The position numbers were made by a program, and so were the translations under genes. Shown piece after piece: positions 1 to 64,000 of a DNA stretch of 64,000 nt (positions are counted from its first letter, which is position 1; every line of letters begins with the position of its first letter). Under the pieces are notes generated by a model that worked only from the letters and a program-made list of their open reading frames with translations, was not told the origin of the DNA and did no database searches. Origin of the DNA: a virus (lineage: Duplodnaviria; Heunggongvirae; Uroviricota; Caudoviricetes); the IMG/VR virus record IMGVR_UViG_3300005748_000132, positions 20,180 to 84,179 of that record; one strand, given 5' to 3'.

Positions 1-1185
1 GGTGAGATATATATAACTTATTCCGGTACACCTGATGCAACAACTTTGGATATAAATTTACCTTTTACTGTAGATACAGCTAAATTAGCTTCTACCGAAA
101 GACCTCTGGGTAAGGTTAGGGTAAATGACGCATCTCAAGGGAACGTTTTTGGGGTCTTAGAACTATCTCCAGTAGATGACGGTAAAGTTAGACCTTTGTT
201 ACCTTCTTTTGATTCAGACGAAAGTAGTAACGTGCTATACACTATCACTAATAACTGGAATGGAGCAGGTACAAATCGAACTATAGTTTCAGGAGACGAA
301 GTTTATATAAGTTTTGAAGATGTACCCATTCAAGGCTGGTCATCAAACGCAGTAAGCTCAGAAGACTTCGGTAGTAGAGAGATAGTAGTAGAAGGTGCAG
401 GTAACGGTGGTACTTCTATCACAGCAAACGTAACTGACATAGACTTCACTGAAACTAGAGACACAACTTCTAGCTGGAATGGTACTCAGTTTACTGCTCC
501 TGAGAGTGGTGATTATTTGGTAAATGGGTCATTGAATATTACAATATCTACAGCCCTTTCAATATATGCCTACATTAACGGGACTCAAGATAAAAGAATA
601 AAGTTGACAAGGTCAGCAGTAATACATGATTTTTCAAATACTATATATTTAGAAAAAGGTGACATGTTATCGTTAAGGTCATCGCAAACAGTAACATTAT
701 CTAATGTCGTAGATTCTCACCACATACACATTGCTAAACTAGCGTCACCGCAGACTATACTTGAGGCTGAGACTGTGGCTTTTAGAGCTACTTCAGATAG
801 TGGTCAGAGCATACCAAATTCTACAGCAACTACAGTTGTATTTGAAGATGTAGAGTTCGACACACATGGAGCCTATGATAATACTACAGGAGAATATGAA
901 GCACCTACATCAGGCTATTACCAAATAAACTCCAACATTACTTATGATAACTTTAGTTCTGATTCAGGATTGTACACATTAAGAATTGTAGTAGACGGTG
1001 TTGAGAATACAAGATTTGCTCAAACAATCCAAAGAGGTACATTACAAGTTGCTACATTATCGTCTGTTGTTTACCTTAGTAAAGGTCAAGTTATCAAGAT
1101 AGATACTTCGCAAAGTAACGGAGGAAGTAGGACTTTTTCTAGTAATAGTAAAGATGTAACATTTTCTTTAGTTAAAATTAAATAG
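1..1185 (+). CDS. tail fibre-like structural protein (5' partial; reading frame open to window start)
   Basis: Track ORF 46..1185; frame 1 has no stop back to nt 1 so the gene likely starts upstream. S/T/N/G-rich, beta-rich composition. Two internally similar ~150-aa halves (…SWNGTQFTAPESGDYLVNGSLNI… and …YDNTTGEYEAPTSGYYQINSNITYD…). Confidence 0.45.
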   Translation, partial: GEIYITYSGTPDATTLDINLPFTVDTAKLASTERPLGKVRVNDASQGNVFGVLELSPVDDGKVRPLLPSFDSDESSNVLYTITNNWNGAGTNRTIVSGDEVYISFEDVPIQGWSSNAVSSEDFGSREIVVEGAGNGGTSITANVTDIDFTETRDTTSSWNGTQFTAPESGDYLVNGSLNITISTALSIYAYINGTQDKRIKLTRSAVIHDFSNTIYLEKGDMLSLRSSQTVTLSNVVDSHHIHIAKLASPQTILEAETVAFRATSDSGQSIPNSTATTVVFEDVEFDTHGAYDNTTGEYEAPTSGYYQINSNITYDNFSSDSGLYTLRIVVDGVENTRFAQTIQRGTLQVATLSSVVYLSKGQVIKIDTSQSNGGSRTFSSNSKDVTFSLVKIK

Positions 1186-1193
1186 GATATAAC

Positions 1194-1658
1194 ATGATAA
1201 AAGTAACTATAACAAACCAATTAACAAACTATTCCTGTGGTAGTAAATTCTCTACCCTAGAAGAAGCTCAGGTTTACATCAACAAGCAAACATCTAAGTT
1301 AAAGCACCCTATGGGTAAACCTGAACGCTACGTAAAAACCGAGGAGCTTCCTGTAGAATTACAAGATAGGGTTCTTAGTGTCCGAAACGTAGATATAACT
1401 GATGATGAAGGAAACGTAGTAGAAACTTACGAAGAGTCACTGGTTAAAGCTGACTACGTAGTTGTAACAGAAGACTTGTCTCAAGATACCGATTACCTTC
1501 TTCAAGAGTGTCTACGAAATCGTCAAAGAGAATATGCTAAACTAGATAACTTACTCAAAGAAGCTTTAGTAGAAAAAGAGCTAGGTGACTCTACTAAGTG
1601 GGATGAGTACGTAGTGTTGAGAAACCAAGTTAAAACTAATTACCCTAAACCAGAATAA
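1194..1658 (+). CDS. hypothetical protein (154 aa)
   Basis: ORF with upstream AGGA-type SD (aaataggatataacATG); no recognisable motifs. Confidence 0.5.
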   Translation: MIKVTITNQLTNYSCGSKFSTLEEAQVYINKQTSKLKHPMGKPERYVKTEELPVELQDRVLSVRNVDITDDEGNVVETYEESLVKADYVVVTEDLSQDTDYLLQECLRNRQREYAKLDNLLKEALVEKELGDSTKWDEYVVLRNQVKTNYPKPE

Positions 1659-1669
1659 GGATATATAAA

Positions 1670-2728
1670 ATGGCAGTAGTAACATTACCTTCAATTGAGA
1701 AAGGAACTCCAGCAACAATAACTATGACTCTAGCTGATTTATTTGCTTTAGTCGGAACTCCTTTTTATACAGACACAGACAACCTTCGAGAAATCAAGGT
1801 ACTATATAAGTCTACTGTAAATAGTCAAAAAGCAGTAGTAAGGTTTACTGATTTATCAGGAGCTACTACTCAGGGAACTTTGCTTCTTGACACTACAGCC
1901 GACGACACATTTCAAGTTCAGAGAGTAATTATTCGCGATAAACAAAATGGTAAATTTAAGGTAGAAAGAGCTGAATTAAATACTGTAGAGTTTGATTTTA
2001 CAGCTAGTGACCCTGTTTCTGGAACACTATCTGTAGACTTCTTAAATACTGACCAATACTTAGCAGGTTTTGACGGAGAGTTCGTTGACGATATAGTTTC
2101 TTTTAACGTATGGATGAAAGTTGATAGTTCTCTAGACTCTACTGACCTTCATAGAGCTTTGATCGCAGTTAATAAAGATGGAGCTAAGACTGTAGGTTTC
2201 ACTAGAGATTCAGGTACATTAAAATTTGTAGTTGACGACGGAGGAGCAGGTAAATTCTATAACTTTGGTAATATTTCTGAAATAGCAGCAGATACTTGGA
2301 GGATGGTGACTCTAGTGTCAAAACAATCGGCAGGAACTACTGATGTTTACCTAGATGGATCTTTATTGTTCCAAGCTTCAGCTCCATTTCACCAAGAATC
2401 TTATGACTTAATATTTACAGACGTTTCTGGACTGGTTCCTGACAATACTTTTATAAATACTCAGAAAGTATCGGATATCGCAGTTTTCAATAAGGAACTT
2501 TTATCAGGTGAAATCACGACACTATACAATTCTAGAAGTTATGTAAACCCTCAAAGTTCAGGTATATCTAATTTGGTTCATCACTACGACTTTAATGGTG
2601 ATAACGGAACCACTACGACTACAGTTCCTGACTTAGTAGGAGCTAAAGACCTTACAGTTTTTGACGGAGGTACAGGATTAGCTACTACAATGACACTAGA
2701 TGCTGAAGGAGTAGACGGAGAATCTTAA
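1670..2728 (+). CDS. virion structural protein, fibre/adhesin-like (352 aa)
   Basis: SD aaggatatataaaATG; T/S/D/G-rich beta-type composition; sits in the structural block. Confidence 0.45.
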   Translation: MAVVTLPSIEKGTPATITMTLADLFALVGTPFYTDTDNLREIKVLYKSTVNSQKAVVRFTDLSGATTQGTLLLDTTADDTFQVQRVIIRDKQNGKFKVERAELNTVEFDFTASDPVSGTLSVDFLNTDQYLAGFDGEFVDDIVSFNVWMKVDSSLDSTDLHRALIAVNKDGAKTVGFTRDSGTLKFVVDDGGAGKFYNFGNISEIAADTWRMVTLVSKQSAGTTDVYLDGSLLFQASAPFHQESYDLIFTDVSGLVPDNTFINTQKVSDIAVFNKELLSGEITTLYNSRSYVNPQSSGISNLVHHYDFNGDNGTTTTTVPDLVGAKDLTVFDGGTGLATTMTLDAEGVDGES

Positions 2729-2910
2729 TGAAGCATTTATTAAACTGTAGAAGAACATTCATATCATTTACTGCTGTAGTAATTCTAGGAGTAGCCTTAC
2801 TTCAAGGTCACGATACAGCAATGGCTTTAGCTGGAGTAGCTGCTTCATTGAGTGGAGCAAATGCTTTTGAAAAATCGAAAAAACCTCTTGACAAAAGTAA
2901 GGAATCGTGA
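2728..2910 (+). CDS. small membrane protein (60 aa)
   Basis: TAATG stop/start overlap with upstream gene; one hydrophobic TM segment (FISFTAVVILGVALLQG). Confidence 0.4.
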   Translation: MKHLLNCRRTFISFTAVVILGVALLQGHDTAMALAGVAASLSGANAFEKSKKPLDKSKES

Positions 2911-2914
2911 TACA

Positions 2915-3178
2915 ATGCAAGATGATATAAAACAAGCTCAAAACGCATTACTTAAAATAGCTCAGTTGAAATACCAACCTGCTATAGAAAAACAAGGTAA
3001 AAAGTTGTTAAATAAAACTGGCATTGACGAAGAAAACGTAGCAAGATTAGCTGCTTTAGCTAGGTTAGCAGCAGAAGGTGAGTTAGAAGTTGGTACTAAT
3101 TTAGGTGGGATAGACGTTGGTGCTAAACTTAGTCCAGAAGAAAAAGCAATTAAATTTGGATATAAAACAGGATTCTAA
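2915..3178 (+). CDS. hypothetical protein (track ORF 2852..3178; probable true start at ATG 2915)
   Basis: Track start 2852 overlaps the previous ORF by 59 nt. The ATG at 2915 follows the stop of 2728..2910 and has AAGGAA 9 nt upstream. TAATG overlap with the downstream gene start at 3178. Confidence 0.45.
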   Translation: MQDDIKQAQNALLKIAQLKYQPAIEKQGKKLLNKTGIDEENVARLAALARLAAEGELEVGTNLGGIDVGAKLSPEEKAIKFGYKTGF

Positions 3179-6100
3179 TGAGTTATAATAAGAAAAACGG
3201 TAAGTTAGATTTTAGAAACGTAAAGATGACTCAGTTTGATAGCTCTCAGACGAACAGAATGGAGTTCTCTGAGCTTCAGTCAGCTAAGAGGACACTACCT
3301 ACCAATACAATACTCAAAGACGCATATACGCATTTTAGACAGACATTAGACGGTGATAACAGACCTACCAAGGTTGACTATTACCAAGCTCTAGATTCTA
3401 CAATAGACAAGCTTACTTTCAGAGCAGATTCAGGAGGAGATTTAGCAGGAACTTATTACATTCTTACTAATAACCTTGACGGTAAAACCTACGCTATATA
3501 TCAAGTAGTGTCGGGGTCGGGTTCAGCTCCCGGAGTTGCTGATGTAGAAATAGCGGCTACTTATAATAATAACGATTCTGCGACACTAGTAGCTTTTGCA
3601 AATAAGCAAGCTCTAGCTAATATCACAGATATACGAATAACTTATTCTGGAATACTTTCAGACTTTGTTGAAATAGAATATTTACAATTTGGCGACACTC
3701 CAGTTATTGATTTAGGTACTACAGGGTTTACTGTATCTAGAACAAAAGAAGGCGAGAGTTACTTAGTTACTAGTGTAGAATTAGAGTACGATTCTGATGG
3801 GAATATTATATGGCAAGAGGAACTTCTTAAAAACGCTGTATATGACCCTTACACAGCTTCATTTAACTTCCCTACAAAAGCTGCAATAACTGATGAGAAT
3901 GGTAATCCTTACGGACCAGACAATCCTTTATCGGTACAACTTAGTGATGGTAGTGTTAATATTGGTACGGTAAACGCTGAGTTAGAAGTACAACTTTCAC
4001 ATTTAGATAACGATCCTGATGCTGGTGATATCCATGATTCAGTTAGAATTGGAGATGGAGTTGAAGAACTTGCTATAAATACAGATAGTGAAGCTTTGGT
4101 TCACGACCAAGATACTCACGATAAGTTAGATATTTTAAATACTTCTGTAAACGATCAATCTGACGAAACTCAAACTATACTTCAGGCTGAGTTTGATGAG
4201 ACTCAGGTAGCAATTATAAACAATACTAATACTCTAGAAAATACACTAGAGCAGATTGATGATAACTTAGATGCTGAATTTCAAACTACAAGAGATTTGT
4301 TACAGTCAGAGTTCGATGAAACTCAAGTAAATCAAGATGAACAATTAGCTGAGACTCAAGGTTTTAGATCGGACATGAATAATCAACATGACGAAACTCA
4401 GAATAAACTAGATCAACTTATCACTAACTTTACTGATGTAGTAGATTTCAATAATACTACCACCACACCTCTCGGAGCAGGAGCTACTTTTACTGGAATA
4501 GGTACTGATATACTCGGATATGCTCAGATTAATATAAATTACTACGCAGATCAAGATGCTGATGCTGATGGCATTGAATTCCAATTCTCACATAACAACG
4601 TAGATTGGTTCAAAGGAACTCCTGAATATAATTACCAAACAGGTCAGTATAGAACTTTTCAACTAGGTATATATGGTAGATATTTTAGAGTAGTTTATAC
4701 TAATGGAGTAACTGCTCAGTCTGAAATTAGTATAGAAACATTACTTTTAACTAAGATATCACATGTATCTGTTCATAGAGTGGATAGTTCTATAACAGAT
4801 GATAGATCGGTACAAGTAGTAAAATCTATTAACACAGCTAGACAACCTGACGGTGATTATATAAACGCTAAAGCAGACGGAATAGCAGTAGATATCGATA
4901 ATAACTCTATAAAGACTAGTTCACCTTTAGGAGTTAGTGGGATTTACGAATCGGGATGGATTGATTCTGATGGATATAAGTCTATTGAAATATCAATACA
5001 GTCAGATGTAGCAAGTGATATAGATGGTATAGTTGTAGAATTCACAGATGATGCAAACGCGACTACTCCTACTGTCATATCTACTCAAACATTTACATTC
5101 TCAGTTAAAGATGTAGAGGCTGGACAACTTACTCTGTATTTACCACCTAGATTAGATGGATATCGAATTAGATACATAAATGGCATAGCTGCTCAGACTA
5201 CTTTTGAACTAGAGTCTACACTTAGAACAGCTTCTGTACAGCCTATATCATTACCTATAGCGAGTCCTATAGTTGATAGTACTAATGCTGAAGTGATTAG
5301 GACAGTATTAGCTGGTAATAAAGTAGACTCTAACCTTGAACCTACTGAGTTTTATGGAAATGCTGAAGTAACCTCTAATAACTCATTAAAAACTCAATCT
5401 GTTCATGAAGTAATTTTTAAATATGCTACCCCGGATGACCCTTCTTTACCAAGCGGAGTTGGTATAACAGTAGATCCTGTACTAAATCCTGAACCAAATG
5501 TAATAGATTCAGGATGGATAGCTGTTAGAGAATTTAAAACTCAGGATTTCCATATATTAAGTAACCAGTCTGTTAAAGTATTTTTATTAAATGCAAGTGA
5601 TTCTTTAGGTAATAATATACAAGGTGGTAATGAACCTAATTTGGTAACTATTTCTGATTCACCAGCCTCTGTAGCTGCTAGATTTTTTGATGACTATTTT
5701 AGAGTAATTATATGCAATGAATCTGGTTCTTCGGTTACTGAAATAACTGCTAGGTCAACAGGTGGTAACGGCACTATACAACCAGTAGATATATCAATAG
5801 ACCAGCCTGTTTTTGGTTTCTTTCCTGCTCCTCTTACTCAAAATGTTTCTAAAGGTAAGAACCCTGATGATGTATACGAAGCTCTTAGAATTCAAGGTCA
5901 ACATAGTCCTAACACAACATCTACACTTCTTAACGGAAACACTGGAGGTACAGATCATATATTTACAGGAGAATGGTTCGAGTGGGAGAAGAATTATATA
6001 AAACTGAGTTTAGCTTTGAAGTCAGATCAATCAGGTACTGTTTACGTAGATTTTTCACAGGAAGATTCCCCTACTAATGGTGACAACTCTTCCGTAGACA

Positions 6101-7833
6101 GTTCTATAATGGTCTCATATTCAACACCTAATCAGTTATTTAGAAGACAATACCCTTTACAATCTAAGTGGGTGAGAGTAAGATATGAAAATGGTTTAGC
6201 TGCTCAATCTACGTTTAATTTGACATCTTCTTTTTTGATAACAGATCCCGGACTAGTTACACAAGAAGTTCAGGTGATTCCAGAAAATAACAATTTGGCA
6301 GGTTTAAACAGGTCTATACAGACCATTAGAAATGCTTCAGGTACAGGCTTTCAAGATGTGCCAGTTAGAACTGATACAGGTAATCCTAAACATTCAATAG
6401 AAGAAATTCATGATGATGTACTACTTAAACCTCTTACCCAACCTAAGTTCACTCAAGTAAGTGTAGGTAATACTCCAGTAAGGTTAGATACATCTCCTCT
6501 ATCAGATAGGAGAGCTACTATAATTAAGAATAGTGGTTCTTTCTCGTGTGCTGTAGGTACGAGTAATACTATAACTTATAACTCAGAAAGTTATAGATTA
6601 CCTCCTGAAAGTCACGTAGTACTTCCTTTTAGTGAAGACGTAGAATATTGGGGAGTTGCTCAAGATACAGGAGGTACTCAAACCCTCTTAACAAGAAGTG
6701 GAGCTTCTACTTCAGGTACAGTAACTACTCCTAATAACGCATTAACTAGTAACGGTTCTAGAGCTATTATGGACGCTACTGGAGAGACTTTAGAAGTATC
6801 AGGTTTTACAGCAGGTACTACTAATGATATATTATCCGTTACCTTAGGTGCTGAAATGCGTAAAGAAGCTGGTCAGTTTGAAACAGCAGCTTGGGTAGAT
6901 ACTGTCGGTCAAGATGTAGGAAACGTAGGAAGTATCACTTCTCCTACAGTCACAGCTAATGAAGATCATTTATATATAGTTTCAGTTTCGACTAACGAAC
7001 CGGGTACTACTGTTACAGGTATTTCTAATACTATGGGATTTGATGAATATACTATAGCCGATATAGGTGATATCTTAGTAGGAGATTCAAATACAGCAGG
7101 TGGGGATAGTGCTGAATCTAGAACTCATATGTTCAGAATGACAGGTACTCCAACTTCAAACGGTACTATTACAGTAACCTTCTCAGAGACAGCAGGTCAC
7201 GCGGTAATCGCAGTTACTAGAATTTCAGGAGCAGATCTAGCAGACCCTATAGATTCGATAGATGTAGATAATGATAACAATCAAACTAACTACTCAGGAA
7301 CTTTAACTTCAGCGACCAACGGAGGATTGTATATCGGTGCTTTCGGTTCGGAGATTGAAACTCATCAAACAGCCACTACTCCTACAGGTGCAATAGAAAG
7401 GTTCCAAGATGGTTCGACTACAAATAACAATCAGACTCAAGCTATTGTAACTGCTAGTATAACAAGCACAGGTTCCTTAGGGTACTCAGGTTCTTATTCA
7501 GGAGGTAATGATATCTCTTATGTCGTAGCAGCAATTAAACCATCAGAGGCAAATAACCCTATAGTTAATCTAAATTACGAACTAAGTGCGATAGCTGGAA
7601 CTACTTCTCAATCTTATGAGCTTACAAATACTTCAGATACTAATTACGAATTAGATATATCATCAGATAGAGCTTGGGTGTTTTCAGACATAGCTAATAT
7701 TACTGTCATTTTAGACGGAAGTTCTATATCAGCCGCAGCAGCAGAGATTGATTATGTATATATTGAAATAATAGATTCTACAGGTAATGTTACAATAGTC
7801 TGTTTAATTCAAGGCGGAGAAGAGTTATTATGA
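3178..7833 (+). CDS. giant fibre/structural protein (1551 aa) with repeated domains
   Basis: Long uninterrupted ORF. Three paralogous ~130-aa segments each end in …Y/R-x-NG-[VIL]-[TA]-AQ-[ST]-x-F-[EN]-L (aa ~470-520, ~600-690, ~960-1020). Repeated AEFDETQV/SEFDETQV/HDETQ motifs. T/S/N/G-rich. Confidence 0.55.
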   Translation: MSYNKKNGKLDFRNVKMTQFDSSQTNRMEFSELQSAKRTLPTNTILKDAYTHFRQTLDGDNRPTKVDYYQALDSTIDKLTFRADSGGDLAGTYYILTNNLDGKTYAIYQVVSGSGSAPGVADVEIAATYNNNDSATLVAFANKQALANITDIRITYSGILSDFVEIEYLQFGDTPVIDLGTTGFTVSRTKEGESYLVTSVELEYDSDGNIIWQEELLKNAVYDPYTASFNFPTKAAITDENGNPYGPDNPLSVQLSDGSVNIGTVNAELEVQLSHLDNDPDAGDIHDSVRIGDGVEELAINTDSEALVHDQDTHDKLDILNTSVNDQSDETQTILQAEFDETQVAIINNTNTLENTLEQIDDNLDAEFQTTRDLLQSEFDETQVNQDEQLAETQGFRSDMNNQHDETQNKLDQLITNFTDVVDFNNTTTTPLGAGATFTGIGTDILGYAQININYYADQDADADGIEFQFSHNNVDWFKGTPEYNYQTGQYRTFQLGIYGRYFRVVYTNGVTAQSEISIETLLLTKISHVSVHRVDSSITDDRSVQVVKSINTARQPDGDYINAKADGIAVDIDNNSIKTSSPLGVSGIYESGWIDSDGYKSIEISIQSDVASDIDGIVVEFTDDANATTPTVISTQTFTFSVKDVEAGQLTLYLPPRLDGYRIRYINGIAAQTTFELESTLRTASVQPISLPIASPIVDSTNAEVIRTVLAGNKVDSNLEPTEFYGNAEVTSNNSLKTQSVHEVIFKYATPDDPSLPSGVGITVDPVLNPEPNVIDSGWIAVREFKTQDFHILSNQSVKVFLLNASDSLGNNIQGGNEPNLVTISDSPASVAARFFDDYFRVIICNESGSSVTEITARSTGGNGTIQPVDISIDQPVFGFFPAPLTQNVSKGKNPDDVYEALRIQGQHSPNTTSTLLNGNTGGTDHIFTGEWFEWEKNYIKLSLALKSDQSGTVYVDFSQEDSPTNGDNSSVDSSIMVSYSTPNQLFRRQYPLQSKWVRVRYENGLAAQSTFNLTSSFLITDPGLVTQEVQVIPENNNLAGLNRSIQTIRNASGTGFQDVPVRTDTGNPKHSIEEIHDDVLLKPLTQPKFTQVSVGNTPVRLDTSPLSDRRATIIKNSGSFSCAVGTSNTITYNSESYRLPPESHVVLPFSEDVEYWGVAQDTGGTQTLLTRSGASTSGTVTTPNNALTSNGSRAIMDATGETLEVSGFTAGTTNDILSVTLGAEMRKEAGQFETAAWVDTVGQDVGNVGSITSPTVTANEDHLYIVSVSTNEPGTTVTGISNTMGFDEYTIADIGDILVGDSNTAGGDSAESRTHMFRMTGTPTSNGTITVTFSETAGHAVIAVTRISGADLADPIDSIDVDNDNNQTNYSGTLTSATNGGLYIGAFGSEIETHQTATTPTGAIERFQDGSTTNNNQTQAIVTASITSTGSLGYSGSYSGGNDISYVVAAIKPSEANNPIVNLNYELSAIAGTTSQSYELTNTSDTNYELDISSDRAWVFSDIANITVILDGSSISAAAAEIDYVYIEIIDSTGNVTIVCLIQGGEELL

Positions 7834-8264
7834 TACGTTACTTCAGTGGAGGACAAGGGGTTGACCCTACTAAATATGTAACTTTAGTTTACGCAGAAGC
7901 TCAAGCTACAGCTAATACGACTACTAGTTCAGGAACTCCTTCTTTGTTGAATGGTATGACTTTGACCCCTTTAGAAGGTGTTTATCAAGTATGGTTTAGT
8001 GCTTCAAATGAAAACACAGGAGCTGGTTTATTTAATACTCCAGAGGAGACTATATTTCAAGTGTATGTAGATGGAGTAGCTGTAGGGCACAGTAGAAGGG
8101 AAAATACAGCAGGTGATGGAGGTAGAAGTAGAGGAGTAGCTATTAATTGTAGAGTTGAAGTAGATGGAACTCAAGATGTAGAAGTTAGATGGTCAGTGAC
8201 AGGTGGTACAGCTACTTGTTTTGAAAGAACTTTATCAGTATTCAAACTAGCGGATTCAACATGA
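7830..8264 (+). CDS. hypothetical virion protein (144 aa)
   Basis: ATGA stop/start overlap with the upstream giant gene; beta-rich. Confidence 0.45.
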   Translation: MIRYFSGGQGVDPTKYVTLVYAEAQATANTTTSSGTPSLLNGMTLTPLEGVYQVWFSASNENTGAGLFNTPEETIFQVYVDGVAVGHSRRENTAGDGGRSRGVAINCRVEVDGTQDVEVRWSVTGGTATCFERTLSVFKLADST

Positions 8265-8605
8265 TATTACAATGGAAAGAGTATGTTATAAACTTAAGTC
8301 TTTTTGATGAATGGTTACGAGAAAACCAACCAAAAACAGATGGGTTAGTAGCTACAAAAGACGAACTTACTGTGGTGGAAATCGAAGCATTAACTCCAGA
8401 AGAAGTGCAACAAATACAAGCTTATTATGATCAGTTGGATGAGCATGTTACAACTTACACAGAAAATGAACTGAGATTAGCAGTTACTGAAAAAAAACAA
8501 GAAATATTAATTAAAGATATTACAACACTAACTCAAGTAGAAAAAAAGATACTACTTAATATGGAATTAACAGAACAAGAGAAACACGACTTAGTAAATG
8601 AATAA
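8261..8605 (+). CDS. hypothetical protein (114 aa)
   Basis: ATGA overlap coupling; acidic helical protein. Confidence 0.4.
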   Translation: MILQWKEYVINLSLFDEWLRENQPKTDGLVATKDELTVVEIEALTPEEVQQIQAYYDQLDEHVTTYTENELRLAVTEKKQEILIKDITTLTQVEKKILLNMELTEQEKHDLVNE

Positions 8606-8613
8606 GGGATAAC

Positions 8614-9108
8614 ATGAGTGATTTAATGAAAAAAAGAAAAGAAGAACGTATAAGAAAAGAACTTGAGAGAAGAGCTGCTGGAGACAAATCCGTAAATCTA
8701 GCTAAAGGAGTATTGGACAAAGATATGTTAAAGGTTACTAATTTAAACAATACTCCAGATCCGAACGAGATTGTATATAAAGATAAAATACCTAATAAGA
8801 TCAACACTAAAGTACCTACAACAAAAGTACAAAGTGGTTCAGAGTGGGCTGAAAAAATAGCTAAGAAATTAGGTAGAGGTGCTAAAATGCTTCCTGTAGT
8901 AGGAGCTTTAGCTTCATTAGCTATGAATCCTGACGATGCTGCGGCAGCTATACCAGTTCTAGATAGTGCTGATAGTGTCGGAATGTCACCTTCAGATGAA
9001 GATCAAATGCTTGCCGAAACCGACGCTAGAATGAATTATGAAGATTCTCAAGCAGCTAAGGATAGATTAGCAGCATTGGCTAAGTTATCGAAATTAAAAG
9101 GTCAGTAG
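8614..9108 (+). CDS. hypothetical protein, basic N-terminus (164 aa)
   Basis: SD aagggataacATG; K/R-rich N-terminus and Ala-rich C-terminus. Confidence 0.45.
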   Translation: MSDLMKKRKEERIRKELERRAAGDKSVNLAKGVLDKDMLKVTNLNNTPDPNEIVYKDKIPNKINTKVPTTKVQSGSEWAEKIAKKLGRGAKMLPVVGALASLAMNPDDAAAAIPVLDSADSVGMSPSDEDQMLAETDARMNYEDSQAAKDRLAALAKLSKLKGQ

Positions 9109-9132
9109 TAAATAATACCAATATAGAACCTT

Positions 9133-9151
9133 TATATTGACAACTATATAT
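9133..9151 (+). promoter_or_regulatory. conserved 19-bp element TATATTGACAACTATATAT (copy 1), putative promoter
   Basis: Identical 19-mer recurs at 15032..15050. It contains a TTGACA -35 consensus. A TAAAAT lies 15 bp downstream. It sits 23 nt upstream of the ATG at 9175 in a 66-nt intergenic gap. Confidence 0.4.
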
Positions 9152-9174
9152 AGGAACTAAAATAGAGGTGTATA

Positions 9175-9387
9175 ATGAAAGATAAACTCAAAAGTAAACT
9201 AAGAGCTTTAAAAATGCTTGCAGAAGACGCTGAAGGGTGTATGGCTTCACCAGAAGAGATGGTAGGAGCAGAAGCTCCGGTTAAAGCTACTATTATGGCT
9301 GACTCGGAAGAAGGCTTGAAAGAAGCTGCTGAGAAACTTCCTGAAATTCTCAAAAAGAGTAAAAAATTACGTAAAAATCTTAAATAA
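9175..9387 (+). CDS. small hypothetical protein (70 aa)
   Basis: Strong SD GAGGTG 6 nt upstream; helical, K/E-rich. Confidence 0.45.
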   Translation: MKDKLKSKLRALKMLAEDAEGCMASPEEMVGAEAPVKATIMADSEEGLKEAAEKLPEILKKSKKLRKNLK

Positions 9388-9401
9388 TATTTGGAGGAAC
9401 A

Positions 9402-10370
9402 ATGCCTAGAGTATTAACTGGCGATCAACTTATTAAATCCGTCAGGAAGCGTACTACTGTACCTGATGACACTAGTTCCTTCACTGATACAGATATTTTA
9501 GAAACAATTGACGAGGAGCTTAATGTACAGGTTTTACCAACCCTATTGAAGCTTCACGCTGAACACTTAGTAGTTACTGTAGATGTCCCTAGAAACGCAT
9601 CTGGAACTTATGAGATACCTTATAGAGCCGTTGGTAATACTGTTAGAGACGTGTCGTTAATAAATGGTTCAAATACCTATGAATTAGCTCAGGTTAGTGT
9701 CGGAGCTTTACCTGATTATTCTAATCAAGTCAATACATCACAAGAACTTGACCTGTTTTATGTTGAGAGTAATAAAATTAAACTAGTTACTCCTAGCGTA
9801 GACTATAATTCTATTAGAATAAAATATCATCTAAGACCTAATTTTTTAACTAAAGTTGATAAAGCTGGTATTATTGACAGTATTGTCGCTGATACTGACG
9901 CTGATACACTAACTTTAACGCTATCTCAAGTAGGTAAAAACTTTAATGAGAATTGTTGTTACGACCTTGTTGGTGCTAGAACTCCTAATAAAATAAAAAA
10001 CTTTGATCTTACTCCAGATTCTTTGACAATTAGTAGCGTCGGAGGGACGGGTACAATAGTTTTCACCTTGTCTGACGTAGAAGATTACGCAGATCTTATA
10101 GTTGGAGATTATGTGACTATTGCTGAAGAAACTCCAGTACCAAACATACCTACAGAAATGCACCCTGTTTTAGCTCAGGGGGCAGCTATACAAGTTTTAG
10201 ATAGTTTGGGTGATTTTGAAGCCTTAGCTAGAGCAGAAAAAAGAATGATGGAAATGTCAGCAGCAACTCAAGGCTTAGTAGACGATAGAGTGGAACTTGC
10301 TCCAAAGAAGATACGACCTAGAAATGGTACGTTACAATCTAGGAGAGGAAGATATAGAGGAAATCGCTAA
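9402..10370 (+). CDS. virion structural protein (322 aa)
   Basis: SD GGAGGAACAATG; sits directly ahead of the 1403-aa structural gene with an ATGG/TAATG junction. Confidence 0.45.
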   Translation: MPRVLTGDQLIKSVRKRTTVPDDTSSFTDTDILETIDEELNVQVLPTLLKLHAEHLVVTVDVPRNASGTYEIPYRAVGNTVRDVSLINGSNTYELAQVSVGALPDYSNQVNTSQELDLFYVESNKIKLVTPSVDYNSIRIKYHLRPNFLTKVDKAGIIDSIVADTDADTLTLTLSQVGKNFNENCCYDLVGARTPNKIKNFDLTPDSLTISSVGGTGTIVFTLSDVEDYADLIVGDYVTIAEETPVPNIPTEMHPVLAQGAAIQVLDSLGDFEALARAEKRMMEMSAATQGLVDDRVELAPKKIRPRNGTLQSRRGRYRGNR

Positions 10371-13300
10371 TGGCTAGTAATATAATAAAGTGCCAAGGAC
10401 TTGTAACTTATGGAAATGAGTTATCCAGACCATCTGGTTCACTAAAACAAGGAACTAATATAAATGTTGACGAAGACGGAGTTATCTCTCCTCGTAGAGG
10501 TTTTAATGATTATAACAATCCTACTAACAATGTAGAAAGTTCTGCTACTAATTTTGTATCTCAGATCATGGAATACAAAGAAGCTATTATCAGACAATAC
10601 ATGAGTAGTTTAGAATATGAAGATGTTAACGGAACTTTTCAAGCTGTTAACGGAACTTTTGAACAAGTAGAAAGTGGTTTTAGAACAAAGTGGCAAGAAG
10701 CTAATTCTAACTTATACTTTACTTCAGCAGACGGTATTAAAAAGATATCCGAAAAAGCTAGAGCTAACCTTAGTGCAAATATGGTAAGTAATGCAGGTGG
10801 TTTAAAAGCTGGTTATGCTGATGGAGTAGTTGTCCCTACTGTCGGAGGATTTTTACCTCCTAGTTCTAAAGTAGGTTATAGAGTTTTGTACGGAACTAAA
10901 GACAATAATAATAACCTTATTTACGGCTCTCCTAGTGCTAGATTTGTAGTAACTAACTTTTCTGAAGACGTACAAACTTATGAAATATCCACAATTACTT
11001 TTTCTACTACGTTTAGTACTGATGAAGTATCTAACGGTGACCATTTTGTTTATGAAAATAATACTGCAAAATATACGATTTACTTCGATGTAGATGGTTC
11101 TTCTACAGAACCTAAGACAGCTCAGACTATCGGATCAACTTATGTTAAAGTTGAAATACCTACTTCAGTAGCTAGTGCAAACCCTGCTGAAAATGACACT
11201 ATAGCTGCTATTACAGCTAACGTACTTGCTAACTCTTTAGGTGACACTACAGTTACTTTAGATGGTTCCGATACTGTGGTATTAACAAGCACTCAAGAAG
11301 ATGATATTGTTGGACTTTCTAACCCTGCTTACGCTGCTGACGGAACTACAGACATATCAACAAGAATATCTACAACTAATACTGTCGATGGTGACACTAC
11401 GATAGGTTCTAGTGCTACAGTTTCTGTTACAGGGGTTGTACCTGCTGAAGCTACTGTTGATTACTTTTACCAAGTATATAGAACTGGTGTTATTTCAACT
11501 TCTACAGGACTTACTTTGAATGATATTGACCCCGGTGACGAAATGAACATCGTCTACGAAGCAGGTCTAACTCAAGCTGAAATTGACGCAGGTGAGTTCA
11601 CATTTACCGACACTACTCCAGAATCTTTCAGAGCTGAAGGACTTCCTTTATATACTAACGCTGTTACAGGAGAAGGTATCTTGCAATCAAACGAGACTCC
11701 TCCTATAGCTTTAGACATTGAACTATTTAGAAACTACATGTTCTACGCTAATACTAAGCAACGTCATAAGCTAGAGTTTACAATTGTTTCTGTTGACGAC
11801 TTTATTTCAGACTCTACTAGAATCATAGTTGGAAATTCTGACATTACAAGATTTTATACTTTTGTAGGAGAAGCTGAAGTCACTGACCTTACTATTGATA
11901 GTATACCTACTGCTGGTGATTATATTAACTTATATTCCGCTAACGACTCTAGGCAATATTATATATATTTCGGAGATACTGGAAATGACCCCGAAGTAGC
12001 TGGAGCTATAGGCTATAGAGTTTCTTTAACTGGCTATACTCCCGATGACGCTACTCTTTCAGAACTACAAGCAATATCTTTGGATATAGAGTCAGCTCTA
12101 GTTGACAACGTAGACTTTGACTTATCAGTTTCTTCCAACACTATAACTTTTACAAATACAAATAACGGAACCTCTACAGACATGAATATTGGAGCTGACA
12201 CAGGAGCTTCCTCATTTACGATATTGGTAACTACTCAAGGAGACGGAGAAGAGTTCGCTACAGACGAAGGTGGAGACGTACTTCTCTCAGGGTTAGTTTC
12301 AGTAGGTCAATCTATTGACGAAACAGCTAGAAGTTTAGTTAAAGTTATTTCTAAAGACCCTTTATCTCCAGTTAACGCTTACTATTTAAGTACTGGTGAA
12401 GATCTTCCCGGTAACATATTACTAGAAGCTAGAAGTTTAGAAGATGAAACATTTTACATAGCTGTTGAGTCTGGTTATGATGAATATGACAATGGGACAG
12501 CTTATGTGAAAGGTGATTACGTGAGCTATTTAGGACTTGATTATGTAGCGAAAACAAGTACTACAGGCAATCTCCCGACAGATACTAACTTTTGGACTCA
12601 GTTTTCTATAGGAGGAGAATTTACTCCAGAGTTACCTGTTTCTAATACTATTATAAGTTATACAGGAACTGGGGCTTTAACTCAAATTGAAAGAACTTCT
12701 CACGGTTATATCACAGGCGATCAAGTATTTGTTGGAGTTGTTGAAAATGATTACGACGGAACAGTAACTTATTTAGCAGCTACTCCTGATAAGGTAGCTT
12801 TTAATGGTAATGTGTACGAGTGTATTCTTGACACTACAGGAATAGATAATGGCTCAGAAGACCCTAGTGGCGATACCTCTGATAACACTTATTGGCAATA
12901 TATTTCTCCTGAGTTTTCTGGAGTATACGAAATAACGTATATTGACGATGATAACTTTAGTATCGAGGTTGTTAGTCCTTCTAGTACAGTAGCTTTTGAA
13001 CCTACTTTCTCGACAATATTTAGTCCTGATGTAGAATCTGATAACGAAGAACTTGGTAATAGAATATATTTTTCTAAAAGAAATGAACCTGAAGCTGTTC
13101 CAGTTATAAACTTTATTGACGTCGGTACTAGAGACGATGAAATAAGAAGAATACTTGCTCTAAGAGATGAGCTTTATATCTTTAAAGAAGACGGTATTTT
13201 TGTACTATCTGGTACTTCAGCTCCTGACCAATTTGGTAACGGAGGCTTTTCTGTAAGACTTATTGATAACACTAGGATATTAGCTGCTGACTCTGCTGTA

Positions 13301-14581
13301 GTTCTTAATAACCAAATATACTGCTTGACAGAACAAGGTGTAGCTAGAATCTCAGGAAGTAGTGTCGCGATTATATCTAGAGGTATTGAAGACTCTATTG
13401 ACAAAATCACTAATCAAGGGTTTAATTTTAGACCTAACACTTTTGGAATATCTTACGAGAATGATAGAGCTTATCTTCTATTTGCTCCTACTGACTCAGG
13501 TGATTCTAGTGCTACCCAAGTTTACAGGTATAACATATTTGAACAAACTTGGTCAAGGTGGGAATACGAAGCTACTTGTGGACATGTACTTTCTCGCGAC
13601 AATAAATTATACGTAGGTAACGGAGATAGAAACTATATTTCTCAAGAAAGAAAGAATAACGATAGAACTGACTTCTCTGATAGAAACTTCACAAGAGCTA
13701 TCGGTTCAGATTCGGTGCAAAGTACTAGAATACAAATATCTAGTGTATCAAATGTAAAAGCTAATGACGTTATAGTTCAACAGCAAGATGTTACGATAAA
13801 TTATATAAACAATAGAATCTTAAAAAAGATGGATTTCTTTGATACAGGTGTAACACCTCCTGTAGGCTCGACAATGTTAGAGTCTTTTGGAGTTAGTGCT
13901 GGTGACAATTTAGCTACAGCAATGCAAGCTTTAAATGATTACTTAAGAACTTTAGATGCTGTGAATATTACAGCTAAATCGTTCACTTTGAGTAATATCA
14001 AAACTGAAACTCAGACACTAATAGACGAGCTTAATTCATCAGGTTCTTTAACTTCTTTGAAAAGCTACAAGAGCCCTTACACTTATTACTACGAAGCTTA
14101 TATAATTGAAGTTGACACACTACGAAATATAATAACTGTTCACACAGAAAGACCTTTCATTGAAGGTGATATCGAAGTTTATAAAGGTTACACTTGTACA
14201 GTAGAATGGAACCCTCAACACTTTGGAGATCCTTCTGCTTTAAAACAAATACGCTTTATAACTATCATGTTTGACCAAAACAACTTCTACGCTGCTACAG
14301 CCAAGTTTGCTTCTGACGCTTCTGCTGCTGTAAATGTAGTAGATTTTAACGGTAAAGGGATAGGTTACTGGGGAGATTTACCTTGGAGTGATCCTAATGA
14401 TTACTGGGGTGGAGACGGTAACGATATACCTTTTAGAAACCCTGTACCTCGTGGTAAACAAAAGTGTAGATACTTGTCACTAACTTTCGAGCATAAAATA
14501 GCTAGAGAAGAGTTTAAGATAGTAGGTATTTCAGGAGAAGTTAGAAACATTAGCAATAGAGCTTATAGGAACTTAGGATGA
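10370..14581 (+). CDS. large virion structural protein (1403 aa)
   Basis: Long ORF with T/S/D/G-rich beta composition and an internal duplicated segment (KYTIYFDVDGSSTEPKTAQTIG vs YYIYFGDTGNDPEVAGAIG). Confidence 0.5.
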   Translation: MASNIIKCQGLVTYGNELSRPSGSLKQGTNINVDEDGVISPRRGFNDYNNPTNNVESSATNFVSQIMEYKEAIIRQYMSSLEYEDVNGTFQAVNGTFEQVESGFRTKWQEANSNLYFTSADGIKKISEKARANLSANMVSNAGGLKAGYADGVVVPTVGGFLPPSSKVGYRVLYGTKDNNNNLIYGSPSARFVVTNFSEDVQTYEISTITFSTTFSTDEVSNGDHFVYENNTAKYTIYFDVDGSSTEPKTAQTIGSTYVKVEIPTSVASANPAENDTIAAITANVLANSLGDTTVTLDGSDTVVLTSTQEDDIVGLSNPAYAADGTTDISTRISTTNTVDGDTTIGSSATVSVTGVVPAEATVDYFYQVYRTGVISTSTGLTLNDIDPGDEMNIVYEAGLTQAEIDAGEFTFTDTTPESFRAEGLPLYTNAVTGEGILQSNETPPIALDIELFRNYMFYANTKQRHKLEFTIVSVDDFISDSTRIIVGNSDITRFYTFVGEAEVTDLTIDSIPTAGDYINLYSANDSRQYYIYFGDTGNDPEVAGAIGYRVSLTGYTPDDATLSELQAISLDIESALVDNVDFDLSVSSNTITFTNTNNGTSTDMNIGADTGASSFTILVTTQGDGEEFATDEGGDVLLSGLVSVGQSIDETARSLVKVISKDPLSPVNAYYLSTGEDLPGNILLEARSLEDETFYIAVESGYDEYDNGTAYVKGDYVSYLGLDYVAKTSTTGNLPTDTNFWTQFSIGGEFTPELPVSNTIISYTGTGALTQIERTSHGYITGDQVFVGVVENDYDGTVTYLAATPDKVAFNGNVYECILDTTGIDNGSEDPSGDTSDNTYWQYISPEFSGVYEITYIDDDNFSIEVVSPSSTVAFEPTFSTIFSPDVESDNEELGNRIYFSKRNEPEAVPVINFIDVGTRDDEIRRILALRDELYIFKEDGIFVLSGTSAPDQFGNGGFSVRLIDNTRILAADSAVVLNNQIYCLTEQGVARISGSSVAIISRGIEDSIDKITNQGFNFRPNTFGISYENDRAYLLFAPTDSGDSSATQVYRYNIFEQTWSRWEYEATCGHVLSRDNKLYVGNGDRNYISQERKNNDRTDFSDRNFTRAIGSDSVQSTRIQISSVSNVKANDVIVQQQDVTINYINNRILKKMDFFDTGVTPPVGSTMLESFGVSAGDNLATAMQALNDYLRTLDAVNITAKSFTLSNIKTETQTLIDELNSSGSLTSLKSYKSPYTYYYEAYIIEVDTLRNIITVHTERPFIEGDIEVYKGYTCTVEWNPQHFGDPSALKQIRFITIMFDQNNFYAATAKFASDASAAVNVVDFNGKGIGYWGDLPWSDPNDYWGGDGNDIPFRNPVPRGKQKCRYLSLTFEHKIAREEFKIVGISGEVRNISNRAYRNLG

Positions 14582-14982
14582 AAATAAACAACACTACACA
14601 AATTAGAGCAGACGACTTTGCTGACGATGATAAAAGAGTAGCTGCTAGATTAGGTGAGATATTAAACCCTTTTATGCAACAAGTAGTTGAATTAAGCGAC
14701 GGAAGAGTAGATTTTGAGAATAGGGTTGAGAATATAGTACAAGTTACTTTTACAGTAGATAGTAGTGGAATACCTGTTTTAAACAATAAACTTAATACAG
14801 GAAAAGCTAGTGTTCGAGGCTTTCAGGTAATTGACGCTAGAAGTACTCAGAATACAGCTATTACTGCTGATTCTCAACCTTTCATAAGTTATACTCCCAT
14901 AGGTACAGGAGTAGTACAGGTTAATAAAATCAGCGGTTTACCTGCTAGTAGTGAAATGTTACTTACTATTATAGTTTACTAA
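14578..14982 (+). CDS. hypothetical virion protein (134 aa)
   Basis: ATGA overlap with the upstream gene. Confidence 0.4.
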   Translation: MKINNTTQIRADDFADDDKRVAARLGEILNPFMQQVVELSDGRVDFENRVENIVQVTFTVDSSGIPVLNNKLNTGKASVRGFQVIDARSTQNTAITADSQPFISYTPIGTGVVQVNKISGLPASSEMLLTIIVY

Positions 14983-15031
14983 ACTGCTGTAATTACTAAG
15001 AATAAGGAAATAGTACTTAAATAGTACCCTA

Positions 15032-15050
15032 TATATTGACAACTATATAT
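15032..15050 (+). promoter_or_regulatory. conserved 19-bp element TATATTGACAACTATATAT (copy 2), putative promoter
   Basis: Exact repeat of the element at 9133..9151; lies in a 126-nt intergenic gap, 58 nt upstream of the ATG at 15109. Confidence 0.4.
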
Positions 15051-15108
15051 TAGACTCGTGAACTGCGCAAATACTCACGTTTCTAAATAAACCTTAAGGA
15101 ATTTATAA

Positions 15109-16743
15109 ATGGCATTTGTTGATGACCCTACTAAAAATTCACAAGAAACTCCTGTATCAGGACCAGCTCCTCTAAGTAATGAAGCTCCAATGGCTGACAC
15201 TTCAGGACAGTCTGCTACACCGGGTTCTAACGCTCCTACAAGCTCTACAGGAGCTTCTATCAACCAAGCTACTAGTAAGGGCGGTTCTACTAACAAAAAG
15301 GCTCCTAGAGCCAGTTCTGGAGCTTACACGAACATTCAGAAGTACGTGGAGAAGAATCAACCTCAAGCTCAGAAAATGGCAGGAGCTGTAAGTAAGGACA
15401 TAGGTAAACAAGCTGAGTCTATAAGAAACGCTGTAGAGTCGCAAAAAGCTCAAAAAGAGAACATTTTACAAACTAATGCTCAATCTATTCAAGGAGCTAC
15501 TGACTGGGCTAAAGATCTAGTTGGTAATATCTCAGGAACTCAACAACCTACTACTCAAGTTACTCCGTCTGACCAAGAAGTAGCTACTACTCCAGAACCA
15601 TTTCAACCTTCAGAAGAAGACATAACTAGATTTCAGTCCTTAATGCAAGGAAATGTACAAGGAGTTCAAGCTCCTCAAGACTTAAATATACGCAAAGACC
15701 AAGCTCAAGCTAATGCTTTACAGCAATTAGCAGGTACAGCAGATACAGAAGCTGGTAGAAGAAACTTATTACAACAGACTTTCCAGAAACAAGGTGACTA
15801 TACTCGCGGTATGTCAGGTTTAGACCAGCTTATTACTTCTGGTGATCAAGCAGCTAGAGAGCAGTTGGTTACTGGTACTCAAGGACAAGCTCAGACACTA
15901 CAAGACCAGCTAAGGTCAGCTTTACAAGGTTACCAAGCTCAACAGAGAGAACAGCAAGTTCAGTTAGGTGGACTAGGTGAACGAATAGAAGGGTTTGGCA
16001 CAGAAGCTGTGAGTGGTATTCAAACGGCAACAGAACAAGAGCTGGTTAATAGAATGGGAGATTTCGGAACAGATCAACAGGAGTTTGAACAAGCTTTAGC
16101 TAGAGGAGAAGTTACTCAGGAACAACTTCAAAATTACTTAGGAGAAGGTTCTGTCCAAAATATGTTATCAGAAGCTCGTAGAAGACAGGATGAATTATCT
16201 GATTATTTACAGAATACTAAAGATTTTGCAACAGTAGACGAGGATTCTAGGTATTTAGACTTAGTTGGTTTAAATGCAGATCAAGTACGTAAGGACTACG
16301 GAGATTTTATAAATCAGAGAATGTCAGAGTATGATGAACAAAACCCTGTATATGACCCTAATAAGTACTATGGTAATGTTTCAGGGTCTGATAAATATGG
16401 AGATTCTACAGAGAGATCACAAGTTTACGCTAAAGCAAAACAAGATTTTAAAGATTCGTTGGCTAATCAAGTAAGATCTCAGAAAGTAGATGAGCAATTA
16501 ATATTAGACAACCTATTACAGGCTGCTAATCAAGGTAGTTTACAACTTAGTGGACCTAGTGCTTTAAATCTTTCAGCAGAAGACGTAGCTACTCCAGAGC
16601 AAGTAAAAAGATATAATGCGTTACAACAGTTGATAGGAAGCTCTCAAGAATGGACTCCTGAAATGATTACAGAAGCTCCTGAAGAAAAAGGTGCGTTGAA
16701 AACTGAAGATTATAATATATATAAGAATTTACTAGGGTTATAA
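15109..16743 (+). CDS. Q/A/T-rich virion protein, scaffold- or internal-protein-like (544 aa)
   Basis: Low-complexity Gln/Ala/Thr/Ser-rich sequence with coiled-coil character; SD aaggaatttataaATG. Confidence 0.45.
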   Translation: MAFVDDPTKNSQETPVSGPAPLSNEAPMADTSGQSATPGSNAPTSSTGASINQATSKGGSTNKKAPRASSGAYTNIQKYVEKNQPQAQKMAGAVSKDIGKQAESIRNAVESQKAQKENILQTNAQSIQGATDWAKDLVGNISGTQQPTTQVTPSDQEVATTPEPFQPSEEDITRFQSLMQGNVQGVQAPQDLNIRKDQAQANALQQLAGTADTEAGRRNLLQQTFQKQGDYTRGMSGLDQLITSGDQAAREQLVTGTQGQAQTLQDQLRSALQGYQAQQREQQVQLGGLGERIEGFGTEAVSGIQTATEQELVNRMGDFGTDQQEFEQALARGEVTQEQLQNYLGEGSVQNMLSEARRRQDELSDYLQNTKDFATVDEDSRYLDLVGLNADQVRKDYGDFINQRMSEYDEQNPVYDPNKYYGNVSGSDKYGDSTERSQVYAKAKQDFKDSLANQVRSQKVDEQLILDNLLQAANQGSLQLSGPSALNLSAEDVATPEQVKRYNALQQLIGSSQEWTPEMITEAPEEKGALKTEDYNIYKNLLGL

Positions 16744-17084
16744 TGAGATTATACGCTGACTACATAAAAGAAAGAGAGGACAAAGAGTGTGTTTATAACG
16801 AACATTGTTTTATAACATATAATTTATACGATGATAGTGTTTCGATTATAGACATATACTCTTCTCTAGAAGTTAGAGGTAGTAAAATAATGCTTAACTT
16901 TTGTAAAGACTTTTTCGAGAAGATGTGGAAACAAGGTATTAAAACCGCTTATGGTTATACTGACGAAAGTACAAATGGTTGGGAAAATAGTGAAAGACTT
17001 ATGTTAAAGTTCGGTTTTAAAAAGCTAGACAAAATAGAAGAAAATTATAATAATTATATACTTAATATCGAGGAGATTTTATAA
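16743..17084 (+). CDS. small protein, weak GNAT-acetyltransferase-like (113 aa)
   Basis: ATGA overlap; segment …LEVRGSKIMLNFCKDFFEKMWKQGIKTAYGYTD… loosely resembles the GNAT acetyl-CoA motif; weak. Confidence 0.3.
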   Translation: MRLYADYIKEREDKECVYNEHCFITYNLYDDSVSIIDIYSSLEVRGSKIMLNFCKDFFEKMWKQGIKTAYGYTDESTNGWENSERLMLKFGFKKLDKIEENYNNYILNIEEIL

Positions 17085-18850
17085 TGGGTGGAAAATCACA
17101 AGACCCTAACAAAGCGGCAATGAAGTTTCAAAAAGAGCAAATGAAGAGGTTAGAAGGTATAGACCTTCCTGAGCTTCAAGAGTATATTCTACAAAATCCT
17201 GAGTTAGTTGGTTTATTAGAAGCTGAACAACTTGGAGACTCAGCTTTAGAAGAAATCTCACTAGACCCTCAACTTAGAGAGCAGCAGTTAGCAGCTTTAG
17301 AAAACTTAAAAGAATACGCTGATACAGGTCTTACCGAAACTGATAAATACGCTATGGAGCAGATGTTAGGTGATGTAGCATCTCAAGAACAAGCTAGTCA
17401 AGCAGCTATTGAAGATAAGATGGCTCGTCAAGGAATGGACTCTTCTGGAGCAGCTTTAATGGCTAAAATGCAAGCTCGTCAAGAAGGAGCTAATAGAGGT
17501 AGAGAACAAGCTATGCAAATGGCTTCTCAGGGTCAACAAAATAGAATGGCAGCTTTGAACCAATTAGCAGGTCAGTCAGGTCAGATGCAACAAGCTGATT
17601 ACTCAAGACAGGCTCAGACAGCTTCCGCTAGGGATGCTATCGCTAGAGCTAATGCGGCTAATAGACAAAATGTAAATGCTCAGAATTTAGCAGCAAGACA
17701 AGCTATAGAAAACCAAAGAGCTAATATTTCTAATCTACAAGCTCAAGTGGGTAATCAAATAAATCAACAAAACTTTCAAAATCAATTATCTAGAGCTACT
17801 GGACAAGGTAGTACTGCGAACGCTATGAGTAATATAGCAGGTAATGCTCAACAAGGACCATCGGGTTTACAAACTATAGGTACTATCGGTGGAGGTATTG
17901 TAGGAGGTATTTATGGTGGACCAGCAGGAGCAGCAGCAGGTGCTTCAGCAGGAGGAGCTATAGGAGGAGCCTTATCAGCAGAGGACGGTGGAGTGATTAA
18001 AAAATATGCCGACCCTAAATCAGTTCATTATAATAATAAAAATACACCGATTTTCAACGAAAATTACTATAAAATGATATCTGGTGAAAATGATGTAGAT
18101 CAAACTATTGAAGCTTCTGGAGGTAAAAGATTAGGTATAGATAACGATATGACTTCAGCAGAAGTTCAAACCAATCAGGACGCTAAACAAGCTTTAGGTA
18201 ATCAGGATCAAGGAATGTCAGCTCAGGATATGACAAAAGCTCTAGGGGCTTTGAACTCTATAATGGGTAAAAAAGAAGGTGAATCTAAACCTAGGTTAAA
18301 ATTAGGTCAGTTTTCAATGTCACAACCTGAGAATGTTATGAATCCTGTCGGACCTCAAAACTTCGCTAATCCTTACGCTGCTGCTGATGGAGGTATACCA
18401 AAAGAGTTACAATCTCCTGATAGAGAAGCTGAAGTAAATAGAATGTTAGGTAAACCAGAAGATAATAAACTTATGATGACTGACTCTTATGAAAATGGAG
18501 GGGTTCCTGAGTATGCTTGCGGTGGTACTCATAATAAGCCTGAGTTTGCTTCAGGTGGGATCGGAGAAATAGTTGATAGTGGTATGGACTCTTACGCTGG
18601 CGACCGCATAGACGCTAAAATAAACGATGGAGAGATGATATTAAATGTACCTCAACAACAGAGACTTATGGACGTTCTTAGAGGCGAAGAATCGCTTGAC
18701 AATCTAGGAGATTCTGATATAATAGAAGGAGTTCCTAGTGACTATAGAGACGAGCTTCATGAAATGTCAGAAGAATCAGATGAAGAAAACGAAAGTAGTA
18801 AAAGAGTTAAGGGACTTAAAGCTCTCTTAGAAGCTTTAGGAGACGAATAA
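17084..18850 (+). CDS. internal virion/ejection-like protein with Q-rich and Gly-zipper regions (588 aa)
   Basis: Gln/Ala-rich helical region; glycine-rich stretch GGGIVGGIYGGPAGAAAGASAGGAIGGAL; ATGG start overlapping the upstream stop. Confidence 0.45.
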   Translation: MGGKSQDPNKAAMKFQKEQMKRLEGIDLPELQEYILQNPELVGLLEAEQLGDSALEEISLDPQLREQQLAALENLKEYADTGLTETDKYAMEQMLGDVASQEQASQAAIEDKMARQGMDSSGAALMAKMQARQEGANRGREQAMQMASQGQQNRMAALNQLAGQSGQMQQADYSRQAQTASARDAIARANAANRQNVNAQNLAARQAIENQRANISNLQAQVGNQINQQNFQNQLSRATGQGSTANAMSNIAGNAQQGPSGLQTIGTIGGGIVGGIYGGPAGAAAGASAGGAIGGALSAEDGGVIKKYADPKSVHYNNKNTPIFNENYYKMISGENDVDQTIEASGGKRLGIDNDMTSAEVQTNQDAKQALGNQDQGMSAQDMTKALGALNSIMGKKEGESKPRLKLGQFSMSQPENVMNPVGPQNFANPYAAADGGIPKELQSPDREAEVNRMLGKPEDNKLMMTDSYENGGVPEYACGGTHNKPEFASGGIGEIVDSGMDSYAGDRIDAKINDGEMILNVPQQQRLMDVLRGEESLDNLGDSDIIEGVPSDYRDELHEMSEESDEENESSKRVKGLKALLEALGDE

Positions 18851-20073
18851 TGGCTAATAACAACCTAATGGAAACATTGATGAAAGCTCTACAAGGTCAA
18901 GACACTCAGGAGATACAACCTCCGATGGCTGCTGTAGAAGAGGCTCAATTGGCTGAACTAAATCAAGAAGCTAAGTCACCTTATCAAAAAACTAATGAGG
19001 AACTAGTTCAAGATAAACTTCAACAAGAAGCTCAAAGAACTGTAGCTGGTAATATGCAACAGGAAGTTCCTGTAAATAACCCAGTTTCTAATGTAGCAAA
19101 AGCTGAGGATGTAGCAGGTAAACAAGAAGCTGTGAAAGATGAATTTGACCCTGTGAAAAAACTAAGAGAAAATATATTAGCTTATGAGAAAAAGGTTAAT
19201 GAAAAAAAAGAACCTAATAGTGATGAAAAAGTAATAGATTGGTTAACAGGCATAGGTAAAGCTGCTAATGTATTAGCTAAAGCTAAAGGTAATTCTTTAG
19301 GTGAAGTTCAATATTCTGGAGATTTGAGACAATCGAAACAAGCTCAACAAAAACAGCAAAAACTGAACCAGCTTCAAAAATTACAAGGTCTATATAAAGA
19401 CTATTTAGCGACTCAGAAGAAACCTGCTGAAATGACCCCTTACCAAAAAGCTAAACTTGGTCTAAAAGAAAAAGAGCTTGAGTTAAAAGGTCAGAAGAAA
19501 AGTACAGCAGCTCCTACTGAAGGAGAAAAGGTAGTAGATAAAGAATTTGCTAAAGAGTACACTAAGTGGAATACTGGTGGTAGAGCTGACTACGAAGTTA
19601 ATAGTAAAATCTTTCGTGACGCTATAAAGGCTTTGGAAGAAGGTAAAGTTGACACAGGTTCATTAGCTGGTTTAGGTACAGACATACCCGGTCAAAGAAC
19701 TAAGACTAGAGAGTTACAAGCTACGGTTAGAAAAGCTATCAATGGTATGTTGAGAGCTACGTTAGGTGCGCAGTTTACTGAGAAAGAAGGGGAGAGAATC
19801 TTCCAACAAACATTTGACCCCTATGCATCAAAAGAAGCTAATATTAGAAATATGCAATTAGAGCTAAAAAAATTAGATAAACGCAAGGCTTCTATAGATG
19901 ACATGACTAATTATTACAAAGAAAATAAAACACTAGCTGGTTATGATGCTCCTCAGACTACTCCTGAAATAAAACAACAACCTGAAGCTAATGAAGTCCG
20001 TAGAAAAACAAAAGATGGTAAGATTGCTATTTTTGACGCTGACACTAAAAAGTTTTTAAGATATGAAGATTAG
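18850..20073 (+). CDS. Lys-rich virion protein (407 aa)
   Basis: TAATG overlap coupling; K/E/Q-rich helical protein. Confidence 0.45.
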   Translation: MANNNLMETLMKALQGQDTQEIQPPMAAVEEAQLAELNQEAKSPYQKTNEELVQDKLQQEAQRTVAGNMQQEVPVNNPVSNVAKAEDVAGKQEAVKDEFDPVKKLRENILAYEKKVNEKKEPNSDEKVIDWLTGIGKAANVLAKAKGNSLGEVQYSGDLRQSKQAQQKQQKLNQLQKLQGLYKDYLATQKKPAEMTPYQKAKLGLKEKELELKGQKKSTAAPTEGEKVVDKEFAKEYTKWNTGGRADYEVNSKIFRDAIKALEEGKVDTGSLAGLGTDIPGQRTKTRELQATVRKAINGMLRATLGAQFTEKEGERIFQQTFDPYASKEANIRNMQLELKKLDKRKASIDDMTNYYKENKTLAGYDAPQTTPEIKQQPEANEVRRKTKDGKIAIFDADTKKFLRYED

Positions 20074-20773
20074 TAGAAAAAATTTAATTTATGTTCTCAG
20101 AGATTGTAATGACAATGTTAGATATGTTGGTCAAACTATTAGAGGTAAGTTTAGATTTAAAGATCACGTGAGAAAAAGAAACAGGAAACAACCTGTTTCC
20201 TGTTTTTTAAAAAAATGTATAGATCAAAAAATAAAGTATCGATTTGAAATAATAGAATACTGTCCAAAATCTATACTAGACGATAGAGAAATATTTTATA
20301 TAAAATACTATAGAAACTTGGGATGTAACTTATTGAACCTAACCGACGGAGGGAGTACCACTAAAGGATATAAGCACACTAAGGAAGCTTTGAAGGTTAT
20401 GTCTGACAATCAAAAAGGTACACCATCTAATTTCAAAGGTAGGAAACATACCGAAGAAACTAAAAGAATTTTTTCCTATAAAGCTAGTCTGAGAACAGGA
20501 AATTTAAACAACTTTTATGGAAAGAAACATTCAGAAGAATCGAAAAATAAAATGTCTGAGACTAAAAAAAGAATGTTCAAAGATAAAACACTAATTCCTC
20601 ATAATTTAAGACCTATACTATGTCTATATAATATGAAAACGTACAATAATTCTAGAGAAGCTGCCGAAGACCTTAATGTACCATCTAGTTCTATAAGATC
20701 GGTACTTCAAGGAAAATCTAGAGTATTATACGGAAAATATAAATTTATATATAAGGAAGATTACGATGGCTGA
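20063..20773 (+). CDS. GIY-YIG homing endonuclease (free-standing, I-TevI-like)
   Basis: N-terminal GIY-YIG motif (IYVLRDCNDNVRYVGQT…RFKDH). Two NUMOD3-like repeats (GRKHTEETKRIFS, GKKHSEESKNKMSE). Inserted between two structural genes and overlaps both. Confidence 0.75.
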   Translation: MKISRKNLIYVLRDCNDNVRYVGQTIRGKFRFKDHVRKRNRKQPVSCFLKKCIDQKIKYRFEIIEYCPKSILDDREIFYIKYYRNLGCNLLNLTDGGSTTKGYKHTKEALKVMSDNQKGTPSNFKGRKHTEETKRIFSYKASLRTGNLNNFYGKKHSEESKNKMSETKKRMFKDKTLIPHNLRPILCLYNMKTYNNSREAAEDLNVPSSSIRSVLQGKSRVLYGKYKFIYKEDYDG

Positions 20774-23700
20774 TCCTAAATGGGAAGAAACAAAAGAATT
20801 AGATTCAGATATTCCTAAGTTTGAGGACACTGAAGACATTATTGATGAACCTGTATCTAAAATAGAATCTTCTGTTAGAGGATTGGTTAGCGGTGCATCC
20901 TTGGGTTTTGCTGACGAGCTACAAGCAGCTTTATCTGCTATTGGTGAAGACGTACTAGGTGGATATCAAGAAGGTCAACCTAAAGTAACTTTCGATGAAG
21001 AAGGTCGTCCAGTAGTTCCAGAAGGTACTGGAGCAGGTTATGAAGAGAACTTAGAAGAAACTAGAGCAGCTTATAAAAAAGCTCAAGAAGACAATCCTAT
21101 AACTTACGGAGCTTCAGAATTAGCTGGAGGTATCCTTCCCGGTTTAGCTACAGGTGGAGGAGCAGCAGTAGGTAAAGTAGGAGCAGGCTTAGTAAAAGAA
21201 GGAGCTGAACAAGCTATAAAAACTGCTATAGTAGAAGGTGGTAAGTTAGGAGCTAAATATGGAGCAGTATCTGGACTAGGTTACTCAGAAGGTGAAACTC
21301 CGTTAGAAGTAGCTGGTGATGTAGCAGCAGGAACAGCAGCAGGGGCTTTAGGCGGAGCTTTGATACCAGCAGCAGCTAAAGGAGCTAAGACTATAACTAA
21401 AGGTTCCACAGACGCTGTTAAAAGCTTATTAAGAAAACTTCCGGGAGCTGAAACTATAGAAGCTGGTTATAAATATGGTAGACTAGGTAGAGCTTTGAGT
21501 CAAGAGAATTTAGACGAAGATTTAGCTAATACTGCAAAAACTATTCTTGGTAATATTCAACAAAAGAAAAAAGATAATGACTTAATAGGACTCAAGCAAC
21601 AACTTGACGACTTGGGTTTCAAGGTCGATACAAAAGAAGCTATAAATGAAGCGATTGACGACCTTCAAAAAATAGAGTCGAAAGATTTCCTAAAACTTAA
21701 TAATAAGGAGATTCTTCCTAAGTTACAAGAGTTCTCAGGTATAAATCCTAGTGAAGAAAAACTCATGGAAAGAGCTTTACGCGACTCTCTAAAAAAGAAG
21801 CTACAATCTCAGTCAGCTCAAGAACAAGCTATTATAAAAGGTGAGAAATCACTAGCTAAAGAAGCTTTAAAAAGCGGAGAAGAGCTTCAGCAAATAAATG
21901 ATATAAAGAAGTCTATGGACGACTTAGGACTTCCTCTAGACACTACACAGGGTCAAATAGGCGGTGTAAAAGGTAAGTTTAGAACTCCAGAAGGTGAAGA
22001 AAGACTTAAGACGGTACTTTCTGACACTACAGAGTTTCAGCCTGAGATATCTAAATTGGTAGGACCAGATGGTAGACCTATTGTAACGACTAAGGATTTA
22101 GGTACTGGTAAAGTACAAGCTTTAGTTGGAGATGTACAAAAGAAGTTAGATGTTGACTTAGAGAATATGTCATTGGAGGATGTAGACTATCTTCGTAACC
22201 AATTAAACGAAGTAGTCAATTTAGAAAAAATGAAAGGTTCTGTTAAAGATCCTGTTATAAAAAGAGCTATGAACTTAGCTTCTAGACTTAAAGAGCTTTC
22301 TGATCAAGTTGTTGAGGGTTCAGGACAAACTGGACTTATCGACCGTAGAAAGACTTTCTCTGAACTATTTGGAGCAGAAGAACTCCTTGGAATCAAGGGT
22401 AGATTAGCTCCTACAAAAGAAGCTGACGAGTTTGCTAAGATTACTAACTTGATGGAAAAGCTAGGTGTAGAAGGTGGTATAAAAAAGAGAATGGAAAGAA
22501 GTAGAGCTTTGGAGCTTCTAGGTGAAGACGTAGTTCCTCAGAAACAAAGAGATCTTCTTGAAACTATTAGAACCTTAAATGCTAGGCAAGGATATGGGGA
22601 TGAGAATATCTCTAGATCAGGTATATACCAAAGAGTTGTAGGTACTGTTCCTAATATCGCAGGATTAGCTCAATCTAAAGCTAGTAAAATAATAAGTCCA
22701 GCTACGCGAGCTACAGAAGGCATTAAGAGAATGTCAGCTCAAGAACTAGGTGACTTTGGTAATAAGTTAGCTAACTCTAATAATCAAGGAGCTAAAGTTC
22801 TAGGTAATAGACTTTTAGAAGCTATGTCTCAAGACGGTGCTGCTCAGAACCAAATATTATGGTCACTATCTCAGTCTCCAGCTTTTAGAGAGCTAGTTAA
22901 AAGAAATGCAAATGTTGGACTAGAGGCTGAAGTTGCTGAATTAGAGCAGATGTCACCTTCTTTTGATGAAACTAATCCACAAGAGCAAGTAGATGTAGGA
23001 ACTGAAGTAGAGAACTCTGTATTAGCTCCTGAAGTAGAAACTTCGACAATAGAAGAACCTTCTAGAGAACCTAGTAGTGTCGCAAATATCGACGAAGCTC
23101 TAGATTTCATAACTAGTGACGTAATAGAAGGTGGATATCAAAACCAAGAAACCGACCAAGGTAATTTTTTAAATGGTAAAAACTTAGGTACTAACCACGG
23201 AATAACTCCACAGGCTTATTTGAATTACTATGGAGTTGAACCTAGTGAAGAAGATATGAGGAATCTTACAAAAGAACAAGCTAAAGAAATATACAAATCT
23301 GACTATTTACAAAAACCTAAGATTGATCAAATCCAAGACCCTAATCTTCAGACTGCTGTTATGGATTTTGGTATAAACTCAGGTTCTGACAGAGCTATAA
23401 AATATCTTCAAAACTTAGTGGGAGTACAAGCTGATGGAGTAATAGGACCAAAAACACTAGAAGCTATAAATAATTATCAAGGTGATATAGTGTCGGACTA
23501 TCTACAAACAAGAAGAGATTTCATTACCGAAATATCTAAAAATCCTAAATACAGTATGTATGAAAAAGGTTGGAATAATCGTATTGATACACTGGGAGAA
23601 ATGTTAAAGTCTGAAACTCCGACACTACAAGAACCTGTAGAAGAAGTAGAAGCTCCTTCAGAAGAACAAGTTCAAGACTTAGAAGACGTTATTGACAGAG

Positions 23701-23891
23701 TTAATCAGCAGCAGAGTTCTGGTGAAAACACACCTATGAGTCAACTTGATGAATTACTTGGTAAAATAGACCAGTTAAAGATCTCAGAAGCTGATAAAGA
23801 CGAGCTGGAAGTAGAAGCTACTAACATGGTAGGATACAGCGACGGACAGATACTGAAGGATAAAATAAGAAGACTACAAGGGTTGTCGTGA
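20766..23891 (+). CDS. large internal virion protein with C-terminal peptidoglycan-binding domain (1041 aa)
   Basis: Gly/Ala-rich N-terminal region; coiled-coil middle. C-terminal …GITPQAYLNYYGVEPSEEDMRNLTKEQAKEIYKSDYL…VDGVIGPKTLEAINNYQ… resembles predicted PG-binding domains (PF09374/PF01471 type). Confidence 0.55.
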   Translation: MADPKWEETKELDSDIPKFEDTEDIIDEPVSKIESSVRGLVSGASLGFADELQAALSAIGEDVLGGYQEGQPKVTFDEEGRPVVPEGTGAGYEENLEETRAAYKKAQEDNPITYGASELAGGILPGLATGGGAAVGKVGAGLVKEGAEQAIKTAIVEGGKLGAKYGAVSGLGYSEGETPLEVAGDVAAGTAAGALGGALIPAAAKGAKTITKGSTDAVKSLLRKLPGAETIEAGYKYGRLGRALSQENLDEDLANTAKTILGNIQQKKKDNDLIGLKQQLDDLGFKVDTKEAINEAIDDLQKIESKDFLKLNNKEILPKLQEFSGINPSEEKLMERALRDSLKKKLQSQSAQEQAIIKGEKSLAKEALKSGEELQQINDIKKSMDDLGLPLDTTQGQIGGVKGKFRTPEGEERLKTVLSDTTEFQPEISKLVGPDGRPIVTTKDLGTGKVQALVGDVQKKLDVDLENMSLEDVDYLRNQLNEVVNLEKMKGSVKDPVIKRAMNLASRLKELSDQVVEGSGQTGLIDRRKTFSELFGAEELLGIKGRLAPTKEADEFAKITNLMEKLGVEGGIKKRMERSRALELLGEDVVPQKQRDLLETIRTLNARQGYGDENISRSGIYQRVVGTVPNIAGLAQSKASKIISPATRATEGIKRMSAQELGDFGNKLANSNNQGAKVLGNRLLEAMSQDGAAQNQILWSLSQSPAFRELVKRNANVGLEAEVAELEQMSPSFDETNPQEQVDVGTEVENSVLAPEVETSTIEEPSREPSSVANIDEALDFITSDVIEGGYQNQETDQGNFLNGKNLGTNHGITPQAYLNYYGVEPSEEDMRNLTKEQAKEIYKSDYLQKPKIDQIQDPNLQTAVMDFGINSGSDRAIKYLQNLVGVQADGVIGPKTLEAINNYQGDIVSDYLQTRRDFITEISKNPKYSMYEKGWNNRIDTLGEMLKSETPTLQEPVEEVEAPSEEQVQDLEDVIDRVNQQQSSGENTPMSQLDELLGKIDQLKISEADKDELEVEATNMVGYSDGQILKDKIRRLQGLS

Positions 23892-24241
23892 TGAGAAATG
23901 AGGATTTGGTAGTAGAGCTAGTAAAGAAAAGTAGCGAGGATATTTCTGATATAAAGTCGGATATATCTGTAATGAAAGTAGAAGTTAAGAGAAATCGCGA
24001 AGACCTAGAAGAGCATATGGCTCAAACTAGAGCTGTTAAAAGCTTAGCTTTAGATGTCAGACAAGAAGCTGAAGATAAAATAGAAGCTATTAGAAGTCAG
24101 TTTAATACGGACATTGCTGAGATAAATAAGAAGCTTTCTATTGGATACTTGTTCAAACTTATATTGACTGTAGCTGCTGGAATCTCGACACTATCAGGAG
24201 CAATTTACGGAGCCATTAAGCTGATCGACCTTCTGAAATAG
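23888..24241 (+). CDS. XhlA-like/holin-like membrane protein (117 aa)
   Basis: N-terminal coiled coil plus a single C-terminal TM helix (LFKLILTVAAGISTLSGAIYGAI); last + strand gene before the convergent junction. Confidence 0.4.
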   Translation: MMRNEDLVVELVKKSSEDISDIKSDISVMKVEVKRNREDLEEHMAQTRAVKSLALDVRQEAEDKIEAIRSQFNTDIAEINKKLSIGYLFKLILTVAAGISTLSGAIYGAIKLIDLLK

Positions 24242-24781
24242 TTAGTCTTCATCCTCCCAGTCTGTGACATTGTTTAACTCATCTTCTCGCAAGTCATCCC
24301 ACGAAGTTACTTTAAACTCATTAGATACTCTAGCGTGGTTAGTTATATCCGTTCTTCTTCTGTAATTAGCTTGTTCCAACTCTCGTCTAGGGTGAACTTC
24401 ATTTAAGAAACCTTCCATGTCCTCAATCTGCTCTCTAAGTCTCCTAGCTTCCTCTCTATCGTCTTCTGTAGTAGTGTTGGGACTCTTACTATATATCTTG
24501 TTGAAAGCCTTTGTATGGGCTTTTATTTGCTTCTTAACGTCCTCTACGGTTTCCTTGTCGATTCGTATTTGGTGAACTTCGTCGTATTCCCAAGAGTTGT
24601 CAAAAGAAGCTCCGTAGTACTCTCCGTTAAACTTCTCTAGAAACTTCTTAGCTTCGTTAGTTAGTTTGGATACGTAGTGATAGTTGTCCATGTAAATCTG
24701 TCTGATTTTAGTGTTGTCACTAGGTTTTAAGTTGGAGCGTTTTTTCTTCTTTTTAGTCATTTTCTCCTTTAGAATACCCAT
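24242..24781 (-). CDS. hypothetical protein, K/E-rich (179 aa)
   Basis: ORF; no motif. Confidence 0.4.
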   Translation of the reverse strand: MGILKEKMTKKKKKRSNLKPSDNTKIRQIYMDNYHYVSKLTNEAKKFLEKFNGEYYGASFDNSWEYDEVHQIRIDKETVEDVKKQIKAHTKAFNKIYSKSPNTTTEDDREEARRLREQIEDMEGFLNEVHPRRELEQANYRRRTDITNHARVSNEFKVTSWDDLREDELNNVTDWEDED

Positions 24782-25442
24782 AAGCTCTAAGTTCGACTAG
24801 CTTACTAAGGTTTTTTCTTCGTATCATACTACCTCCGTCTGGAGGTGTAAATGTATAACTAGTACAACCTTTTGACTCCATTTCTTCTTTAATTTCTGTA
24901 AAAAATCTTCCAGAGTATCTAGGGTTTGATATAATTTTTAGTGTGTCTAAATCTAGTAAAACTCTAAGTACAGTTTCATGAGGTCTAAACTCAGCTTTTT
25001 TAGGGTCTTCTAGAGAAAACAAACTACCTTCGCTTGAATAAGTAACAGCAGAACCTTCTAATCCGAACATAGATAATCTAGTCACCTCTAGGTTGTTTTT
25101 GTTTACCTCTTCAAACTTTTTTACAGCCTTATCTAACTCCTCTAAGTACTTCTTATGACCAGTATCTTCTCTATTAGATTTGTCGACTTTTACGAATTTA
25201 CCTTCTTCAGAACTAGCGTTTAAGGCTTGTATAGATAATGTTATATAATTGTCAAAAATAGGAGACTTGTCTACGATTTTATAATACTCTAAAATCTCCG
25301 ATGAAACCTCGCGGTTAGTTTCTATAGCAATTCCATTATGTGACTCCATCATTTCATAGTTACCACTAAGTTCTATAAGATGATCTCCTATTTCTAAATC
25401 GTGTGTTTTTAATAATTCTTCTAGTTCTTCACCTTTTAACAT
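24753..25442 (-). CDS. hypothetical protein (229 aa)
   Basis: ORF in an operon-like array. Confidence 0.4.
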   Translation of the reverse strand: MLKGEELEELLKTHDLEIGDHLIELSGNYEMMESHNGIAIETNREVSSEILEYYKIVDKSPIFDNYITLSIQALNASSEEGKFVKVDKSNREDTGHKKYLEELDKAVKKFEEVNKNNLEVTRLSMFGLEGSAVTYSSEGSLFSLEDPKKAEFRPHETVLRVLLDLDTLKIISNPRYSGRFFTEIKEEMESKGCTSYTFTPPDGGSMIRRKNLSKLVELRAYGYSKGEND

Positions 25443-25771
25443 TACTTCTCCTTATTAAAATACTTAGCTCTTGTCTTACCTTCGTAACTTAAATCAAAGT
25501 TACCTGATATGTTGTAGTACTTCTGCTTACCTGTTCTTGACTTCTCGAAATACTTACTTAGTGTCCGAAAGAAACCTATTTTACTCATGTCTCCTTTGAA
25601 CTTGTCTTTATACGTATACCATATCACATAGTTGGGAGTTCTGTCAAGACTTTTTTTAAGGTTATACTCGTGAATAAACTTCTCTATTTCGTTGTTAAAT
25701 ACAGGTTTGGGTTCCGAAGAACCCTCGCCTAGTATTGAAAGGAGTTTATCAACCTCGTTCGACTCTGACAT
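25442..25771 (-). CDS. hypothetical protein (109 aa)
   Basis: ORF; ATGA overlap. Confidence 0.4.
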   Translation of the reverse strand: MSESNEVDKLLSILGEGSSEPKPVFNNEIEKFIHEYNLKKSLDRTPNYVIWYTYKDKFKGDMSKIGFFRTLSKYFEKSRTGKQKYYNISGNFDLSYEGKTRAKYFNKEK

Positions 25772-26532
25772 TACAGGGTCGCCTCGATTCTTTTAGTGAT
25801 ATTTGTGAAGTAACTTGTAAATTTCATAACATCTTCATAATTAGAACCTCTCACACTTATAGGTGCTGTAATAATAGGACAATTGGAAAACTCGACTTGG
25901 AAATTACCAAAAAAGGTTCTAACCGTTTCCATATGACTACCCATTAGGTTCTCATTACATCTTACATTGACTATTTCGTCAGCATGATTAGCTTTCACAG
26001 CTTCTCTAGCCGTTAACCAAAGTTCATCTTTAATTTGATTCCTATAGTTCTCTAAAGAAATGCCTATTCTATTTGCCGCAACTTCTTCGAGTTCAGTAAC
26101 ATTATCATGAAGCATCTTTATAACTTGGTCTAAGTCACCACCTAGTTCTCCCCCTAAGCCACTAATTTGCGCTCTGTGTGACATTAGTAATCCTGAAGAA
26201 ATGATGTACCTTTTACCTAAATTTTGAACTGTTTGATATCCCATACTTGCTGCCGTTATAGTAATTGTGTGAAACTTACACGGTAAAGCTTTCAGAGTAT
26301 CGAAGAATAATTGACCTGCTGAAATACTTCCTCCGGGACTATATAAAACTATATAAATGTCTTTCCCTTGGTTTTTTCCACATAAGTTCATAGCTTCGAT
26401 TTGTTTCTTTGCTACAAACATACCGTCAAAAGCTTGGTTGAAGTTAATAGTGTTGCTTGAATTTAATTCAATTGTCTTTGCTCCAAAAGTTAGAGCTGGT
26501 AAAAGTAGCATGATTGCTAATAGTTTTTTCAT
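25771..26532 (-). CDS. exported ClpP-like (S14-type) serine protease
   Basis: N-terminal signal peptide (MKKLLAIMLLLPALTFG). ClpP motifs: IYIVLYSPGGSISAG; Ser in TAASMG; His in MSHRAQ; Asp in …ANHADEIV. Confidence 0.65.
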   Translation of the reverse strand: MKKLLAIMLLLPALTFGAKTIELNSSNTINFNQAFDGMFVAKKQIEAMNLCGKNQGKDIYIVLYSPGGSISAGQLFFDTLKALPCKFHTITITAASMGYQTVQNLGKRYIISSGLLMSHRAQISGLGGELGGDLDQVIKMLHDNVTELEEVAANRIGISLENYRNQIKDELWLTAREAVKANHADEIVNVRCNENLMGSHMETVRTFFGNFQVEFSNCPIITAPISVRGSNYEDVMKFTSYFTNITKRIEATL

Positions 26533-26536
26533 TGTT

Positions 26537-26923
26537 CTATTCTCCTTGATATTTTTCCATAAGTTTTTTTACAGCTTTTTTTGCTCGATCGCATCTCTTA
26601 TCTACTTCAAAGAATCCAATTTCTTCAGTGATGGGTACATCAAAATTAATATGCTCTAGTGATTCCAAATGTAGTGGGTCAATAGGACCTCTGTCTATTT
26701 GTACTATTGTCATGAGATGAATGTAACCATCTTCGTCTTCTATCATAACTACACCTGATTCTTCTACTTTATCATAAGCTACAATCTTTTTAAAATCAAT
26801 TGTGACAGGTTGTATTAAATCACTAAGGTTTCCATTCTCGATAACTTCTTTTATATCTTTTTTATAAAATACGTTATCTTCATTAACAGGATAACCACTT
26901 CCTAACTTTTCACCAATTAACAT
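26537..26923 (-). CDS. hypothetical protein (128 aa)
   Basis: ORF with SD. Confidence 0.4.
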   Translation of the reverse strand: MLIGEKLGSGYPVNEDNVFYKKDIKEVIENGNLSDLIQPVTIDFKKIVAYDKVEESGVVMIEDEDGYIHLMTIVQIDRGPIDPLHLESLEHINFDVPITEEIGFFEVDKRCDRAKKAVKKLMEKYQGE

Positions 26924-26983
26924 TGTTCCTCCAATGGTTCTATATATCTTAACATGGTTTTAAACTCAGGTCAAGAGTTTTTA

Positions 26984-28747
26984 TTATCCTTCACAACTAG
27001 CACACCCTTCTTCGTTATTAATATTATCTGCTTTTATACCACTTGTACTTCGACAATAATATAGAGTCTTAACACCAAGTTCCCAAGCTTTTATGTGAAC
27101 CTTATTGAAGTATTTAGGGTCAACGTCAAAAGGAAAGAACAAATTTAAACTTTGCGATTGACATATGTACTTTTGTCTCTGAGCAGCTTGTTGTATTATA
27201 GAGTTTTGATCAAGTTCATAAGCTGTTTTATAAACATTTTTTTGGTCATCCGTCAAAAACTCTAAATGTTGAACGCTTCCTGAGTTCTTAATTATAGATT
27301 TCCAAACTTCATCAGTATCTTTATCTATTTCTGAAAGTAACTTTTTTAAGTTCTTATTTCTTCTTTGAAAGGTTCCTTTAGCTGTAATGTCATTATAAGC
27401 ATTTGAAACTATAGGCTCTATACTGGCACTAACATCTCCACAGATGATAGAGTTTGATCTAGTTGGAGCTAAAGCAAGAAGATGGCTATTATATAAGTCA
27501 GTACCCTTACACCAATCAGGTTCTCCCCTATCTTCTGCTAATTTTTTACTAGCCTTTACAGACTCTTCTTTTATAAACTTGTGAATTTCATTGTTCAATT
27601 GCATTGCTCTAAAACTCTCAAAAGCTATATTATTCTTCTGAAGGTAACTATGCCATCCCATAACTCCAACACCTATAGCTCTACCCTTTTTAGCACTAGC
27701 TACCGTTCTTTCCATGTAAGGTATGTTGGATGCTTTGTTGATAAACTCGTCTAAGACACCGTTTAGGAACATTGTAGCGATTTCAGGGACACTATATCCT
27801 GTTCTAGGAGATTTGTAGTCTTTCCATTCATCGTAACTATCTAAGTTTAAGCTAGATAAACAACAAATAAAACTGTGATCTCCGTCAGCAAATAAAGTTA
27901 TCTCTGAGCAAATATTGGTCATATTAACTTTAAGACCATTGTTCTTGTAAGCTTGAGGATTGTTATTATTCACTGTATCATTAAACATTATGTAAGGCTC
28001 ACCTGTTTCTAATCTAGTTTTAAGGAGTTCTGTCCATTTTAACCTAGCTTCTAAATCTCCGTTCTTAACTTTATGCATAAACTCATCGTTTATCATAGTA
28101 CAATGGTGCATGTTCAAAGCTTGTCTGTTCACATCACCTTCTGGTCTTCTCATTCTTACGAACTCTCCCCAGTCTTTATGCTCTATATTGAGGTTAGCCG
28201 AACTATTCCCTCTTCTGACTCTCCCTTGTTTTGAAGCTAACGTGGCTGAGTCGTAGACTTTAATGAAAGGGATTACTCCATCACTGGTTCCATTCTTACC
28301 ACCTTTTATGAAACTACCAGAGGGTCTTAAATTATTCATACCTATTCCGACACCACCTGAGTTCTTACTCATCATAGCAAGTTCACCCGGTCCTCTACCC
28401 ATAATATCTTCCATTCTGTCTTCTAAGTTAAAACCGAAACAACTAATAGGTAAACCTCTGTCTGTACCTAAGTTCATTAGTATCGGAGAGGCTGGTCCTA
28501 AGAAGCTTCTGTATATAATTTCAAAGAAGTCGTCTTTAAGGTCATCTGAATACTTACCAGATTTAGCAGCAGCTCTCGAAACTCTACGATACATTGCTTT
28601 AGGAGTTTCATCTTCTAAAAGATAACCTCCTTTTAAAGTAGTATATCCTTCTAGTGTCAACCACTCAGGAGACTCTTTATCTTTTTTTAGTTGTTCAAGT
28701 TCTTTTTCTAAGTTACCCATCATACCCCTCAAATAAATTGTCAACAC
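26984..28747 (-). CDS. nrdA: ribonucleoside-diphosphate reductase large subunit (class I, no ATP-cone)
   Basis: Active-site NMTNICSEITL (N-x-C-S-E-I); C-terminal CxxC tail (GCASCEG); 587 aa. The track start overlaps nrdB by 35 nt; the true start may be the internal Met-Met. Confidence 0.85.
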   Translation of the reverse strand: MLTIYLRGMMGNLEKELEQLKKDKESPEWLTLEGYTTLKGGYLLEDETPKAMYRRVSRAAAKSGKYSDDLKDDFFEIIYRSFLGPASPILMNLGTDRGLPISCFGFNLEDRMEDIMGRGPGELAMMSKNSGGVGIGMNNLRPSGSFIKGGKNGTSDGVIPFIKVYDSATLASKQGRVRRGNSSANLNIEHKDWGEFVRMRRPEGDVNRQALNMHHCTMINDEFMHKVKNGDLEARLKWTELLKTRLETGEPYIMFNDTVNNNNPQAYKNNGLKVNMTNICSEITLFADGDHSFICCLSSLNLDSYDEWKDYKSPRTGYSVPEIATMFLNGVLDEFINKASNIPYMERTVASAKKGRAIGVGVMGWHSYLQKNNIAFESFRAMQLNNEIHKFIKEESVKASKKLAEDRGEPDWCKGTDLYNSHLLALAPTRSNSIICGDVSASIEPIVSNAYNDITAKGTFQRRNKNLKKLLSEIDKDTDEVWKSIIKNSGSVQHLEFLTDDQKNVYKTAYELDQNSIIQQAAQRQKYICQSQSLNLFFPFDVDPKYFNKVHIKAWELGVKTLYYCRSTSGIKADNINNEEGCASCEG

Positions 28748-29684
28748 TTATTGTACTTTTGCTATATTCTGTATTTCTTGCGTGAAAAAAATCAGATAAA
28801 TTCTGACCAAATACCATTTCTTCAAACCAATCCATCTTCTTAAGGGAGTCAAGGTCTATATTTTTCCAGTTTGTTTTCAAACCCATTGCTAGTAACTTTT
28901 CGTTAGCTCTATTTCTGATGTAATTCTTAACATCTCTATGGTCTAGACCTCTGATAGTACCTAGAGAAAAAGCCTTGTCAATAAAGTCATCTTCTAATTG
29001 AACCGCTAATCTAGCAGCTTCGTAAATTTCACCCTTGAGTTCTTTATCCCATATCTCAGGGTTTTCTGACACTAAAGTATTAAATAACCATATTCCTGCT
29101 CTCGAATGTAAGTCCTCATCTAAAGCTGACCACTCTATAATATTTTTCATACCACTCATCATGTTGTATCTAGACAAGCTAATTAAGATGGCAAAAGAGC
29201 TAAATAAGTTAACCCCTTCTGTAAAACCTGAGAATATAGCTAGTCTTCTTGCGATATCTCGTTTAGTTTTACCTTTTACGTTTTTAATCTTATCTAGTTT
29301 AGCTACTGCTGTTTCGTCTTGCATGAAAGCTTCATAATCGTCTAAACCTAAGGAGTCATTAAGATAACTATAAGCTTGAGTATGGATAGTTTCCATGTTT
29401 GAGAAAGCTGCACACATCATTTGCACTTCTGGTTTTCTAATAAGATTTCCCAAGTGTCTCCAGTAATCATTACCTACAACAAGCTCGACCTGAGTGAATG
29501 ACTTTAGAATTTGACCGTATACATCTCTTTCGCTTTGAACAAGATCTTCTTTCCAGTTTTTTATATCTGAAGCTAAAGATACTTCAGAAGGTAACCAGTG
29601 TGCATTTTGTTGTTTTTCCCAGAAATCATAGGCTTTTGGATATTCAAATGGTTTATAAACTTCACGAGGTTTCAACAGACTCAA
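28713..29684 (-). CDS. nrdB: ribonucleotide reductase small subunit (ferritin-like di-iron)
   Basis: Di-iron ligand motifs (…METIHTQAY…, …EDLHS…); directly upstream of nrdA. Confidence 0.8.
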   Translation of the reverse strand: MSLLKPREVYKPFEYPKAYDFWEKQQNAHWLPSEVSLASDIKNWKEDLVQSERDVYGQILKSFTQVELVVGNDYWRHLGNLIRKPEVQMMCAAFSNMETIHTQAYSYLNDSLGLDDYEAFMQDETAVAKLDKIKNVKGKTKRDIARRLAIFSGFTEGVNLFSSFAILISLSRYNMMSGMKNIIEWSALDEDLHSRAGIWLFNTLVSENPEIWDKELKGEIYEAARLAVQLEDDFIDKAFSLGTIRGLDHRDVKNYIRNRANEKLLAMGLKTNWKNIDLDSLKKMDWFEEMVFGQNLSDFFHARNTEYSKSTISVDNLFEGYDG

Positions 29685-29696
29685 CTACAACTCCTT

Positions 29697-29954
29697 TTAT
29701 AATAGTTTATCACAAGCTTTCTTAACTTTACTCAATTCCTTAACAATTTTCTCTTGACTAGTATACACCGACTTACTAGCTTTGTCAATACTCTCCCTAA
29801 CCTTTCTCACTTCTTTCAAAGCTTCGTCCCTAGTCTTCTCTATTTCAGAAACATAGTGACTTCCCCCTAGTGTCACACCAGTTACAAATACTAAATGGTA
29901 AGCTATTTGAACTAGTTTACAAAGGTTATTTTCAATCCATTGTTTCATGCTCAA
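29697..29954 (-). CDS. small membrane protein (85 aa)
   Basis: One TM (VQIAYHLVFVTGVTLGG) followed by a charged helix. Confidence 0.4.
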   Translation of the reverse strand: MSMKQWIENNLCKLVQIAYHLVFVTGVTLGGSHYVSEIEKTRDEALKEVRKVRESIDKASKSVYTSQEKIVKELSKVKKACDKLL

Positions 29955-30492
29955 ACTCCTTCACCCCTTCTCCTCGCAAATAACCCTCACACACTCCCAG
30001 AGCGTCGAAATAGTCGCTAGGAACCGTCCTAAGATTACCTGTTATGTTACTCTCAATCTTCTCTGGAATGTCCATTTTAGCCCTGAAATAAGCTTCTGTA
30101 GGCTGTTTATAATCCCTCTTTCCCTTAGCATTTTTTACAGCCTTTATACCGCAGTTTTTTCGCCAAGTCTGAGGAGTTATCTGATTAAGTTTCAAACCTA
30201 GTTCTTCGCAAACTGACATAACAGCCCCTTGAAGATGGGGACAAACTAGCGAACCCATGACTCTGCTAGTGTTGAAAACGTAACTCTCGAACACTACTTT
30301 TTCTAGCTTCTCATCAGAGTTTATGAACATTCTCTTAACAAATCTAGCTATCTCATAGCACTTTTTCTCGACACTATCGTCTTTATGAAACCAAATAGCT
30401 CCTACTTCTTGTATGATAGCTTTGTTTTTAGTTGACTCTGCTATTACGTAGCCTGTGCATGTTGATGATATGTCAAGGAATAAGGTTTTCAT
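29932..30492 (-). CDS. RuvC-like Holliday-junction resolvase
   Basis: N-terminal FLDISSTCTGYVIAE (catalytic Asp); acidic VVFESY and DYFDALGV positions consistent with the RuvC fold. Confidence 0.6.
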   Translation of the reverse strand: MKTLFLDISSTCTGYVIAESTKNKAIIQEVGAIWFHKDDSVEKKCYEIARFVKRMFINSDEKLEKVVFESYVFNTSRVMGSLVCPHLQGAVMSVCEELGLKLNQITPQTWRKNCGIKAVKNAKGKRDYKQPTEAYFRAKMDIPEKIESNITGNLRTVPSDYFDALGVCEGYLRGEGVKEFEHETMD

Positions 30493-30872
30493 TTCTTCTT
30501 AACTCCTCTGTATTCACATTTGCTACAAACTATGATTGTACCAGCTCTGGAAGGTATTTGCTTAACTTCATGGTCACCACACTCAGGACAAACCGTCTTA
30601 GCTGCCTTTCGCTTCTTTTCTTGCTTCTTGTAATTTACCAGTCTTTCTGCTCTTTCTAAAGCTTGGTCTAAACTAGTTTCTCCGTCAAGTTCTACGATAA
30701 GCTTCTTTGATTCTTCAAAAGCTGCTTCTAGTGTCGCAATTTCTGACAGTAGTTTGTTGTTCTTTTTTGTAAGCTCTTTATTTTCTTCTAGTAGTCTGTG
30801 AACTCTTCTTTTAAGCTTCTGAGTCTCACCATCTTTTGCTGTTTTCACTATCGAACCTTTTTTAGCTTTCAC
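30489..30872 (-). CDS. coiled-coil protein with C-terminal zinc ribbon (127 aa)
   Basis: CPECG…CSKCEY pair of CxxC motifs. Confidence 0.45.
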   Translation of the reverse strand: MKAKKGSIVKTAKDGETQKLKRRVHRLLEENKELTKKNNKLLSEIATLEAAFEESKKLIVELDGETSLDQALERAERLVNYKKQEKKRKAAKTVCPECGDHEVKQIPSRAGTIIVCSKCEYRGVKKK

Positions 30873-30915
30873 CTTCCTCCATTATTGTAGCACGAACTTT
30901 ATTCTGAGTCAACTA

Positions 30916-31326
30916 TTAGTTACCACTACTTCCGTAAGAACCTTCACCTCTTTCAGTTTCAGAAAGCTCATCAACTTCTTCAAACTCTACCTTTGGAAAT
31001 GGTAATATGATAAGCTGTCCGATTCTGTCACCTACTTTGTAAGGATACTTACCTCTTAGAAACTTAAACGTAACTTCTCCACGAAATCCAGCATCGAGAA
31101 CACCTACTGAGTTACGGAGGGTTAGACCAGTTTTTGCGATACTACTCCTAGGGAAGATGAGTCCTACATGTCCCTCAGGTATTTCAAATGCAAGTCCTGT
31201 TCCGTAGACTATGTTCATACCTTCTATTTTCATACTGGTCGCTGTAAGGTCTAGTCCAGCGTCAAGGTCTTTTGCGTAACTTGGGATAACGACTTCTTCT
31301 ACTAGTTTTTTAATTTTTACTTTCAT
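30916..31326 (-). CDS. dut: dUTP diphosphatase (trimeric dUTPase)
   Basis: Motifs AGLDL, PRSS, VGVLDAGFRGEV. Confidence 0.85.
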   Translation of the reverse strand: MKVKIKKLVEEVVIPSYAKDLDAGLDLTATSMKIEGMNIVYGTGLAFEIPEGHVGLIFPRSSIAKTGLTLRNSVGVLDAGFRGEVTFKFLRGKYPYKVGDRIGQLIILPFPKVEFEEVDELSETERGEGSYGSSGN

Positions 31327-31873
31327 TTTTCTCCTCTAAAATATCAACTATGTGTTTTTCTACCATTTCTCCACATTCTATTATTTTGTAATTAATATTT
31401 ATAGAATCCATAAAGTCTTTTATCTCTATATCAAACTGTTTAGCTTCTTCCTCTGTTTGTAACCTACCAGAAGGGTTATATTCTTTCTGTCTAACTAAAA
31501 ATATATGTTCAACTTTATAATTATTATCTTTACAAAATTGATGATGTTGTTTTAATAAAACTCTACAAGCTCCAAATCCTTTTTCATATTTATCATACTT
31601 ATCTCCGTAGTATATTGATAATGCCATAGGTGAATCCGATATTATGAAATCCAATCCTTCTTTTATGTATTGTCTTTCTTTTCTAGCTTGTTTTGAAAAT
31701 ATATAAGATTGATCACCTTCTTTTATCTCTCTACCTTCCCACACCCATTCTTTTACATACTCTCTATTCATTTCACAATTATAACCTTTCTTTTTTAATA
31801 AGTTGAATATTCCAGCACAGGTTGTAGATTTTCCTGTTCCCGGTCCTCCCCATAGACATACAATTTTTCTCAT
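31310..31873 (-). CDS. P-loop nucleotide kinase-like protein (dNMP/thymidylate-kinase-like)
   Basis: Walker A GGPGTGKST near the N-terminus; overlaps dUTPase in a nucleotide-metabolism cluster. Confidence 0.45.
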   Translation of the reverse strand: MRKIVCLWGGPGTGKSTTCAGIFNLLKKKGYNCEMNREYVKEWVWEGREIKEGDQSYIFSKQARKERQYIKEGLDFIISDSPMALSIYYGDKYDKYEKGFGACRVLLKQHHQFCKDNNYKVEHIFLVRQKEYNPSGRLQTEEEAKQFDIEIKDFMDSININYKIIECGEMVEKHIVDILEEKNESKN

Positions 31874-32349
31874 TTCTCTAACTCCTCTATTTGTCTTATT
31901 CTTTCATTACACACATGAATTATTTTTTCATAATCCATTTTCCTACTTTGACTTTTTTTATTTCTCAGCACCCTTTTCACTATATCTGCATCCCAAGGGT
32001 TTAAATCATATTCCAACCAAATATCCCAAGGTTGTATTTTAAAATCAGCATAGTTAGAATCACCTACGTTATAACTTCTTATATCACCAGTCTGTTTATC
32101 AAAAGCTGAGTTACTATCTGGTTTTGTAGTGTCCGAACTCTCCGACACTAGTTCTAGTTCATCCTCATCTAAAGAAAAACAATACCCATTTTTTCCTAAC
32201 CCTTTAGCATCGTGTCCTAACTCTATAGGTTCATTAAATTCTACATAAGGAATATTGCTGTCATCTAATACAGTTCCTATCTTGTTTTTTAAATCTGAAT
32301 AGTAATCACTTATATACCTAACCTTATCACCTACTCTAAACTTACTCAT
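31870..32349 (-). CDS. hypothetical protein (159 aa), N-terminal domain paralogous to 56357..56683
   Basis: N-terminus MSKFRVGDKVRYI matches MMSKFKVGDRVKFI of the other gene. Confidence 0.45.
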   Translation of the reverse strand: MSKFRVGDKVRYISDYYSDLKNKIGTVLDDSNIPYVEFNEPIELGHDAKGLGKNGYCFSLDEDELELVSESSDTTKPDSNSAFDKQTGDIRSYNVGDSNYADFKIQPWDIWLEYDLNPWDADIVKRVLRNKKSQSRKMDYEKIIHVCNERIRQIEELEK

Positions 32350-32743
32350 CTCTATACTCCTTTCTTAAAAACTTGTCAATGCTATTACTTTTCAAGTCAC
32401 CCACCTTCTCCCCTTTGATCCTGTCAGCTACAAAATAGTAAGCTTTCCAGAACCACTTTTGAAAGAAGAATCCGTGGTACATTCTGAGTCTCGGATACCC
32501 TTTGACCATCTGCTTATCGAAGTCGTAAATAGCCTTAATTCGTCTGAACCATGACCTGATACGAACGTCTGTCTCTTTTACTACCATAGGTTTATCGTTA
32601 ACTTTAACAATAAGTTGGCTATTTTCTAGGTCGTTACTAACTACTTTTACGAAGGTCACTTTTGAGCCTTTTTCGAGGAAGTTAGGACTGTCTTTTCTAC
32701 CTAGGTCTTGGGTTGTTATAAGTGTTTCGTTATCTTTGTACAT
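32342..32743 (-). CDS. hypothetical protein (133 aa)
   Basis: ORF. Confidence 0.4.
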   Translation of the reverse strand: MYKDNETLITTQDLGRKDSPNFLEKGSKVTFVKVVSNDLENSQLIVKVNDKPMVVKETDVRIRSWFRRIKAIYDFDKQMVKGYPRLRMYHGFFFQKWFWKAYYFVADRIKGEKVGDLKSNSIDKFLRKEYRDE

Positions 32744-32745
32744 AA

Positions 32746-33108
32746 CTACTCCTTATCAAGTTCTTTTATCTTCTTAACAATAAAGTCCATAAACTTTATG
32801 TTGTCTCTAAGTATAGCAAAAACCCTAGGACTTGTCAAGCGAATCAGGTTCTCTTCTCGTTTATTCAAACTCTCTGTATCATGGTTAAATATAGCGTCGG
32901 ATAGCTCGAACATTACGACATGCTCTAATTCATGTATAAGAGTCTCAATTACATTCTGATTAGACCTATTTTTGTAGTAGATTCTAACCTCTTTTAAATC
33001 CCTGTCAGTCTCTCCGAAATCAGAAGCTTCTATATCTATAAACTTAATAGTCCAGTCAAAACCTAAGTATCTGAAAGTAAGCTGTTCTGGATATCTTTTT
33101 TTACTCAT
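32746..33108 (-). CDS. HExxH zinc-metallopeptidase-like protein (SprT/ImmA-like, 120 aa)
   Basis: LIHELEHVVMFE motif. Confidence 0.4.
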   Translation of the reverse strand: MSKKRYPEQLTFRYLGFDWTIKFIDIEASDFGETDRDLKEVRIYYKNRSNQNVIETLIHELEHVVMFELSDAIFNHDTESLNKREENLIRLTSPRVFAILRDNIKFMDFIVKKIKELDKE

Positions 33109-34349
33109 TAAAATTTACCTTTGAATGGTTCAATAAGCTTATCAAGTTCTTCTTCTTTATCAGCAGATATAACTTGCACACTTCTCAAATCACCTACCAC
33201 ATGATCTTCGGTTACTTCGAATACCTGCTGAGTAGGGTTATTAGAGGTTATTCCGATAGATAAAGCAAACTCGTCAACACCTGACAAACTACCGTTAGTT
33301 AACATAACTACTCCGTTAGGTAATATCTGCTTAGTGTCAACATGAACATGTCCGACAGCTACAGCGTCTATGTGACCAATGCCTTCTTTTAGGTCATTGA
33401 TCTTATTCTTAGCATTTTGTACGTTTATAGACTTACCCGGATATCCCACATTAAGTACAGTATCGCTGTGAGTAAATAAGAATTTGTGTCCTAAAATATC
33501 TACATAAGCATAAGGAGCTACTGGAATCTCAAACTCTACGTTTTTATGCTGCTTTAAAGCGTATTTTAAACCTACATGAAGTATTGTCGCAAAAGAGTCC
33601 CATTTCTCTCTGGTCTGTCTAGCTTTATTACCTTTGTGCATCATCCTAGCGTGGTTTCCAGTTGTACATACCACTTTAACCTTTTTAAACTCAGAAGCTA
33701 AATAAGATATTGACTGAGTTAGTAAGTGCATGGCAGCAGCCATTTGGGTAGTTATTGCTGGAGTAGACTCTTGATCATGAATAACTCCCTGAATAAGATC
33801 TCCATTCAAAGCAATCACAAGTTCTGTCTCAGCTCTATGTTGTTTCTTATAATTAGCTACTTCTCTAGTAAAGAAAGCTAACCTTCTAGCTTCTTCGACA
33901 GGTCCGTACTTATTGATTCCACCCATCTCTTCTTCGTCGATATCTGCATGGAAATGAGTATCTGATAAGTGCATTACAGTAACTCTTTTTGTAGGTTTTT
34001 TAGACTTAATCTTAACCGGTTCGTAAATTACAGGAGGGTTTTCTTTGAGAATAGTTTCAAAATCTTCTAAGAATTTCTCTCTCTGTACGATGTTATCCAA
34101 TATTACCTTATTTTCTTTAGCAACTTTACTCTTAGCTTTTCTAGTACTATGTAACCTTTTCAAACTATCGATATGAGCTTCCTCTGATAAGTTGTAGTCA
34201 CTATACGTATCTATACAATGTTTTATACTATTAGTACTTCTATTAGTGTCAAACTTTTGATTATACTTCTCAGTAATTTCGTGTCTAGAACCACCTTTTT
34301 CATAAAGATCTATTACAAAATTAATCTCTTTCTCAGTCCACTTACTCAT
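33108..34349 (-). CDS. calcineurin-like metallophosphoesterase (Mre11/SbcD-like) with extra N-terminal domain
   Basis: Motifs LSDTHFHAD (DxH), NGDL, TGNHARM, AVGHVHVD (GHxH). Confidence 0.55.
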   Translation of the reverse strand: MSKWTEKEINFVIDLYEKGGSRHEITEKYNQKFDTNRSTNSIKHCIDTYSDYNLSEEAHIDSLKRLHSTRKAKSKVAKENKVILDNIVQREKFLEDFETILKENPPVIYEPVKIKSKKPTKRVTVMHLSDTHFHADIDEEEMGGINKYGPVEEARRLAFFTREVANYKKQHRAETELVIALNGDLIQGVIHDQESTPAITTQMAAAMHLLTQSISYLASEFKKVKVVCTTGNHARMMHKGNKARQTREKWDSFATILHVGLKYALKQHKNVEFEIPVAPYAYVDILGHKFLFTHSDTVLNVGYPGKSINVQNAKNKINDLKEGIGHIDAVAVGHVHVDTKQILPNGVVMLTNGSLSGVDEFALSIGITSNNPTQQVFEVTEDHVVGDLRSVQVISADKEEELDKLIEPFKGKF

Positions 34350-34596
34350 CTTCGCTCCTAATATTAATTTCCAGCCCTAAACCAAAACCTAGAACCATTC
34401 CTTCTATTTTAACATATAAACTATTTCGTGTCAAGCGGAAACCTGTAGGTAACAGAAGCTTCTTCTCAACATGCTCTTTTCCGACAATATTTACAGTAGT
34501 GTCGCTACTTATCTCAGGTAGTACAAAAAATAAACTATATTGGTAACCCTTCTTTACCCAGTGACCACCTTGTACCATATCGAGCCTACTCTTCAT
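34342..34596 (-). CDS. hypothetical protein (84 aa)
   Basis: ORF. Confidence 0.35.
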   Translation of the reverse strand: MKSRLDMVQGGHWVKKGYQYSLFFVLPEISSDTTVNIVGKEHVEKKLLLPTGFRLTRNSLYVKIEGMVLGFGLGLEINIRSEDE

Positions 34597-34792
34597 CTTC
34601 CCACTCGTTTGCTACTATATTTACATAAGCTCCGAAAGCGCTCTCACTTCTCTCTACGATTCTTTTAGGAGGTTGCATACCTAATCTCTCAGCTCTACTC
34701 AGTAACATGTCAATTCTGTGATAGTCACTAGCTTCTTTTGGTATAGTTCTTTCAAAACTCAAAAGCTCATCTATCATTTTACTTCTTTTCAT
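34586..34792 (-). CDS. hypothetical protein (68 aa)
   Basis: ORF. Confidence 0.35.
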   Translation of the reverse strand: MKRSKMIDELLSFERTIPKEASDYHRIDMLLSRAERLGMQPPKRIVERSESAFGAYVNIVANEWEDEE

Positions 34793-35414
34793 TTTTTACC
34801 TCGTTCATTTTATACCTACTTATCCAACTTTCTACAGCAGATAAGCTCACTGGTCTATAATCGTTACCTACTACAGATATATCCCACTGTTTACCAGATT
34901 TCATACCTTCTTTATCTGAATGTAAATGTCCGTGAAGATGATATTGTCCTTCGTTTTCTACTGAAAATTTAGTGTGGCGAAATTCACCGTGCCAATTTTC
35001 ACCTTCTTCACTGTTTCTCATTTTAGAAGTGTCTTCTCTGAAAACTCCTCGCAATGGGCAGTGTGACAAGGTCACTCTTTCACCTGCTATATATAAAGTA
35101 GCTGAATATAAAACTACATCAAAACCTATATTGTACATCCTATTTACGTTACCGTCATGGTTTCCTAGTATACAAACCTTAGTACCATTAAGTTTTCCTA
35201 TGAACTCTTTTAAGATCTCGATATTAGTCATACCTACATCTCCCAGAAAGTAACAAACTCCGTTTTCTGGAACAATAGCGTTATAATTGTTAGTGAGTAC
35301 TTTGTGCATATGTTCCAAGTCTCTAAAAGGTCTGCTGTCGAAACCTATACAGTTCTTGTGACCTATGTGTAAGTCGCTTGTAAAAAAGACAGGTTTCCTG
35401 TTTTGATCCATCAA
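34779..35414 (-). CDS. metallophosphoesterase (Ser/Thr-phosphatase/ApaH-like, 211 aa)
   Basis: Motifs TSDLHIGH, LGDVGMT, LGNHDGN, HGHLHS. Confidence 0.6.
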   Translation of the reverse strand: MMDQNRKPVFFTSDLHIGHKNCIGFDSRPFRDLEHMHKVLTNNYNAIVPENGVCYFLGDVGMTNIEILKEFIGKLNGTKVCILGNHDGNVNRMYNIGFDVVLYSATLYIAGERVTLSHCPLRGVFREDTSKMRNSEEGENWHGEFRHTKFSVENEGQYHLHGHLHSDKEGMKSGKQWDISVVGNDYRPVSLSAVESWISRYKMNEVKNEKK

Positions 35415-35653
35415 AACGTCCTTTGATTCTTTCTAGCTTCCGTAAGTTCTCCGTAAAGTTTTCTAGCTTTTTTATGTGCGTGGATTATCGACAATAATAA
35501 GTTTATAGTGTTGCGATTTTGTCTAATAAGTTCTTGCACATATCTTTGTATATCAGGTCTTTTACTCTTTTGTAGAAGCTTCTTTTGAACTTTTATAACG
35601 GATTCGTTTAGTTTGAGCTTTTTCAAAGCTTCCTCGTAACTTAGGTTATTCAT
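35411..35653 (-). CDS. hypothetical basic helical protein (80 aa)
   Basis: ORF. Confidence 0.35.
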   Translation of the reverse strand: MNNLSYEEALKKLKLNESVIKVQKKLLQKSKRPDIQRYVQELIRQNRNTINLLLSIIHAHKKARKLYGELTEARKNQRTF

Positions 35654-35880
35654 TGTAAAAACCCTCCTCCAAAATCATCGTCATCTTCATCTTCCAGTAT
35701 GATACCTTCTCCAGATTCCAACTCTACTTCAACTCCGATAACATCAGCCATTTCTTGAATTTTCTCTAAGCTGCTTATTATGATGGACTCTCCTGTGTAA
35801 ATGAAGCAATCAAGCTCTGGTGTAAGCTCTTGAATGTCCATGATAAGCTCCATTAACCTTTCTTTGTCGTCTAAGTTCAT
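35650..35880 (-). CDS. small acidic protein with EDEDDDDFGGGF tail (76 aa)
   Basis: The C-terminal acidic run plus a Phe resembles SSB-type C-terminal tail peptides. Confidence 0.35.
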   Translation of the reverse strand: MNLDDKERLMELIMDIQELTPELDCFIYTGESIIISSLEKIQEMADVIGVEVELESGEGIILEDEDDDDFGGGFLQ

Positions 35881-36248
35881 TTTTTACCTTTGTTTTTATT
35901 AAAGTGGTAAGTATATTGGAAATCTTCTTCGTAAATAGAGTGACCTAGTATTTCGTCTTCTGTGTAGTCTGATATAAAATCTACGAACTTTTTTATTTCA
36001 TTATCGTAGTTTTTCATATCTGTTTTTATAATAAGTATTCTTGTATTTTCAGGAGAAGAGTAATATCCCCACTCTTCCTCCTCTAATTTACACCCAGATA
36101 TCAAATGAGTGTATCTTTTACATTTGAAAAATTCGTGGTCAGAAAAAGGAACCTCGTATTCTTGCAAGTTAATATAATTAAGTAAGTCTCTAGTTTTATC
36201 GTTAATTGGTATTTTTATAGTAGCTTCATACTCTGTGTACATTCCCAT
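35877..36248 (-). CDS. hypothetical protein (123 aa)
   Basis: ORF. Confidence 0.4.
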   Translation of the reverse strand: MGMYTEYEATIKIPINDKTRDLLNYINLQEYEVPFSDHEFFKCKRYTHLISGCKLEEEEWGYYSSPENTRILIIKTDMKNYDNEIKKFVDFISDYTEDEILGHSIYEEDFQYTYHFNKNKGKK

Positions 36249-36571
36249 TATAACTCTCCTAAGTCAACTAACTCTTTATACTCAACTATTTTGTTCAATC
36301 TCGGTACATAGTAAACCGTCCTAGTTCTTTTAGTAGCTTCATCTACCATTTTACCTAGGAAGTCGTCGTGTTTTTCATAAAGTTGTGTGTATGAAATATT
36401 CAAATCTGTAAAACCTCGGCTGAGATTATCCACCTTATATTCCAGTGTTTCTACGTCCTGCTCTAACACTCTATTTTGTTCCTTGAGTTCGGAATTAGCT
36501 ATCATTTCCCTTATAAAAAAGTATACTGTAAAGCCTGTTATTGCTAGTAGTGTCGGTAAATGTATTGTCAT
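36248..36571 (-). CDS. membrane-anchored protein, tandem paralog A (107 aa)
   Basis: N-terminal TM; C-terminus …YYVPRLNKIVEYKELVDLGEL matches the neighbouring gene. Confidence 0.45.
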   Translation of the reverse strand: MTIHLPTLLAITGFTVYFFIREMIANSELKEQNRVLEQDVETLEYKVDNLSRGFTDLNISYTQLYEKHDDFLGKMVDEATKRTRTVYYVPRLNKIVEYKELVDLGEL

Positions 36572-36822
36572 TAAATCTCTCCTAAAAGCCGTAGTTCCTC
36601 GTAAGTAACTATCTCGTTAATCCTAGGTACGTAGTAAACTGAGTTCATTCTTTGTATCTCTATATCTATCATACTGAATTGATAGTCTGAAAATTTCTGA
36701 GAAACTGCTTCAGTATTCAATTTATGAAGATTTATGCCTTCTTGTAAATCTGACAATACCTTCCTGTGATATAGGATACCACCTATTAAGGTTAAAGTCA
36801 ATACTATTGTTAAAATTGTCAT
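36571..36822 (-). CDS. membrane-anchored protein, tandem paralog B (83 aa)
   Basis: N-terminal TM; C-terminus …YYVPRINEIVTYEELRLLGEI. Confidence 0.45.
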   Translation of the reverse strand: MTILTIVLTLTLIGGILYHRKVLSDLQEGINLHKLNTEAVSQKFSDYQFSMIDIEIQRMNSVYYVPRINEIVTYEELRLLGEI

Positions 36823-37100
36823 TTATTAATCTCCTTTACTTCGGGTTTGTTTAGAAACTCTTCATACTGGTTTCCTGTCCAACTAACATCGTCCTCAGCT
36901 CTCTCAATAAGCGCACAAGCCTCCTTCAAAAGCTCTTTTAGTCGCTGGTTTTCTTGTTGTGAATTATCAGAGCCACGATCGTAAAAATACTCACACATAT
37001 TTCTCAATACAAACTCATCAAATGAATCAGGAGCATCATTGTCAGATTCTTCCTTGTAGCCAGTTAACACATCTTTATATATATTTAAAAAATCACTCAT
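36819..37100 (-). CDS. hypothetical acidic protein (93 aa)
   Basis: ORF. Confidence 0.35.
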   Translation of the reverse strand: MSDFLNIYKDVLTGYKEESDNDAPDSFDEFVLRNMCEYFYDRGSDNSQQENQRLKELLKEACALIERAEDDVSWTGNQYEEFLNKPEVKEINK

Positions 37101-37327
37101 CTCAACTCCTTTGCTTTTTGTAGTACTTGCCTAGCGTAAGCACCACATGACAACTCTTCTTCCAAAATTGGCAAATAATACCCCAAAGCCGCCTCAAGTA
37201 TCTCGACTTTCTTTTGAAGTTTTTCAATATATTCAACAATGTTTAAGTTATCGGAGCAATCAGCACAAGTAGCAATTTGTCCGTAGTAAGTAAACACTCT
37301 ACTGTCGTTACATGTTTTACACTTCAC
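37097..37327 (-). CDS. zinc-ribbon protein (76 aa)
   Basis: CKTCND…CADCSD. Confidence 0.4.
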   Translation of the reverse strand: MKCKTCNDSRVFTYYGQIATCADCSDNLNIVEYIEKLQKKVEILEAALGYYLPILEEELSCGAYARQVLQKAKELR

Positions 37328-37671
37328 CTCATAACCTCCTTATTTACCCTAATCGCGACACTAGTAGCTAAAACCCCTATAAAGAAAGCCCCTAATACGT
37401 TCATATAGCTATCATATTTCGCTTCTGTGAGCTTCCGTCTAGTAACCCTAGCTTGGTCTTTATGGAACTCTATAAGCTGTTCCTGAGTGATTCTGAGGTC
37501 TTCTAGGACTATTACCTTCTTCTCTGCTTTAATTAGTTTGTCAACCCTCTCGTTTGTGACTAATGTCCCAGTAAAAGGAGCTGGTTCACCTTGTTCTAGT
37601 AGTGTCGCAGTTTGAGCAAAACTACTTGTTGAGATAATCGACGTTATCAGAAGGAGTGTTAATACTCTCAT
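37324..37671 (-). CDS. exported/membrane protein (115 aa)
   Basis: Signal peptide MRVLTLLLITSIISTSSFAQ; C-terminal hydrophobic segment; SD GGAGG 6 nt upstream. Confidence 0.5.
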   Translation of the reverse strand: MRVLTLLLITSIISTSSFAQTATLLEQGEPAPFTGTLVTNERVDKLIKAEKKVIVLEDLRITQEQLIEFHKDQARVTRRKLTEAKYDSYMNVLGAFFIGVLATSVAIRVNKEVMR

Positions 37672-37779
37672 CTATATCCTCCAGTTTATTTTCTAAGTCC
37701 TCTATCTTATCTTCAAGTTCTTTCTGCTTTCTAGGCTTTTTTCTAAATAGCTCTATTAGCCACGATATTAGTTTCTTAA

Positions 37780-38583
37780 TCATTTTTTATCCACGTTTAG
37801 TAGTATATTAGAACCACTAGATTTAGTTAGATCGCTAAGTACCTCGTTTCTCTCTTGTTGAATTTGGTAATCCATGAGTTCTTTAATTGTAACTCCTACT
37901 TTATTAGCTATCTGATTAAGTCTTTCCATTTCTTTCTGCTTAACTTCAAGCTCTTTTAACATGAGTTCTTCTTTACTTTTTACTAATGATAGTTTTTGAG
38001 CAACCAATGACCTATTTTGAAAAGATTTTTCTATTTCAGGCATTAAATTAATAGTCTTAGTGTCAACATCCACAATGTCATAAGCACCGTACATTAATTT
38101 AGAAACACCGTTCACAATCTTCTCTTCTATTCTTTTTTCAAGTAGAGACCTCTCGTCAACAAATTCCTGATAAGTAAACTCTTGAAATGCTTTAATTGTA
38201 GCAGAATTTACTATCTGTTCCAATTTATTATACCCTAATACATAGCTTTCATTTTCTTCAATATAGTTAATTTCTTTAGTTTCTTTATATAACTCTACCA
38301 CTTTTTCTCGGATTAACCTGACTGTGACTGTAAGATCTACGTCCTCAAACTTCATACCTTTCTTATCTTTAGGTTGTAGGTTATTTACTTCAACTCTGAT
38401 ATCTGTAGCATCTACTTCATTAAAGCTAGTAAAGGGTTTAAAAGTTAAACCACTAGTAGCTAATTCGTTATGGACATTCTTTGAAAAGGTGTCTACTACA
38501 ATCGCAACACTACCGTTATCTACAGAATGGAATCCACAACTTACAAACCCTGTTAGTAACATTAAAAATAAAGTAATTTTCAT
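37780..38583 (-). CDS. SPFH/band-7 (stomatin/HflKC-like) lipoprotein
   Basis: Lipobox LTGFVSCG. SPFH-like segments VDNGSVAIVVDTFSK, SGLTFKPFTSF, KFEDVDLTVTVRLI. C-terminal coiled coil. Confidence 0.55.
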   Translation of the reverse strand: MKITLFLMLLTGFVSCGFHSVDNGSVAIVVDTFSKNVHNELATSGLTFKPFTSFNEVDATDIRVEVNNLQPKDKKGMKFEDVDLTVTVRLIREKVVELYKETKEINYIEENESYVLGYNKLEQIVNSATIKAFQEFTYQEFVDERSLLEKRIEEKIVNGVSKLMYGAYDIVDVDTKTINLMPEIEKSFQNRSLVAQKLSLVKSKEELMLKELEVKQKEMERLNQIANKVGVTIKELMDYQIQQERNEVLSDLTKSSGSNILLNVDKK

Positions 38584-39011
38584 AATTTTTCTCCTACGTA
38601 TTTATCTAGTTTTTTCTTAAGCTCTAAAGCTTCTTGAGGACTCAAGTAAACACCATCGTCATCCTTAAATAAGTATACACCATCATCGTCAAAATTGCAA
38701 GTAGTTTCTCCAATAATTTCTATAGTGTCGAGGTTTTTGACCATTTCTTCAATAAGTTGTTCTTCTGTAACTTTTGAAGGATTTGTTATTACCATATCTC
38801 CAAAACTGAAAATATTGACATCTTCTTCATATAGATGAAGCTCTTCACGATCAAGTAAATGTTTTCTCCCTAACAAAGGTTTTAATACATAACAATATCC
38901 TCCTCGAAGGAATGAGAAATTTTTATTAATAAACTCAAAAGATTCGACACTACAAATAGTATTGTGATAATATATAAGTTCTCCTATTTCAAACATTTCT
39001 TCAAATTTCAT
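38580..39011 (-). CDS. hypothetical protein (143 aa)
   Basis: ORF. Confidence 0.4.
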   Translation of the reverse strand: MKFEEMFEIGELIYYHNTICSVESFEFINKNFSFLRGGYCYVLKPLLGRKHLLDREELHLYEEDVNIFSFGDMVITNPSKVTEEQLIEEMVKNLDTIEIIGETTCNFDDDGVYLFKDDDGVYLSPQEALELKKKLDKYVGEKL

Positions 39012-39018
39012 AACTCTC

Positions 39019-39390
39019 CTAATCCAAGTCGTAGTATTCTTCTAAGAAATCTAACATTGCTCTGATATTTTCTTTTTTCATATAGAAGATATAGCCGTTG
39101 TCTGCAAAGTAAGTATGTCTACATTCCCTTAAGGAGCTATCTTTACCTCCCGGTCCAGAAACTCTACACAATTCTTTGTAAAAGACACCCTCGTCCGACT
39201 CACTTTCCCATTCCAAGAATACAAAGTCGTACCAGTTATCGCTCTCATTGTAAGCTACTATAAAAGAGTCGTCACGAAGTTTTTTAACTATCTCGAAAAC
39301 ACCTAATAACTTTCCTATATTATACATAAACTCATCAGTGTTACTATAACAAGGTTCTTTGATTGTTTCTAATTTTCTATCAAGGTTCAT
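39019..39390 (-). CDS. hypothetical protein (123 aa)
   Basis: ORF. Confidence 0.4.
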   Translation of the reverse strand: MNLDRKLETIKEPCYSNTDEFMYNIGKLLGVFEIVKKLRDDSFIVAYNESDNWYDFVFLEWESESDEGVFYKELCRVSGPGGKDSSLRECRHTYFADNGYIFYMKKENIRAMLDFLEEYYDLD

Positions 39391-39611
39391 AACTCTCCTA
39401 AGTATTCAAACTCTAAAGTCTTATTTAGTATATCAAGAGTTTCTTTAGTTGTCAATACATGATTCCATTCTTCAGGTCTGTCATTACACATCTTCTTGTA
39501 TATCTCGTAAAAGTACATATCAGGATGGTACTCATTTTCTCCTAAACCGTAGTAAATTATTAAGTTACCTAGTTCTGAAAGGTAGTATCCTTGTTTACCC
39601 AGTTGGTTCAT
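39387..39611 (-). CDS. hypothetical protein (74 aa)
   Basis: ORF. Confidence 0.35.
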   Translation of the reverse strand: MNQLGKQGYYLSELGNLIIYYGLGENEYHPDMYFYEIYKKMCNDRPEEWNHVLTTKETLDILNKTLEFEYLGEL

Positions 39612-39831
39612 ATGGTATCCAGTTTTTCACGACACTATAAATCAAAGTTAGGTTCTTACTTCCTTTCGGTGTAATCCAGTGACAAACCTCGTTGTTACTT
39701 TTGTAAAATACAGAAGCTCGTAACTTGATTTTACCAGTTCGCTCACTTATATGGTGAACTTTGTCAACTCGTATAAATAAGCTGCTGTCGTGAGTTGCTG
39801 TGTAGTATCCTTGTTTCATTCTTCCTTCCAT
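39595..39831 (-). CDS. hypothetical protein (78 aa)
   Basis: ORF. Confidence 0.35.
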   Translation of the reverse strand: MEGRMKQGYYTATHDSSLFIRVDKVHHISERTGKIKLRASVFYKSNNEVCHWITPKGSKNLTLIYSVVKNWIPYEPTG

Positions 39832-40019
39832 TTGAAAAAACCTACGGTCATACCAGTGGTTTTATCTACATAAGAAGTCCCTTTTTCTCTTTCTAAGTTA
39901 GGTGGTAACATTCCACACCTCTCAAAAATCTTAATGGCATTTTCAACCTGTTCTTCGGTAGTAAACACAGTATTACTTTGACTCTTTAATACTTTCTTAA
40001 TAAACTCAGATTTCTTCAT
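39816..40019 (-). CDS. hypothetical protein (67 aa)
   Basis: ORF. Confidence 0.35.
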   Translation of the reverse strand: MKKSEFIKKVLKSQSNTVFTTEEQVENAIKIFERCGMLPPNLEREKGTSYVDKTTGMTVGFFKWKEE

Positions 40020-40317
40020 CTTTACCTTTTTTTATAGAATCGAATAAATCGTCTACACACTCTTCTGCGGTACCATAAGGACTTCCTTTACTGAGAACAG
40101 ATTTTAAGTTTCTACGAAGCATTTCTAACTCTTCTTGTAGCTTTTGATACTCTTTTTCTGACACTACTCTAACTTGTTCTATACCACATTCTTTCACACA
40201 CTCTCTATGAGCTTTTATTGACTTTTTTGAGAAGTATATGTCTACTCCGTTCCAATCATCAGGAAAGTGATATAGCCAATCTGTTCTACATACATACGCT
40301 TTATAGCTCATAATCAA
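40006..40317 (-). CDS. hypothetical protein (103 aa)
   Basis: ORF. Confidence 0.4.
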   Translation of the reverse strand: MIMSYKAYVCRTDWLYHFPDDWNGVDIYFSKKSIKAHRECVKECGIEQVRVVSEKEYQKLQEELEMLRRNLKSVLSKGSPYGTAEECVDDLFDSIKKGKDEEI

Positions 40318-40769
40318 TCCCAGAAGCTAGGTACTTTTTCTCTAAGTAAGTACCAGTATCTATCTTCTATCCCTTTTCTCACCATCCTGTCTTTTTTACG
40401 AGCTATATTAAGCTCTTTTCTAAACTCAGGGTTATTAAATCTATCGAATATACTAATCTTTTTACCTGAACTTCTAACTTCTTCAAAAACCTTATTTACA
40501 TAAAACCCGACACTATAGTCTTTTCGTTTTCTATCAGCTAGTTCTAGAAGCTCCTTTAAACGTCTCATATCCTTGTTATTTGGGTCCGAGTTCCATTCTA
40601 AGTGGGTAAGGTTAGGGTCGTGCATAAAGTCGCTCACACGCTTAATATGAGCGTATATGAGGTCGTGTATTCCTTCTGCATCATAGTCTGTTGTGAACTT
40701 TGCTCCGTGGTATCCGTAGTATAGGAATCTTTTAACAAAAGTTAAGAAGTTAGTTATTTTACTTATCAT
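40314..40769 (-). CDS. hypothetical protein (151 aa)
   Basis: ORF. Confidence 0.4.
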   Translation of the reverse strand: MISKITNFLTFVKRFLYYGYHGAKFTTDYDAEGIHDLIYAHIKRVSDFMHDPNLTHLEWNSDPNNKDMRRLKELLELADRKRKDYSVGFYVNKVFEEVRSSGKKISIFDRFNNPEFRKELNIARKKDRMVRKGIEDRYWYLLREKVPSFWD

Positions 40770-41076
40770 CTAAATATCCTGTGTCCTTTAAAGCTCTAAA
40801 AATAGCAGAGAGTTTACCTAGGTTATTTCTTCCAGTTTCGTCACACCATTCTAGAGCTTCCTTACAAGCTTCATACACTTCGTCATCTAGTGAGACAGAT
40901 AGTTCTTCGTAATCTGACATGTTACCGACTCTTCTCAGGTACTCCATTCCTCCGTCTACCCCTATGTTACCGCAAGAGCATTTTTTGTAGTCATGTCTAT
41001 GAGCTGAGTATATAACATCTCCGCACTTTAGACACTTTACTCTGTTACTCAGAATCTTCATAGAACTCCTCTTCAA
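40759..41076 (-). CDS. zinc-ribbon protein (105 aa; probable ATG start at 41061)
   Basis: CLKCGD…CSCGN motifs. The track uses a TTG start at 41076; an ATG (MKILSNRV…) lies at 41059-41061. Confidence 0.45.
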   Translation of the reverse strand: MKRSSMKILSNRVKCLKCGDVIYSAHRHDYKKCSCGNIGVDGGMEYLRRVGNMSDYEELSVSLDDEVYEACKEALEWCDETGRNNLGKLSAIFRALKDTGYLDDK

Positions 41077-41184
41077 ATACTTCTTCGTAACAGTCTAAGC
41101 AGTAGGAACCTAGGTCTTTGTTACTGTTGTAAGGACCTTTTCCATATAGTTCGTCGAATTGTTGTTTACATTTATCGCAGATCA
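41045..41184 (-). CDS. unlisted small zinc-ribbon ORF (46 aa: MICDKCKQQFDELYGKGPYNSNKDLGSYCLDCYEEVFEEEFYEDSE)
   Basis: Found by hand translation of the 133-nt gap. AGAGGT SD 5-6 nt upstream of the ATG; two CxxC pairs; below the 60-aa track cutoff. Confidence 0.4.
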
Positions 41185-41209
41185 TAATTACCTCTATTAT
41201 ATTCTAACA

Positions 41210-43270
41210 CTACTTTTTAAATATGTCAACAAGCTTATTAGCTTCTTCTATGTAGTAATCGTAGTCTATATCTCCAGCAAAGTCCTCTATCCTGTTACAA
41301 ACTACGCACTTTCGTCCTACTTGTAAGTTGTTCCTTCTAGGTTCATCCTTACCTTTTAATGACGGCATTATCTTAATCAAGGTCTTAGCTTTTTCAGAAG
41401 TTGAAACATAGTACCTAGATACATTCTGCTCTTTAGTCTCGTTACCTTCGTCATCTACACTAACTAAATCGTAAGCTTTTGGTATCTTAGCTCGGAGCAT
41501 GAAGTCGTATTTATCCTCGTGGTTTCTCACAGCTTCCTCAATAGAAACACCTTCTAATAAATGTCTTTGTACAGCTTTTTGCACAACTTTCATTGACTGG
41601 TTTTTATGATGCTCGTCAGTAATTTCGTAAGCTCCTTTAGCTTTAAATTTTCCAGAACTTTCGTAAATAGCAATGTAAGAATTTACGTCCCTTATATACA
41701 TCTTAGAGTAGTCATTTCGCTCCATCTCAAGCTTTGTAGTATTTTCCCACTCTTTTATAAACTCATCTACTTTATCAGAATCCTTTCTCTTTACTCGAAC
41801 CGTTATACCGTCAGTATTTGACTGTACTGAAGTAGCTCCTTCTAGCTTCAGAATTTGCTCTAGTAACATGCACAAAGAAAGCTGTCCGTTAACCGTAATT
41901 GCCATTGTATATTGAGGGTCGTAAAAAGGAGAGTACTGGTTATTAGAGTTACCGTAAGTAGCGTTCAAGGCTAGTTTTATACTCGCGTTTTCTGGAGTAC
42001 CTTTTGGATGAGTTTTACGCTCCTCGTACAAAGCTTCGTAAGTCTTGCAAAACTGCTCACTTAAATGTTTAGGGTATAGCGTATTCTTAATAGCTAAGTT
42101 CGGGTAGTAAGAAGCTACGTCAAGGTCGATGATAACGTACTCGTCATCGGACTCTACAAGCTGAGGTTCTACTGAGCTATGGATACCCCCAACTCCAAAG
42201 ACGTATTTATGGTCGTTAATAACTACGTTCAAAGCTTCTGCGATATTCCAAGTGTAGTAATAAGATTTTTTACCACTTTTAAGCTCCTTTTCTAAAACTT
42301 GAGCTAAAGGTTTTTCCTTTCTGAATAAAGCTAAATCTTGTTCAGTAGGTTCTCCGTCCAACTTCTTAGACTTCTTCTCTACTAACTTGGCGTATTTCGC
42401 GACACTATATAAGTCAGATTCTAGAATGTCAGAAAAGACCCCTTTAGTTTCCGAAATACTTTGCAGCTTAAACCATTCCAGAATAGCTTGAAACTCTGGT
42501 CGCTCAAACTCTATATAGGGTAGGATGATACTTCTTAAGTGAATACTTTTACGCTTAGTTTGCCTCTTGATTCTTTTACCATTTTTCCAAGTATAGCAAG
42601 ACCCTTTCTTAGCTTGTTCTAACTCTTGTATGAAGATTTCTCCTCCGATCTTAGAGTCTGAAGCATTTGTAAAGTCCATTGAGTACTTTTCTGATAGTGA
42701 CTTTCTAAGTTCTAAAGCTCCTATATTCTCGTAATAGAACTTTAGTGTCGCGACTACATCATTAGTGTTGTACTCGATTATATGCTGCATTTGTTCTTCG
42801 GTTAGTTCTGTGTCAAAAGGGTAGGGTAACTCTTGAAGGTTATCCATCTTCATGTTAAACTGCAATACTTTTAGTGAGGTCATTTTGGCAGCGTTATCGA
42901 AATGGTTAAGCTTGAACAAGTCCACCTGAGCTAGTTTAACGTCTTTAGGTTTTATAAAGCTTCCGAACCTCTCATTTCTCATTTGGTTAATAAGTCTCTG
43001 AGCTTCTTTGAAGATATCCGCGACACTACAATCCTTATTGTTAAGTATGAAATGTAGTATAGGGTAGTCAAAAGCTAAGTTGTTGAAACCTACCAGTCTA
43101 CCGTCTTTTATACGCTCTAGGAACTCGAACATAAGCTCTCTGTTGTCTTTACGGTCAGATATCTCGAATACATGTCCTTCTTTACCGTCACTAGAAATAA
43201 CACACATAGAAAACAAGTTCTTATAAGTTTCTAAATCGTAAATCCAGTCGTTGTTGAAGTATTTAATCAT
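41210..43270 (-). CDS. family-B DNA polymerase (compact, phi29-like exonuclease motifs)
   Basis: Exo I YDLET, Exo II GFNNLAFDYP, Exo III YNTNDVVAT. Pol motif A DLDVASYYPN, motif B KLALNATYGNSNN, motif C SNTDGITV. 686 aa. Confidence 0.65.
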   Translation of the reverse strand: MIKYFNNDWIYDLETYKNLFSMCVISSDGKEGHVFEISDRKDNRELMFEFLERIKDGRLVGFNNLAFDYPILHFILNNKDCSVADIFKEAQRLINQMRNERFGSFIKPKDVKLAQVDLFKLNHFDNAAKMTSLKVLQFNMKMDNLQELPYPFDTELTEEQMQHIIEYNTNDVVATLKFYYENIGALELRKSLSEKYSMDFTNASDSKIGGEIFIQELEQAKKGSCYTWKNGKRIKRQTKRKSIHLRSIILPYIEFERPEFQAILEWFKLQSISETKGVFSDILESDLYSVAKYAKLVEKKSKKLDGEPTEQDLALFRKEKPLAQVLEKELKSGKKSYYYTWNIAEALNVVINDHKYVFGVGGIHSSVEPQLVESDDEYVIIDLDVASYYPNLAIKNTLYPKHLSEQFCKTYEALYEERKTHPKGTPENASIKLALNATYGNSNNQYSPFYDPQYTMAITVNGQLSLCMLLEQILKLEGATSVQSNTDGITVRVKRKDSDKVDEFIKEWENTTKLEMERNDYSKMYIRDVNSYIAIYESSGKFKAKGAYEITDEHHKNQSMKVVQKAVQRHLLEGVSIEEAVRNHEDKYDFMLRAKIPKAYDLVSVDDEGNETKEQNVSRYYVSTSEKAKTLIKIMPSLKGKDEPRRNNLQVGRKCVVCNRIEDFAGDIDYDYYIEEANKLVDIFKK

Positions 43271-43502
43271 TCTCAGGTTCCCATTGTAGAGCTGATACTA
43301 TAGTATATTCATCTTGATTACCTATCCAAGAATCTTCATCACCTTCGTACTCAGGAGTCATTACAACCTGTTCGATGACTGGAGGTAGTATTCCAAAACC
43401 CTCCATTGTTTTTAATATATAGTCAGCTAGACCTTTTACATCTTTAGACCTATTCAGATTTATTGCCATTTCTATAACATCAACCATTTCGCTTCTTTTC
43501 AT
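43263..43502 (-). CDS. hypothetical protein (79 aa)
   Basis: ORF overlapping the polymerase start. Confidence 0.35.
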   Translation of the reverse strand: MKRSEMVDVIEMAINLNRSKDVKGLADYILKTMEGFGILPPVIEQVVMTPEYEGDEDSWIGNQDEYTIVSALQWEPEND

Positions 43503-43888
43503 AACTCTCCTTCGCTTTCTTTTTCAGTCTTGTTTATGACTACTTCATAAATAGCTTTTCCTAACTTTTGCATCTCTTTTTTCATGTTAGCAGAACCTCT
43601 ACTCTTACCGTCCCAAATAAGTAATAAAGCGTCTGCATATTCAGCCATCTGTCTATTTCTGATCGGTCCAGCAGCTTTACCGTGAGTTTCCCAGTCGGCA
43701 GAAAATCTCTTAGTTGGAAACCCATAAACCTTTTCTGCAAAGTAACAAGCTGAAGCATCTACTCCTTTAGCTCCTCCTTCTACGATTTCTGTTACTATTT
43801 CAAATAATCCGTAAATATCCAAAATATCTTTAATCATACCTGACATTCGATTAGGGAATGTTCTTTTACCTGCTATAATTAACCTCAT
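43499..43888 (-). CDS. SLOG-superfamily protein (DUF2493-like)
   Basis: GGAKGVDASACYFAE glycine-rich loop and …FSADWETHGKAAGPIRNRQM… closely resemble the phage DUF2493/SLOG (DprA/LOG-like Rossmann) family. Confidence 0.5.
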   Translation of the reverse strand: MRLIIAGKRTFPNRMSGMIKDILDIYGLFEIVTEIVEGGAKGVDASACYFAEKVYGFPTKRFSADWETHGKAAGPIRNRQMAEYADALLLIWDGKSRGSANMKKEMQKLGKAIYEVVINKTEKESEGEL

Positions 43889-43895
43889 AACTCTC

Positions 43896-44258
43896 CTAAT
43901 AAGTTTTAAACTTGTAACCTGCGTTTTCTATAACACCTTCTGTAGTGTCTGAATTTCCCAACATGCTAATCAAACCTTCCTTTATATCTCCAACAAGGTC
44001 TTCATGTAAAACTTTAAACTTTTCTGACATAGTTTCCGAAACCTTTTTGTTACCTTTTTCTATCATATCTTGAAGCTCTGTTGCTGTAATTGGCTTTAGT
44101 AAAATAACTTCATTCAATAACTTCTCATAAGGTTCCAAAACCTCGACACTAAAGTCCTCTGTAGTTATCACGTTACCTTTTACTGATAATATCTTAGGGT
44201 TTTCTTGAAGGTAGTCTTTGAAGTCTTTGTAAGCTGTTTCGTCGTCTATAAGGTACAT
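43896..44258 (-). CDS. hypothetical protein (120 aa)
   Basis: ORF. Confidence 0.4.
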   Translation of the reverse strand: MYLIDDETAYKDFKDYLQENPKILSVKGNVITTEDFSVEVLEPYEKLLNEVILLKPITATELQDMIEKGNKKVSETMSEKFKVLHEDLVGDIKEGLISMLGNSDTTEGVIENAGYKFKTY

Positions 44259-44259
44259 A

Positions 44260-44565
44260 TTATCGCTCTATTCTCTCTATTTGTATCATCAATTTTCTCC
44301 AATCTTCATCAGAAACTTCCAAGTCATAGTTTTTTATTCTGTCATAAGTAGCATAAGGACTTGCCTTAGACCAAAAATCTATATTTTCCTCGTATTTTAC
44401 GCCAGTATATTCTTCAGGTTCGTAAGTGTATATTGTTTCAGCGGTTTGTTTTTTACTAAAAAGAGCTACGCCTTCTTCGTTAAATTTATAGGCTTTTTGA
44501 CCTTTTCTTACGTACCTACGTGATCTCTTCCATTCTTTAAATGTTTTAAATTCTTCATCGTCCAT
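44260..44565 (-). CDS. hypothetical protein (101 aa)
   Basis: ORF. Confidence 0.4.
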   Translation of the reverse strand: MDDEEFKTFKEWKRSRRYVRKGQKAYKFNEEGVALFSKKQTAETIYTYEPEEYTGVKYEENIDFWSKASPYATYDRIKNYDLEVSDEDWRKLMIQIERIER

Positions 44566-44567
44566 AA

Positions 44568-44801
44568 TTACTCCTCTAAAAACTCTTCAACCACGTTCAA
44601 AACGTAGAAGTTCTCTAAATACGTTCTTTCTTCTTCTGTTAAGTCAACCCAGTCTCCGTCGTAAAAACGCTCTACTATCTCGTCAACTCTTTTATCAGTA
44701 TAGCACAAGTTTATTATTTCGTCAATAAGCTCTAAGTCTTCTAAACAAGTAGCGTGTTCAGTCCAGAAGTCTAGTTGGTAAAACCAGTCTAGGTTAGTCA
44801 T
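44568..44801 (-). CDS. hypothetical acidic protein (77 aa)
   Basis: ORF. Confidence 0.35.
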   Translation of the reverse strand: MTNLDWFYQLDFWTEHATCLEDLELIDEIINLCYTDKRVDEIVERFYDGDWVDLTEEERTYLENFYVLNVVEEFLEE

Positions 44802-45180
44802 TATCTCTAAGTTTCCTAGTCAACTCTTTATTCTTCTGAACTAGTTCTTTAACTTGCTCGTTTAGTAGTTCACAAGCTTCTGATTCTATTCTAAGTTGCT
44901 TTGTTAGGTCTTCGTTATCAGCTAATACAGCTATTAGACTGGATTGGTTGTCTTTGAGCTTTTGTTTTAGTGTCGTGATTTCGGACTCTAAAGATTCTAC
45001 CTGAGTTTGGTAAAGTTTGTCCAAGGTGTCTTTTGTTATTACATGGAATATACCTTCTTCGTCTTGATATAAAGGTACGCATCTTATATCAGCTTCTGGG
45101 TCATATGTAGCTTTGACTATTCCGACACTATCTAATTTTTTCATAAGTTTCCTTTTATATATTTGTAGTAGTCTGAGCAA
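44794..45180 (-). CDS. coiled-coil protein (128 aa)
   Basis: Heptad-rich C-terminal half. Confidence 0.4.
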   Translation of the reverse strand: MLRLLQIYKRKLMKKLDSVGIVKATYDPEADIRCVPLYQDEEGIFHVITKDTLDKLYQTQVESLESEITTLKQKLKDNQSSLIAVLADNEDLTKQLRIESEACELLNEQVKELVQKNKELTRKLRDND

Positions 45181-45701
45181 TACTTTATTTGAAACTTACA
45201 GTCATCTATAGCATTATGACGCTCTCCTATAAATTCGTTATCTTTTTTATAGTTCGGAGAACCTAGTCTAGAAGCTAAGTCTACAATAGTTCTAACGTCT
45301 CTGTGTTGAAAAAACTTCCACTGTGGTAATATGTTACAGTTTTCATATGTAGTTTCTAACCACACATTGTCAGCCATTATTCCATTACCCCAAACCGACT
45401 CAGTATTGTTGTTTTTTAAAAACAGGTTCAATTCTTGTAAACCTTGTTGAATCTCTTTTCCAGTTAAGAAACTTTCTAATACGACTTTTCTAAATACTTC
45501 CTTATCCTGTTCTGACCAGAACTCCATGGTACTTTGACTTATCTTATTTCCTATTTTTATGCAGCTCATAGGGTCTATCAGTATATTAAAAGTTTCTCCT
45601 ATTTTTCCCGACACTAAATCGAATTGTACTGCTGAAATTTGAGTAATAACAGGGTTTGTGTTATTACCTAATGTTTCTATGTCTAACATGCAATCTTTCA
45701 T
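45141..45701 (-). CDS. DnaQ-like DEDDh 3'-5' exonuclease
   Basis: Exo I LDIETLG; Exo III HNAIDD. Confidence 0.6.
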   Translation of the reverse strand: MKDCMLDIETLGNNTNPVITQISAVQFDLVSGKIGETFNILIDPMSCIKIGNKISQSTMEFWSEQDKEVFRKVVLESFLTGKEIQQGLQELNLFLKNNNTESVWGNGIMADNVWLETTYENCNILPQWKFFQHRDVRTIVDLASRLGSPNYKKDNEFIGERHNAIDDCKFQIKYCSDYYKYIKGNL

Positions 45702-46549
45702 AACTCCTCCTCTCTTTCATTATAACCGTCTTCTATCATTTTTGCAACCTTTTTCTCAGTAAGTTCTTCATATGGGTATAAACTAAAGAATACTTGTTTA
45801 ATTCTTTCACGGTCTAAACCTGACAATCCACAAGTGAAGAGAAACGCATTAGAACTACGAAACCACTCTCCAGATAAATTATCCGGTGCATTTTCCAAGA
45901 AGTAAGCTATAGACTCTGGTATCTTCTCCCTAGGTTCACCGTATAGTGCTTTTACAAGCTCCTCTAAGCTCTCCCCTACCTCGACCCTTTCTCTGGTATC
46001 GTAATCCATTTTAGGGCTGTTTTTGGGCTTCTGAGGAGGTACTGGTTCTAGTAAGTCAGATTCGTAATAAAAGCCATCTACAAGAGTTGAACCGAAGTAA
46101 AATCTAGCCAAGTCCTTACAAGATGGGTCTACGTTAAAGTATTCTGCATATTTAGCATAAGTAGCTCTATATACGCCTTTATCAGTTATTGTCTTAGCTA
46201 GAGGGAAGATCAATCTAAATCTATGTTCGTCTTCTGTAAAGCTGGTACTAGGTAAACAAATACAGGTAACATTTAGTTTATGAACTATTTCCTCAGCTTC
46301 TTCTATTCTCATACCTGAATCTATATCGAAAGCTAAAACATCTACTGATATAAAGTTATCTTCATGACGATATTCCCTGAATACAAACGGTGACCAAGTA
46401 AAATTAGTAACTATTTCAATAAGATCATCTTCTGTTGTAAATTCCTTAGTAACAGCTTTATTAGGTCTAGAAACGTTTAAGCTTTCTATGCTTTTTTCCT
46501 CCTTACTGATGGGAAGTACTTTAGCTCTTGGAAAAACACTTAACTTCAT
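45698..46549 (-). CDS. archaeo-eukaryotic primase (AEP/PrimPol)-like protein
   Basis: Motif I VLAFDIDSG (DxD); motif II …EDEHRF (His); motif III ARFYFGST (R…GS). Confidence 0.5.
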   Translation of the reverse strand: MKLSVFPRAKVLPISKEEKSIESLNVSRPNKAVTKEFTTEDDLIEIVTNFTWSPFVFREYRHEDNFISVDVLAFDIDSGMRIEEAEEIVHKLNVTCICLPSTSFTEDEHRFRLIFPLAKTITDKGVYRATYAKYAEYFNVDPSCKDLARFYFGSTLVDGFYYESDLLEPVPPQKPKNSPKMDYDTRERVEVGESLEELVKALYGEPREKIPESIAYFLENAPDNLSGEWFRSSNAFLFTCGLSGLDRERIKQVFFSLYPYEELTEKKVAKMIEDGYNEREEEL

Positions 46550-46550
46550 A

Positions 46551-46868
46551 TTACCAAACGTGTAGATCAGATATTATTTTAAAACTATCAATATCGACTT
46601 CGATTTTCATAGAACTTAACTTCTTTATTAACTTTTTTACATTTTTATTAACTTCAGTTAAAGTATCGCCATCTACCATAATGTAAAATATATTATCGTC
46701 TCCTGAGTAACTACCGTCACCAGCTTCTTCATAGTTAAATTCTAGATCCGATAATAGACTATTCATGTCTCCGTCAAAATCTCCTTTGTTAGCTACAACA
46801 AGCTTCTTTCTGATCTCGTCAGTAACTTCTAAGCCAATACCTCCAACAGGACTGTAATCTATACTCAT
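46551..46868 (-). CDS. hypothetical protein (105 aa)
   Basis: ORF. Confidence 0.4.
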   Translation of the reverse strand: MSIDYSPVGGIGLEVTDEIRKKLVVANKGDFDGDMNSLLSDLEFNYEEAGDGSYSGDDNIFYIMVDGDTLTEVNKNVKKLIKKLSSMKIEVDIDSFKIISDLHVW

Positions 46869-46879
46869 TTAATTCTCCT

Positions 46880-47104
46880 TTATATTCTAGTGTCCCAAAT
46901 AACGACACACTTCTTTTGTCCACCTCTTCTTGTCATGTAGTAAGCTGTACAATGAGCGTATTGTTTTAATAACTGATTAGATTCATCGTAAGGTTCCCAT
47001 CTTGTATAGAAATCTTTAACTATTTCACGAACTTGGTTTTCTGACACTACCATACGCTTTGGGTACAGTCCGTTTTTAATAGCTTGTTGTAGTGGGTTCA
47101 TCAA
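46880..47104 (-). CDS. hypothetical protein (74 aa)
   Basis: ORF. Confidence 0.35.
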   Translation of the reverse strand: MMNPLQQAIKNGLYPKRMVVSENQVREIVKDFYTRWEPYDESNQLLKQYAHCTAYYMTRRGGQKKCVVIWDTRI

Positions 47105-47283
47105 TTATACCACTCCTCTTTTAAATCCTCCACAGAAAACCCTGACCCTGCTAGAAACTCTATAAAAGCATTTATAACTTCTTGTCTGCACGCTGTTTCT
47201 ACTTCTAGTGTGACTTTTGTAGTGTCAAATTCGTTGGTCAAATCTCTGTCTTTTGTAAAGGTTATTTTCATATTAACACTCAC
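47101..47283 (-). CDS. hypothetical protein (60 aa)
   Basis: ORF. Confidence 0.3.
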   Translation of the reverse strand: MSVNMKITFTKDRDLTNEFDTTKVTLEVETACRQEVINAFIEFLAGSGFSVEDLKEEWYN

Positions 47284-48001
47284 AAACGCTATATGTTTTT
47301 ACTGTTTGGGTCACTTTAGCTGGTCTATAATTGTATTTCACAGAAGCTTCTAGGATATGGTCAGGGTTTATGACTACTCCTTTTTGTTTCTCGTAAAAGT
47401 ATATTGCTCCTTGAATACCTTCTTTGTATAAGTCGGGAGTGTCATTGTATATAGCGTAGTCAAGTTGAATACTTTCTCTAGATGTTATAAATTCCGTCAA
47501 AATACCTTCTTCTAATTCAGCTCTACTACTTTTGTTATGGTAAGTTTGTAAATCTAGCTCGTAGGTAAACTTAATAGCTGATTTTTTATAGTTGGTTTTT
47601 ATGTAAACATCTACTGACTTAGGAATATCTTCAGCATCATTTTCAATATCCTTTGTCTCTTTTGTTAGTTTTTTAGGATTACCTAGTTTTTTATGCTTTC
47701 CATTAATCAGTCTTTCAGCATCATAACTCGTATCGTAGCTATTATCAAGGAACCTATATCTTAAAAGATTACCTTTTTTGTCATACTCCACATACCAAAC
47801 CTCCATAATTTTTTCATAATATTCGTCAAGAACTTTGTCACCTTTTTTTAAAGTGATTTCTTTAGTGTCAGTTTTTTCTGGTTCACTGGATTCTGACACT
47901 ATTCCACCTTCGGAGAAGTTTTGATCAACTTTTTCAAATAACTCATGTAGTGTGAAAACTACAGTTAAAAAAACTATTACTCCTATTACCCATATTATCA
48001 T
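47273..48001 (-). CDS. membrane-anchored protein (242 aa)
   Basis: N-terminal TM MIIWVIGVIVFLTVVFTL. Confidence 0.45.
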   Translation of the reverse strand: MIIWVIGVIVFLTVVFTLHELFEKVDQNFSEGGIVSESSEPEKTDTKEITLKKGDKVLDEYYEKIMEVWYVEYDKKGNLLRYRFLDNSYDTSYDAERLINGKHKKLGNPKKLTKETKDIENDAEDIPKSVDVYIKTNYKKSAIKFTYELDLQTYHNKSSRAELEEGILTEFITSRESIQLDYAIYNDTPDLYKEGIQGAIYFYEKQKGVVINPDHILEASVKYNYRPAKVTQTVKTYSVCEC

Positions 48002-48158
48002 TTCACATCTCCTATCAGTTTTTCAAGATTCTTCTTTTGTTCTATTGTCATTGCTGATATTAGAAAACCATTTACATAAGTGTAAACTATTCCGTTTATC
48101 TCAACCTCTTCTACCTCACCTTGAGGTATTATAGCTTTTGTTTCATCTTTTTCTGACA

Positions 48159-48560
48159 CTATATCTCCTTCATTTGCTCTACATACTTTTCATAGTACTT
48201 GTTGACACAGTCATCAGAAGTTGAGTAACTGCTCATAAAATTATTATAGCACACTCCTTCCTTTGTGTCAATATGGTCTGCTGATTTTACGCAATGGGCT
48301 ATTTCATGGGCTATAAGTATTATCTTATCCTTTTCAGAAAGCTTGTACCAGAACTTCAGGTTAATCCCAACTCTACCTAGTCCTTCAAAGCAGAAACCTA
48401 GTTCTTGGTTGTCAAGTCTGTAAAAGTTGTAGTCAAGGTTTTTACCGTCTAAGTTACCTTCAGATATCTCGTAGACTTCTTTTACATAAGGTTCGATATC
48501 TTTCGGTATGAAGGAGGTTAGCAAGGGTAGGAATAGTAGTGTCACGATTAGTGGTATCAT
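48159..48560 (-). CDS. exported/membrane HExxH zinc-metallopeptidase-like protein (133 aa)
   Basis: N-terminal hydrophobic signal/anchor; LIAHEIAHCV motif. Confidence 0.45.
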   Translation of the reverse strand: MIPLIVTLLFLPLLTSFIPKDIEPYVKEVYEISEGNLDGKNLDYNFYRLDNQELGFCFEGLGRVGINLKFWYKLSEKDKIILIAHEIAHCVKSADHIDTKEGVCYNNFMSSYSTSDDCVNKYYEKYVEQMKEI

Positions 48561-48562
48561 AG

Positions 48563-49285
48563 TTATTTAACACCTTTGCATATTTTAACAAGCTCTGACA
48601 TCTGAGAAACCTCTACTTCTATGAAATTATCCTTATCTTTTAGTTCATTCCACATTTTAACTTGAAGGTTATCATAAACTTTTTTAGATAGTCTTTTAGT
48701 TTTCAAACCTAAAGATTTCAATTGATTCTTAACGATTGTAAAATCTAGTTTAGACTCTTTTACAGCTATTTTAAAATCATACTTTATATCTTCTTTTGAC
48801 AATAAACCTTCACTTATAGCTTTAAATATTTCATTAGGTGATAGATATTTTCCAAATTTAAACATGTAAACTTTAAACTCTATTGAAGATTTACCTAAGT
48901 TTCTGATATGTAGTAATCTTTCTTTTGAAGTTTTTGCTATTCTACTACAGTGGTTAAAAAACTCCTCAGGTTCCATTGACTTCTTCATGTAATTACAAGT
49001 GGAGCAACAACTCACAACATTATCATCAGTATACCCTTTAGAATTATCCATCCTATCTATACCATTTCTAACTAAACCCTTAGAGTCTTCTTTTGGTGGA
49101 TTTCCGCAATAAAAACAGTTACTATAAATAAGATGTCTAAATCTGTTCTTGCTTATATTATGATCAAAGTCTTTTTCATAAATACGCTTTAATAGAACCT
49201 TATATTCAGCAGCTTCTTTTTTGTTTAATTCATAATCTTCGTTTCTATTCAAAGTTTGTTTTTTAAAAAAGTTATTTCTTTTCAT
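48563..49285 (-). CDS. HNH endonuclease-like protein (possible homing/nicking endonuclease)
   Basis: Cys-rich HNH-like core: CFYCGNPP…NGIDRMDNSKGYTDDNVVSCCSTCNYMK. Confidence 0.5.
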   Translation of the reverse strand: MKRNNFFKKQTLNRNEDYELNKKEAAEYKVLLKRIYEKDFDHNISKNRFRHLIYSNCFYCGNPPKEDSKGLVRNGIDRMDNSKGYTDDNVVSCCSTCNYMKKSMEPEEFFNHCSRIAKTSKERLLHIRNLGKSSIEFKVYMFKFGKYLSPNEIFKAISEGLLSKEDIKYDFKIAVKESKLDFTIVKNQLKSLGLKTKRLSKKVYDNLQVKMWNELKDKDNFIEVEVSQMSELVKICKGVK

Positions 49286-49333
49286 TTAAACCTCCTCTGA
49301 ATATTGTACCATCTTACTATGAAAAAGTCAACA

Positions 49334-50347
49334 CTACAACTCTCCTTCTTCAGGTTTACCACCTCCGTATACATCATCAAGCTCTACTTCTTTACCATCT
49401 TTACCTTTTATAGTTCTGGACAGGTCGAACTGAAAGCTCTTATATTTCTCTTCGTTCTGTCTAAGTTGTAAAACCTTCTCATAATACATCTTGAATATAG
49501 CTACTTCTTCTGTGTTCAGATCAATAAGATCTTCTGTGTCAAAGTCATACCTCATTAGGTAGTTCATTCCTTCTTTGACTTTATCTCCTTTGTTTTTATA
49601 GCGAATCTTTGCATATTGCCATCCCATTACAGGAAGTTTACACTCTTTCTCAACTCTTCTCAAAGGCTGAAAGATGGTTATTATGTTAGTCATTAAGTTT
49701 TCAAATCTAGAACAACCAAAACACCCATTCTTTGGTACTGGTAAATCACCGACACCTTTATCTTTTGTAGTTTGTGACAAGATAAAACCATGAGTATCTA
49801 ACTCTACTGTCATATTTTTTACTTGTCTTGCTACAGGATTATAGTCCGCACTATTACCAATATGAATTTCGTGAAAATGGTCAAGTACATAAGCATGAAT
49901 TGTTGTATTCAAGGTATTTTTAATATTAGTCAACTCTATCTTTATATCTTCTACTGTCATATCTTTAGACCTACCTTCTTCGTCATAATTCTCGACGATG
50001 AAAAGTCTATCTGCTAATTCTGGCTCATCTTCCGTAGCTTTGAACCATTTCTCAGCTATCTCAGAAGCTGTCATTTCCAGTGAAACGAATACTACTATAC
50101 CTTCAGAATTATTTCTAAGAATATGTTTAAGTATCCACAAAGAAAAAGTTGTCTTTCCTACCCCCGGTCCGGCTAAACCTCCTGTACAATCTCCTCTCTG
50201 CAATTTCCTTACTAGAGCATCTATTTTCTCAGGTCCGTGAATAAACTTACTAGGGTCTATCTTGCCGCTAACAGCTCCACTTCTCTTCAAGTCACCCAAG
50301 CTTCTTATACCTGCTTGCTTCTTCCTCTTCTGTTCAAAATCAGTCAT
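49334..50347 (-). CDS. DnaB-like replicative helicase (C-terminal RecA-fold domain only)
   Basis: GGLAGPGVGKTTFSLWIL…VVFVSLEMTASEIAEKW matches the DnaB Walker A / H1a region. Confidence 0.6.
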   Translation of the reverse strand: MTDFEQKRKKQAGIRSLGDLKRSGAVSGKIDPSKFIHGPEKIDALVRKLQRGDCTGGLAGPGVGKTTFSLWILKHILRNNSEGIVVFVSLEMTASEIAEKWFKATEDEPELADRLFIVENYDEEGRSKDMTVEDIKIELTNIKNTLNTTIHAYVLDHFHEIHIGNSADYNPVARQVKNMTVELDTHGFILSQTTKDKGVGDLPVPKNGCFGCSRFENLMTNIITIFQPLRRVEKECKLPVMGWQYAKIRYKNKGDKVKEGMNYLMRYDFDTEDLIDLNTEEVAIFKMYYEKVLQLRQNEEKYKSFQFDLSRTIKGKDGKEVELDDVYGGGKPEEGEL

Positions 50348-50522
50348 TACCTAACTCCTCTATCATCTTACTAACAGCTATGTCAATAGCCTCATTAACA
50401 AGCTTCTTCCTAATTCGCCACTTCCTACTATGTGAACCTCGTCTACCTTTTAGAATAGTCCTCGAAGCTTCTACTAGTTTTTGGTACTGGTCTTCTGTGA
50501 AGTATACCAATTTACCTTTCAT
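50340..50522 (-). CDS. small basic protein (60 aa)
   Basis: Sits in the operon between the helicase and Macro genes, with overlapping junctions. Confidence 0.35.
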   Translation of the reverse strand: MKGKLVYFTEDQYQKLVEASRTILKGRRGSHSRKWRIRKKLVNEAIDIAVSKMIEELGND

Positions 50523-50992
50523 TCATCCTCCATATCAGGGTCATACACGTAAACATCTAAATCGTCACCTGTAGCGTCGTCGATAATTCGCGACACTATT
50601 TCCCAGTTACCACCAGCTAGTCCACAACCTATTTTAGGTATTGCTACTTCTTTTTTACCTAAGTTTTTAAGTTCTTCAAATACATTGTATATAGCATCGT
50701 AACTTACATATTTCTCACCGTCGTAACCGTATTTTTCTTGAGTATAGCAATTTAATACAACCTTTCCATTTTCTTGAGGTGACTGGGTACAATAACCTAA
50801 GCGGTCAGACTTTCTTGGAAAAAACTCACTATCCTGTACATACCAATAATGGTAGTCTTCTTTTACTTTCGGATACTTAGTAAACAAAACCTTAGCTACT
50901 CCGCTACCCATTCTATTCTGACAATTCACACCGTGAGCTATGTATTTTTGTTCAGCGTTTAGTATAGAGTCTTTTATATACTTAACTATCAC
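50519..50992 (-). CDS. Macro-domain protein (ADP-ribose-binding/processing)
   Basis: YIAHGVNCQNRMGSGVAKVL and VAIPKIGCGLAGGNWEIVSRII match macro-domain binding loops; overlaps the Nampt-like gene by 11 nt. Confidence 0.6.
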   Translation of the reverse strand: MIVKYIKDSILNAEQKYIAHGVNCQNRMGSGVAKVLFTKYPKVKEDYHYWYVQDSEFFPRKSDRLGYCTQSPQENGKVVLNCYTQEKYGYDGEKYVSYDAIYNVFEELKNLGKKEVAIPKIGCGLAGGNWEIVSRIIDDATGDDLDVYVYDPDMEDE

Positions 50993-52472
50993 TTAATCTT
51001 CCTCTGATTTCACTTAACGAAGTTTCTTTTAAAAATTTACCATCTTTGTAAATAGTTTGTAGAAGGTCTGGAGCATGAGACCTTCTAGGATTATTATCAT
51101 CAAAAACTTCTAGTTCATCTCCGACCAATGACCTAACTACCTGTACTCTACCTTTAGCTGACTTCTTAGTTCCGTCGTCAGTAATGGGGTCTTTGAAGAT
51201 GGCTCTCTCTTGTCCGTTTACCGTAACACTTGTAGCTTTCATTGCAAAACCTAAACTATCTCTTGTGATCATTTGGTAAGTGTAGCTTCCAATCCCTAAC
51301 ACTACGTTAGTTGAAGCAAATCCTTTAGCTTTAAGTCTTTCAACAATTTCCTTAGTTCTTCCAATAGTTATAGAGTCACCATAAATAGCTCCTACTTTTG
51401 GATTTAACACCTTGTAACCTTTTTCTGTTACCGTACCTCCGAAAGTATCATAGAGCATTTCTACGACCCCTTTTTGTGCTCTAGGGTCACTATTATTTGG
51501 GTCACCACATAGAATATCTACAGGGTTTCCAGAATCAGGTCGAATAACTACCTTATCAGGAGCTTCAGGGACTCCTCCATCTCTAGCTAAGATAGAGTCT
51601 TTTAAGCTAGGGATAATATTTTCCATTACGTTCCATAAGTCCCAAGTATCCGACACTATAGAAACAATTCCTGTAGGATATAAGTCTTCAATAAACCTTC
51701 TATATGTTTCTCGTTCACTTTCTTTTTCTCCAGCACACATTACCGAATGTTCAGAAGCTGGTACAGAACAAGCCACTAACTCTTTAGTGACATCAGCGTT
51801 ATAATATTGTTCAGCATATTGTACAGCAGGTAGAGTATCACTTCCTACAAAGCTTAAAATATGACCTAATCCACTCCTAGCTGCATCTTCTGGACCGCTC
51901 ATTCCGCGCATTGAAAAGTCGTGCCCTTGGAACTCTACTCCCATTATCGAACCAGTAGTCTCGATAGCAGCTTCATCTAGTATCTTTCTATATTCTCTAG
52001 CAATACTAGCAGTAGTACAAGGTTTCCATAATAGAGCTGACATAATTGTTTCTAAGTAGTTTGTTAGCCAGAAGAACTCATCTTTAGTATTTTCTACTGT
52101 AAACATTGGTACTCTGAAAGGGACTAAAGTACCTTCTTCTAAAGCTTTAACTTCAATCGGAAGATGACCTAAATCATGTAAATCTTCTAAATGTTTTGTG
52201 TAGACGTTAGGATTGAATAAATAAGCAGCTACTTGTCTCTTATACTCCGACACTATTTCTTCTTTAGGTCTTGAGAAAAACTGTTTATCAAAAAGCTCAG
52301 TGATTTCTTTTAAAGCTCCTTGAAAACCAAAAGCTACTACTTCTTTTACTTGAGGAAGATGTTTTCCTGATCTTGGGGTCCATGTAGAGTACACCTTTTC
52401 AGTACCTTCAGGGTATTGTACTCTGTGACTCAGCTTATAACCGTCTGCTGCCAATGTTGCTAATAAGTTCAT
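50982..52472 (-). CDS. nicotinamide phosphoribosyltransferase-like protein (NadV/Nampt family; candidate Namat of NARP1)
   Basis: N-terminus NLLATLAADGYKLSHRVQYPEGTEKVYS matches the Nampt/NadV signature; 496 aa; start overlaps the Prs-like stop (ATGA). Confidence 0.85.
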   Translation of the reverse strand: MNLLATLAADGYKLSHRVQYPEGTEKVYSTWTPRSGKHLPQVKEVVAFGFQGALKEITELFDKQFFSRPKEEIVSEYKRQVAAYLFNPNVYTKHLEDLHDLGHLPIEVKALEEGTLVPFRVPMFTVENTKDEFFWLTNYLETIMSALLWKPCTTASIAREYRKILDEAAIETTGSIMGVEFQGHDFSMRGMSGPEDAARSGLGHILSFVGSDTLPAVQYAEQYYNADVTKELVACSVPASEHSVMCAGEKESERETYRRFIEDLYPTGIVSIVSDTWDLWNVMENIIPSLKDSILARDGGVPEAPDKVVIRPDSGNPVDILCGDPNNSDPRAQKGVVEMLYDTFGGTVTEKGYKVLNPKVGAIYGDSITIGRTKEIVERLKAKGFASTNVVLGIGSYTYQMITRDSLGFAMKATSVTVNGQERAIFKDPITDDGTKKSAKGRVQVVRSLVGDELEVFDDNNPRRSHAPDLLQTIYKDGKFLKETSLSEIRGRLSDS

Positions 52473-53242
52473 ACTTCTCCTTTTCTATTAAATATTCTAT
52501 TAATTCCCGATTCTCTTAATGTGTCTACTCCCTTTGAGTATATTCCGTGAGTTGTGTATAGATTAACCTCTTTTGCTCCCAAAGTCAAGAGTTTTTCTGC
52601 TGCTAATTTAAAAGTCATACCTCCGTCACATAAGTCATCTACAATAAGAATAACCTCTCCTTCGATACTAATAAGTTCGTTCAGAAATAAGTTTTTTATA
52701 TAACCTGTACTTTGATCTCTATCTTTTGATAAGCTACAACTAGGAAGACTGTTCAGAAAAGGATAACTCTTATATCTTTTCTCAGCACCTTTGTCTGGGT
52801 AGCATATTAGTGTAGGATTTGTTTCTAAAGCACCGAGTATCGCACTTGCTGGAAATATCGAACTTATAATACCCTGACTAAATTCCTTACTATGTTCATC
52901 ATAAGTAGCTATACTTTTTATAGAAGGTAGAGTCTTTAAAAGTTTCATAAAAGTATATTTTGCAAAAGTTGTTTGGTTAGAAACTCTCTTATCTTGTCTT
53001 GCATAAGGTAGTGTGTCTATGAACAAACAATCTACCATCAATCCTCTACTTTGTAATAAGTCACATAGTTGAGCTAAATGAATAAACTCTGATTCATTTT
53101 CAAAGTCCCAAATTATATCCTGCTCCAAAACTTCCCTTCTTGTGAAAACTTCTTCTGGTATCTTCCAAACCTGACTTGTCCCATCAGGGAAAATAGTTGG
53201 TTTTATCTCGTAACCGTTTAACTTAATCATCTTATCTCCCAT
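52469..53242 (-). CDS. ribose-phosphate pyrophosphokinase-like protein (Prs family; candidate ADPR pyrophosphokinase Adps of NARP1)
   Basis: FIDTLPYARQDKR (PRPP-synthetase P-Y-x-R-Q-D-R) and ILIVDDLCDGGMT (PRPP-binding loop). The probable start is the second ATG at 53230, which has a GGGAGAT SD. Confidence 0.8.
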   Translation of the reverse strand: MGDKMIKLNGYEIKPTIFPDGTSQVWKIPEEVFTRREVLEQDIIWDFENESEFIHLAQLCDLLQSRGLMVDCLFIDTLPYARQDKRVSNQTTFAKYTFMKLLKTLPSIKSIATYDEHSKEFSQGIISSIFPASAILGALETNPTLICYPDKGAEKRYKSYPFLNSLPSCSLSKDRDQSTGYIKNLFLNELISIEGEVILIVDDLCDGGMTFKLAAEKLLTLGAKEVNLYTTHGIYSKGVDTLRESGINRIFNRKGEV

Positions 53243-53248
53243 CTCACA

Positions 53249-53257
53249 TTATACCAC
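53249..53257 (-). promoter_or_regulatory. extended -10 promoter (TGGTATAAT) for the Prs/Nampt/Macro operon
   Basis: The minus strand reads …TTTGGTGGTATAATGTGAGATGGGAGATAAGATG. TGnTATAAT lies ~20 nt upstream of the start codon. Direct repeats GTTACAA-N4-GTTACAA (top strand 53274..53291) sit in the -35 region. Confidence 0.5.
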
Positions 53258-53367
53258 CAAAGTCCCAACACTATTGTAACACGTTTGTAACCTTTACACA
53301 ACCTTAAACCTAGTTCAGCGTCGTACTCACCTCGTTTTTGTATTGTCGGAAGTTTCAACACTACTCC

Positions 53368-53694
53368 TTATACACACTCAGGGTTAGTACAAGGTTCTTC
53401 GCAAAAAGGACATTTCTTGACACTAACTCCTACAAACTCGTTCACATCTTGTATCTTCCTGTTACAAAGCTCTTTATGCTCAGGAAACTCGTCTCGTATA
53501 AACTCATAAACCACGGTCAAAGGTATCATACAAAGTGTACAGTATTCTGACACAGTCTTCTCAGTCACACCTTTCTTTTTAAAGTAGGTTATAACTTCTG
53601 GTTTTCTACTTAGGAAGTCTTTAGCTTTGAACATGTTTATCCTTTTATAAATGGTCAGCGACCAACTCACAACTTTACTTTTATCCGAAGTCAC
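53368..53694 (-). CDS. Cys-rich zinc-binding protein (108 aa)
   Basis: CTLC … CPFCEEPCTNPEC. Confidence 0.4.
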   Translation of the reverse strand: MTSDKSKVVSWSLTIYKRINMFKAKDFLSRKPEVITYFKKKGVTEKTVSEYCTLCMIPLTVVYEFIRDEFPEHKELCNRKIQDVNEFVGVSVKKCPFCEEPCTNPECV

Positions 53695-53751
53695 TTAATT
53701 ACGTTCCAGTCTGAACTCGATAGTGTCGGAAGGTATGTGACACCTTATTTC

Positions 53752-54114
53752 TTAATCCAACTTAGCTGTCAATCCAAAACGCATATAATCCAAATCTCCA
53801 CCTTTTTCAAACCTAGCTTTAGTAGTCTCATACTTCTCTATCTTCTCTTCGTCGTCAGTTCTAGCAATCATCTCTTCAAACTTAGTAACCATGTTCTTAG
53901 CACTAATTGTTTTTTCAAAAGGTACTCCGTTAATCGTAATCTCTACTTCCTTATCCAGACTTATATAATACTGAGACTTACCTTGACTGTCTTTGTCCTT
54001 AGCTAAGATCAATACCCCTATGTCTACGTACCCACTTGTTTTTTTCTTACTCATTTGTTTCTCCTTCTTTAATGTCAGATTTCTCGACGTTATCTTGTTT
54101 ATATTGTAACTCAC
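53752..54114 (-). CDS. hypothetical protein (probable start at internal MSKKK, ~54054)
   Basis: The track start overlaps the upstream ORF by 68 nt; the internal ATG removes the overlap. Confidence 0.4.
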   Translation of the reverse strand: MSYNINKITSRNLTLKKEKQMSKKKTSGYVDIGVLILAKDKDSQGKSQYYISLDKEVEITINGVPFEKTISAKNMVTKFEEMIARTDDEEKIEKYETTKARFEKGGDLDYMRFGLTAKLD

Positions 54115-54385
54115 CTATCACATTAATAGCATATTGCACACTTGTCTCAATAGCAGCGAACATACCTCCTAGGAACTCTCGCTCACTCTCAGGTAAAGCT
54201 CTAGCGTCAGTATCGTCTGTCCTAGTTGTAATATAGTTCACAGAAGCCTTTAAAGCCCTTCTAAGCTGTTTTGTACTAAGTCCGTCTACTTGGTCATGTA
54301 GTCTACCTTGAAGCTCATTTAGGGTCATTTGAAGCCCTTTAACGTATGCTTGTGATTTCTCTTCTCTAGTTAGTTCTTTAATCAT
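54047..54385 (-). CDS. hypothetical protein (112 aa)
   Basis: ORF; ATGA coupling to the upstream gene. Confidence 0.4.
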   Translation of the reverse strand: MIKELTREEKSQAYVKGLQMTLNELQGRLHDQVDGLSTKQLRRALKASVNYITTRTDDTDARALPESEREFLGGMFAAIETSVQYAINVIGELQYKQDNVEKSDIKEGETNE

Positions 54386-54969
54386 TATAACTCCTCGTCT
54401 TCAGTAACTTCTTGCTCAGGTTTTACACTCTTTCTAAAGCTGTTACCTGACTTCTTCTCGTCTTTCTTTTTTACTGGTGACTTAACTTCTTTTTTAGCTT
54501 TAGTGTCCGACTTTTCCTGACCTTCTGGTAGGTCTTCTCCTGCGTAGATATATAAACCTAGTCCATGAAGCCCTAAACCTTTTACAATAGCCCTTTGAAT
54601 AGTTTTGTTGATATCCATCATCGTAGCAGCTTTGACCTCTTTTTCACCGTATTTAGTTTTAAAGGTGTAATCTACAGTTTTCATAGCATTATTGGCTCCG
54701 TCCATTACAGGAAGGTATACAGTATGATTAATTCCTTCGATCTCTACTCCGACTTTCACCATGATTCCTTCGTCACTTGTAAAATAAGGAAGTCCTTGCT
54801 CATTTTCTGCGACACTAACTTGAACGTCAGGGTAAAGTTTCTTAGCTTCAGCCCAAGCCCAAGCCCAAGATAGATATGAAAGCTTGACTCTTCCTGTGTC
54901 CTTAATCTCTACTTTGTCGCTAACGTCTAGTTTATTTAGCTTATCGAATGTTGATTCTTGTTTGCTCAT
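54385..54969 (-). CDS. possible Rad52/Sak-like single-strand annealing protein with K-rich tail
   Basis: Segments LSYLSWAWAWAEA and RAIVKGLGLHGLGLYIYAGEDLP are reminiscent of the Erf/Sak/Rad52 recombinase core; lysine-rich C-terminus. Weak, recalled from memory only. Confidence 0.3.
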   Translation of the reverse strand: MSKQESTFDKLNKLDVSDKVEIKDTGRVKLSYLSWAWAWAEAKKLYPDVQVSVAENEQGLPYFTSDEGIMVKVGVEIEGINHTVYLPVMDGANNAMKTVDYTFKTKYGEKEVKAATMMDINKTIQRAIVKGLGLHGLGLYIYAGEDLPEGQEKSDTKAKKEVKSPVKKKDEKKSGNSFRKSVKPEQEVTEDEEL

Positions 54970-55126
54970 GAGTCTCTCCTTACAGTTTCAAAATTAAAAA
55001 CATTCAATAACCCTAATCCTAAATTTAAAACACCTAATTCGACTTTACCTACACTAATTAAGTAAACTCCTGTTGATGTACAAAACATTGCCGCAAATCC
55101 AGCAATTCCTAAAGCTACGTTTCTCA

Positions 55127-55501
55127 TTACTCGTCTCCTTCTAAGTAAAGTTCGTCTACTTCTAGATTATACAACAAAGCTATCTTTTCCGCAAGCTCTT
55201 TCTCAGCTTTTTTTAGCGTGTCCAAAATCTCGACACTAAGTTCTGATTTCTCAGCAGATTCTCTAGCATTTGCAATGTTAATAAACGAACTTACTTGCAA
55301 GTTAATCTTCTTGAATGGAGCTTCAAACTCAGCATTAAGTAAGCTGTCTTCGTTTAAACCTAGTATCTTCTTAGCGTCGCTAATTAGCACCTCGTTTGTA
55401 TATCCGTCTTGTTCTCTTTTCTCAGCAGCCTTACCTTCTCTTACAATACCGTCGATCTTGTTTAGATGTTGAGTTACTAATGTTCTGTCTACTTTACTCA
55501 T
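55127..55501 (-). CDS. hypothetical protein (124 aa)
   Basis: ORF. Confidence 0.4.
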   Translation of the reverse strand: MSKVDRTLVTQHLNKIDGIVREGKAAEKREQDGYTNEVLISDAKKILGLNEDSLLNAEFEAPFKKINLQVSSFINIANARESAEKSELSVEILDTLKKAEKELAEKIALLYNLEVDELYLEGDE

Positions 55502-55842
55502 TACTTTTGCTCCTTAGCTAATTTCTTTACCGTATTAATTGCCATAAGTCCTATAACTGGTTTTCTGTCGTCAGTTTCTACACCAGTCACCCTAGCTTCT
55601 TTTGACTCTAGATCAAACTTCAGAGTGACTAACTTGTTACCTACTACAGAAACTCCTGTATAAGGTAAGTTCTTCTTAGCTTCCTCGTCTGTTTTGATCT
55701 CTACTTTGTCACCTAGTTTGATCAAAGCTTTCAACCTTGTTAGTAGCTTAGTCTTATCAGGACTTTTTAGTGTCGTGATATCTACATCTAATAGGTCTTC
55801 AATCTTCTCTAATTTTAAACTCATGTTATTTTCTCCCTTCAT
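55501..55842 (-). CDS. hypothetical protein (113 aa)
   Basis: ORF. Confidence 0.4.
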   Translation of the reverse strand: MKGENNMSLKLEKIEDLLDVDITTLKSPDKTKLLTRLKALIKLGDKVEIKTDEEAKKNLPYTGVSVVGNKLVTLKFDLESKEARVTGVETDDRKPVIGLMAINTVKKLAKEQK

Positions 55843-56056
55843 TGTAAGCTTTTCCTGACTTTCTTCTGTATTTAGAAGCTTGTCTTATAGTAGGTTGAAC
55901 TCCTGCTTTTTCACAAGCATTTTTAAAGTCTTGATTTGTTTTAGAAAATTCTAAATTAGATTGTCCTCTAAACATCATTTTTGCAAACTCAGCATTGATT
56001 CTTCTGTTTCTGATAGTTTCAGGTGAGTCTTTGTACTTAATTTCTTTATTACTCAT
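55826..56056 (-). CDS. hypothetical basic protein (76 aa)
   Basis: ORF. Confidence 0.35.
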   Translation of the reverse strand: MSNKEIKYKDSPETIRNRRINAEFAKMMFRGQSNLEFSKTNQDFKNACEKAGVQPTIRQASKYRRKSGKAYNEGRK

Positions 56057-56057
56057 G

Positions 56058-56360
56058 TTATTCCTCCATTCCGATTGCTTTCAATTTCTTTTCTCGAAGC
56101 TCTTTTGTTAAATGCTTCAACTCGTTCATTATAGCAGCTTTTTCTACAATGTCAATAACTTTTCTATCAAACATCTCTTTGTTGGTGCACTCTACTCTGT
56201 AAACACCTTGCTCTCTTTTTTGGAAGGTCTTTATACAACCGTTGTCGTACCTTTCTTCGCACACTACTTGCGCTCTTGTTATAGCGTCGTAGTCTTGTTG
56301 GTTAAATGGTATCGTGCTGATATTTAGTAACCCTATCGCTACACAAGCTAGTTTCATCAT
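56058..56360 (-). CDS. exported protein (100 aa)
   Basis: Signal-peptide-like N-terminus MMKLACVAIGLLNISTIPF; 4 Cys. Confidence 0.4.
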   Translation of the reverse strand: MMKLACVAIGLLNISTIPFNQQDYDAITRAQVVCEERYDNGCIKTFQKREQGVYRVECTNKEMFDRKVIDIVEKAAIMNELKHLTKELREKKLKAIGMEE

Positions 56361-56683
56361 AGCATTTCTCCTAGTTCTTTATAAAGCTGTTCTGCTTTTT
56401 CTCTTGTTATTATTATATTGTCGTGTCCGTATATACCTAGGTCTATTTTGAACTCTTCTAGTTTGGTTACTATAGGTGGTTCTTTAGTGTCGTGTTTTTC
56501 ACTGATTTCTGACACTAATTCAAATCTATAGTCGAACCACCAATCATTGATAGGTTTACCTTTTAACTCCACACCCTTTTCTCTTAAGCCTGAAACGGTA
56601 TAAACTTCGTTTTCTAACAAGTCTGAATATTCTACATCATCAATGAATTTAACCCTATCACCTACTTTAAACTTACTCATCAC
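56357..56683 (-). CDS. hypothetical protein (108 aa), paralogous N-terminus to 31870..32349
   Basis: MMSKFKVGDRVKFI. Confidence 0.4.
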   Translation of the reverse strand: MMSKFKVGDRVKFIDDVEYSDLLENEVYTVSGLREKGVELKGKPINDWWFDYRFELVSEISEKHDTKEPPIVTKLEEFKIDLGIYGHDNIIITREKAEQLYKELGEML

Positions 56684-56833
56684 TCCTCCAAGTTACAAAC
56701 GCTATAAAGTTCAAAGGTAACAAAAGTATCGCTAGTAACCTAGCTGTTTCGTCACCTCGTACTATAGTATAGCATATAATTATTAATTGTGCAAGTAGTA
56801 AAACTAGTCTAGTGTAGCTATTTTTGTAGTTTT

Positions 56834-57826
56834 TCACAGCTTGACCAAGCCCTTCATACTCCCACTTTTACAGAAACCTCTATAGATGCATCCTCCAAAC
56901 TTGTCGCAACTATCTAGGTTCTTCTCGAAAGCTCCCTTACCTTCTTGTAGCTTCTCTTTTATTTCCACAGTAACCTGCTCTATCTCGTCGAACACCTCAT
57001 CAAGATGCTCCTCTGTAATAACCCCTTCTATAAAGCTAAGTCGCACCCTCGGAACCCTTTTGCGAATCTTCTTGTCACCTACCAGATAAGCTACCTCAGG
57101 AATACCCTCTTCTTGGCTGTAAATACCTAGCTGACGACTCTTTGAAGCTGAGTCACTAGGGTAGTATAGCTTAGGGTTAGAGCTTGTTTTCAGGTCAATT
57201 AAGACCGTCCTACCGTCTTTTAACTTCACAATAAAGTCTAAGTAGCCTATGAACTTGTCACCTAGCTCGTTCTCGATCTCTATCTTCTTCTGACAAGCTA
57301 TAGTCTCAGCTACATTCTCGTCAATCCATTCTACCAAAGCTTCTAGTAGTAATAAACCTTTTTCCTTTAGTGTCAAAAACGCACAGTAATTAAAAAGCTT
57401 CTGTTCAATTTCCGAGTATACCTTACGCTTTTTTCTAAGCTGTTTGCAGTATTCTAGAAACTCGTCTGCTTTTACAGCTTCTATCTCAAGGTCGTCACAA
57501 AACTTATCTAACTCACTCTGGTCTATTAAGTCTGCGTCACAGTCTCCTGCTCCAAACCTTAGTGAGAGTAAGTCTTCAGGAAGCTTCTTGACTTCGTTGT
57601 TAACTTCAAAGCTCATTATCTGGTTCAAATACTCTTGTTTATAGTCGCTAACTTCACCTAGTAGGTATTTCTCAATCGTGGAATCAAGGTTTTTACCAAA
57701 GTACAAAGGTGAACTAAGAAAGTCAGGTCGTATCTTCATGACTTTATCTAAATACCATTTACGAGGACAATCTGTGTAGGTGTCTATTTGACTGTTGGAA
57801 AGGTATAGTTTTTTAGAAGTAGACAT
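56834..57826 (-). CDS. Cas4/RecB-like PD-(D/E)xK exonuclease with 4-Cys cluster
   Basis: N-terminal YTDCPRKW Cys; core GYLDFIV…LIDLKTS (D…D-x-K); C-terminal CDKFGGCIYRGFC (three Cys). Confidence 0.6.
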   Translation of the reverse strand: MSTSKKLYLSNSQIDTYTDCPRKWYLDKVMKIRPDFLSSPLYFGKNLDSTIEKYLLGEVSDYKQEYLNQIMSFEVNNEVKKLPEDLLSLRFGAGDCDADLIDQSELDKFCDDLEIEAVKADEFLEYCKQLRKKRKVYSEIEQKLFNYCAFLTLKEKGLLLLEALVEWIDENVAETIACQKKIEIENELGDKFIGYLDFIVKLKDGRTVLIDLKTSSNPKLYYPSDSASKSRQLGIYSQEEGIPEVAYLVGDKKIRKRVPRVRLSFIEGVITEEHLDEVFDEIEQVTVEIKEKLQEGKGAFEKNLDSCDKFGGCIYRGFCKSGSMKGLVKL

Positions 57827-58265
57827 ACCAATCCAATCCGTCCTCTACCTCATCTAAATAAGGATTAGACTTATAGTGTCCGAGTTTCAGTAAATTGAAC
57901 ATAATTTTTATTAATTCCTTTTTATCATCGTCTCTTACGTTCTTAACAGCCCATTTCATATAGTCAGAATCTACATCATGTAACCTTTTACCTTTGAATT
58001 TTCCAAAAGTAACTTCCGTGTCCAACATTTTATCAATCTTATCTTGCTTTACTTTTTTAGCCCTTTCTTCTAAATTCAGAAAATCAGGTTCGTACTGTTT
58101 AATTACTTCATCTAACAAACTTATTAACTCACTATTCGGAGAAGTACCAAATTGAGGTCCATATGCTTCATAATCTATGTAGTCTTCAATTTCTTCCAAT
58201 TCTGCCAACCTTTCGTATTCTTCTTTTAATAAAGTTAACAATAAACTTTCTTTTTTCTTCGACAT
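57813..58265 (-). CDS. hypothetical protein (150 aa)
   Basis: ORF. Confidence 0.4.
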   Translation of the reverse strand: MSKKKESLLLTLLKEEYERLAELEEIEDYIDYEAYGPQFGTSPNSELISLLDEVIKQYEPDFLNLEERAKKVKQDKIDKMLDTEVTFGKFKGKRLHDVDSDYMKWAVKNVRDDDKKELIKIMFNLLKLGHYKSNPYLDEVEDGLDWYVYF

Positions 58266-58519
58266 TAAAATTCTCCATTTAGTTTAAAGTCACAAGTCTT
58301 GCTGCACCACAAACCTCTTTGTCTTAAATAAGTTTCTTTCTGCTTAAGAGTCGGTTTCATTGCACTTTTCCAAGCGTTGTACCTAACTCGTTCCTTATTT
58401 AAAGTTCTGTACATAGTTTCATACTTTCTGCGATACTTTTTATACTTCTCACTTTTTTGGTACTTATTTATTGCAGATGTCATACCCTTGTAGTATTTGT
58501 TATCACTATAGTCTTTCAC
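58265..58519 (-). CDS. hypothetical basic protein (84 aa)
   Basis: ORF. Confidence 0.35.
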   Translation of the reverse strand: MKDYSDNKYYKGMTSAINKYQKSEKYKKYRRKYETMYRTLNKERVRYNAWKSAMKPTLKQKETYLRQRGLWCSKTCDFKLNGEF

Positions 58520-58658
58520 ATTTTCTCCTTAAAATAAGCTGTTAAACTAAATCCTATACCTAAAACCGCGACACTACTCCCTAGTATTGTACCAGTCCCA
58601 AGCATATAAGCTAGTATAGCACATAAAAAAGCTAAGATCAAGTAAGTTACAGGTTCTT

Positions 58659-58910
58659 TCACATCACACTCAACATTTCCGAGTTGTAGACCCTACTAGC
58701 TAAAGTACTTAGTCCTTTAAATAAAGCGTTCTCTAGGTTCTCACCAGTAGTTTTAATCAAGCTTCTTCCTGTAAGTTCGTCAATAATTTCCACAGTAGTA
58801 CCCACTTCTTCTAAACTTTCTTGTATGAAAGTTACCTCGTAGTTTAATCCACAGTCGTGAAGATGCTTTGTTAAGTCTGTTAACAGGTTTACGTTAGTGT
58901 CAAAGTTCAT
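58659..58910 (-). CDS. hypothetical protein (83 aa)
   Basis: ORF. Confidence 0.35.
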   Translation of the reverse strand: MNFDTNVNLLTDLTKHLHDCGLNYEVTFIQESLEEVGTTVEIIDELTGRSLIKTTGENLENALFKGLSTLASRVYNSEMLSVM

Positions 58911-58911
58911 A

Positions 58912-59367
58912 CTATTCTCCTTTATACTCTATCATAGGACATACTTTATTTTTAACAGCGTAGAACATTCCTTTCATAACTCCGTTCTCTTTAGTGTCAC
59001 GGTTTTCGTAACTTTTTCTAATCCTATACGCTGAATACTTCTTATGTAGATAATATCCTAACCCTATGACAAATAAAGCTGTTTGGAGGAGAATCAATGA
59101 CTGAGTATCTTCATCAAAGTTTTCCATAAAAAATAGTAATATGGGAGATATCACTACACTAATCAGACCACCGATGACCATCGTCATAAAAAACCCAAAT
59201 AGTAAACAAACTAAATTGGCGAATAAGAAACCCCAAAAATAATTACATATGGCTTTAGGTTCTTCAAAGTATCCAGTCATAACATTTTCTACAAGATACT
59301 TATACCATCTGTAATGCCACGAATTTCTATTAATTGTTACTTTCATACTATTCTCCTTTATATCCAT
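58912..59367 (-). CDS. integral membrane protein (151 aa)
   Basis: Two or three hydrophobic helices (FWGFLFANLVCLLFGFFMTMVIGGLISVVISPILLFF). Confidence 0.45.
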   Translation of the reverse strand: MDIKENSMKVTINRNSWHYRWYKYLVENVMTGYFEEPKAICNYFWGFLFANLVCLLFGFFMTMVIGGLISVVISPILLFFMENFDEDTQSLILLQTALFVIGLGYYLHKKYSAYRIRKSYENRDTKENGVMKGMFYAVKNKVCPMIEYKGE

Positions 59368-59545
59368 GTTCTCTAGCTACCTTGTAAATCTCTAGTAACT
59401 CGGCTTCATAAACAGTTTTTAACCTGACAATTTCTTCTCTAAGTTTCATCGTCTCGTCTTTTTCAGAAAGGTATTTTTCCCTGTACTTAGCTGAAAACCC
59501 GACACTACAAGTATATATTAAGATTAGACCTATGAATATTGTCAT
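59348..59545 (-). CDS. small membrane protein (65 aa)
   Basis: N-terminal TM. Confidence 0.35.
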   Translation of the reverse strand: MTIFIGLILIYTCSVGFSAKYREKYLSEKDETMKLREEIVRLKTVYEAELLEIYKVAREHGYKGE

Positions 59546-59769
59546 TATTTAACACCTCGTATCAGCTTTTGCATAGTGTCCAAACTCATCGGAAGCTCCA
59601 TTAAGCTAGTCTTAACCGTCTTGCTGGTTATGTCCTTGCCGTTAGAATTGTCTATAACCTTGAACTTCTGCTTAGTTCGCACTAAGTCAAGTACGTAGTT
59701 TATTGTAACATGCTTTGATAAAGTTGTCGAGTAAAGTTTTCTGTTGTTGTATCTTTTTATAATTTCCAT
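59545..59769 (-). CDS. hypothetical protein (74 aa)
   Basis: ORF. Confidence 0.35.
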   Translation of the reverse strand: MEIIKRYNNRKLYSTTLSKHVTINYVLDLVRTKQKFKVIDNSNGKDITSKTVKTSLMELPMSLDTMQKLIRGVK

Positions 59770-59770
59770 G

Positions 59771-60046
59771 CTAACTCCTTTTATTAAAGTTTCCTTCCGA
59801 CCTCACATACTTACCTAACTTCCTTGACCAAACTAGTTCAGCGTCAGGTAAAAACGATCTTATAACCTCAGTCTTACCATTTTGATACGTTATCAGAAGC
59901 TCCCTAAGACCCCCTATGAGCATTTCACCTACTTGTATGGTAGTACCTATAGGGTAAGTTAAGTCCTTCATAAAAAGCTGGTTAAAAGCTTCTACAGAAT
60001 TATCTAGTTGTGCGTCAAATTGGTTTATTTTTTCACCTATGTTCAT
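59771..60046 (-). CDS. hypothetical protein (91 aa)
   Basis: ORF. Confidence 0.35.
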   Translation of the reverse strand: MNIGEKINQFDAQLDNSVEAFNQLFMKDLTYPIGTTIQVGEMLIGGLRELLITYQNGKTEVIRSFLPDAELVWSRKLGKYVRSEGNFNKRS

Positions 60047-60054
60047 ACCTTCTC

Positions 60055-60297
60055 CTAATGTAGTGTCGCATTTTCTGTTGTTAACCTAATCTCTTTTTCA
60101 AAGCTACTAAAAGCTTGTAGCTTCAACATTTCCACCTCAATAAGCTCCGCAGCCTCATAAGCCTCCTGATTGTACCTAGCTTCCGAAGTAGGGTTCTTAG
60201 TTTTCTTAGCTTTTCTAATAGCCTCGTCGTAGGTATCTAGTAATCCGTTGATACTCTCTTCAATTTCTTCAATAGTTTCTTTTGTAGTTTGCTGCAT
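60055..60297 (-). CDS. hypothetical protein (80 aa)
   Basis: ORF. Confidence 0.35.
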   Translation of the reverse strand: MQQTTKETIEEIEESINGLLDTYDEAIRKAKKTKNPTSEARYNQEAYEAAELIEVEMLKLQAFSSFEKEIRLTTENATLH

Positions 60298-60299
60298 AT

Positions 60300-60719
60300 T
60301 TACTCCTTTGTTTTTATAGCATTTTTAAAATACTCAACTAAATAAACTCTAGGTGCTTTGTAAGCTTTATAAGCGTTCATTAGATGCTCTGTTTTAAATA
60401 CGCTAATAGTTAACGGAGTTAAGAGTATGATACCGACAAAGGTACTAATAACCATAACTTCAGTAAGACCCTCTTTTTCAAAATCCCTCTTCCCGTCTTT
60501 GTCTTTTTTTATAAACAAGAAGTATATAAATGCTAAAAATAAAACCGCTATAGGAATAGTTATAAAAAAGTCATTAAAATATTCCACTAAATGTTCTATT
60601 GTTTTAAAATGTAATAGTTCTTGTACGTAAATAGGTACTTCTTTACCTAGAAAAGCTTCGGCACTATTTACATAACTTAAAGACTTTTGTATAAGTTTAT
60701 TTAAAATTTCTTCTTTCAT
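60300..60719 (-). CDS. membrane protein (139 aa)
   Basis: Two TM helices. Confidence 0.4.
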   Translation of the reverse strand: MKEEILNKLIQKSLSYVNSAEAFLGKEVPIYVQELLHFKTIEHLVEYFNDFFITIPIAVLFLAFIYFLFIKKDKDGKRDFEKEGLTEVMVISTFVGIILLTPLTISVFKTEHLMNAYKAYKAPRVYLVEYFKNAIKTKE

Positions 60720-60758
60720 ATCTGCTCCTTTGTTACTTATATTATACCAGTTCTAACG

Positions 60759-61052
60759 CTATGTGTCAAGCTCTTTTTTGCCAAAACAATTTAAAAACTT
60801 TTTATGTTCGTCGTCAAGTTTCACACCTAAGTCACTTATCTTTAAATTGTAGTTAGTCTCGAAGTCAAGAAAGCTTTGTAGATGCTCCTCAAAGTCTTTA
60901 ACAGCTTCTTCTTTTTCTACAGGAAGATAGTTTTTACCTTCGATTATATCTAGCAAGTCTTGAGTTTCCTTGTAACCGTAGAACTTTTCCATGTCTATAA
61001 ATGGGTAGTCGTATAGTGTCGATAAAACGTCGTCTAATTCATTAATCGTCAT
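60759..61052 (-). CDS. hypothetical acidic protein (97 aa)
   Basis: ORF. Confidence 0.35.
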   Translation of the reverse strand: MTINELDDVLSTLYDYPFIDMEKFYGYKETQDLLDIIEGKNYLPVEKEEAVKDFEEHLQSFLDFETNYNLKISDLGVKLDDEHKKFLNCFGKKELDT

Positions 61053-61389
61053 TTAGTAACCTCTCTTGTTTATCAGATTCATATCTACATTCTTCTGCGT
61101 ATTCTTTTGCGCTTCTCTCGTACTCTTCGTAAGCTTCGATAGCGTAAATTTCCGAACTATATAAACCTAACTCATCAGCTAAGTTTTCAGCACAATCTTC
61201 TAAATATTCTTCTCTAGTTTCGTAGTCGCTAGGTGTTTCGGAAGCTTCGTACTCTTGCATCTTAGTGTCAAATTCCTCGACACTACTTTCTACTAGTGAG
61301 TAAAATTCATAGTTCTCAGCTTTGAAAACTTCTACTTCGTTGTCGTAAGGTGAAGCTAGTCTCCATTGGTCGTATTTATCCCAGTTCAT
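61042..61389 (-). CDS. hypothetical very acidic protein (115 aa)
   Basis: E/D/Y-rich. Confidence 0.35.
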   Translation of the reverse strand: MNWDKYDQWRLASPYDNEVEVFKAENYEFYSLVESSVEEFDTKMQEYEASETPSDYETREEYLEDCAENLADELGLYSSEIYAIEAYEEYERSAKEYAEECRYESDKQERLLNDD

Positions 61390-61437
61390 ATTTACCTCCT
61401 AATTTATTATGCCAGTTTTAGTGCTTTGTGTCAATAG

Positions 61438-62052
61438 TTAATTATAATAACCAATCCCTAGACCATTTTCTATAGCATCTTGAAAAATCTCTTTGTACCT
61501 AGTTTTTCTTTCTTCATGAGTTATGAAAAAAACTCGAAAGTTACTACTCAAAACTATAGCTAAACTTAGTATTTCTTTTTGATGCGTTTCGTTAACGTGT
61601 TTAAAGTCGAAGAATATTTTCTTATCTATTTTAGAAGCTTCTATTTCAAAAAGCAAGTCTCTTAGCAAGTCAAGTCCTAAATCGTAACTATTATTTTTAG
61701 AAACTACTTTTCCTTTGTAGGTTTTGTCATGGTTTAAGACTATATCGTCTTTTGCCGACACTATATCAAATTCTACTATCTTGAAACACTCATGGTTTTC
61801 GTAGTCTAATATTCCTAAGAAACCTTTTATTGTATTGTCTTCAAACTCTCTTAAGTCTCCGCCTATTCTATGACCTATGTTAACTATGCAATTACCATTT
61901 TCATCAAGCAAGTTATCTTTTATAGATGGTTGGTACTCTTCTACTGGTTTACCACAACTTATTAAAATTAGCAATAATAAAAATTTCATATTGTCCTTTA
62001 TGCATTGTGTCAACTTGTTTAAAAAAGAGGCGAACTTAATCGCCTCAAACAC
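61438..62052 (-). CDS. glycerophosphodiester phosphodiesterase (GDPD)-like lipoprotein
   Basis: Lipobox LILISCGK; NIGHRIGG (H-R-G catalytic motif); EFDIVSAKDDIVLNHD (E-x-D…HD). Confidence 0.5.
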   Translation of the reverse strand: MFEAIKFASFLNKLTQCIKDNMKFLLLLILISCGKPVEEYQPSIKDNLLDENGNCIVNIGHRIGGDLREFEDNTIKGFLGILDYENHECFKIVEFDIVSAKDDIVLNHDKTYKGKVVSKNNSYDLGLDLLRDLLFEIEASKIDKKIFFDFKHVNETHQKEILSLAIVLSSNFRVFFITHEERKTRYKEIFQDAIENGLGIGYYN

Positions 62053-62061
62053 AAGGAGTAA

Positions 62062-62694
62062 TTAGTCAACTTCGCAAGAAGTCGCTACACTTAGTCTATG
62101 TAAGATGTGACCTAATAATCTACTCTCACAAACTATTTCTAAATCTTCGACACTATTAGTCAGGTCTATAATATCATTTTCAAGTTGGTTAATTTGTACA
62201 ATAGTTTCATTGATCGAAACAGTGTTAGCGTTGTCACCTTCCTCAATCATTTGCTCCAACCTAGCTACTTCAATAGCTAACTCGGTATGGGCTTTCTGTA
62301 CAGCATTGTTAATAGCTTGTGAAAGCTCCGTATTTACCCTAGAAAGCTCTCTAGAAAGCTCTCCTATACTCAGAGTAGTGCTATTAAAAGAAGCTCTCAT
62401 TTCGTCTCTTAGAGCGTCAATTTGAGCTTGTAAATCAGCTAAGTCTGTCTCTAACTCGTCTACCCTTTCATCAGTGTCTTCTTTTGTACCTAAGATATCG
62501 TTACCAATGTGCCTAGGAAGCTGTCCGAACCCTTCAATAACTTGACCTATGTTTTCTACTCCGTTGTGGAGTTCTCTATCTACAGTTTGTTTAGCGTTTG
62601 TTAACTCTCTGTCAACGTCTTGCTTGATTTGAGTAAGTTCCTTACCGCAGGATACTAGAGTTAATAGTGTTGTAATTGTTAATAATTTTTTCAT
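62062..62694 (-). CDS. coiled-coil lipoprotein (210 aa)
   Basis: Lipobox LTLVSCGK; long heptad-repeat helices. Confidence 0.5.
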   Translation of the reverse strand: MKKLLTITTLLTLVSCGKELTQIKQDVDRELTNAKQTVDRELHNGVENIGQVIEGFGQLPRHIGNDILGTKEDTDERVDELETDLADLQAQIDALRDEMRASFNSTTLSIGELSRELSRVNTELSQAINNAVQKAHTELAIEVARLEQMIEEGDNANTVSINETIVQINQLENDIIDLTNSVEDLEIVCESRLLGHILHRLSVATSCEVD

Positions 62695-62707
62695 GTTCGT
62701 TTTCTCC

Positions 62708-63340
62708 TTAGTTGTTAAATTGTGCTTTGAAAGCTTCGTAACTTTCTTTACTTATTTCTATTTCTTTACCGTCAATTATGATGGTCTTAGTTTGCTTAAA
62801 AACTATTCCAGTAGTTTCCTCTAGTATCTTAGCGTCGAAATTAGGTACACTTTCTAAAAACTCTCTGTCTTCTTTTGTAACTTCCTTACCGTTATAAGTT
62901 GACTTGTTTACTTTTAAATAACCTCCTGTAGTTTTGTAAGTAGGGTTATCAATTTTCTCTTGTTCTGTCATTTTATTTTCATATACCCATTCACATAATA
63001 GTTTTTGATATTTGTATATAATACTTCTAAATTTATTGTGATTTTCTCCATGAAACTCCCAACCACTGTCTTTATTAAATAGTCTAACAGTAGGTATATT
63101 AGTGTTACAGTCACCTGTGTTATAGTCACCTGTGTTACGGCTACCTGTGTTATAGTGACCTGTGTTAAAGTCACCTGTGTTATAGTTACCTGTGTTATAG
63201 TGACCTGTGTTACAGTGACCTGTGTTGGAGCTACCTGTGTTACGGTTACCTGTGTTATAGTCACCTGTGTTACAGTAACCTGTGTTATAGTAACCTGTGT
63301 TAAAGTCACCTGTGTTATAGTAACCTGTGTTAGTTGACAT
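62708..63340 (-). CDS. pentapeptide-like tandem-repeat protein (NTG-x-x)x16 plus C-terminal globular domain
   Basis: N-terminal 80 aa is (N-T-G-[YDHNS]-[YFCRS]) x ~16, encoded by the 15-nt tandem repeat at ~63102..63333; C-terminal ~130 aa is non-repetitive. Confidence 0.55.
   Translation of the reverse strand: MSTNTGYYNTGDFNTGYYNTGYCNTGDYNTGNRNTGSSNTGHCNTGHYNTGNYNTGDFNTGHYNTGSRNTGDYNTGDCNTNIPTVRLFNKDSGWEFHGENHNKFRSIIYKYQKLLCEWVYENKMTEQEKIDNPTYKTTGGYLKVNKSTYNGKEVTKEDREFLESVPNFDAKILEETTGIVFKQTKTIIIDGKEIEISKESYEAFKAQFNN
63102..63333 (-). repeat. 15-nt tandem DNA repeat (~15 units, consensus on top strand N-ACCTGTGTTA-N-AG-N) inside CDS
   Basis: Read directly from the sequence. Confidence 0.9.
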
Positions 63341-63350
63341 ATTTACTCCT

Positions 63351-63611
63351 TTATTGAATAACGCTTTCTACCATATTAGTAAGCATGAATTTATCTTTAT
63401 CGTGCATATTTACTGACTCTATAGCTTTTAACAAGTCCTCTTTATTATAACCTGTTTCAACTTCGTTGTCAACTTCTTTTAGTTCAAGCTTCCAATTATA
63501 TTCGTCTAAAACTCCGATTCTAGTACAGCTTATAACCTTGAAAACTTCACTTGTCTCGTTGTCTTTTATTATTGTTCCAGTTTTGTAAAATTGTTTTGAT
63601 TTAGTTTGCAT
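63351..63611 (-). CDS. hypothetical protein (86 aa)
   Basis: ORF. Confidence 0.35.
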   Translation of the reverse strand: MQTKSKQFYKTGTIIKDNETSEVFKVISCTRIGVLDEYNWKLELKEVDNEVETGYNKEDLLKAIESVNMHDKDKFMLTNMVESVIQ

Positions 63612-63618
63612 ATTACTC

Positions 63619-64000
63619 CTATAAGTCTCTTAATATTTTTTCTAAAGCTATTTCTATCATACTTTTTATTAACGGTATATCTTCGTTGTTGTTATACTCA
63701 CTGTCACTAAAAACAGTATCTAATTGATCAATAGTATAGTCTCTACAACCTATATGAATACTAGAGTAGGTTACAGTAATAGGGTATTGAAAACCTAGTA
63801 TGTTAAAATAGTGACTAGTTTTTGAAATTTCGTCAAAATCTCGCACCCTAGCATTACCATACACCCTAGCATTATCATACACCCTAGCATTATCATACAC
63901 CTCAGCATTACCATACACCCTAGCATTACCAGACACCTCAGCATTACCATACACCCAAGCATTACCAGACACCCAAGCATTACCAGACACCCAAGCATTA
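63619..64000 (-). CDS. hexapeptide-repeat (G/D-N-A-x-V-x) protein, 5' partial at window edge
   Basis: N-terminal GNAWVSGNAWVYGNAEVSGNARVYGNAEVYDNARVYDNARVYGNARV encoded by an 18-nt tandem repeat (~63847..64000+). The repeat reaches the window end, so the true N-terminus is probably outside the window. Confidence 0.5.
   Translation of the reverse strand, partial: NAWVSGNAWVSGNAWVYGNAEVSGNARVYGNAEVYDNARVYDNARVYGNARVRDFDEISKTSHYFNILGFQYPITVTYSSIHIGCRDYTIDQLDTVFSDSEYNNNEDIPLIKSMIEIALEKILRDL
63847..64000 (-). repeat. 18-nt tandem DNA repeat (top-strand unit CCTAGCATTACCATACAC and variants), >=8 units, continues past window end
   Basis: Read directly. Confidence 0.9.

Follow-up and report, generated by a model that had tools for sequence, protein, structure and literature searches.

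We conclude that the 19-bp element TATATTGACAACTATATAT, which occurs twice in the 64-kb stretch of phage DNA analysed here (hereafter the window), is probably a lineage-specific late promoter that is read as a single unit of ~18-20 bp, likely by a redirected host RNA polymerase. The two copies would belong to a family of late promoters that the whole lineage places before its virion genes. This reading builds on the observed conservation of the element in related phages, its copy number, its strand and intergenic placement, the order of terminator and then element, and the contrast with the early promoters. We infer both the late timing of its use, from the gene layout, and the identity of the enzyme that reads it.

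An exact search of the whole window recovered exactly two copies of TATATTGACAACTATATAT, both on the + strand and both where the original prediction had placed them (Table 1). No third match was found on either strand with up to 3 mismatches allowed, and dinucleotide shuffles of the window contained a mean of 0.05 matches, with two matches in none of 100 shuffles. The stretch that is identical between the copies spans 19-21 nt, and a weaker likeness extends ~40 nt upstream of the 19-mer. The ORF map agrees with the earlier observation that the copies occupy the only sizeable intergenic gaps of the virion-gene block: within the + strand block at 1-24241 the only gaps of more than 14 nt are 9109-9174 and 14983-15108. 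The distances to the start codons, 23 nt from the end of copy 1 to the ATG at 9175 and 58 nt from the end of copy 2 to the ATG at 15109, came out the same when re-measured. Both copies contain TTGACA (9137-9142 and 15036-15041), and the downstream -10-like hexamers differ as had been described, with TAAAAT at 9158-9163 (15-nt spacing from TTGACA) in copy 1 only and no good hexamer in copy 2. The search also confirmed that the element is absent from the minus-strand early block of the window.

Table 1. Positions of the element and associated features in the window, and placement of the element in the complete 84.7-kb relative
Feature	Position	Strand	Basis and details
Copy 1 of TATATTGACAACTATATAT (a-site)	9133..9151	+	Exact match; core TTGACAACT at 9137-9145
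Copy 2 of TATATTGACAACTATATAT (b-site)	15032..15050	+	Exact match; core TTGACAACT at 15036-15044
Predicted start region, copy 1	9152..9154	+	Predicted from SD/ATG geometry; purines of 'tAGG', 7-9 nt after AACAACT
Predicted start region, copy 2	15051..15053	+	Predicted, geometry as for copy 1
Stem-loop at 5' end of predicted copy-2 leader	15051..15085	+	RNA fold; UAGA..CGUGA-loop-UCACG..UCUA
Putative operon served by copy 1	9175..14982	+	ORF map, Pfam/PHROGs, synteny in 9 relatives; 70-, 322-, 1403- and 134-aa genes, tightly packed
Putative operon served by copy 2	15109..24241	+	ORF map, domain search, synteny in relatives
84.7-kb relative: copy before first + strand gene			Divergent region
84.7-kb relative: copy after large terminase gene			
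84.7-kb relative: copy 5' of capsid gene			~200 nt upstream
84.7-kb relative: copy past strong intrinsic terminator			~80 nt past the terminator that follows the capsid gene
84.7-kb relative: copies at a-site and b-site			
84.7-kb relative: copy in ORF-poor island			

The original prediction turned in part on whether related phages also carry the motif, and they do: both syntenic sites have the element in 10 of 11 distinct related IMG/VR phage loci, whose adjacent 322-aa proteins are 37-59% identical. At the a-site (L002-L009, L018 and L022) the element lies 5' of a homologous small gene and the 322-aa gene, and at the b-site it lies 5' of a homologous gene whose product starts with MAY or MAF. 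The exception is L021, where the a-site is lacking and the b-site is divergent (TTAACCTATAAT); this locus counts against our reading. Relatives carry 4-7 copies per genome (at least 7 in one and 4 in another). The complete 84.7-kb relative has at least 7, each of them on the + (virion-gene) strand and outside any ORF that reaches 60 aa, with a stretch of 17-18 nt identical among 7 copies. The syntenic sites and the copy number support the proposal that the whole 19-mer is the recognised unit of a phage-specific late promoter, as do the restriction of the copies to the virion strand outside such ORFs and the sigma-70-type early block described below.

Three more distant loci from metagenome bins (29-36% identity) have neither the motif nor the gaps. 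INPHARED holds no near-identical phage; at the protein level the 322-aa protein has a single relative there, on a partial Silvanigrella phage record without the motif. Looking up the window's 322-aa protein gave no exact record. Use of the 352-aa ORF as a seed found no relatives, and a metagenome scan for relatives of the minus-strand block yielded one 7-kb contig, too little for a conservation screen. The exact 19-mer has a single match in IMG/VR, inside the coding region of an unrelated contig, which we judge to be chance, and a literature search for the motif returned only primers and unrelated sequences.

A profile built from 31 sites reads AT-TTAACAACT-ATATA and holds about 21.7 bits. The invariant part is TTAACAACT, which is followed by an AT-rich hexamer that is not conserved between clades. 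All 31 sites lie on the coding strand, and the core is asymmetric, with no dyad symmetry. Core position 3 is A in 27/31 sites and G in the window genome only; the relatives read TTAACA or TTAGCA where the window reads TTGACA. The perfect TTGACA emphasized originally is thus present in both window copies, but it is incidental and not the conserved core, which is TTAACAACT. Copies from one genome resemble each other more (0.77 identity) than copies from different genomes do (0.65), and some genomes have private core variants common to both of their copies (TTGACAACT in the window and TTAGCAACT in L003); similarly, CTATAG is common to all four copies in L029. A TATAAT seen upstream of the element at some sites was rejected as a promoter component, being inconsistent across sites, and no -10 box recurs at a fixed distance from the element.

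The sequences that follow the element constrain where transcription could begin. Shine-Dalgarno (SD) boxes begin 8 nt past the core in L005, L003 and L008, and a conserved ATG lies 6 nt past the core in L022. Such positions can only cap the distance from core to start, which would have to be no more than 7-8 nt. These SD boxes and the one start codon 6-8 nt past the core together point to a transcription start ~7 nt downstream, and we predict that it falls on a purine ~7 nt (6-8) past the core. A TATAnT after AACAAC was considered as a -10 hexamer and rejected, since such a hexamer would put the L022 start within the ORF and the starts of L003, L005 and L008 beyond their SD boxes. In the 84.7-kb relative the first early gene has the arrangement TTGACA-17-TATCTT-5-ATG, and judging from this gene the lineage does appear to use leaderless mRNAs. 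The predicted leader of copy 2 would begin with a stem-loop (Table 1). The stability of the leader as a whole does not exceed that of shuffled sequences (z about 0). Similar stem-loops follow the element in L002, L004 and L026, beginning 1-2 nt into the fold input; these inputs start one base before that of the window, placing the stem-loops ~8-9 nt past the core. That post-element stem-loops are shared with these three loci is suggestive only.

Copy 1 would start the mRNA for a tightly packed set of four genes, for whose products Pfam and PHROGs returned no family, the 1403-aa protein having a CBM_5_12 module. Copy 2 would start the mRNA for predicted ejection and lysozyme proteins: this operon encodes low-complexity proteins of 544, 588 and 407 aa, a 113-aa acetyltransferase-like protein, an HNH endonuclease, a 117-aa protein, and a 1041-aa protein with a GH108 lysozyme domain and peptidoglycan-binding domains. 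Their composition and gene order suggest an internal-virion or ejection role. Comparison of the 1551-, 322- and 1403-aa proteins with PDB sequences gave no useful match.

In the model that we favor, the functional unit would comprise a short A/T run, the core TTAACAACT (TTGACAACT here) and the AT-rich hexamer, and a start ~7 nt past the core would put the core at roughly -16 to -8. The host sigma-70 holoenzyme would not be the reader; it would serve the early and replication genes on the opposite strand, where the intergenic gaps of the minus-strand block contain canonical sigma-70 promoters (TTGACa-17-TAcAAT) and never the element. The most likely reader would be the host RNA polymerase core, redirected by a specificity factor that the phage encodes, much as gp55 acts in T4, with an unrecognised phage polymerase as second choice. 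We consider the redirected host core most likely because no phage RNA polymerase gene is recognisable, a negative result whose scope is as follows.

The search for the reader covered the 64-kb window, beyond which lie ~6-8 kb of early region and ~18 kb of the virion block, and 56 kb of the 84.7-kb relative, leaving out about 28 kb. Pfam and PHROGs revealed no RNA polymerase or sigma families among all minus-strand ORFs of the window, its ten largest + block ORFs or the three largest early-region ORFs of the relative, and multisubunit polymerase subunit families were likewise not detected among the minus-strand ORFs of the window. Sixty-one small ORFs gave no match to Sigma70_r2/r4 or phage sigma families at E up to 0.1, nor did any homologue of gp55, gp33, a sliding clamp or a sigma factor turn up. 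T7-polymerase catalytic motifs are absent from every ORF of 250 aa or more in the window and the 56 kb of the relative. The only match in a scan for the polymerase motif DxDGD was DFDGD in a 105-aa ORF (46551-46868), which we read as a TOPRIM E...DxD motif and not as a sign of a polymerase; a primase-like gene adjoins this ORF. Two conserved small proteins were modeled: the predicted structure of the 151-aa protein is unusable (pLDDT 43), and the 127-aa protein is predicted to form a helical hairpin and a zinc ribbon (pLDDT 84), whose only matches are to zinc ribbons in general and fall short of significance. In the early region of the 84.7-kb relative, Rfam and tRNA scans gave no hits. Rheinheimera phage Barba19A has the same replication module as the window phage (DNA polymerase 46% identical) yet is without the motif, and therefore the reader would not be part of this shared module. 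Pfam and PHROGs routinely miss sigma-like proteins that are small and evolve fast, and the failure to find one therefore neither supports nor refutes the model.

T4 late promoters are read by the host core with the sigma-like gp55, and phage-encoded sigma factors such as phiEco32 gp36 recognise single-element promoters. The element would resemble both types in being a single element that ends ~6-7 nt before the predicted start with no -35 box, and in serving only predicted late genes while early genes have host sigma-70 promoters; in each case a small phage protein that profiles easily overlook would be the reader. It is unrelated to the T4 type in sequence (TTAACAACT here vs TATAAATA), about twice as long and richer in information (about 21.7 bits). 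The AR9 non-virion RNA polymerase recognises late promoters of the form 5'-A(-11)ACA-(6N)-U-A/G(+1) (PMC7598289). Our lineage consensus, AACA-ACTATA-T-A, fits this pattern literally and would put the start 5 nt past the core, within the allowed range. The resemblance is nevertheless probably fortuitous: the AR9 enzyme is a multisubunit polymerase of a uracil-DNA jumbo phage, for which no genes were detected here, and the window copies have G (GACA) where AR9 strictly needs A(-11).

Counting against a redirected host enzyme are the length, contiguity and near-identity between copies of the element, which are more typical of promoters for single-subunit polymerases than of sigma-dependent ones. 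A T7-type promoter, whose reader would be an unseen or unrecognised phage RNA polymerase of the single-subunit or some other novel kind, would account for 17-21 contiguous conserved nucleotides that hardly vary within a genome, are A/T-rich on the 5' side, specific in the middle and TATA-like on the 3' side, and lead into a purine-rich start (TAGGGAG in L002 and L004). Hand alignment to the T7 consensus finds ACnACT, 7 nt and GGGAG in common; the private variants that all copies of a genome carry recall the T7, T3 and SP6 groups, and the placement before tail/ejection operons and past the terminator that follows the capsid gene parallels T7. We still regard this alternative as unlikely. There is neither an RNA_pol match nor a catalytic-motif pair in the 64-kb window or the 56 kb of the relative, the largest minus-block ORF without a family is far below polymerase size, and the relative's counterparts of the regions beyond the window contain nothing beyond small ORFs and genes for packaging and the capsid. 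Moreover, the last 6 bp before the predicted start vary between clades, and the genome of 80-85 kb with two opposed gene blocks is not T7-like in layout.

That the element acts in RNA, as a processing site, conserved 5' leader or translational operator, would suit its strict confinement to the coding strand just 5' of start codons and the stem-loops that come after it at several loci. We find this improbable, as little upstream transcript is expected either ~80 nt past a strong intrinsic terminator or in the divergent region before the first + gene, the distance from element to start codon ranges from 6 to more than 200 nt, and the conservation reaches the upstream A/T run in a DNA-like fashion with no covarying structure. 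The operator that had been offered as an alternative, or an activator site for a separate core promoter, would explain a long, specific DNA word repeated in regulatory gaps, and small DNA-binding-type proteins are encoded (such as the PHB_acc_N domain protein at 59545-59769). Such a site is very improbable given the absence of dyad symmetry and the single strand and orientation of all copies; in L003, L005, L008 and L022 the SD box or ATG also follows the element too closely for a separate -10 hexamer and start to fit in. Least credible is an ordinary host sigma-70 promoter with TTGACA as its -35 box. The perfect hexamer in both window copies and the TAAAAT of copy 1 fit this explanation, but the G of TTGACA is private to the window genome, the relatives have no conserved -35 box, and neither copy 2 nor the relatives have a -10 hexamer 16-18 nt downstream, where several relatives instead have an SD box or coding sequence. 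The phage's genuine sigma-70 promoters look different and are on the other strand.

We therefore retain the late promoter read by a redirected host polymerase as our main interpretation. More tentatively, the lineage may use long, T7-style, genome-specific promoters for its virion genes while encoding no recognisable RNA polymerase or sigma factor. The element would in that case be what a transcription-specificity protein of a new class, made by the phage, recognises; this protein could be either a factor that reprograms the host core onto a contiguous promoter of ~20 bp or an unrecognised small polymerase; we hold this bolder proposal to be possible, with the balance of judgement against it.

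The motif provides a testable map of late transcription units for uncultured and uncharacterised environmental phages of 80-85 kb, marking candidate promoters, the post-capsid terminator and messages that are probably leaderless. As a high-information DNA word it could be used as bait for whatever reads it. Should the reader fall outside both the known sigma types and the known phage polymerases, it would represent a new way to redirect transcription and, if this is true, the short orthogonal promoter and its factor would together form a useful tool.

The 19-mer TATATTGACAACTATATAT is present as two exact copies in the window, both on the + strand and at the noted positions, and a search of both strands allowing up to three mismatches found no further copy, in keeping with the original observation that the minus-strand early block lacks the element. 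Dinucleotide shuffles of the window (n = 100) gave a mean of 0.05 matches to the 19-mer and never two (0/100). The gaps that contain the copies (a-site, copy 1; b-site, copy 2) span 9109-9174 and 14983-15108, and no other gap of the virion-gene block on the + strand exceeds 14 nt. From the end of copy 1 it is 23 nt to the start codon at 9175, and from the end of copy 2 it is 58 nt to the one at 15109; the ORF map thus agrees with what had been claimed for their placement. Also correct in every detail was the description of TTGACA in both copies with TAAAAT at 15-bp spacing in copy 1 only. Upstream of the 19-mer, a weaker likeness between the two sites extends for ~40 nt more.

Copy 1 is closely followed by the gene for a 322-aa protein, which has relatives (37-59% identity) in 11 distinct IMG/VR loci; the contigs reach 85 kb, and the synteny of both operons is kept. 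The proposed search of relatives for more copies recovered the same two sites in 10 of these 11 loci: one element comes ahead of a small gene that is followed by the 322-aa homologue, and a second, 5.3-6.7 kb downstream of the first, precedes the counterpart of the 544-aa protein that is the first encoded after copy 2. The exception, locus L021, has a single, divergent b-site (TTAACCTATAAT). Two related loci hold four (L029) and two (L030) copies.

The complete relative IMGVR_UViG_3300009080_000001 (L026; 84,758 bp) has ends that overlap by ~120 nt, and its map is therefore circular. Besides its a- and b-sites it carries five further copies (aaaTTTAACAACTATAT), all on the + strand and none (0/5) within an ORF of at least 60 aa. 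The + block of L026 runs from a first gene through small terminase-like, large terminase, HNH, portal, scaffold and 421-aa major capsid genes to the tail fibres. The start of the window falls within the fibre genes, which explains why it has no more than two copies. The separate major capsid protein of L026 rules out the 322-aa protein as capsid protein. Two stretches of L026 are candidate non-coding transcripts, neither with an Rfam or tRNA match: one would run from the element in an ORF-poor island to the hairpin GATCGCCCCATGATCGGGGC and its trailing TTT, and the other, richer in G+C, is flanked by a sigma-70-like promoter (TTGACA-17-TATATT) on one side and the first late element on the other.

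Across 31 sites from 13 phages the consensus is AT-TTAACAACT-ATATA (~21.7 bits). The nine-base core, which in the consensus ends in AACAACT, varies only at its third and fourth bases, and the AT-rich hexamer after it differs by clade (ATATAT, ACTTAT/ACTTAC, ATAGTA and others). The G that makes TTGACA is confined to the window among the 31 sites, and locus L003 has its own variant, TTAGCAACT; in both genomes the private variant is the same in both copies. Copy identity is 0.77 within genomes versus 0.65 between genomes, the pattern expected if copies evolve together with one recognition protein, although concerted evolution by recombination may also be the source of this likeness.

The element was looked for and not found in Rheinheimera phage Barba19A, a phage with which the window phage has much of its replication module in common. 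Three distant relatives of the 322-aa protein from metagenome bins (29-36% identity) have the same gene order but neither the motif nor the gaps. From this distribution, the element and its reader, the polymerase or factor that recognises it, appear to be a trait confined to one sub-lineage. The window phage (G+C ~36%) has no close relative that we found among deposited phages, but it and the Barba myoviruses have replication genes in common, comprising ribonucleotide reductase, DNA polymerase (46% identical), NAMPT, PRPP synthetase and a macro-domain gene; since the virion module is unrelated, this indicates modular exchange. Nitrincola phage 1M3-16 and a Vibrio phage likewise have DNA polymerases that match.

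Between the genes of the minus block lie textbook host-type promoters, TTGAC[a/t]-17 nt-TA[c/t]AAT or TGGTATAAT, implying that the host has a canonical sigma-70 which the phage uses for its early and replication genes. Near-perfect sigma-70 sites within virion-block coding sequence could be internal host-type promoters or chance matches. A sigma-70-type promoter also precedes a ClpP-family (prohead-type) protease gene of the early strand, the strand opposite to that of the portal, scaffold and capsid genes in L026. The operon served by copy 2 carries a mid-operon HNH homing-endonuclease insertion, and L026 has a second HNH gene between its terminase and portal genes. At its early end the window has tandem repeats of 15 and 18 nt, which code for proteins with pentapeptide-like (NTGxY) and hexapeptide-like repeats. 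The commonest 8-mer of the window, TAGTGTCG (reverse complement CGACACTA), is found 44 times (shuffles give an expectation of 1.3), in either orientation, in both gene blocks and mostly within ORFs. Its TAGTGTC occurs 86 times (13.4 per 10 kb) with the extended consensus T-n-TAGTGTC-[G/A]-n-R-R-W-T-T, and such 8-mer enrichment was absent from relatives and Barba19A; it looks like a genome-specific DNA word of uptake-signal, Chi, nicking or modification type.

Positions of the element, promoters and other features in the window and in related phages
Feature	Position	Strand	Detail
Window copy 1 (a-site)	9133-9151	+	
Window copy 2 (b-site)	15032-15050	+	
L026 copy	divergent region	+	ahead of first + strand gene
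L026 copy	after large terminase gene	+	
L026 copy	283-nt gap	+	5' of capsid gene
L026 copy	~80 nt past strong intrinsic terminator	+	terminator (GGGGAGGTGCAATGCCTCCCTTTTTTTTT) trails capsid gene
L026 copy	2-kb ORF-poor island of early region	+	GC-rich hairpin and T-run ~330 nt later
L026 candidate transcript from island element	2801-3147		
L026 candidate transcript, G+C-richer	7926-8160		
L002 a-/b-sites			caatTTAACAACTatatatagagaac and tattTTAACAACTatatatagggagt (core in capitals)
L003 a-/b-sites			taaaTTAGCAACTatatactagagg and caaaTTAGCAACTatataatgagga (core in capitals)
L009 a-/b-sites			ataaTTAACAACTacttacgggtag and ttaaTTAACAACTacttgtaatagg (core in capitals)
L022 a-/b-sites			ttttTTAACAACTtatactataaac and ggatTTAACAACTtaatatATG (core in capitals)
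L022 b-site and gene start	13702-13722		
L026 first early gene start	7860-7912	-	TTGACA-17 nt-TATCTT-5 nt-ATG
Early promoters	30873-30915; 49286-49333	-	TTGACT-17-TACAAT
Early promoter	61390-61437	-	TTGACA-17-CATAAT
Early promoter	58520-58658	-	TTGATC-17-TATACT
Early promoters	60720-60758; 53243-53367	-	TGGTATAAT
Further canonical sigma-70 type gaps	26924-26983; 56684-56833	-	
Sigma-70 site in coding sequence	18696-18723	+	TTGACA-16-TGaTATAAT, 12/12
Sigma-70 site in coding sequence	2888-2916	+	TTGACA-17-TGaTACAAT, 11/12
Virion block	1-24241	+	C1q-type fibre protein; 1551- and 1403-aa very large unassigned proteins; glutamine-/alanine-rich low-complexity proteins; HNH endonuclease
1041-aa protein	+ block	+	GH108 lysozyme and peptidoglycan-binding domains
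Early/replication block	24242-64000	-	ribonucleotide reductase, dUTPase, DNA polymerase, primase-/helicase-like proteins, Sak recombinase, exonucleases, NAMPT, PRPP synthetase, many small ORFs
Region compared with Barba phages	26984-53242		NC_048190.1
HNH homing endonuclease	20063-20773	+	
ClpP-family protease	25771-26532	-	
127-aa protein	30489-30872	-	
105-aa ORF	46551-46868	-	GDFDGD
Tandem repeats	63057-63371; 63826-63987		
TAGTGTCG examples	2517-2524; 30369-30376; 44144-44151; 58569-58576		

The positions of translation signals constrain where transcription would begin. A well-placed Shine-Dalgarno box starts 8 nt past AACAACT in three loci (L005, L003 and L008), and the conserved start codon (ATG) of the b-site gene of locus L022 begins 6 nt past the core. 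If the element yields a translatable message, these positions place the start within 7-8 nt of the core, which would itself lie at about -16 to -8. On this geometry the core would be neither a -35 box nor an upstream activator site, and the TATAnT after AACAAC would not be a classical -10 box. The first early gene of L026 probably has a leaderless message from an ordinary promoter, judging by its promoter-to-ATG spacing, which makes a leaderless message plausible for the L022 gene too. At most sites tAG(G/A) follows the hexamer. Folding of several long leaders from just past the hexamer gives a stem-loop that starts 1-2 nt from the 5' end of the input (z -0.4 to -2.3), which is suggestive only.

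We consider it very probable that the element functions as a promoter. A role as an RNA processing site is unlikely because copies occur after a terminator or at the opening of a block, and the operator that had been offered as an alternative is made unlikely by the asymmetry and strict orientation of the element. Comparison with the relatives excludes a host sigma-70 promoter. The element is likely to belong to a late-promoter family that is not recognised by sigma-70 and starts transcription ~7 nt after the core; the original suggestion of a phage-specific late promoter recognised as one whole element draws support from comparative data, namely conservation, the copies in the virion block and the contrast with the early promoters.

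The reader would be the host core polymerase redirected by a putative phage specificity factor, a reading we favor because the host enzyme clearly serves the early genes and no phage polymerase could be seen. An unrecognised phage polymerase is a serious rival: the element is long, contiguous, near-identical within a genome, TATA-ended and followed by a purine-rich start, a form more like single-subunit polymerase promoters. No RNA polymerase or sigma family (Pfam, PHROGs) was matched in any of the 79 minus-strand ORFs or in the large + strand ORFs of the window, 61 small minus-strand ORFs being scanned as a concatenation with coordinates kept (E up to 0.1). The early region of L026 consists of small ORFs, of which the three largest were scanned (a HATPase protein, a MoxR-type ATPase and a VWA protein). 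Among ORFs of at least 250 aa in the window and L026, none combines two of the three T7-polymerase catalytic motifs. The window and L026 jointly span equivalents of the whole genome, the L026 region by the early end matching window 61-62.7 kb, and with this coverage a canonical single-subunit or multisubunit phage polymerase seems unlikely. We take the 105-aa ORF adjoining a primase-like gene for a TOPRIM domain that has split off, rather than for a polymerase active site. Structure modelling of two conserved small proteins gave a usable model for the 127-aa protein (pLDDT 84), which has its own sigma-70 promoter and is conserved in the related locus L039. In the model a long helical hairpin is combined with a C-terminal CxxC-17-CxxC zinc ribbon, which recalls the architecture of polymerase-binding factors; its structural matches were generic zinc-ribbon ones, none significant.

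In the literature searched, no paper gave the motif in a phage context. The element resembles T7/T3/SP6-type promoters in architecture and placement, but a cognate polymerase gene of their kind was not detected here, and on that count it falls outside their class. Its geometry and the split of roles between early and late genes recall T4-type late promoters, but it differs in sequence and length, and no gp55-like gene was detected. The AR9 late consensus, A(-11)ACA-(6N)-U-A/G (PMC7598289), is a literal fit to the lineage consensus, whereas the window's own copies do not fit it and AR9-type enzyme genes are absent. The feature is real, conserved and functional-looking, and brings an uncharacterised lineage of phages into the known class of phage-specific late promoters; its interest centres on the identity of its reader.

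Follow-up and report, generated by a model that had tools for sequence, protein, structure and literature searches.

The stretch of DNA analysed in our study (the window) comprises 64,000 nt of an 84-kb source contig and carries a block of structural genes followed by an early/replication block with a DNA polymerase gene and an HNH/endonuclease VII-like gene. An exact search of both strands has found 44 matches to the 8-mer CGACACTA/TAGTGTCG in the window, 26 on the (+) and 18 on the (-) strand, where about 1.2-1.5 are expected, and the 7-mer core GACACTA is present at 86 sites (47 and 39 on the two strands) against about 10 expected (Table 1). Over-representation was assessed with three null models. 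Dinucleotide shuffles gave 1.23±1.11 copies of CGACACTA with a maximum of 4, and shuffling of synonymous codons, which keeps every protein and the codon usage of each gene, gave 4.2±1.7 copies of CGACACTA and 15.7±3.2 of GACACTA (maximum 25). In the Markov-3 model the 8-mer was enriched about 30-36-fold and the core about 9-fold, so that the over-representation claimed in the first-pass annotation stands. Its tally for the region from 24 to 62 kb, 45-50 copies, is too high for the strict 8-mer (34 from 24,186 onward, with 10 more in 1-24,000) and about right when variants are included (60 core sites in 24,242-64,000); the positions it quoted are correct within about 12 nt, and no annotated feature accounts for the motif.

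Alignment of the sites has shown an asymmetric element of ~17 bp with the consensus 5'-C-N-N-A-W-W-Y-Y-B-(C>T)-G-A-C-A-C-T-A-3'. Position -10 is C in 24 of 44 sites, positions -7 to -5 are A/T in 39-41 and positions -4/-3 are pyrimidines in 37-39; this flank information does not depend on the reading frame, and no signal was found downstream of the core in the flank analysis. Together with three near-cognate variants the family amounts to 119 sites, and the near-cognates are enriched in a graded manner, which would fit a binding energy landscape. Four close pairs of inverted sites face each other at 16-32 bp, all four in the arrangement TAGTGTC...GACACTA. With these pairs removed, a weak inverted half-site at a 9-bp spacer is still seen, at a z of 3.5 which is modest considering that about 77 offsets were scanned.

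The element lies almost entirely within genes (84/86 core sites) and is read there in different codon frames as previously claimed: D-T-x at 26 sites, x-S-V at 22, x-T-L at 21 and [ILV]-V-S at 14. The peptides quoted earlier (WEIVSRI, FDLVSGK and KLDSVGI) were all found. The CGA/TGA-CAC-TAx frame is used once and the frame containing TAG has no core sites. Enrichment over synonymous shuffles is 3-12-fold in each of the four stop-free frames, with 48 sense sites observed against about 10.9 expected and 36 antisense sites against about 3.2; since both orientations are enriched, the signal is independent of the direction of transcription. Saturation is considerable: among 258 codon contexts able to encode the core, 84 (33%) are realised, rising to 41% in the early block and 67% for D-T-x contexts. 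In the early block the top strand carries more sites than the bottom strand, 22:12 (1.8-fold) rather than the 2-3-fold reported earlier, and coding constraints, not an orientation signal, account for it, because C at -1 is readily accommodated by the antisense frames (19/22 and 8/14) and requires rare NNC or NCG codons in the sense frames. The frame-resolved shuffles, along with the comparison with relatives given below, establish the word as a DNA-level signal and not a protein motif, in agreement with the first-pass annotation. The element is put into open reading frames mainly by codon choice and occasionally by amino-acid replacement, in both orientations.

Along the window the motif has a genome-wide distribution, interrupted by a single island, in which none of 31 possible codon contexts is realised (P = 5e-6 against the genome-wide 33% rate) and the G+C of which is not distinct. 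The sparser occurrence noted earlier for the structural block holds (10 strict copies) and is mostly due to this discrete island; the motif is indeed found in the early/replication block, but that label is too narrow for it. Within the early block the sites are spaced a little more evenly than at random (CV 0.79, P=0.016).

Table 1. Features of the window. Sites, including those of CGACACTA, are given by core coordinates; "core" rows are GACACTA with the base at -1 shown. L numbers are related phage contigs.
Position	Strand	Feature	Remark
1376..1382	-	core, G	
1889..1895	+	core, T	
2313..2319	-	core, T	
2518..2524	+	CGACACTA	
2692..2698	+	core, T	
3291..3297	+	core, G	
3506..3512	-	CGACACTA	
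3582..3588	+	CGACACTA	final site ahead of island
3701..8605		motif-free island, 4.9 kb	most of 1551-aa gene (3178-7833); genes 7830-8264, 8261-8605
8973..8979	-	CGACACTA	first past island; L153/L154 near-site only
9468..9474	+	core, T	
9695..9701	-	CGACACTA	L153 near-site only
11195..11201	+	core, T	D-T frame
11243..11249	+	TGACACTAC	D-T-T codons; kept in L153
11393..11399	+	core, T	
11609..11615	+	CGACACTA	L153 = TGACACTAC
12830..12836	+	TGACACTAC	kept in L153; ancestral class
13360..13366	-	CGACACTA	L153/L154 near-site only
14014..14020	+	core, A	
15894..15900	+	core, A	
20041..20047	+	core, T	
21939..21945	+	core, A	
22023..22029	+	core, T	
23075..23081	-	CGACACTA	
23488..23494	-	CGACACTA	
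23621..23627	+	CGACACTA	
24187..24193	+	CGACACTA	
25559..25565	-	core, G	
27788..27794	+	core, G	
28652..28658	-	core, T	
29068..29074	+	core, T	
29868..29874	-	core, T	
30370..30376	+	CGACACTA	
30729..30735	-	CGACACTA	
32127..32133	-	core, G	inverted pair (N10), left arm
32144..32150	+	CGACACTA	inverted pair (N10), right arm
33332..33338	-	core, T	not at orthologous L001 position
34244..34250	-	core, T	absent in L001
34497..34503	-	CGACACTA	
36548..36554	-	CGACACTA	
37357..37363	+	CGACACTA	
37600..37606	-	CGACACTA	absent in L001
38058..38064	-	core, T	
38723..38729	-	CGACACTA	
38946..38952	+	CGACACTA	
39631..39637	+	CGACACTA	
40160..40166	+	core, T	
40509..40515	+	CGACACTA	absent in L001
42401..42407	+	CGACACTA	DNA polymerase gene; via YDVA->YSVA; CAACATCA/CTACATCG in 10 relatives
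42743..42749	-	CGACACTA	DNA polymerase gene; three synonymous changes (GCG, ACA, CTA)
43022..43028	+	CGACACTA	DNA polymerase gene; relatives = CTACGGTA
43943..43949	-	core, A	
44145..44151	+	CGACACTA	sole site conserved in closest relative L022
44968..44974	-	CGACACTA	
45124..45130	+	CGACACTA	
45610..45616	+	CGACACTA	
46888..46894	-	core, G	
47043..47049	+	core, T	
47220..47226	-	core, T	L001 = CGATACTA
47863..47869	-	core, T	inverted pair (N25), left arm
47895..47901	+	core, T	inverted pair (N25), right arm
48155..48161	+	core, T	gene junction
48537..48543	-	core, T	
48563..49285	-	HNH/endonuclease VII-like gene	PHROG 1035/3118
50592..50598	+	CGACACTA	
51652..51658	+	CGACACTA	
52249..52255	+	CGACACTA	
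53419..53425	+	core, T	
53721..53727	-	CGACACTA	intergenic
54501..54507	-	core, G	
54811..54817	+	CGACACTA	
55232..55238	+	CGACACTA	
55768..55774	-	CGACACTA	
56485..56491	-	CGACACTA	inverted pair (N19), left arm
56511..56517	+	core, T	inverted pair (N19), right arm
57368..57374	-	core, T	
57874..57880	-	core, G	sole G-H-Y frame site
58570..58576	+	CGACACTA	
58895..58901	-	core, T	
58992..58998	-	core, T	
59501..59507	+	CGACACTA	
59574..59580	-	core, G	
60061..60067	-	CGACACTA	
61014..61020	-	CGACACTA	
61263..61269	-	core, T	inverted pair (N9), left arm
61279..61285	+	CGACACTA	inverted pair (N9), right arm
61757..61763	+	CGACACTA	
62149..62155	+	CGACACTA	
1612..62672	both	near-cognate CAACACTA, n=16 (3.0 expected)	8-mer starts 1612-, 8523+, 8802+, 12136+, 14589+, 24472-, 24709-, 26448-, 30267-, 35506-, 38505+, 42763-, 49329+, 53266+, 53356+, 62665-
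9881..56423	both	near-cognate CGACAATA, n=10 (1.2 expected)	8-mer starts 9881-, 13011+, 13597+, 23044+, 27051+, 33582-, 34482+, 35489+, 53341-, 56416-
9021..62837	both	near-cognate CGACGCTA, n=7 (0.4 expected)	8-mer starts 9021+, 10034-, 32892-, 50572-, 55372-, 56282-, 62830-

The window was compared with some 19 related phage contigs (about 323 kb pooled), in which the density of CGACACTA is 0.015 per kb, 45-fold lower than the 0.69 per kb found here, and no relative shows a hyper-abundant word peculiar to itself. The 8-mer at orthologous positions is less well conserved than the flanking sequence (0.586 against 0.716), and a different state common to all the relatives there indicates that the sites arose within this lineage. 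Judged from these alignments the sites are a derived state, reached sometimes through amino-acid changes; conservation of TGACACTAC at 11243 in L153 marks an ancestral, protein-level class. Among the relatives compared the motif is shared only with the closest fragment, L022 (3.6 kb, polymerase 83% identical), which carries two copies (P=0.003). One copy is at the position orthologous to 44145, and this is the only conserved site that points to purifying selection.

Of the rival readings, promoters, operators, primase sites and T5/tf-type nick arrays are each at odds with a feature that was tested. The described nick arrays are all confined to one strand (PMC3517423), whereas sites here occupy both strands and include four facing pairs. 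The gene at 48563-49285, correctly recognised earlier as HNH, is the sole site-specific nuclease that could be recognised in the window. The suggestion that it makes T5/phiKMV-type nick sites is weakened by this two-stranded arrangement. It has no homologue at the corresponding position in L001, and no close relatives of it were found in IMG/VR. No feature ties the gene to the motif and it is a weak candidate for the motif reader; none of the known DNA-binding families in the window could be tied to the motif either. Possible explanations of another kind are a binding array for an early regulator, a target of DNA modification, a Chi-like signal imposed by the host, and a by-product of biased repair, that is, a neutral drive without selected function.

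Our preferred reading, to which we give roughly one chance in three (about 0.35), is that the elements are additive recognition sites for a putative lineage-specific dsDNA-binding protein and serve as a chromosome-wide identity tag. Such a protein would probably read the element in duplex DNA, contacting GACACTA within one major-groove segment and C(-10) one helical turn upstream of the core, and the A/T tract between the contacts may be narrow or bendable. The sites would act additively along the entire phage chromosome, the more the better, and the tag may allow phage DNA to be discriminated from host or imported DNA by a process which moves along the whole molecule, or samples it, on either strand. 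The role of the reader can be speculated to lie in sparing from a nuclease, loading, packaging or repair.

An uncultured aquatic phage which carries a word about 100 times in its own genes, with relatives that are without it, looks like the bearer of a recognition tag. Chromosome-wide recognition tags are found in bacteria as uptake sequences, Chi and HIP1, and to our knowledge no virus has been described with a tag of this form. The additive logic proposed here would be that of Chi, uptake sequences and HIP1, and is unlike that of a promoter or an operator.

The recurring 8-mer that the first-pass annotation had counted by eye on the replication side of the window was confirmed, and it was found to be even stronger than claimed. 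In an exact search of the 64-kb window, CGACACTA and its complement TAGTGTCG were found 44 times (26 on the + strand and 18 on the - strand, 0.69 per kb) against 1.23±1.11 copies (maximum 4) in dinucleotide-preserving shuffles. When all k-mers were ranked on both strands under a Markov-3 model, CGACACTA was by far the first (z = 35), and its enrichment is about 30-36-fold. The core of the word, GACACTA, is present in 86 copies (47 on + and 39 on -, 1.34 per kb) whereas about 10 are expected from the Markov-3 model. The base at -1 of these cores is C in 44, T in 29, G in 9 and A in 4. Enrichment extends to three single-mismatch variants, namely CAACACTA (16 copies against 3.0 expected), CGACAATA (10 against 1.2) and CGACGCTA (7 against 0.4), which brings the family to 119 members; in the same count over the window, the remaining single substitutions showed no enrichment. 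Positions given by eye are accurate to about 12 nt. The earlier figure of 45-50 copies between 24 and 62 kb is too high for the strict 8-mer, of which 34 copies lie from 24,186 on, and it fits when the variants are counted.

The window is 98% coding and 84 of the 86 core sites are intragenic. Codons were permuted synonymously within each gene, keeping the proteins and the per-gene codon usage, and these shuffles yielded 15.7±3.2 cores (maximum 25) and 4.2±1.7 copies of the 8-mer, compared with the real 86 and 44. The sites are spread over four frames: GAC-ACT-A (D-T-x) with 26 sites where the synonymous-codon shuffle gives 8.5, xxG-ACA-CTA (x-T-L) with 21 against 1.9, and the two antisense frames xxT-AGT-GTC (x-S-V) and xTA-GTG-TCx ([ILV]-V-S) with 22 against 2.0 and 14 against 1.2. 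A single site uses the CGA/TGA-CAC-TAx frame and none the frame that reads TAG. Sense sites (48) and antisense sites (36) are enriched alike, which rules out an explanation at the RNA or peptide level, and the claim that the signal resides in the DNA is thus upheld. The dipeptides DT, TL, SV and VS exceed expectation just 1.06-1.17-fold, and rare codons (TCG, GCG, CTA and GTC) are needed to write the word. Counting as possible sites all protein contexts that permit the core by synonymous choice (n = 258), 84 (33%) were found to be realised; the fraction rises to 67% for D-T-x and 47% for [ILV]-V-S, and it is 41% for the early block as a whole. This saturation points to a signal whose count is maximised and not to a few regulatory sites.

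The flank information lies entirely upstream of the core. Among the 44 sites with C at -1, C is found at -10 in 24, A at -7 in 30 (A/T in 41), A/T at -6 and at -5 in 39 each, a pyrimidine at -4 in 37 and at -3 in 39, and a base other than A at -2 in 39. These preferences recur in every one of the four frame classes and are therefore no codon effect. The element is about 17 bp long and asymmetric, 5'-CnnAWWYYB(C/T)GACACTA, with GTCNGAAAYCNCGACACTA as its 17-mer form and GTCCAAAATCTCGACACTA and GTCAAAAACCTCGACACTA as typical instances; CGACACTA itself is not palindromic. Its strongly specified blocks are separated by one helical turn with the A/T tract between them, an arrangement which suggests that a protein recognises the DNA as a duplex. 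A weak inverted half-site, TAGTGTC at a 9-bp spacer, was also detected (mean 2.49 matches against 1.83±0.19, z = 3.5, with four close pairs removed). These four pairs lie less than 40 bp apart and share one arrangement, TAGTGTC-N9/10/19/25-GACACTA.

Spacing of the sites is otherwise near random and slightly more even in the early block (family CV 0.79, P = 0.016). No orientation switch or skew was found along the 64-kb window. The strict 8-mer does show a top-strand excess of 22:12 in the early block, which had been noted earlier as a strand bias; as a signal in itself this bias is discarded, since coding constraints on C at -1 account for it. The antisense frames readily accept this base (19/22 and 8/14 sites), whereas the sense frames would need NNC or NCG codons.

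Fewer sites are present in the structural block, and one segment makes up most of the deficit. In this motif-free island none of the 31 possible sites is realised (P = 5e-6), and its sharp boundary lies inside the 1551-aa structural gene, whose first 520 nt have three of four possible sites realised. The island was probably imported recently, by recombination, from a motif-free relative; its G+C is not distinct from the rest of the window, and local counter-selection would give the same picture. A second gap, at 16-20 kb, was rejected as an island because merely five possible sites fall there.

About 20 related contigs were gathered from IMG/VR, JGI, ENA, NCBI and Logan, with polymerase identities of 74-83% and structural protein identities of 40-74%. 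Pooling 323 kb from 19 of the relative contigs gave 5 copies of CGACACTA (0.015 per kb) and 35 of GACACTA (0.108 per kb), and no hyper-abundant word of their own was found in the relative contigs scanned. The 8-mer is conserved below the level of its flanks (0.586 against 0.716 in 45 site-by-relative comparisons). Orthologous positions in 10 relatives are without the word and agree on another state, so that the sites are derived in the lineage of the window. They arose from proto-sites matching 5/8-6/8 of the word. In the DNA polymerase gene, one site arose through three synonymous changes, one through YDVA to YSVA and one through T-V-D to S-V-A. An ancestral minority exists at the protein level, namely three TGACACTAC (D-T-T) sites conserved in the relative contig L153, in which the antisense sites with C at -1 of the same region are mere near-sites.

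Among the relatives, the trait is shared by L022 alone, the closest relative fragment (3.6 kb, polymerase 83%, from SRR14866223), which has 2 copies of CGACACTA against 0.076 expected (P = 0.003). One of these is orthologous to a site of the window, the sole shared site. Other candidate parallels were rejected. The contig L026, reached through its NAMPT (87% identity), belongs to a different phage with a PolA-type polymerase and lacks the motif. In the Rheinheimera phage Barba19A, which has 3 copies of CGACACTA in 84.6 kb, the frequent word ACCAGTATTC owes its 24 copies to tandem repetition within a single gene. The distant relatives L002-L007 (42% G+C) carry CGACTACC 4-6 times per about 10 kb, on one strand and at orthologous positions, which may be due to a conserved feature of the encoded peptide or to a small array of sites on one strand. 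As a family trait with shifting specificity it was rejected, since orthologous copies in closely related contigs give no independent evidence.

Pfam and PHROG hits in the window reveal a replication and nucleotide-metabolism block of the virulent phage type. This block encodes both ribonucleotide reductase subunits, dUTPase, NAMPT, PRPP synthetase and a macro domain; a DnaB-like helicase, an AEP-type primase and a PolB-exo-like DNA polymerase; and a Sak annealase, a PD-(D/E)XK nuclease, a RuvC-like resolvase, ClpP and an HNH/EndoVII-like nuclease. The sequence is that of a phage, with modules for structure, lysis and replication, and there is no competence context. The structural block is highly divergent and includes a 1041-aa protein with an endolysin domain; no cultured relative of this module was found. 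An AGGAG ribosome-binding site precedes nearly all genes. No tRNA genes were found in the window and an Rfam search of it gave no matches. Among 50,697 GenBank phages there was no nucleotide match, and the polymerase shares 46-48% identity with its counterparts in Vibrio, Nitrincola and Rheinheimera phages. Coordinates are collected in the table.

Coordinates of the features of the window referred to in the text
Feature	Position (nt)	Strand	Remark
Structural block	1-24,241	+	genes on + strand
Motif-free island	3701-8605		4.9 kb; most of the 1551-aa structural gene and two downstream genes
Conserved TGACACTAC sites	11243, 11609, 12830		D-T-T
Second gap	16-20 kb		
Early block	from 24,242 (approximate)	-	replication side; genes on - strand
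Copies of CCCGGTCC	28386, 31839, 39149, 50163	+	always antisense to genes
Site shared with L022	44145		
AEP-type primase gene	45698-46549		
HNH/EndoVII-like nuclease gene	48563-49285		
NAD-salvage/ADP-ribose cluster	50519-53242		macro-domain protein, NAMPT, PRPP synthetase
Pentapeptide-repeat gene	62708-63340		15-nt tandem repeats
Pentapeptide-repeat gene	63619-63990		15-nt tandem repeats

Several further features of the window were observed. The NAD-salvage/ADP-ribose cluster is conserved across the phage family and likely counters NAD-depleting or ADP-ribosylating host defences. One of the two pentapeptide-repeat genes consists of about 15 copies of ACCTGTGTTAYAGTN with NTG(D/H)Y-type repeats and the other has GNA(W/R/E)V(S/Y)-type repeats; an analogous gene with ACCAGTATTC repeats occurs in Barba19A, and proteins of the pentapeptide type are known to mimic DNA. 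A second frequent word, ACCTGTGTTA(TAGT) with 14 copies, was rejected as a promoter, being the tandem repeat of the first of these genes in the table. CCCGGTCC occurs four times against 0.03 expected (Markov-3) and was also rejected as a signal, as it is the codon string GGA-CCG-GG, which encodes G-P-G in P-loop or glycine-rich motifs of four different proteins with the same rare CCG. The palindromes CAGCTG, GAGCTC, GCTAGC, CTGCAG and GGCC have zero copies on both strands where each is expected tens of times (Markov-2 for 4-mers, Markov-3 for 6-mers), and GATC stands at 57% of expectation in the window; the avoidance of palindromes indicates heavy past exposure to restriction systems. CAGCAG/CTGCTG, the EcoP15I-type word and also a product of Gln/Ala codon repeats, is about 2.3-fold over-represented (68 against 30). 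In the coding sequences of the window, C-ending codons are rare (TCC 49, GCC 43, CCC 28), and NAC nearly matches NAT (GAC 666/GAT 761, AAC 553/AAT 671, TAC 417/TAT 490), which may reflect a decoding preference of the queuosine-tRNA type.

An exact 36-mer was absent from GTDB genomes. On the host side, inverted motif pairs were sought in 185,579 genomes and at least 120 matches were obtained, and those listed look random apart from a palindrome in Saprospiraceae. MAGs of this family make up 9 of the 120 chance-level matches listed. Seven of these loci (L050, L054, L072, L085, L095, L127 and L148, the other two being L074 and L136) have a long palindrome, TAGTGTCGGGGTGACT-loop-AGTCACCCCGACACTA, with the arm TAGTGTCGGCGTGACT in L054; it seems to be a hairpin repeat specific to the family, with no relation to the phage.

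As for function, we prefer to regard the sites as an array of recognition sites for a lineage-specific dsDNA-binding protein, which would read them as a chromosome-wide tag. This is our committed best guess, with a probability of roughly 0.35, and an origin imposed by the host or by biased repair is not cleanly separable from it. It is preferred because of the duplex-like footprint, the graded variants, the lack of any equivalent word in the relatives and the spacing in the early block, which hints at selection for coverage. It is conceivable, if doubtful, that the tags of about 17 bp form a self-identity code running through the open reading frames, by which a phage-encoded reader would tell its own DNA from that of host or competitor without base modification. 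Such a code would be a viral counterpart of Chi and uptake sequences, recent in one lineage and not yet established in the imported 4.9-kb segment; its reader might spare the DNA from a nuclease, take part in packaging or repair, or serve as a loader. Besides recognition by a phage protein, two readings survive, a Chi-like signal imposed by the host and a product of biased repair.

A Chi-like word would attenuate the RecBCD/AddAB nuclease of the host, and it would be amassed in both orientations to protect any free end fast, as permuted genome ends would require. The asymmetric 7-8-mer with its graded single-mismatch variants, a density up to saturation suggestive of "more is better", and the restriction to one lineage, as expected after a host switch, are all in keeping with this. 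An annealase and an exonuclease are also encoded by the phage itself, and a Gam-like inhibitor was not recognised in the window. We nevertheless consider this reading unlikely. None of the relatives has an enriched word, though each should carry the Chi of its own host, and the information extending to -10, the helical spacing and the A/T tract suggest recognition of a duplex and not passage through an 8-nt single-strand channel. The 1.3-1.9 sites per kb are far above the known densities of Chi, and no polarity is seen along the window.

The word might itself be functionless and arise as a by-product of sequence-targeted biased repair or gene conversion, i.e. by molecular drive. A phage or host enzyme nicking mismatches in near-cognate sequence would then turn proto-sites into the word, the mechanism that has been proposed for VSP repair and considered for HIP1. 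Known effects of VSP-type repair are far below the approximately 35-fold enrichment and 33-67% saturation seen here, and we consider this origin improbable. Its appeal is that it would explain sites that needed several substitutions to develop from 5/8-6/8 proto-sites, some of them amino-acid replacements of a mildly non-conservative kind in a core enzyme, as well as the enriched near-cognate intermediates, the equal orientations and the lack of the motif in the putatively imported island. A lineage-specific HNH/EndoVII-like nuclease is present, yet no Vsr- or MutH-like mismatch-repair enzyme was recognised. That sites of the early block are spaced a little more evenly than at random also speaks against drive, and for HIP1 its conservation argues for selection over biased repair (PMC5861425).

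The first-pass annotation had offered several candidate roles, and while their DNA-level basis stands, the suggestion of sites for a phage nicking endonuclease was weakened. The packaged DNA would then carry single-strand interruptions as in T5, phiKMV and tf, made by the HNH protein or by an unseen late gene product. Known arrays do use short, strongly over-represented, lineage-specific words, the long asymmetric footprint would suit a modular HNH nickase, and an HNH gene lies in the window. Both strands are used here (47 + and 39 -), whereas known arrays are one-stranded and 6-20 times smaller in count, and the four opposed pairs, with 16-32 bp between their sites, would risk double-strand breaks. 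In the LUZ24 group, positions are shared among relatives, which is not the case here, and the HNH protein has no close relatives in IMG/VR and no detectable ones co-occurring with the motif. We think this role quite unlikely.

Very unlikely are primase start sites on the lagging-strand template, for which the complement 5'-TAGTGTC-3' would template the primer ACAC(UA). It contains GTGTC, one of the recognition pentamers of the T7 gp4 primase, and one site per about 1.4 kb per strand is of the scale of Okazaki fragments, with both strands serving as templates. The AEP primase-like gene and the DnaB-like helicase would supply the machinery, but relatives with the same primase (63% identity) and helicase (68%) lack the motif, and two relative contigs with homologous AEP primase and helicase (L001 and L023) have no CGACACTA. 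No DnaG/Toprim zinc-finger primase was found in the window, 3-5 nt normally suffice for primases, and the flanks look like duplex contact.

Transcription signals, either promoters of a phage RNA polymerase or genome-wide stoperator-like repressor sites, are highly improbable. Part of the SP6 promoter has the same sequence as the core, which resembles GACACTA at -9..-3 of the SP6/K11 promoters, and stoperators are dispersed asymmetric sites which co-evolve with their repressor. The sites are instead intragenic, equally enriched in sense and antisense and free of any orientation rule relative to transcription; TATAG follows the core in just 4 of 86, and no single-subunit RNA polymerase, sigma factor or repressor was recognised in the 64 kb. 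A repeated peptide, codon bias or an assembly or base-calling artefact, for which only the conserved D-T-T class and the high background of the D-T frame (8.5) would speak, is refuted by the 5-10-fold excess that survives synonymous shuffles overall and by frame, by the use of two orientations and four frames with hardly enriched dipeptides, and by sites that supplant diverse ancestral words without indels, in frames that stay open and with the TAG frame never used.

Hyper-abundant words such as Chi, uptake sequences and HIP1 form a second code over the protein code and are known from bacteria. The present word provides a tractable small case, an 84-kb virus in which one third of the affordable positions carry it, and a DNA-level signal is seen to reshape codon use strongly, even residues of the DNA polymerase. 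Since the relatives are without the word, its origin is recent and its reader should be found among a limited number of lineage-specific genes or be a host factor. Candidate readers are genes common to this phage and the L022 phage but lacking in the relatives at 76-80%, and further the HNH protein and a PHB_acc_N-like protein of 74 aa (59545-59769). If a phage protein reads it, a virus would mark its own DNA without modification; if it is imposed by the host, the phage discloses a hitherto unknown Chi, uptake or repair signal and, with it, the identity of that host. In the full-text literature, PCR primers were the sole matches to the motif string, and nothing was found on an over-represented octamer in phage genomes.

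Among known systems, the stoperators of Cluster A mycobacteriophages resemble the present array in their dozens of asymmetric sites over a phage genome and their lineage-variable specificity. Those stoperators are intergenic or at gene ends and oriented with transcription, whereas here 84/86 sites are intragenic, orientation is free and no repressor was found. Promoters of the T7/SP6 type differ further, being about 20 bp long, ending in TATAG or TAAAG and co-oriented with genes; here 4/86 sites have TATAG, antisense sites are as enriched and no RNA polymerase gene was found in the 64 kb. Chi shares the asymmetric 5-8-mer, a genome-wide identity signal conveyed by density, and some activity of partial matches. 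It is defined by an enzyme of the host and oriented with replication, while our word is without polarity, several-fold denser and of a footprint seemingly longer than 8 nt. The nearest phage precedent is the nick arrays of T5 and of phiKMV-like and tf/LUZ24-like phages, which lie on one strand with 4-14 major sites at partly conserved positions (PMC3517423). In phage tf, TACTRTGMC is repeated 14 times within 46 kb, and nickase and sites have been suggested to co-evolve (PMC3517423). These arrays share with ours a phage-borne, over-represented, lineage-variable short consensus and a phage nuclease as suspected reader; they differ in that 86-119 sites saturate coding sequence here, on both strands and not shared with relatives.

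HIP1 (GCGATCGC) of cyanobacteria is 15-300-fold over-represented within and between genes (PMC5861425). Both words are lineage-specific 8-mers over-represented tens-fold, and for both, selection is debated against biased repair (PMC5861425). HIP1 is bacterial and palindromic with methyltransferase sites, whereas the present word is viral and asymmetric, and no methyltransferase was recognised in the window. The uptake sequences USS/DUS occur about once per kb in both orientations, intragenically in cheap frames and at residues of low conservation, and neither relatives nor newly acquired DNA contain them (PMC2817400). Similarly, the present sites are found at 1.34 per kb in both orientations, mostly within genes in low-cost frames, with relatives lacking the word, and the asymmetric core with a weaker A/T-rich flank on one side is another likeness. 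The 0/31 sites of the island would parallel the absence from acquired DNA if the island is indeed a recent import; its G+C is not distinct. Uptake sequences belong to competent bacteria with an uptake machinery, and USS show a tripeptide effect of about 2-fold; here the genome is that of a lytic-type phage in which uptake has no part, and dipeptides reach 1.06-1.17-fold. The bacterial uptake sequences and HIP1 are statistically the closest, and the word belongs to no named family, yet it is of their kind, a genome-wide over-represented recognition word.

Follow-up and report, generated by a model that had tools for sequence, protein, structure and literature searches.

In a window of 64,000 nucleotides (the whole stretch of DNA that was analysed), we identified three overlapping genes that probably constitute NARP1-AP, NAD+ reconstitution pathway 1 with an associated phosphatase; we put the probability of this reading at roughly 75%. 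The NARP1 pathway has been defined previously (bioRxiv 10.1101/2024.02.11.579819 and 10.64898/2026.01.28.702374), and the three-gene combination of NARP1 with a phosphatase was named NARP1-AP by Osterman et al. (bioRxiv 10.64898/2026.01.28.702374, January 2026), who reported that it defeats the aRES defence and is present in 15% of NARP1 phages. In the window itself, this reading draws on homology, on diagnostic residues, on linkage of the genes and on the lack of an NMNAT gene among the 85 ORFs scanned. We infer the enzymatic steps and the anti-defence phenotype from published homologues that are 28 to 57% identical.

Many bacterial defences kill infection through cleavage of NAD+. One of them, the RES-type NAD+ phosphorylase aRES, leaves nicotinamide and ADPR-1''-phosphate. 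The Macro protein (Adpp) would first strip the 1''-phosphate to give ADPR, a step that would not be needed against SIR2, TIR and SEFIR defences, which make ADPR directly. Adps would then move pyrophosphate from ATP onto the 1'' position of ADPR to form ADPR-PP, and Namat would join ADPR-PP and nicotinamide to give NAD+.

The features of the locus, which comes from an uncultivated phage of ~84 kb, are as follows.

52469..53242, minus strand: Adps-like (Prs-like) gene, predicted ADP-ribose pyrophosphokinase of the Prs family (profiles, tree, residues).
50982..52472, minus strand: Namat-like (Nampt-like) gene, predicted nicotinamide ADP-ribose transferase of the Nampt family (scores, motif, contact residues).
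50519..50992, minus strand: Adpp-like Macro-domain gene with a GTG start, predicted ADPR-1''-phosphate phosphatase (profiles, similarity, AF2 model).
50340..50522, minus strand: translationally coupled 60-aa ORF (ORF list).
49334..50347, minus strand: DnaB-like helicase gene (C-terminal ATPase domain) that closes the apparent transcription unit (PF03796, 5e-9; phrog_19, 3.8e-15).
53248..53256, minus strand: promoter-like extended -10 element TGGTATAAT, located ahead of the operon (exact match; putative function).
49303..49331, minus strand: next promoter-like site (TTGACT, 17 nt, TG-TACAAT), downstream bound of the unit (motif scan).

The overlapping minus-strand Prs-like, Nampt-like and Macro genes, and the 60-aa ORF and DnaB-like gene after them, all lie where the earlier note had placed them. 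Along this five-gene run the junctions overlap by 4, 11, 4 and 8 nt, with the 11-nt overlap between the Namat and Macro genes. The Adps, Namat and Macro genes are translationally coupled, and the operon is apparently cotranscribed with the replicative helicase gene; a DnaB-like neighbour is also present in two relatives (L004 and L005). The 60-aa ORF is probably outside the NAD+ pathway; it was not kept in the relatives examined, which have other small ORFs or none at that position. Its only profile match is a weak, sub-threshold one to RHH_3.

The earlier note had derived all of these genes from an extended -10 promoter at 53249..53257. The element TGGTATAAT exists but lies one base away, and we infer that transcription may start from it. 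The window contains 6 copies of TGGTAYAAT against an expectation of 1.13, and 0 of 100 shuffles reached 6; all copies are on the minus strand, mostly at gene junctions, and the one at 49303..49331, with a TTGACT -35 element at 17 nt, lies directly past the DnaB-like gene. A generic sigma-70 scan gave no enrichment around the operon (17 sites versus 20.2 expected). Since TGGTATAAT ends only 5 nt ahead of the ATG at 53242, the Adps-like gene likely begins instead at the ATG at 53230. That start has a GGGAG Shine-Dalgarno sequence and agrees with the MIKLNG N terminus of relatives, and its 253-aa product agrees with database protein P0001.

The Nampt-like protein matched PF04095 (9.5e-42) and phrog_448 (5e-199) in profile searches. 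It scored 601 bits against the crystallised Namat of Bacillus phage SPbetaL1 (structure 9w5x), compared to ~270 bits against human NAMPT and 221 against Xanthomonas Nampt. The SCH signature of Namat is GSXfXfXfTRD (PMC12774641), and the window protein has GSYTYQMITRD; 16 of 20 NAD+-contact residues are identical to those of SPbetaL1 Namat, and the SCL Lys-His pair is the same as in the validated Gary Namat. Counting against the assignment, position 7 is Met rather than the adenine-stacking Tyr of SPbetaL1. Among the 120 closest homologues all have the Namat motif, and 13 have Met at this position; single clamp mutations of Namat lower its activity only 1.3- to 1.7-fold in vitro. Identity is 55 to 57% to SPbetaL1 Namat and 43 to 48% to Gary Namat, compared to only about 31% to the Nampt of a T4-like phage, and the tblastn ranking is bimodal, with NARP1 phages at 36 to 56% and large T4-like phages at 28 to 31%. 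In the one T4-like phage examined (D490), there is no adjacent Adps gene and the motif is of the Nampt type (GGGLLQQSDRD). Together, these data support assignment of the Nampt-like protein as a predicted Namat.

The Prs-like protein matched phrog_619 (1e-47, profile search), and the motifs PYARQDKR and VDDLCDGGMT, cited in the earlier note, are found in its translation. Against TIGR01251, the canonical Prs model, it scored 75.6 bits, under the cutoff of 113; validated Adps proteins scored 100 to 106 bits and E. coli Prs 423. Canonical Prs formed a clade in 489 of 500 bootstraps, and the family of the window protein fell inside that clade in 28 of 500. The acceptor and catalytic residues of the Adps of Vibrio phage ICP1 are known from structures (PMC13586617). 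Of these, F18, R87, H121, D161, K185, D212, D213 and D216 are all kept in the window protein, though F92, an adenine contact, is Val; this last counts against the assignment, at a position that is variable in other Adps too. Within the PP loop, C201, G203 and F207 are the Adps states at the three positions where Adps and Prs diverge. The protein also has no C-terminal alpha11-alpha12 module of the Prs kind. Other observations also weigh on the negative side. The protein is divergent (28 to 34% identity to validated Adps versus 21 to 27% to canonical Prs), BLAST scores it almost alike against E. coli Prs (54 bits) and SPbetaL1 Adps (58 bits), E. coli Prs outscores it on phrog_619, and validated Adps were not recovered as a single clade in the neighbor-joining (NJ) tree. 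In favour of the assignment, its nearest cultured homologue, in ECO319P1 (39% identity), adjoins a Namat gene there. The assignment of the Prs-like protein as a predicted Adps-type enzyme, and not a canonical Prs, is supported.

The Macro protein matched PF01661 (32.7 bits, 7.7e-8; cutoff 22) and phrog_335 (157 bits, 1.4e-45), on which the experimentally characterised Adpp from Vibrio phage Gary scored 171 bits over the same profile region. The Prs, Nampt and Macro family assignments are thus all far beyond chance (phrog_619, PF04095/phrog_448 and PF01661/phrog_335). The Macro protein is 31% identical to Gary Adpp (E value, 2e-18), shares its conserved columns (H, N, G, Q, P, G, W), and retains every column that is invariant in the Adpp set of Table S1 (bioRxiv 10.64898/2026.01.28.702374). 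Its gene is a PF01661 gene within two genes of NARP1, which is the published operational definition of Adpp. The protein also resembles yeast Poa1p in sequence as well as in fold, and the Lys/Asp pair of TARG1 is missing from it. We concluded from these comparisons that the Macro protein is a homologue of the characterised ADPR-1''-P phosphatase Adpp. Such homology would bear out the suggestion that the Macro protein feeds the pathway from ADPR-1''-P, as in the system of Osterman et al.

It is possible, though rather unlikely, that NARP1 is present but that the Macro protein, simply located beside it, acts against defences based on ADP-ribosyltransferases (e.g., DarT) by taking ADP-ribose off DNA, RNA or protein, or processes another ADPR derivative. 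The AF2 model (pLDDT, 91.9) shares the macrodomain subclass fold of Poa1p, TARG1 and DarG (TM, 0.71 to 0.75), and Foldseek placed DarG macrodomains (0.74) and TARG1 (0.71) as close as Poa1p (0.74), which is itself a known ADPR-1''-P phosphatase, the activity predicted here. DarG was also the best NCBIfam match (42 bits, far under the cutoff), but Gary Adpp has the same weak match. The catalytic K84 and D125 of TARG1 are replaced by Q85 and A126, exactly as in Gary Adpp, a validated phosphatase; all Table S1 Adpp proteins examined have Gln plus Ala or Gly at these positions. Likewise, S30 and F152 of Poa1p are Arg and Ala in both the window protein and Gary Adpp. T4-like phages commonly carry phrog_335 members, and there the closest cultured homologues (~40% identity) sit beside a valyl-tRNA synthetase modifier gene and not NARP1 genes; the family therefore has NARP1-independent roles. 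In one relative (L093), Namat is followed by RtcB and not by a Macro gene. Against mere co-location stand the 11-nt overlap with Namat and the linkage in relatives: the Adps and Namat genes are neighbours in all 6, and in 5 of these only 0 to 3 small ORFs separate a Macro gene from the pair, despite differing flanks. Moreover, deleting or inactivating the homologous Macro gene abolished only the aRES-specific phenotype (bioRxiv 10.64898/2026.01.28.702374).

Ordinary salvage, whether classical or NARP2-like, is very improbable; it would take PRPP from the Prs-like protein, conversion of nicotinamide to NMN by a NadV-type enzyme, and an NMN adenylyltransferase of phage or host origin for the last step to NAD+. 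In Pfam and NCBIfam the two proteins bear the names Prs and Nampt/NAPRT, and Namat keeps PRPP-dependent NMN synthesis in vitro (published). However, the Nampt-like protein bears the Namat motif and scores highest against Namat, and the Prs-like protein falls under the TIGR01251 cutoff and outside the Prs clade. No NMNAT (CTP_transf_like), NUDIX or PnuC family was found among the 85 window ORFs, with ~20 kb of the source contig lying outside the window; the sole NadR-like signal comes from a free-standing P-loop kinase that matches the kinase part only. The window therefore differs from NARP2 (Nampt, a paralogue of Namat, plus NMNAT; Vibrio phage KVP40) and NARP3 (PnuC plus a NadR-like protein; Bas30), which likewise replenish NAD+ against NAD+-depleting defences. 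Osterman et al. observed Namat beside 97% of Adps-clade genes and identified no phage that carries NARP1 together with NARP2. The combination held by the earlier note to speak against its NARP1-type module, both enzymes in canonical Prs and NadV clades together with a phage NMNAT, was not found among the window ORFs, and all sequence-level tests applied agree with that module. Least probable of all is a Macro protein that, with no link to defence, does what Poa1p does natively and clears the ADPR-1''-P or Appr>p left by RNA repair and tRNA splicing in phage or host: yeast Poa1p is the closest characterised homologue (40 bits), and RNA ligases (Rnl1, Rnl2), a PolyA_pol-family nucleotidyltransferase or RtcB lie near the module in relatives, but the window scan gave no 2'-phosphotransferase (Tpt1/KptA) or RNA ligase family, and the tight coupling is with Namat, not RNA-repair genes.

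The NARP1-AP operon of Gary has the same three protein families and the same predicted function (ADPR-1''-P to ADPR to NAD+). Its order is Adps-Adpp-Namat, whereas that of the window is Adps-Namat-Adpp; other orders are already in Table S1 (bioRxiv 10.64898/2026.01.28.702374). Identity is low (Adps, about 28 to 34%; Namat, 43 to 48%; Adpp, 31%), and the window phage is uncultivated. Rheinheimera phage vB_RspM_Barba19A (MK719730; also in Table S1) has a similar genome size (84.6 kb), ranks with the closest cultured relatives on the basis of its DNA polymerase (46%), and carries all three genes adjacently on the early/replication strand. However, its order is Macro-Adps-Namat, and the three proteins are 31%, 51% and 33% identical to those of the window, no nearer than those of unrelated phages; hence, the two cassettes are not simple orthologues. 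Two-gene NARP1 systems (SPbetaL1, Escherichia phage Bas63 and ICP1; Osterman et al. 2024; PMC12774641; PMC13586617) lack a coupled Macro gene, and their Adps proteins are only 28 to 31% identical to that of the window, which nonetheless retains the ICP1-structure residues and likewise lacks the Prs C-terminal module.

The earlier note implied that a three-component variant would be novel. Because the three-gene version was published in 2026 as NARP1-AP, with genetics and biochemistry, the window operon is not a new system but another, divergent example, whose three linked genes would most likely rebuild host NAD+ after a defence destroys it.

Translation of the minus strand confirmed all five open reading frames (ORFs) at the coordinates of the earlier note, which had described a Prs-like, a Nampt-like and a Macro-domain gene followed by a small ORF and a DnaB-like gene. 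The genes and the promoter-like sites at either end are as follows.

53248..53256, minus strand: extended -10 element TGGTATAAT, exact match
52469..53242, minus strand: Prs-like protein, 257 aa
50982..52472, minus strand: Nampt-like protein, 496 aa
50519..50992, minus strand: Macro-domain protein, GTG start, 157 aa
50340..50522, minus strand: small ORF, 60 aa
49334..50347, minus strand: DnaB-like protein, 337 aa, PF03796 profile match
49303..49331, minus strand: next copy of TGGTAYAAT, with a TTGACT -35 at 17 nt, directly after the helicase gene

Profile searches bore out the family assignments of the earlier note far past chance level. The four junctions overlap by 4, 11, 4 and 8 nt, with ATGA at three of them, including the 4-nt Prs-like/Nampt-like overlap; the Macro gene lies directly downstream of the Nampt-like gene (11-nt overlap). 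The extended -10 element that had been proposed ahead of the operon is present, one base away from where it had been placed. It ends 5 nt ahead of the ATG at 53242. A second ATG, at 53230, comes with a GGGAG Shine-Dalgarno sequence and agrees with the 253-aa database protein P0001 and with the N termini of relatives; given these features and the spacing from the -10 element, 53230 is a likelier start than 53242. The window contains six copies of the consensus TGGTAYAAT versus 1.1 expected, a count reached in 0 of 100 shuffles. All copies (at 30535, 47104, 49303, 53248, 58586 and 60741) are on the minus strand, which is the transcribed strand, chiefly at gene junctions; the motif is probably an early or middle promoter -10 element of the phage. 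We found no convincing terminator between the operon -10 element and the copy at 49303..49331. With promoter-like sites at both ends and no terminator between them, a five-gene transcription unit running from the Prs-like to the DnaB-like gene is plausible. No riboswitch emerged from an Rfam scan of 49000..54500, in which the sole match was CRISPR-DR41, at chance level (E 0.49). The 60-aa ORF is not conserved in the six metagenomic relatives that we compared.

To place the Prs-like protein, we compared it with canonical Prs and with validated Adps, the ADP-ribose (ADPR) pyrophosphokinase of the NARP1 pathway. The protein matched PF00156 and phrog_619 (1e-47) and was 28 to 34% identical to validated Adps and 21 to 27% identical to canonical Prs. 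Pairwise BLAST was weakly discriminating (58 to 79 bits to validated Adps, 54 to E. coli Prs), and we rejected phrog_619 as a discriminator because E. coli Prs (193 bits) outscores the window protein (164 bits). TIGR01251, a curated Prs model with a cutoff of 113 bits, gave 423 bits for E. coli Prs, 106 for SPbetaL1 Adps, 100 for Gary Adps and 75.6 for the window protein. The window protein thus fell short of canonical Prs by score; it also has a DGGMT loop with a preceding Cys, not DT(G/C)GT, and a truncated C terminus. In a bootstrapped neighbor-joining tree, canonical Prs (bacterial, archaeal and human) formed a clade in 489 of 500 replicates; the window family joined it in 28 of the 500 and formed its own clade in all 500. 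SPbetaL1 Adps joined canonical Prs in 189 replicates, and the tree gives neither an order among Adps subgroups nor monophyly of the window family with validated Adps. The canonical sample comprised gammaproteobacterial sequences of at least 80% identity, with archaeal and human Prs as partial sequences from structure-search alignments.

Adps is distinguished by conserved acceptor residues, Lys185 on a hairpin, a remodelled PP loop and loss of the alpha11-alpha12 C-terminal module (PMC13586617). We took the residues of ICP1 Adps from that study, and the ICP1 numbering in our alignment agrees with it. All eight of F18, R87, H121, D161, K185, D212, D213 and D216 are kept in the window protein. 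Its PP loop has the Adps state at three of three positions (C215, G217 and F221 of ICP1 correspond to Cys201, Gly203 and Phe207 here), where Prs has I/A, Thr and L/I, respectively. The hairpin pattern K-x-R-D-x-x-TG-x-I is present, and the protein ends ahead of the alpha11-alpha12 module, which is absent, as is the N-terminal helix insert of bacterial Prs. ICP1 F92 is replaced by V83, at a position that varies in other Adps. The best PDB match was Sulfolobus Prs, from a structure set without the ICP1 Adps structures. The nearest cultured homologue, in ECO319P1 (39% identity), is followed by a Namat with the motif GSYTYQYVTRD. Adps-clade genes adjoin Namat in 97% of cases, and bacterial prs genes rarely do so (Osterman et al.). 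From the TIGR01251 scores, the tree and the mapped residues, the three tests that did discriminate, we concluded that the Prs-like protein is of the Adps type and not a canonical Prs. Separately, the Prs-like and Nampt-like proteins match different halves of phrog_12872, a 547-aa profile annotated as nicotinamide phosphoribosyl transferase, which implies the existence, in some phages, of natural fusions between Adps and Namat.

The Nampt-like protein matched PF04095/PF18127, phrog_448 (5e-199) and NF006629 (561 bits). Its best solved structure is SPbetaL1 Namat, the nicotinamide ADP-ribose transferase of NARP1 (9w5x/9w5w, 601 bits), versus approximately 270 bits for human NAMPT and 221 bits for Xanthomonas Nampt. 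What separates Namat from Nampt is the motif GSXfXfXfTRD in a selectivity-clamp helix, where positions 3 and 7 are aromatic, together with an SCL stacking residue (PMC12774641). The motifs read as follows.

Window protein: GSYTYQMITRD
SPbetaL1 Namat: GSFTYQYNTRD
Gary Namat: GSFTYQYVTRD
Xanthomonas Nampt: GGALLQKVDRD
T4-like Vibrio phage D490, without an adjacent Adps: GGGLLQQSDRD

The window motif is of the Namat type, with Tyr at position 3 and a partial deviation at one position, Met at position 7; the Nampt-type motif GGxLLQxxDRD is absent. Sixteen of the 20 NAD+-contact residues of SPbetaL1 Namat are identical in the window protein. Among the others, R40 is replaced in the SCL by Lys37-His38, identical to the experimentally validated Gary Namat, A362 by Ser, as in Gary, and F392 by Tyr; the sole unusual change is Y396 to Met401. 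All 120 closest homologues carry the clamp motif, with Y (78 proteins), F (23), M (13) or H (6) at position 7. Judged by this alignment, Met at position 7 is a recurrent variant and no private defect. Single clamp mutations in Namat lower in vitro activity only 1.3- to 1.7-fold. A tblastn search with the Nampt-like protein over 2,046 phage records gave two groups, one of 36 to 56% identity comprising known NARP1 carriers (Kayvirus, SPbeta-like phages, ICP1, Felixounavirus, Pakpunavirus and mycobacteriophages) and one of 28 to 31% comprising large T4-like phages. The bit scores (601 versus 221 to 270), the clamp motif and the 16 shared contacts place the protein with Namat, in line with the earlier note.

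PDB entries 9ke8/9keo, deposited as "nicotinamide phosphoribosyltransferase," score 481 bits to the window Namat and have a clamp, GAQTYQRNTRD, that lies between the Namat and Nampt types. One of the 120 closest homologues, P0354 (59% identity), is a bacterial chromosome protein, by annotation from Aquimarina sp. Aq107 (5.5-Mb contig), and could represent a bacterial or prophage NARP1. It may hint at low-GC marine Flavobacteriia as possible hosts of the window phage; the GC content of the window is approximately 35%.

The Macro protein matched PF01661 (32.7 bits; cutoff, 22) and phrog_335 (1.4e-45). A recent study (Osterman et al., bioRxiv 10.64898/2026.01.28.702374, 28 January 2026) reported that aRES, a defence of the RES-type NAD+ phosphorylase kind, cleaves NAD+ to nicotinamide and ADPR-1''-phosphate, the latter of which NARP1 cannot use; that in 15% of NARP1 phages a Macro-domain gene lies no more than two genes away from the operon; that the Poa1p-like Adpp of Vibrio phage Gary dephosphorylates ADPR-1''-P to ADPR; and that the combined system, NARP1-AP, beats aRES only with all three genes intact. 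NARP1-AP is defined operationally by a PF14519, PF01661 or PF20016 gene at most two genes from the NARP1 operon (bioRxiv 10.64898/2026.01.28.702374). The window gene, a PF01661 gene immediately adjacent to the pair, falls within this definition. Its product shares 31% identity with Gary Adpp (E 2e-18), and over the same region of phrog_335 it scores 157 bits, compared with 171 for Gary Adpp and 123 to 207 for other members of the NARP1-AP phage list in Table S1 of that study. Every invariant column of the Table S1 Adpp sample is kept. Its nearest characterised PDB relative is Poa1p (40 bits; TM, 0.74); Poa1p S30 and F152, mutated in 6lft and 6lfu, correspond to Arg and Ala, as they do in Gary Adpp.

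The main alternative, which we consider unlikely, is that NARP1 is kept and the Macro protein has another role, such as de-ADP-ribosylation or action on another ADPR derivative. The confident AF2 model (pLDDT 91.9) speaks for it: TM values are 0.71 to 0.80 to BT1257, DarG, Poa1p and TARG1, and since phosphatase and glycohydrolase folds score similarly, fold alone cannot tell the two apart. The same Macro family is also abundant in T4-like phages, where the closest matches adjoin a valyl-tRNA synthetase modifier gene, not NARP1. However, the Lys/Asp dyad is missing: catalytic Lys84 and Asp125 of TARG1 (sequence confirmed against PDB 2lgr) align to Gln85 and Ala126. Gary Adpp has Gln and Ala at these positions, and all NARP1-linked Macros examined have Gln and either Ala or Gly. 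The catalytic Lys of DarG is presumably the equivalent of TARG1 K84. The coupling of the Macro gene to Namat is, moreover, tight and conserved. We favor NARP1-AP as the identity of the window operon, with a probability of roughly 75%, on the basis of homology, diagnostic residues, linkage and the lack of a detected NMNAT among the 85 ORFs scanned, and with chemistry and anti-defence phenotype extrapolated from published homologues. Adpp would convert ADPR-1''-P to ADPR, Adps would use ATP to pyrophosphorylate ADPR to ADPR-PP, and Namat would combine ADPR-PP with nicotinamide to give NAD+. The suggestion of the earlier note that the Macro protein feeds NARP1 by releasing ADPR was sound and independently anticipated the published role of Adpp, to which the homology of the Macro protein with Gary Adpp points.

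The six metagenomic relatives (Adps identity, 46 to 67%) all have adjacent Adps and Namat genes, with an HNH gene between them once. In five of the six, a Macro gene follows the pair, zero to three small ORFs away, including at loci with unrelated flanks; the corresponding figure for NARP1 phages overall is 15%. This near-constant linkage, the deep-branching Adps subfamily and the Met variant in approximately 11% of the closest Namat homologues raise a further reading, improbable in our view, that the cassette is adapted to a non-canonical product of NAD+ breakdown, in place of or besides ADPR-1''-P. If so, the Macro/Adps pair would act on an undescribed substrate, and the hosts would by implication have an NAD+-cleaving defence that has gone unrecognised.

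In the window, 103 ORFs are tightly packed, and there are no tRNAs. Tail and lysis genes occupy the plus strand; the minus strand carries the genes for replication and nucleotide metabolism, among them RNR, dUTPase, a phrog_1252 DNA polymerase, SSAP, a PD-(D/E)XK nuclease and a Clp protease. We scanned 85 window ORFs (80 plus the five operon proteins), from 64 kb of the 84,179-bp JGI contig, and found no CTP_transf_like (NMNAT), NUDIX or PnuC family, which is evidence against NARP2 and NARP3. The earlier note had named canonical placement of both enzymes together with a phage NMNAT as the mark of classical salvage, and among these ORFs we found neither; ordinary NAD+ salvage is poorly supported and very improbable. 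A stand-alone P-loop kinase (31310..31873, minus strand; AAA_28, PF13521) with a homologue in the related locus L004 matches phrog_2107, "thymidylate kinase." We rejected it as an NMNAT because it matched a NadR-like NMNAT PHROG in the kinase part only (168-301 of 346); conceivably, it is a nucleoside or nicotinamide-riboside kinase.

RNA-repair genes recur around the NARP1 cassette in two relatives. In L093, an RtcB RNA ligase gene (7219..8385) takes the place of Macro directly after Namat; in L005, genes for a PolyA_pol-family nucleotidyltransferase and T4 Rnl1- and Rnl2-like ligases follow the helicase gene (9796..12819). A role for the window Macro in clearing RNA-repair by-products is poorly supported and the least probable reading of all. 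HNH homing-endonuclease genes lie beside or between Adps and Namat in several phages (L093, 5253..5747; L009, 3184..3675; L090, 4070..4504). In the window, the gene after the helicase (48563..49285, minus strand) is HNH/endonuclease VII-like and has a promoter of its own. These genes suggest frequent endonuclease-mediated turnover around the cassette.

Several other window genes merit description. A 129-aa protein adjoining the DNA polymerase gene (43499..43888, minus strand) combines a YAcAr/YspA SLOG domain (30 bits to PF10686, for which the cutoff is 28.2) with a tail that weakly resembles DprA. SLOG domains are predicted binders of nucleotide- or NAD-derived ligands, and this protein could be a further player in signal or metabolite conflicts. 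In-frame tandem repeats of 15 nt (15.4 copies, 63102..63332) and 18 nt (8.7 copies, 63844..64000) fall in a run of ORFs of approximately 205 to 210 aa (61438..63340) and in the next ORF; one ORF of this set matches Pentapeptide_2, and the annotation of Rheinheimera phage Barba19A includes a pentapeptide protein too. A 1,041-aa protein (20766..23891, plus strand) apparently joins a structural region at its N terminus to an endolysin-like one of the Glyco_hydro_108/peptidoglycan-binding kind (phrog_315); it is probably a lysin associated with the tail. For most of the large ORFs on the plus strand (1,551, 1,403, 588 and 544 aa), there was no PHROG match at all.

Megablast of the locus over 50,697 phage records turned up no match, and hence no close relative in culture. 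Judged by DNA polymerase, Vibrio phage 1.084.O, Nitrincola phage 1M3-16 and the Rheinheimera Barba phages come nearest among cultured phages (46 to 48%). The window lineage, of phages of roughly 85 kb, is uncultivated and probably marine; its metagenomic relatives number more than 100 and lie on contigs of approximately 80 to 100 kb. The earlier note had regarded the three-component arrangement as a new variant; genetic and biochemical work on it had already been published under the name NARP1-AP, and Table S1 lists a related genus of cultured phages. That entry, Barba19A (84.6 kb), has the gene order Macro-Adps-Namat, and its proteins are 33% (Macro), 31% (Adps) and 51% (Namat) identical to those of the window. 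The window operon is a new, divergent example of an already described system, with no new mechanism.

The finding extends NARP1-AP counter-defence to an uncultivated phage lineage, and its worth is confirmatory and comparative. The nearly constant linkage of Macro, the deep branching of the Adps subfamily and the repeated occurrence of Met in the Namat clamp are of modest interest, and the divergent Adps, Namat and Adpp sequences could help to pin down the true substrate-specificity residues. The almost invariable pairing of the phosphatase with the pathway in this lineage suggests that its hosts are ones in which RES-type NAD+ phosphorylase defences are important.
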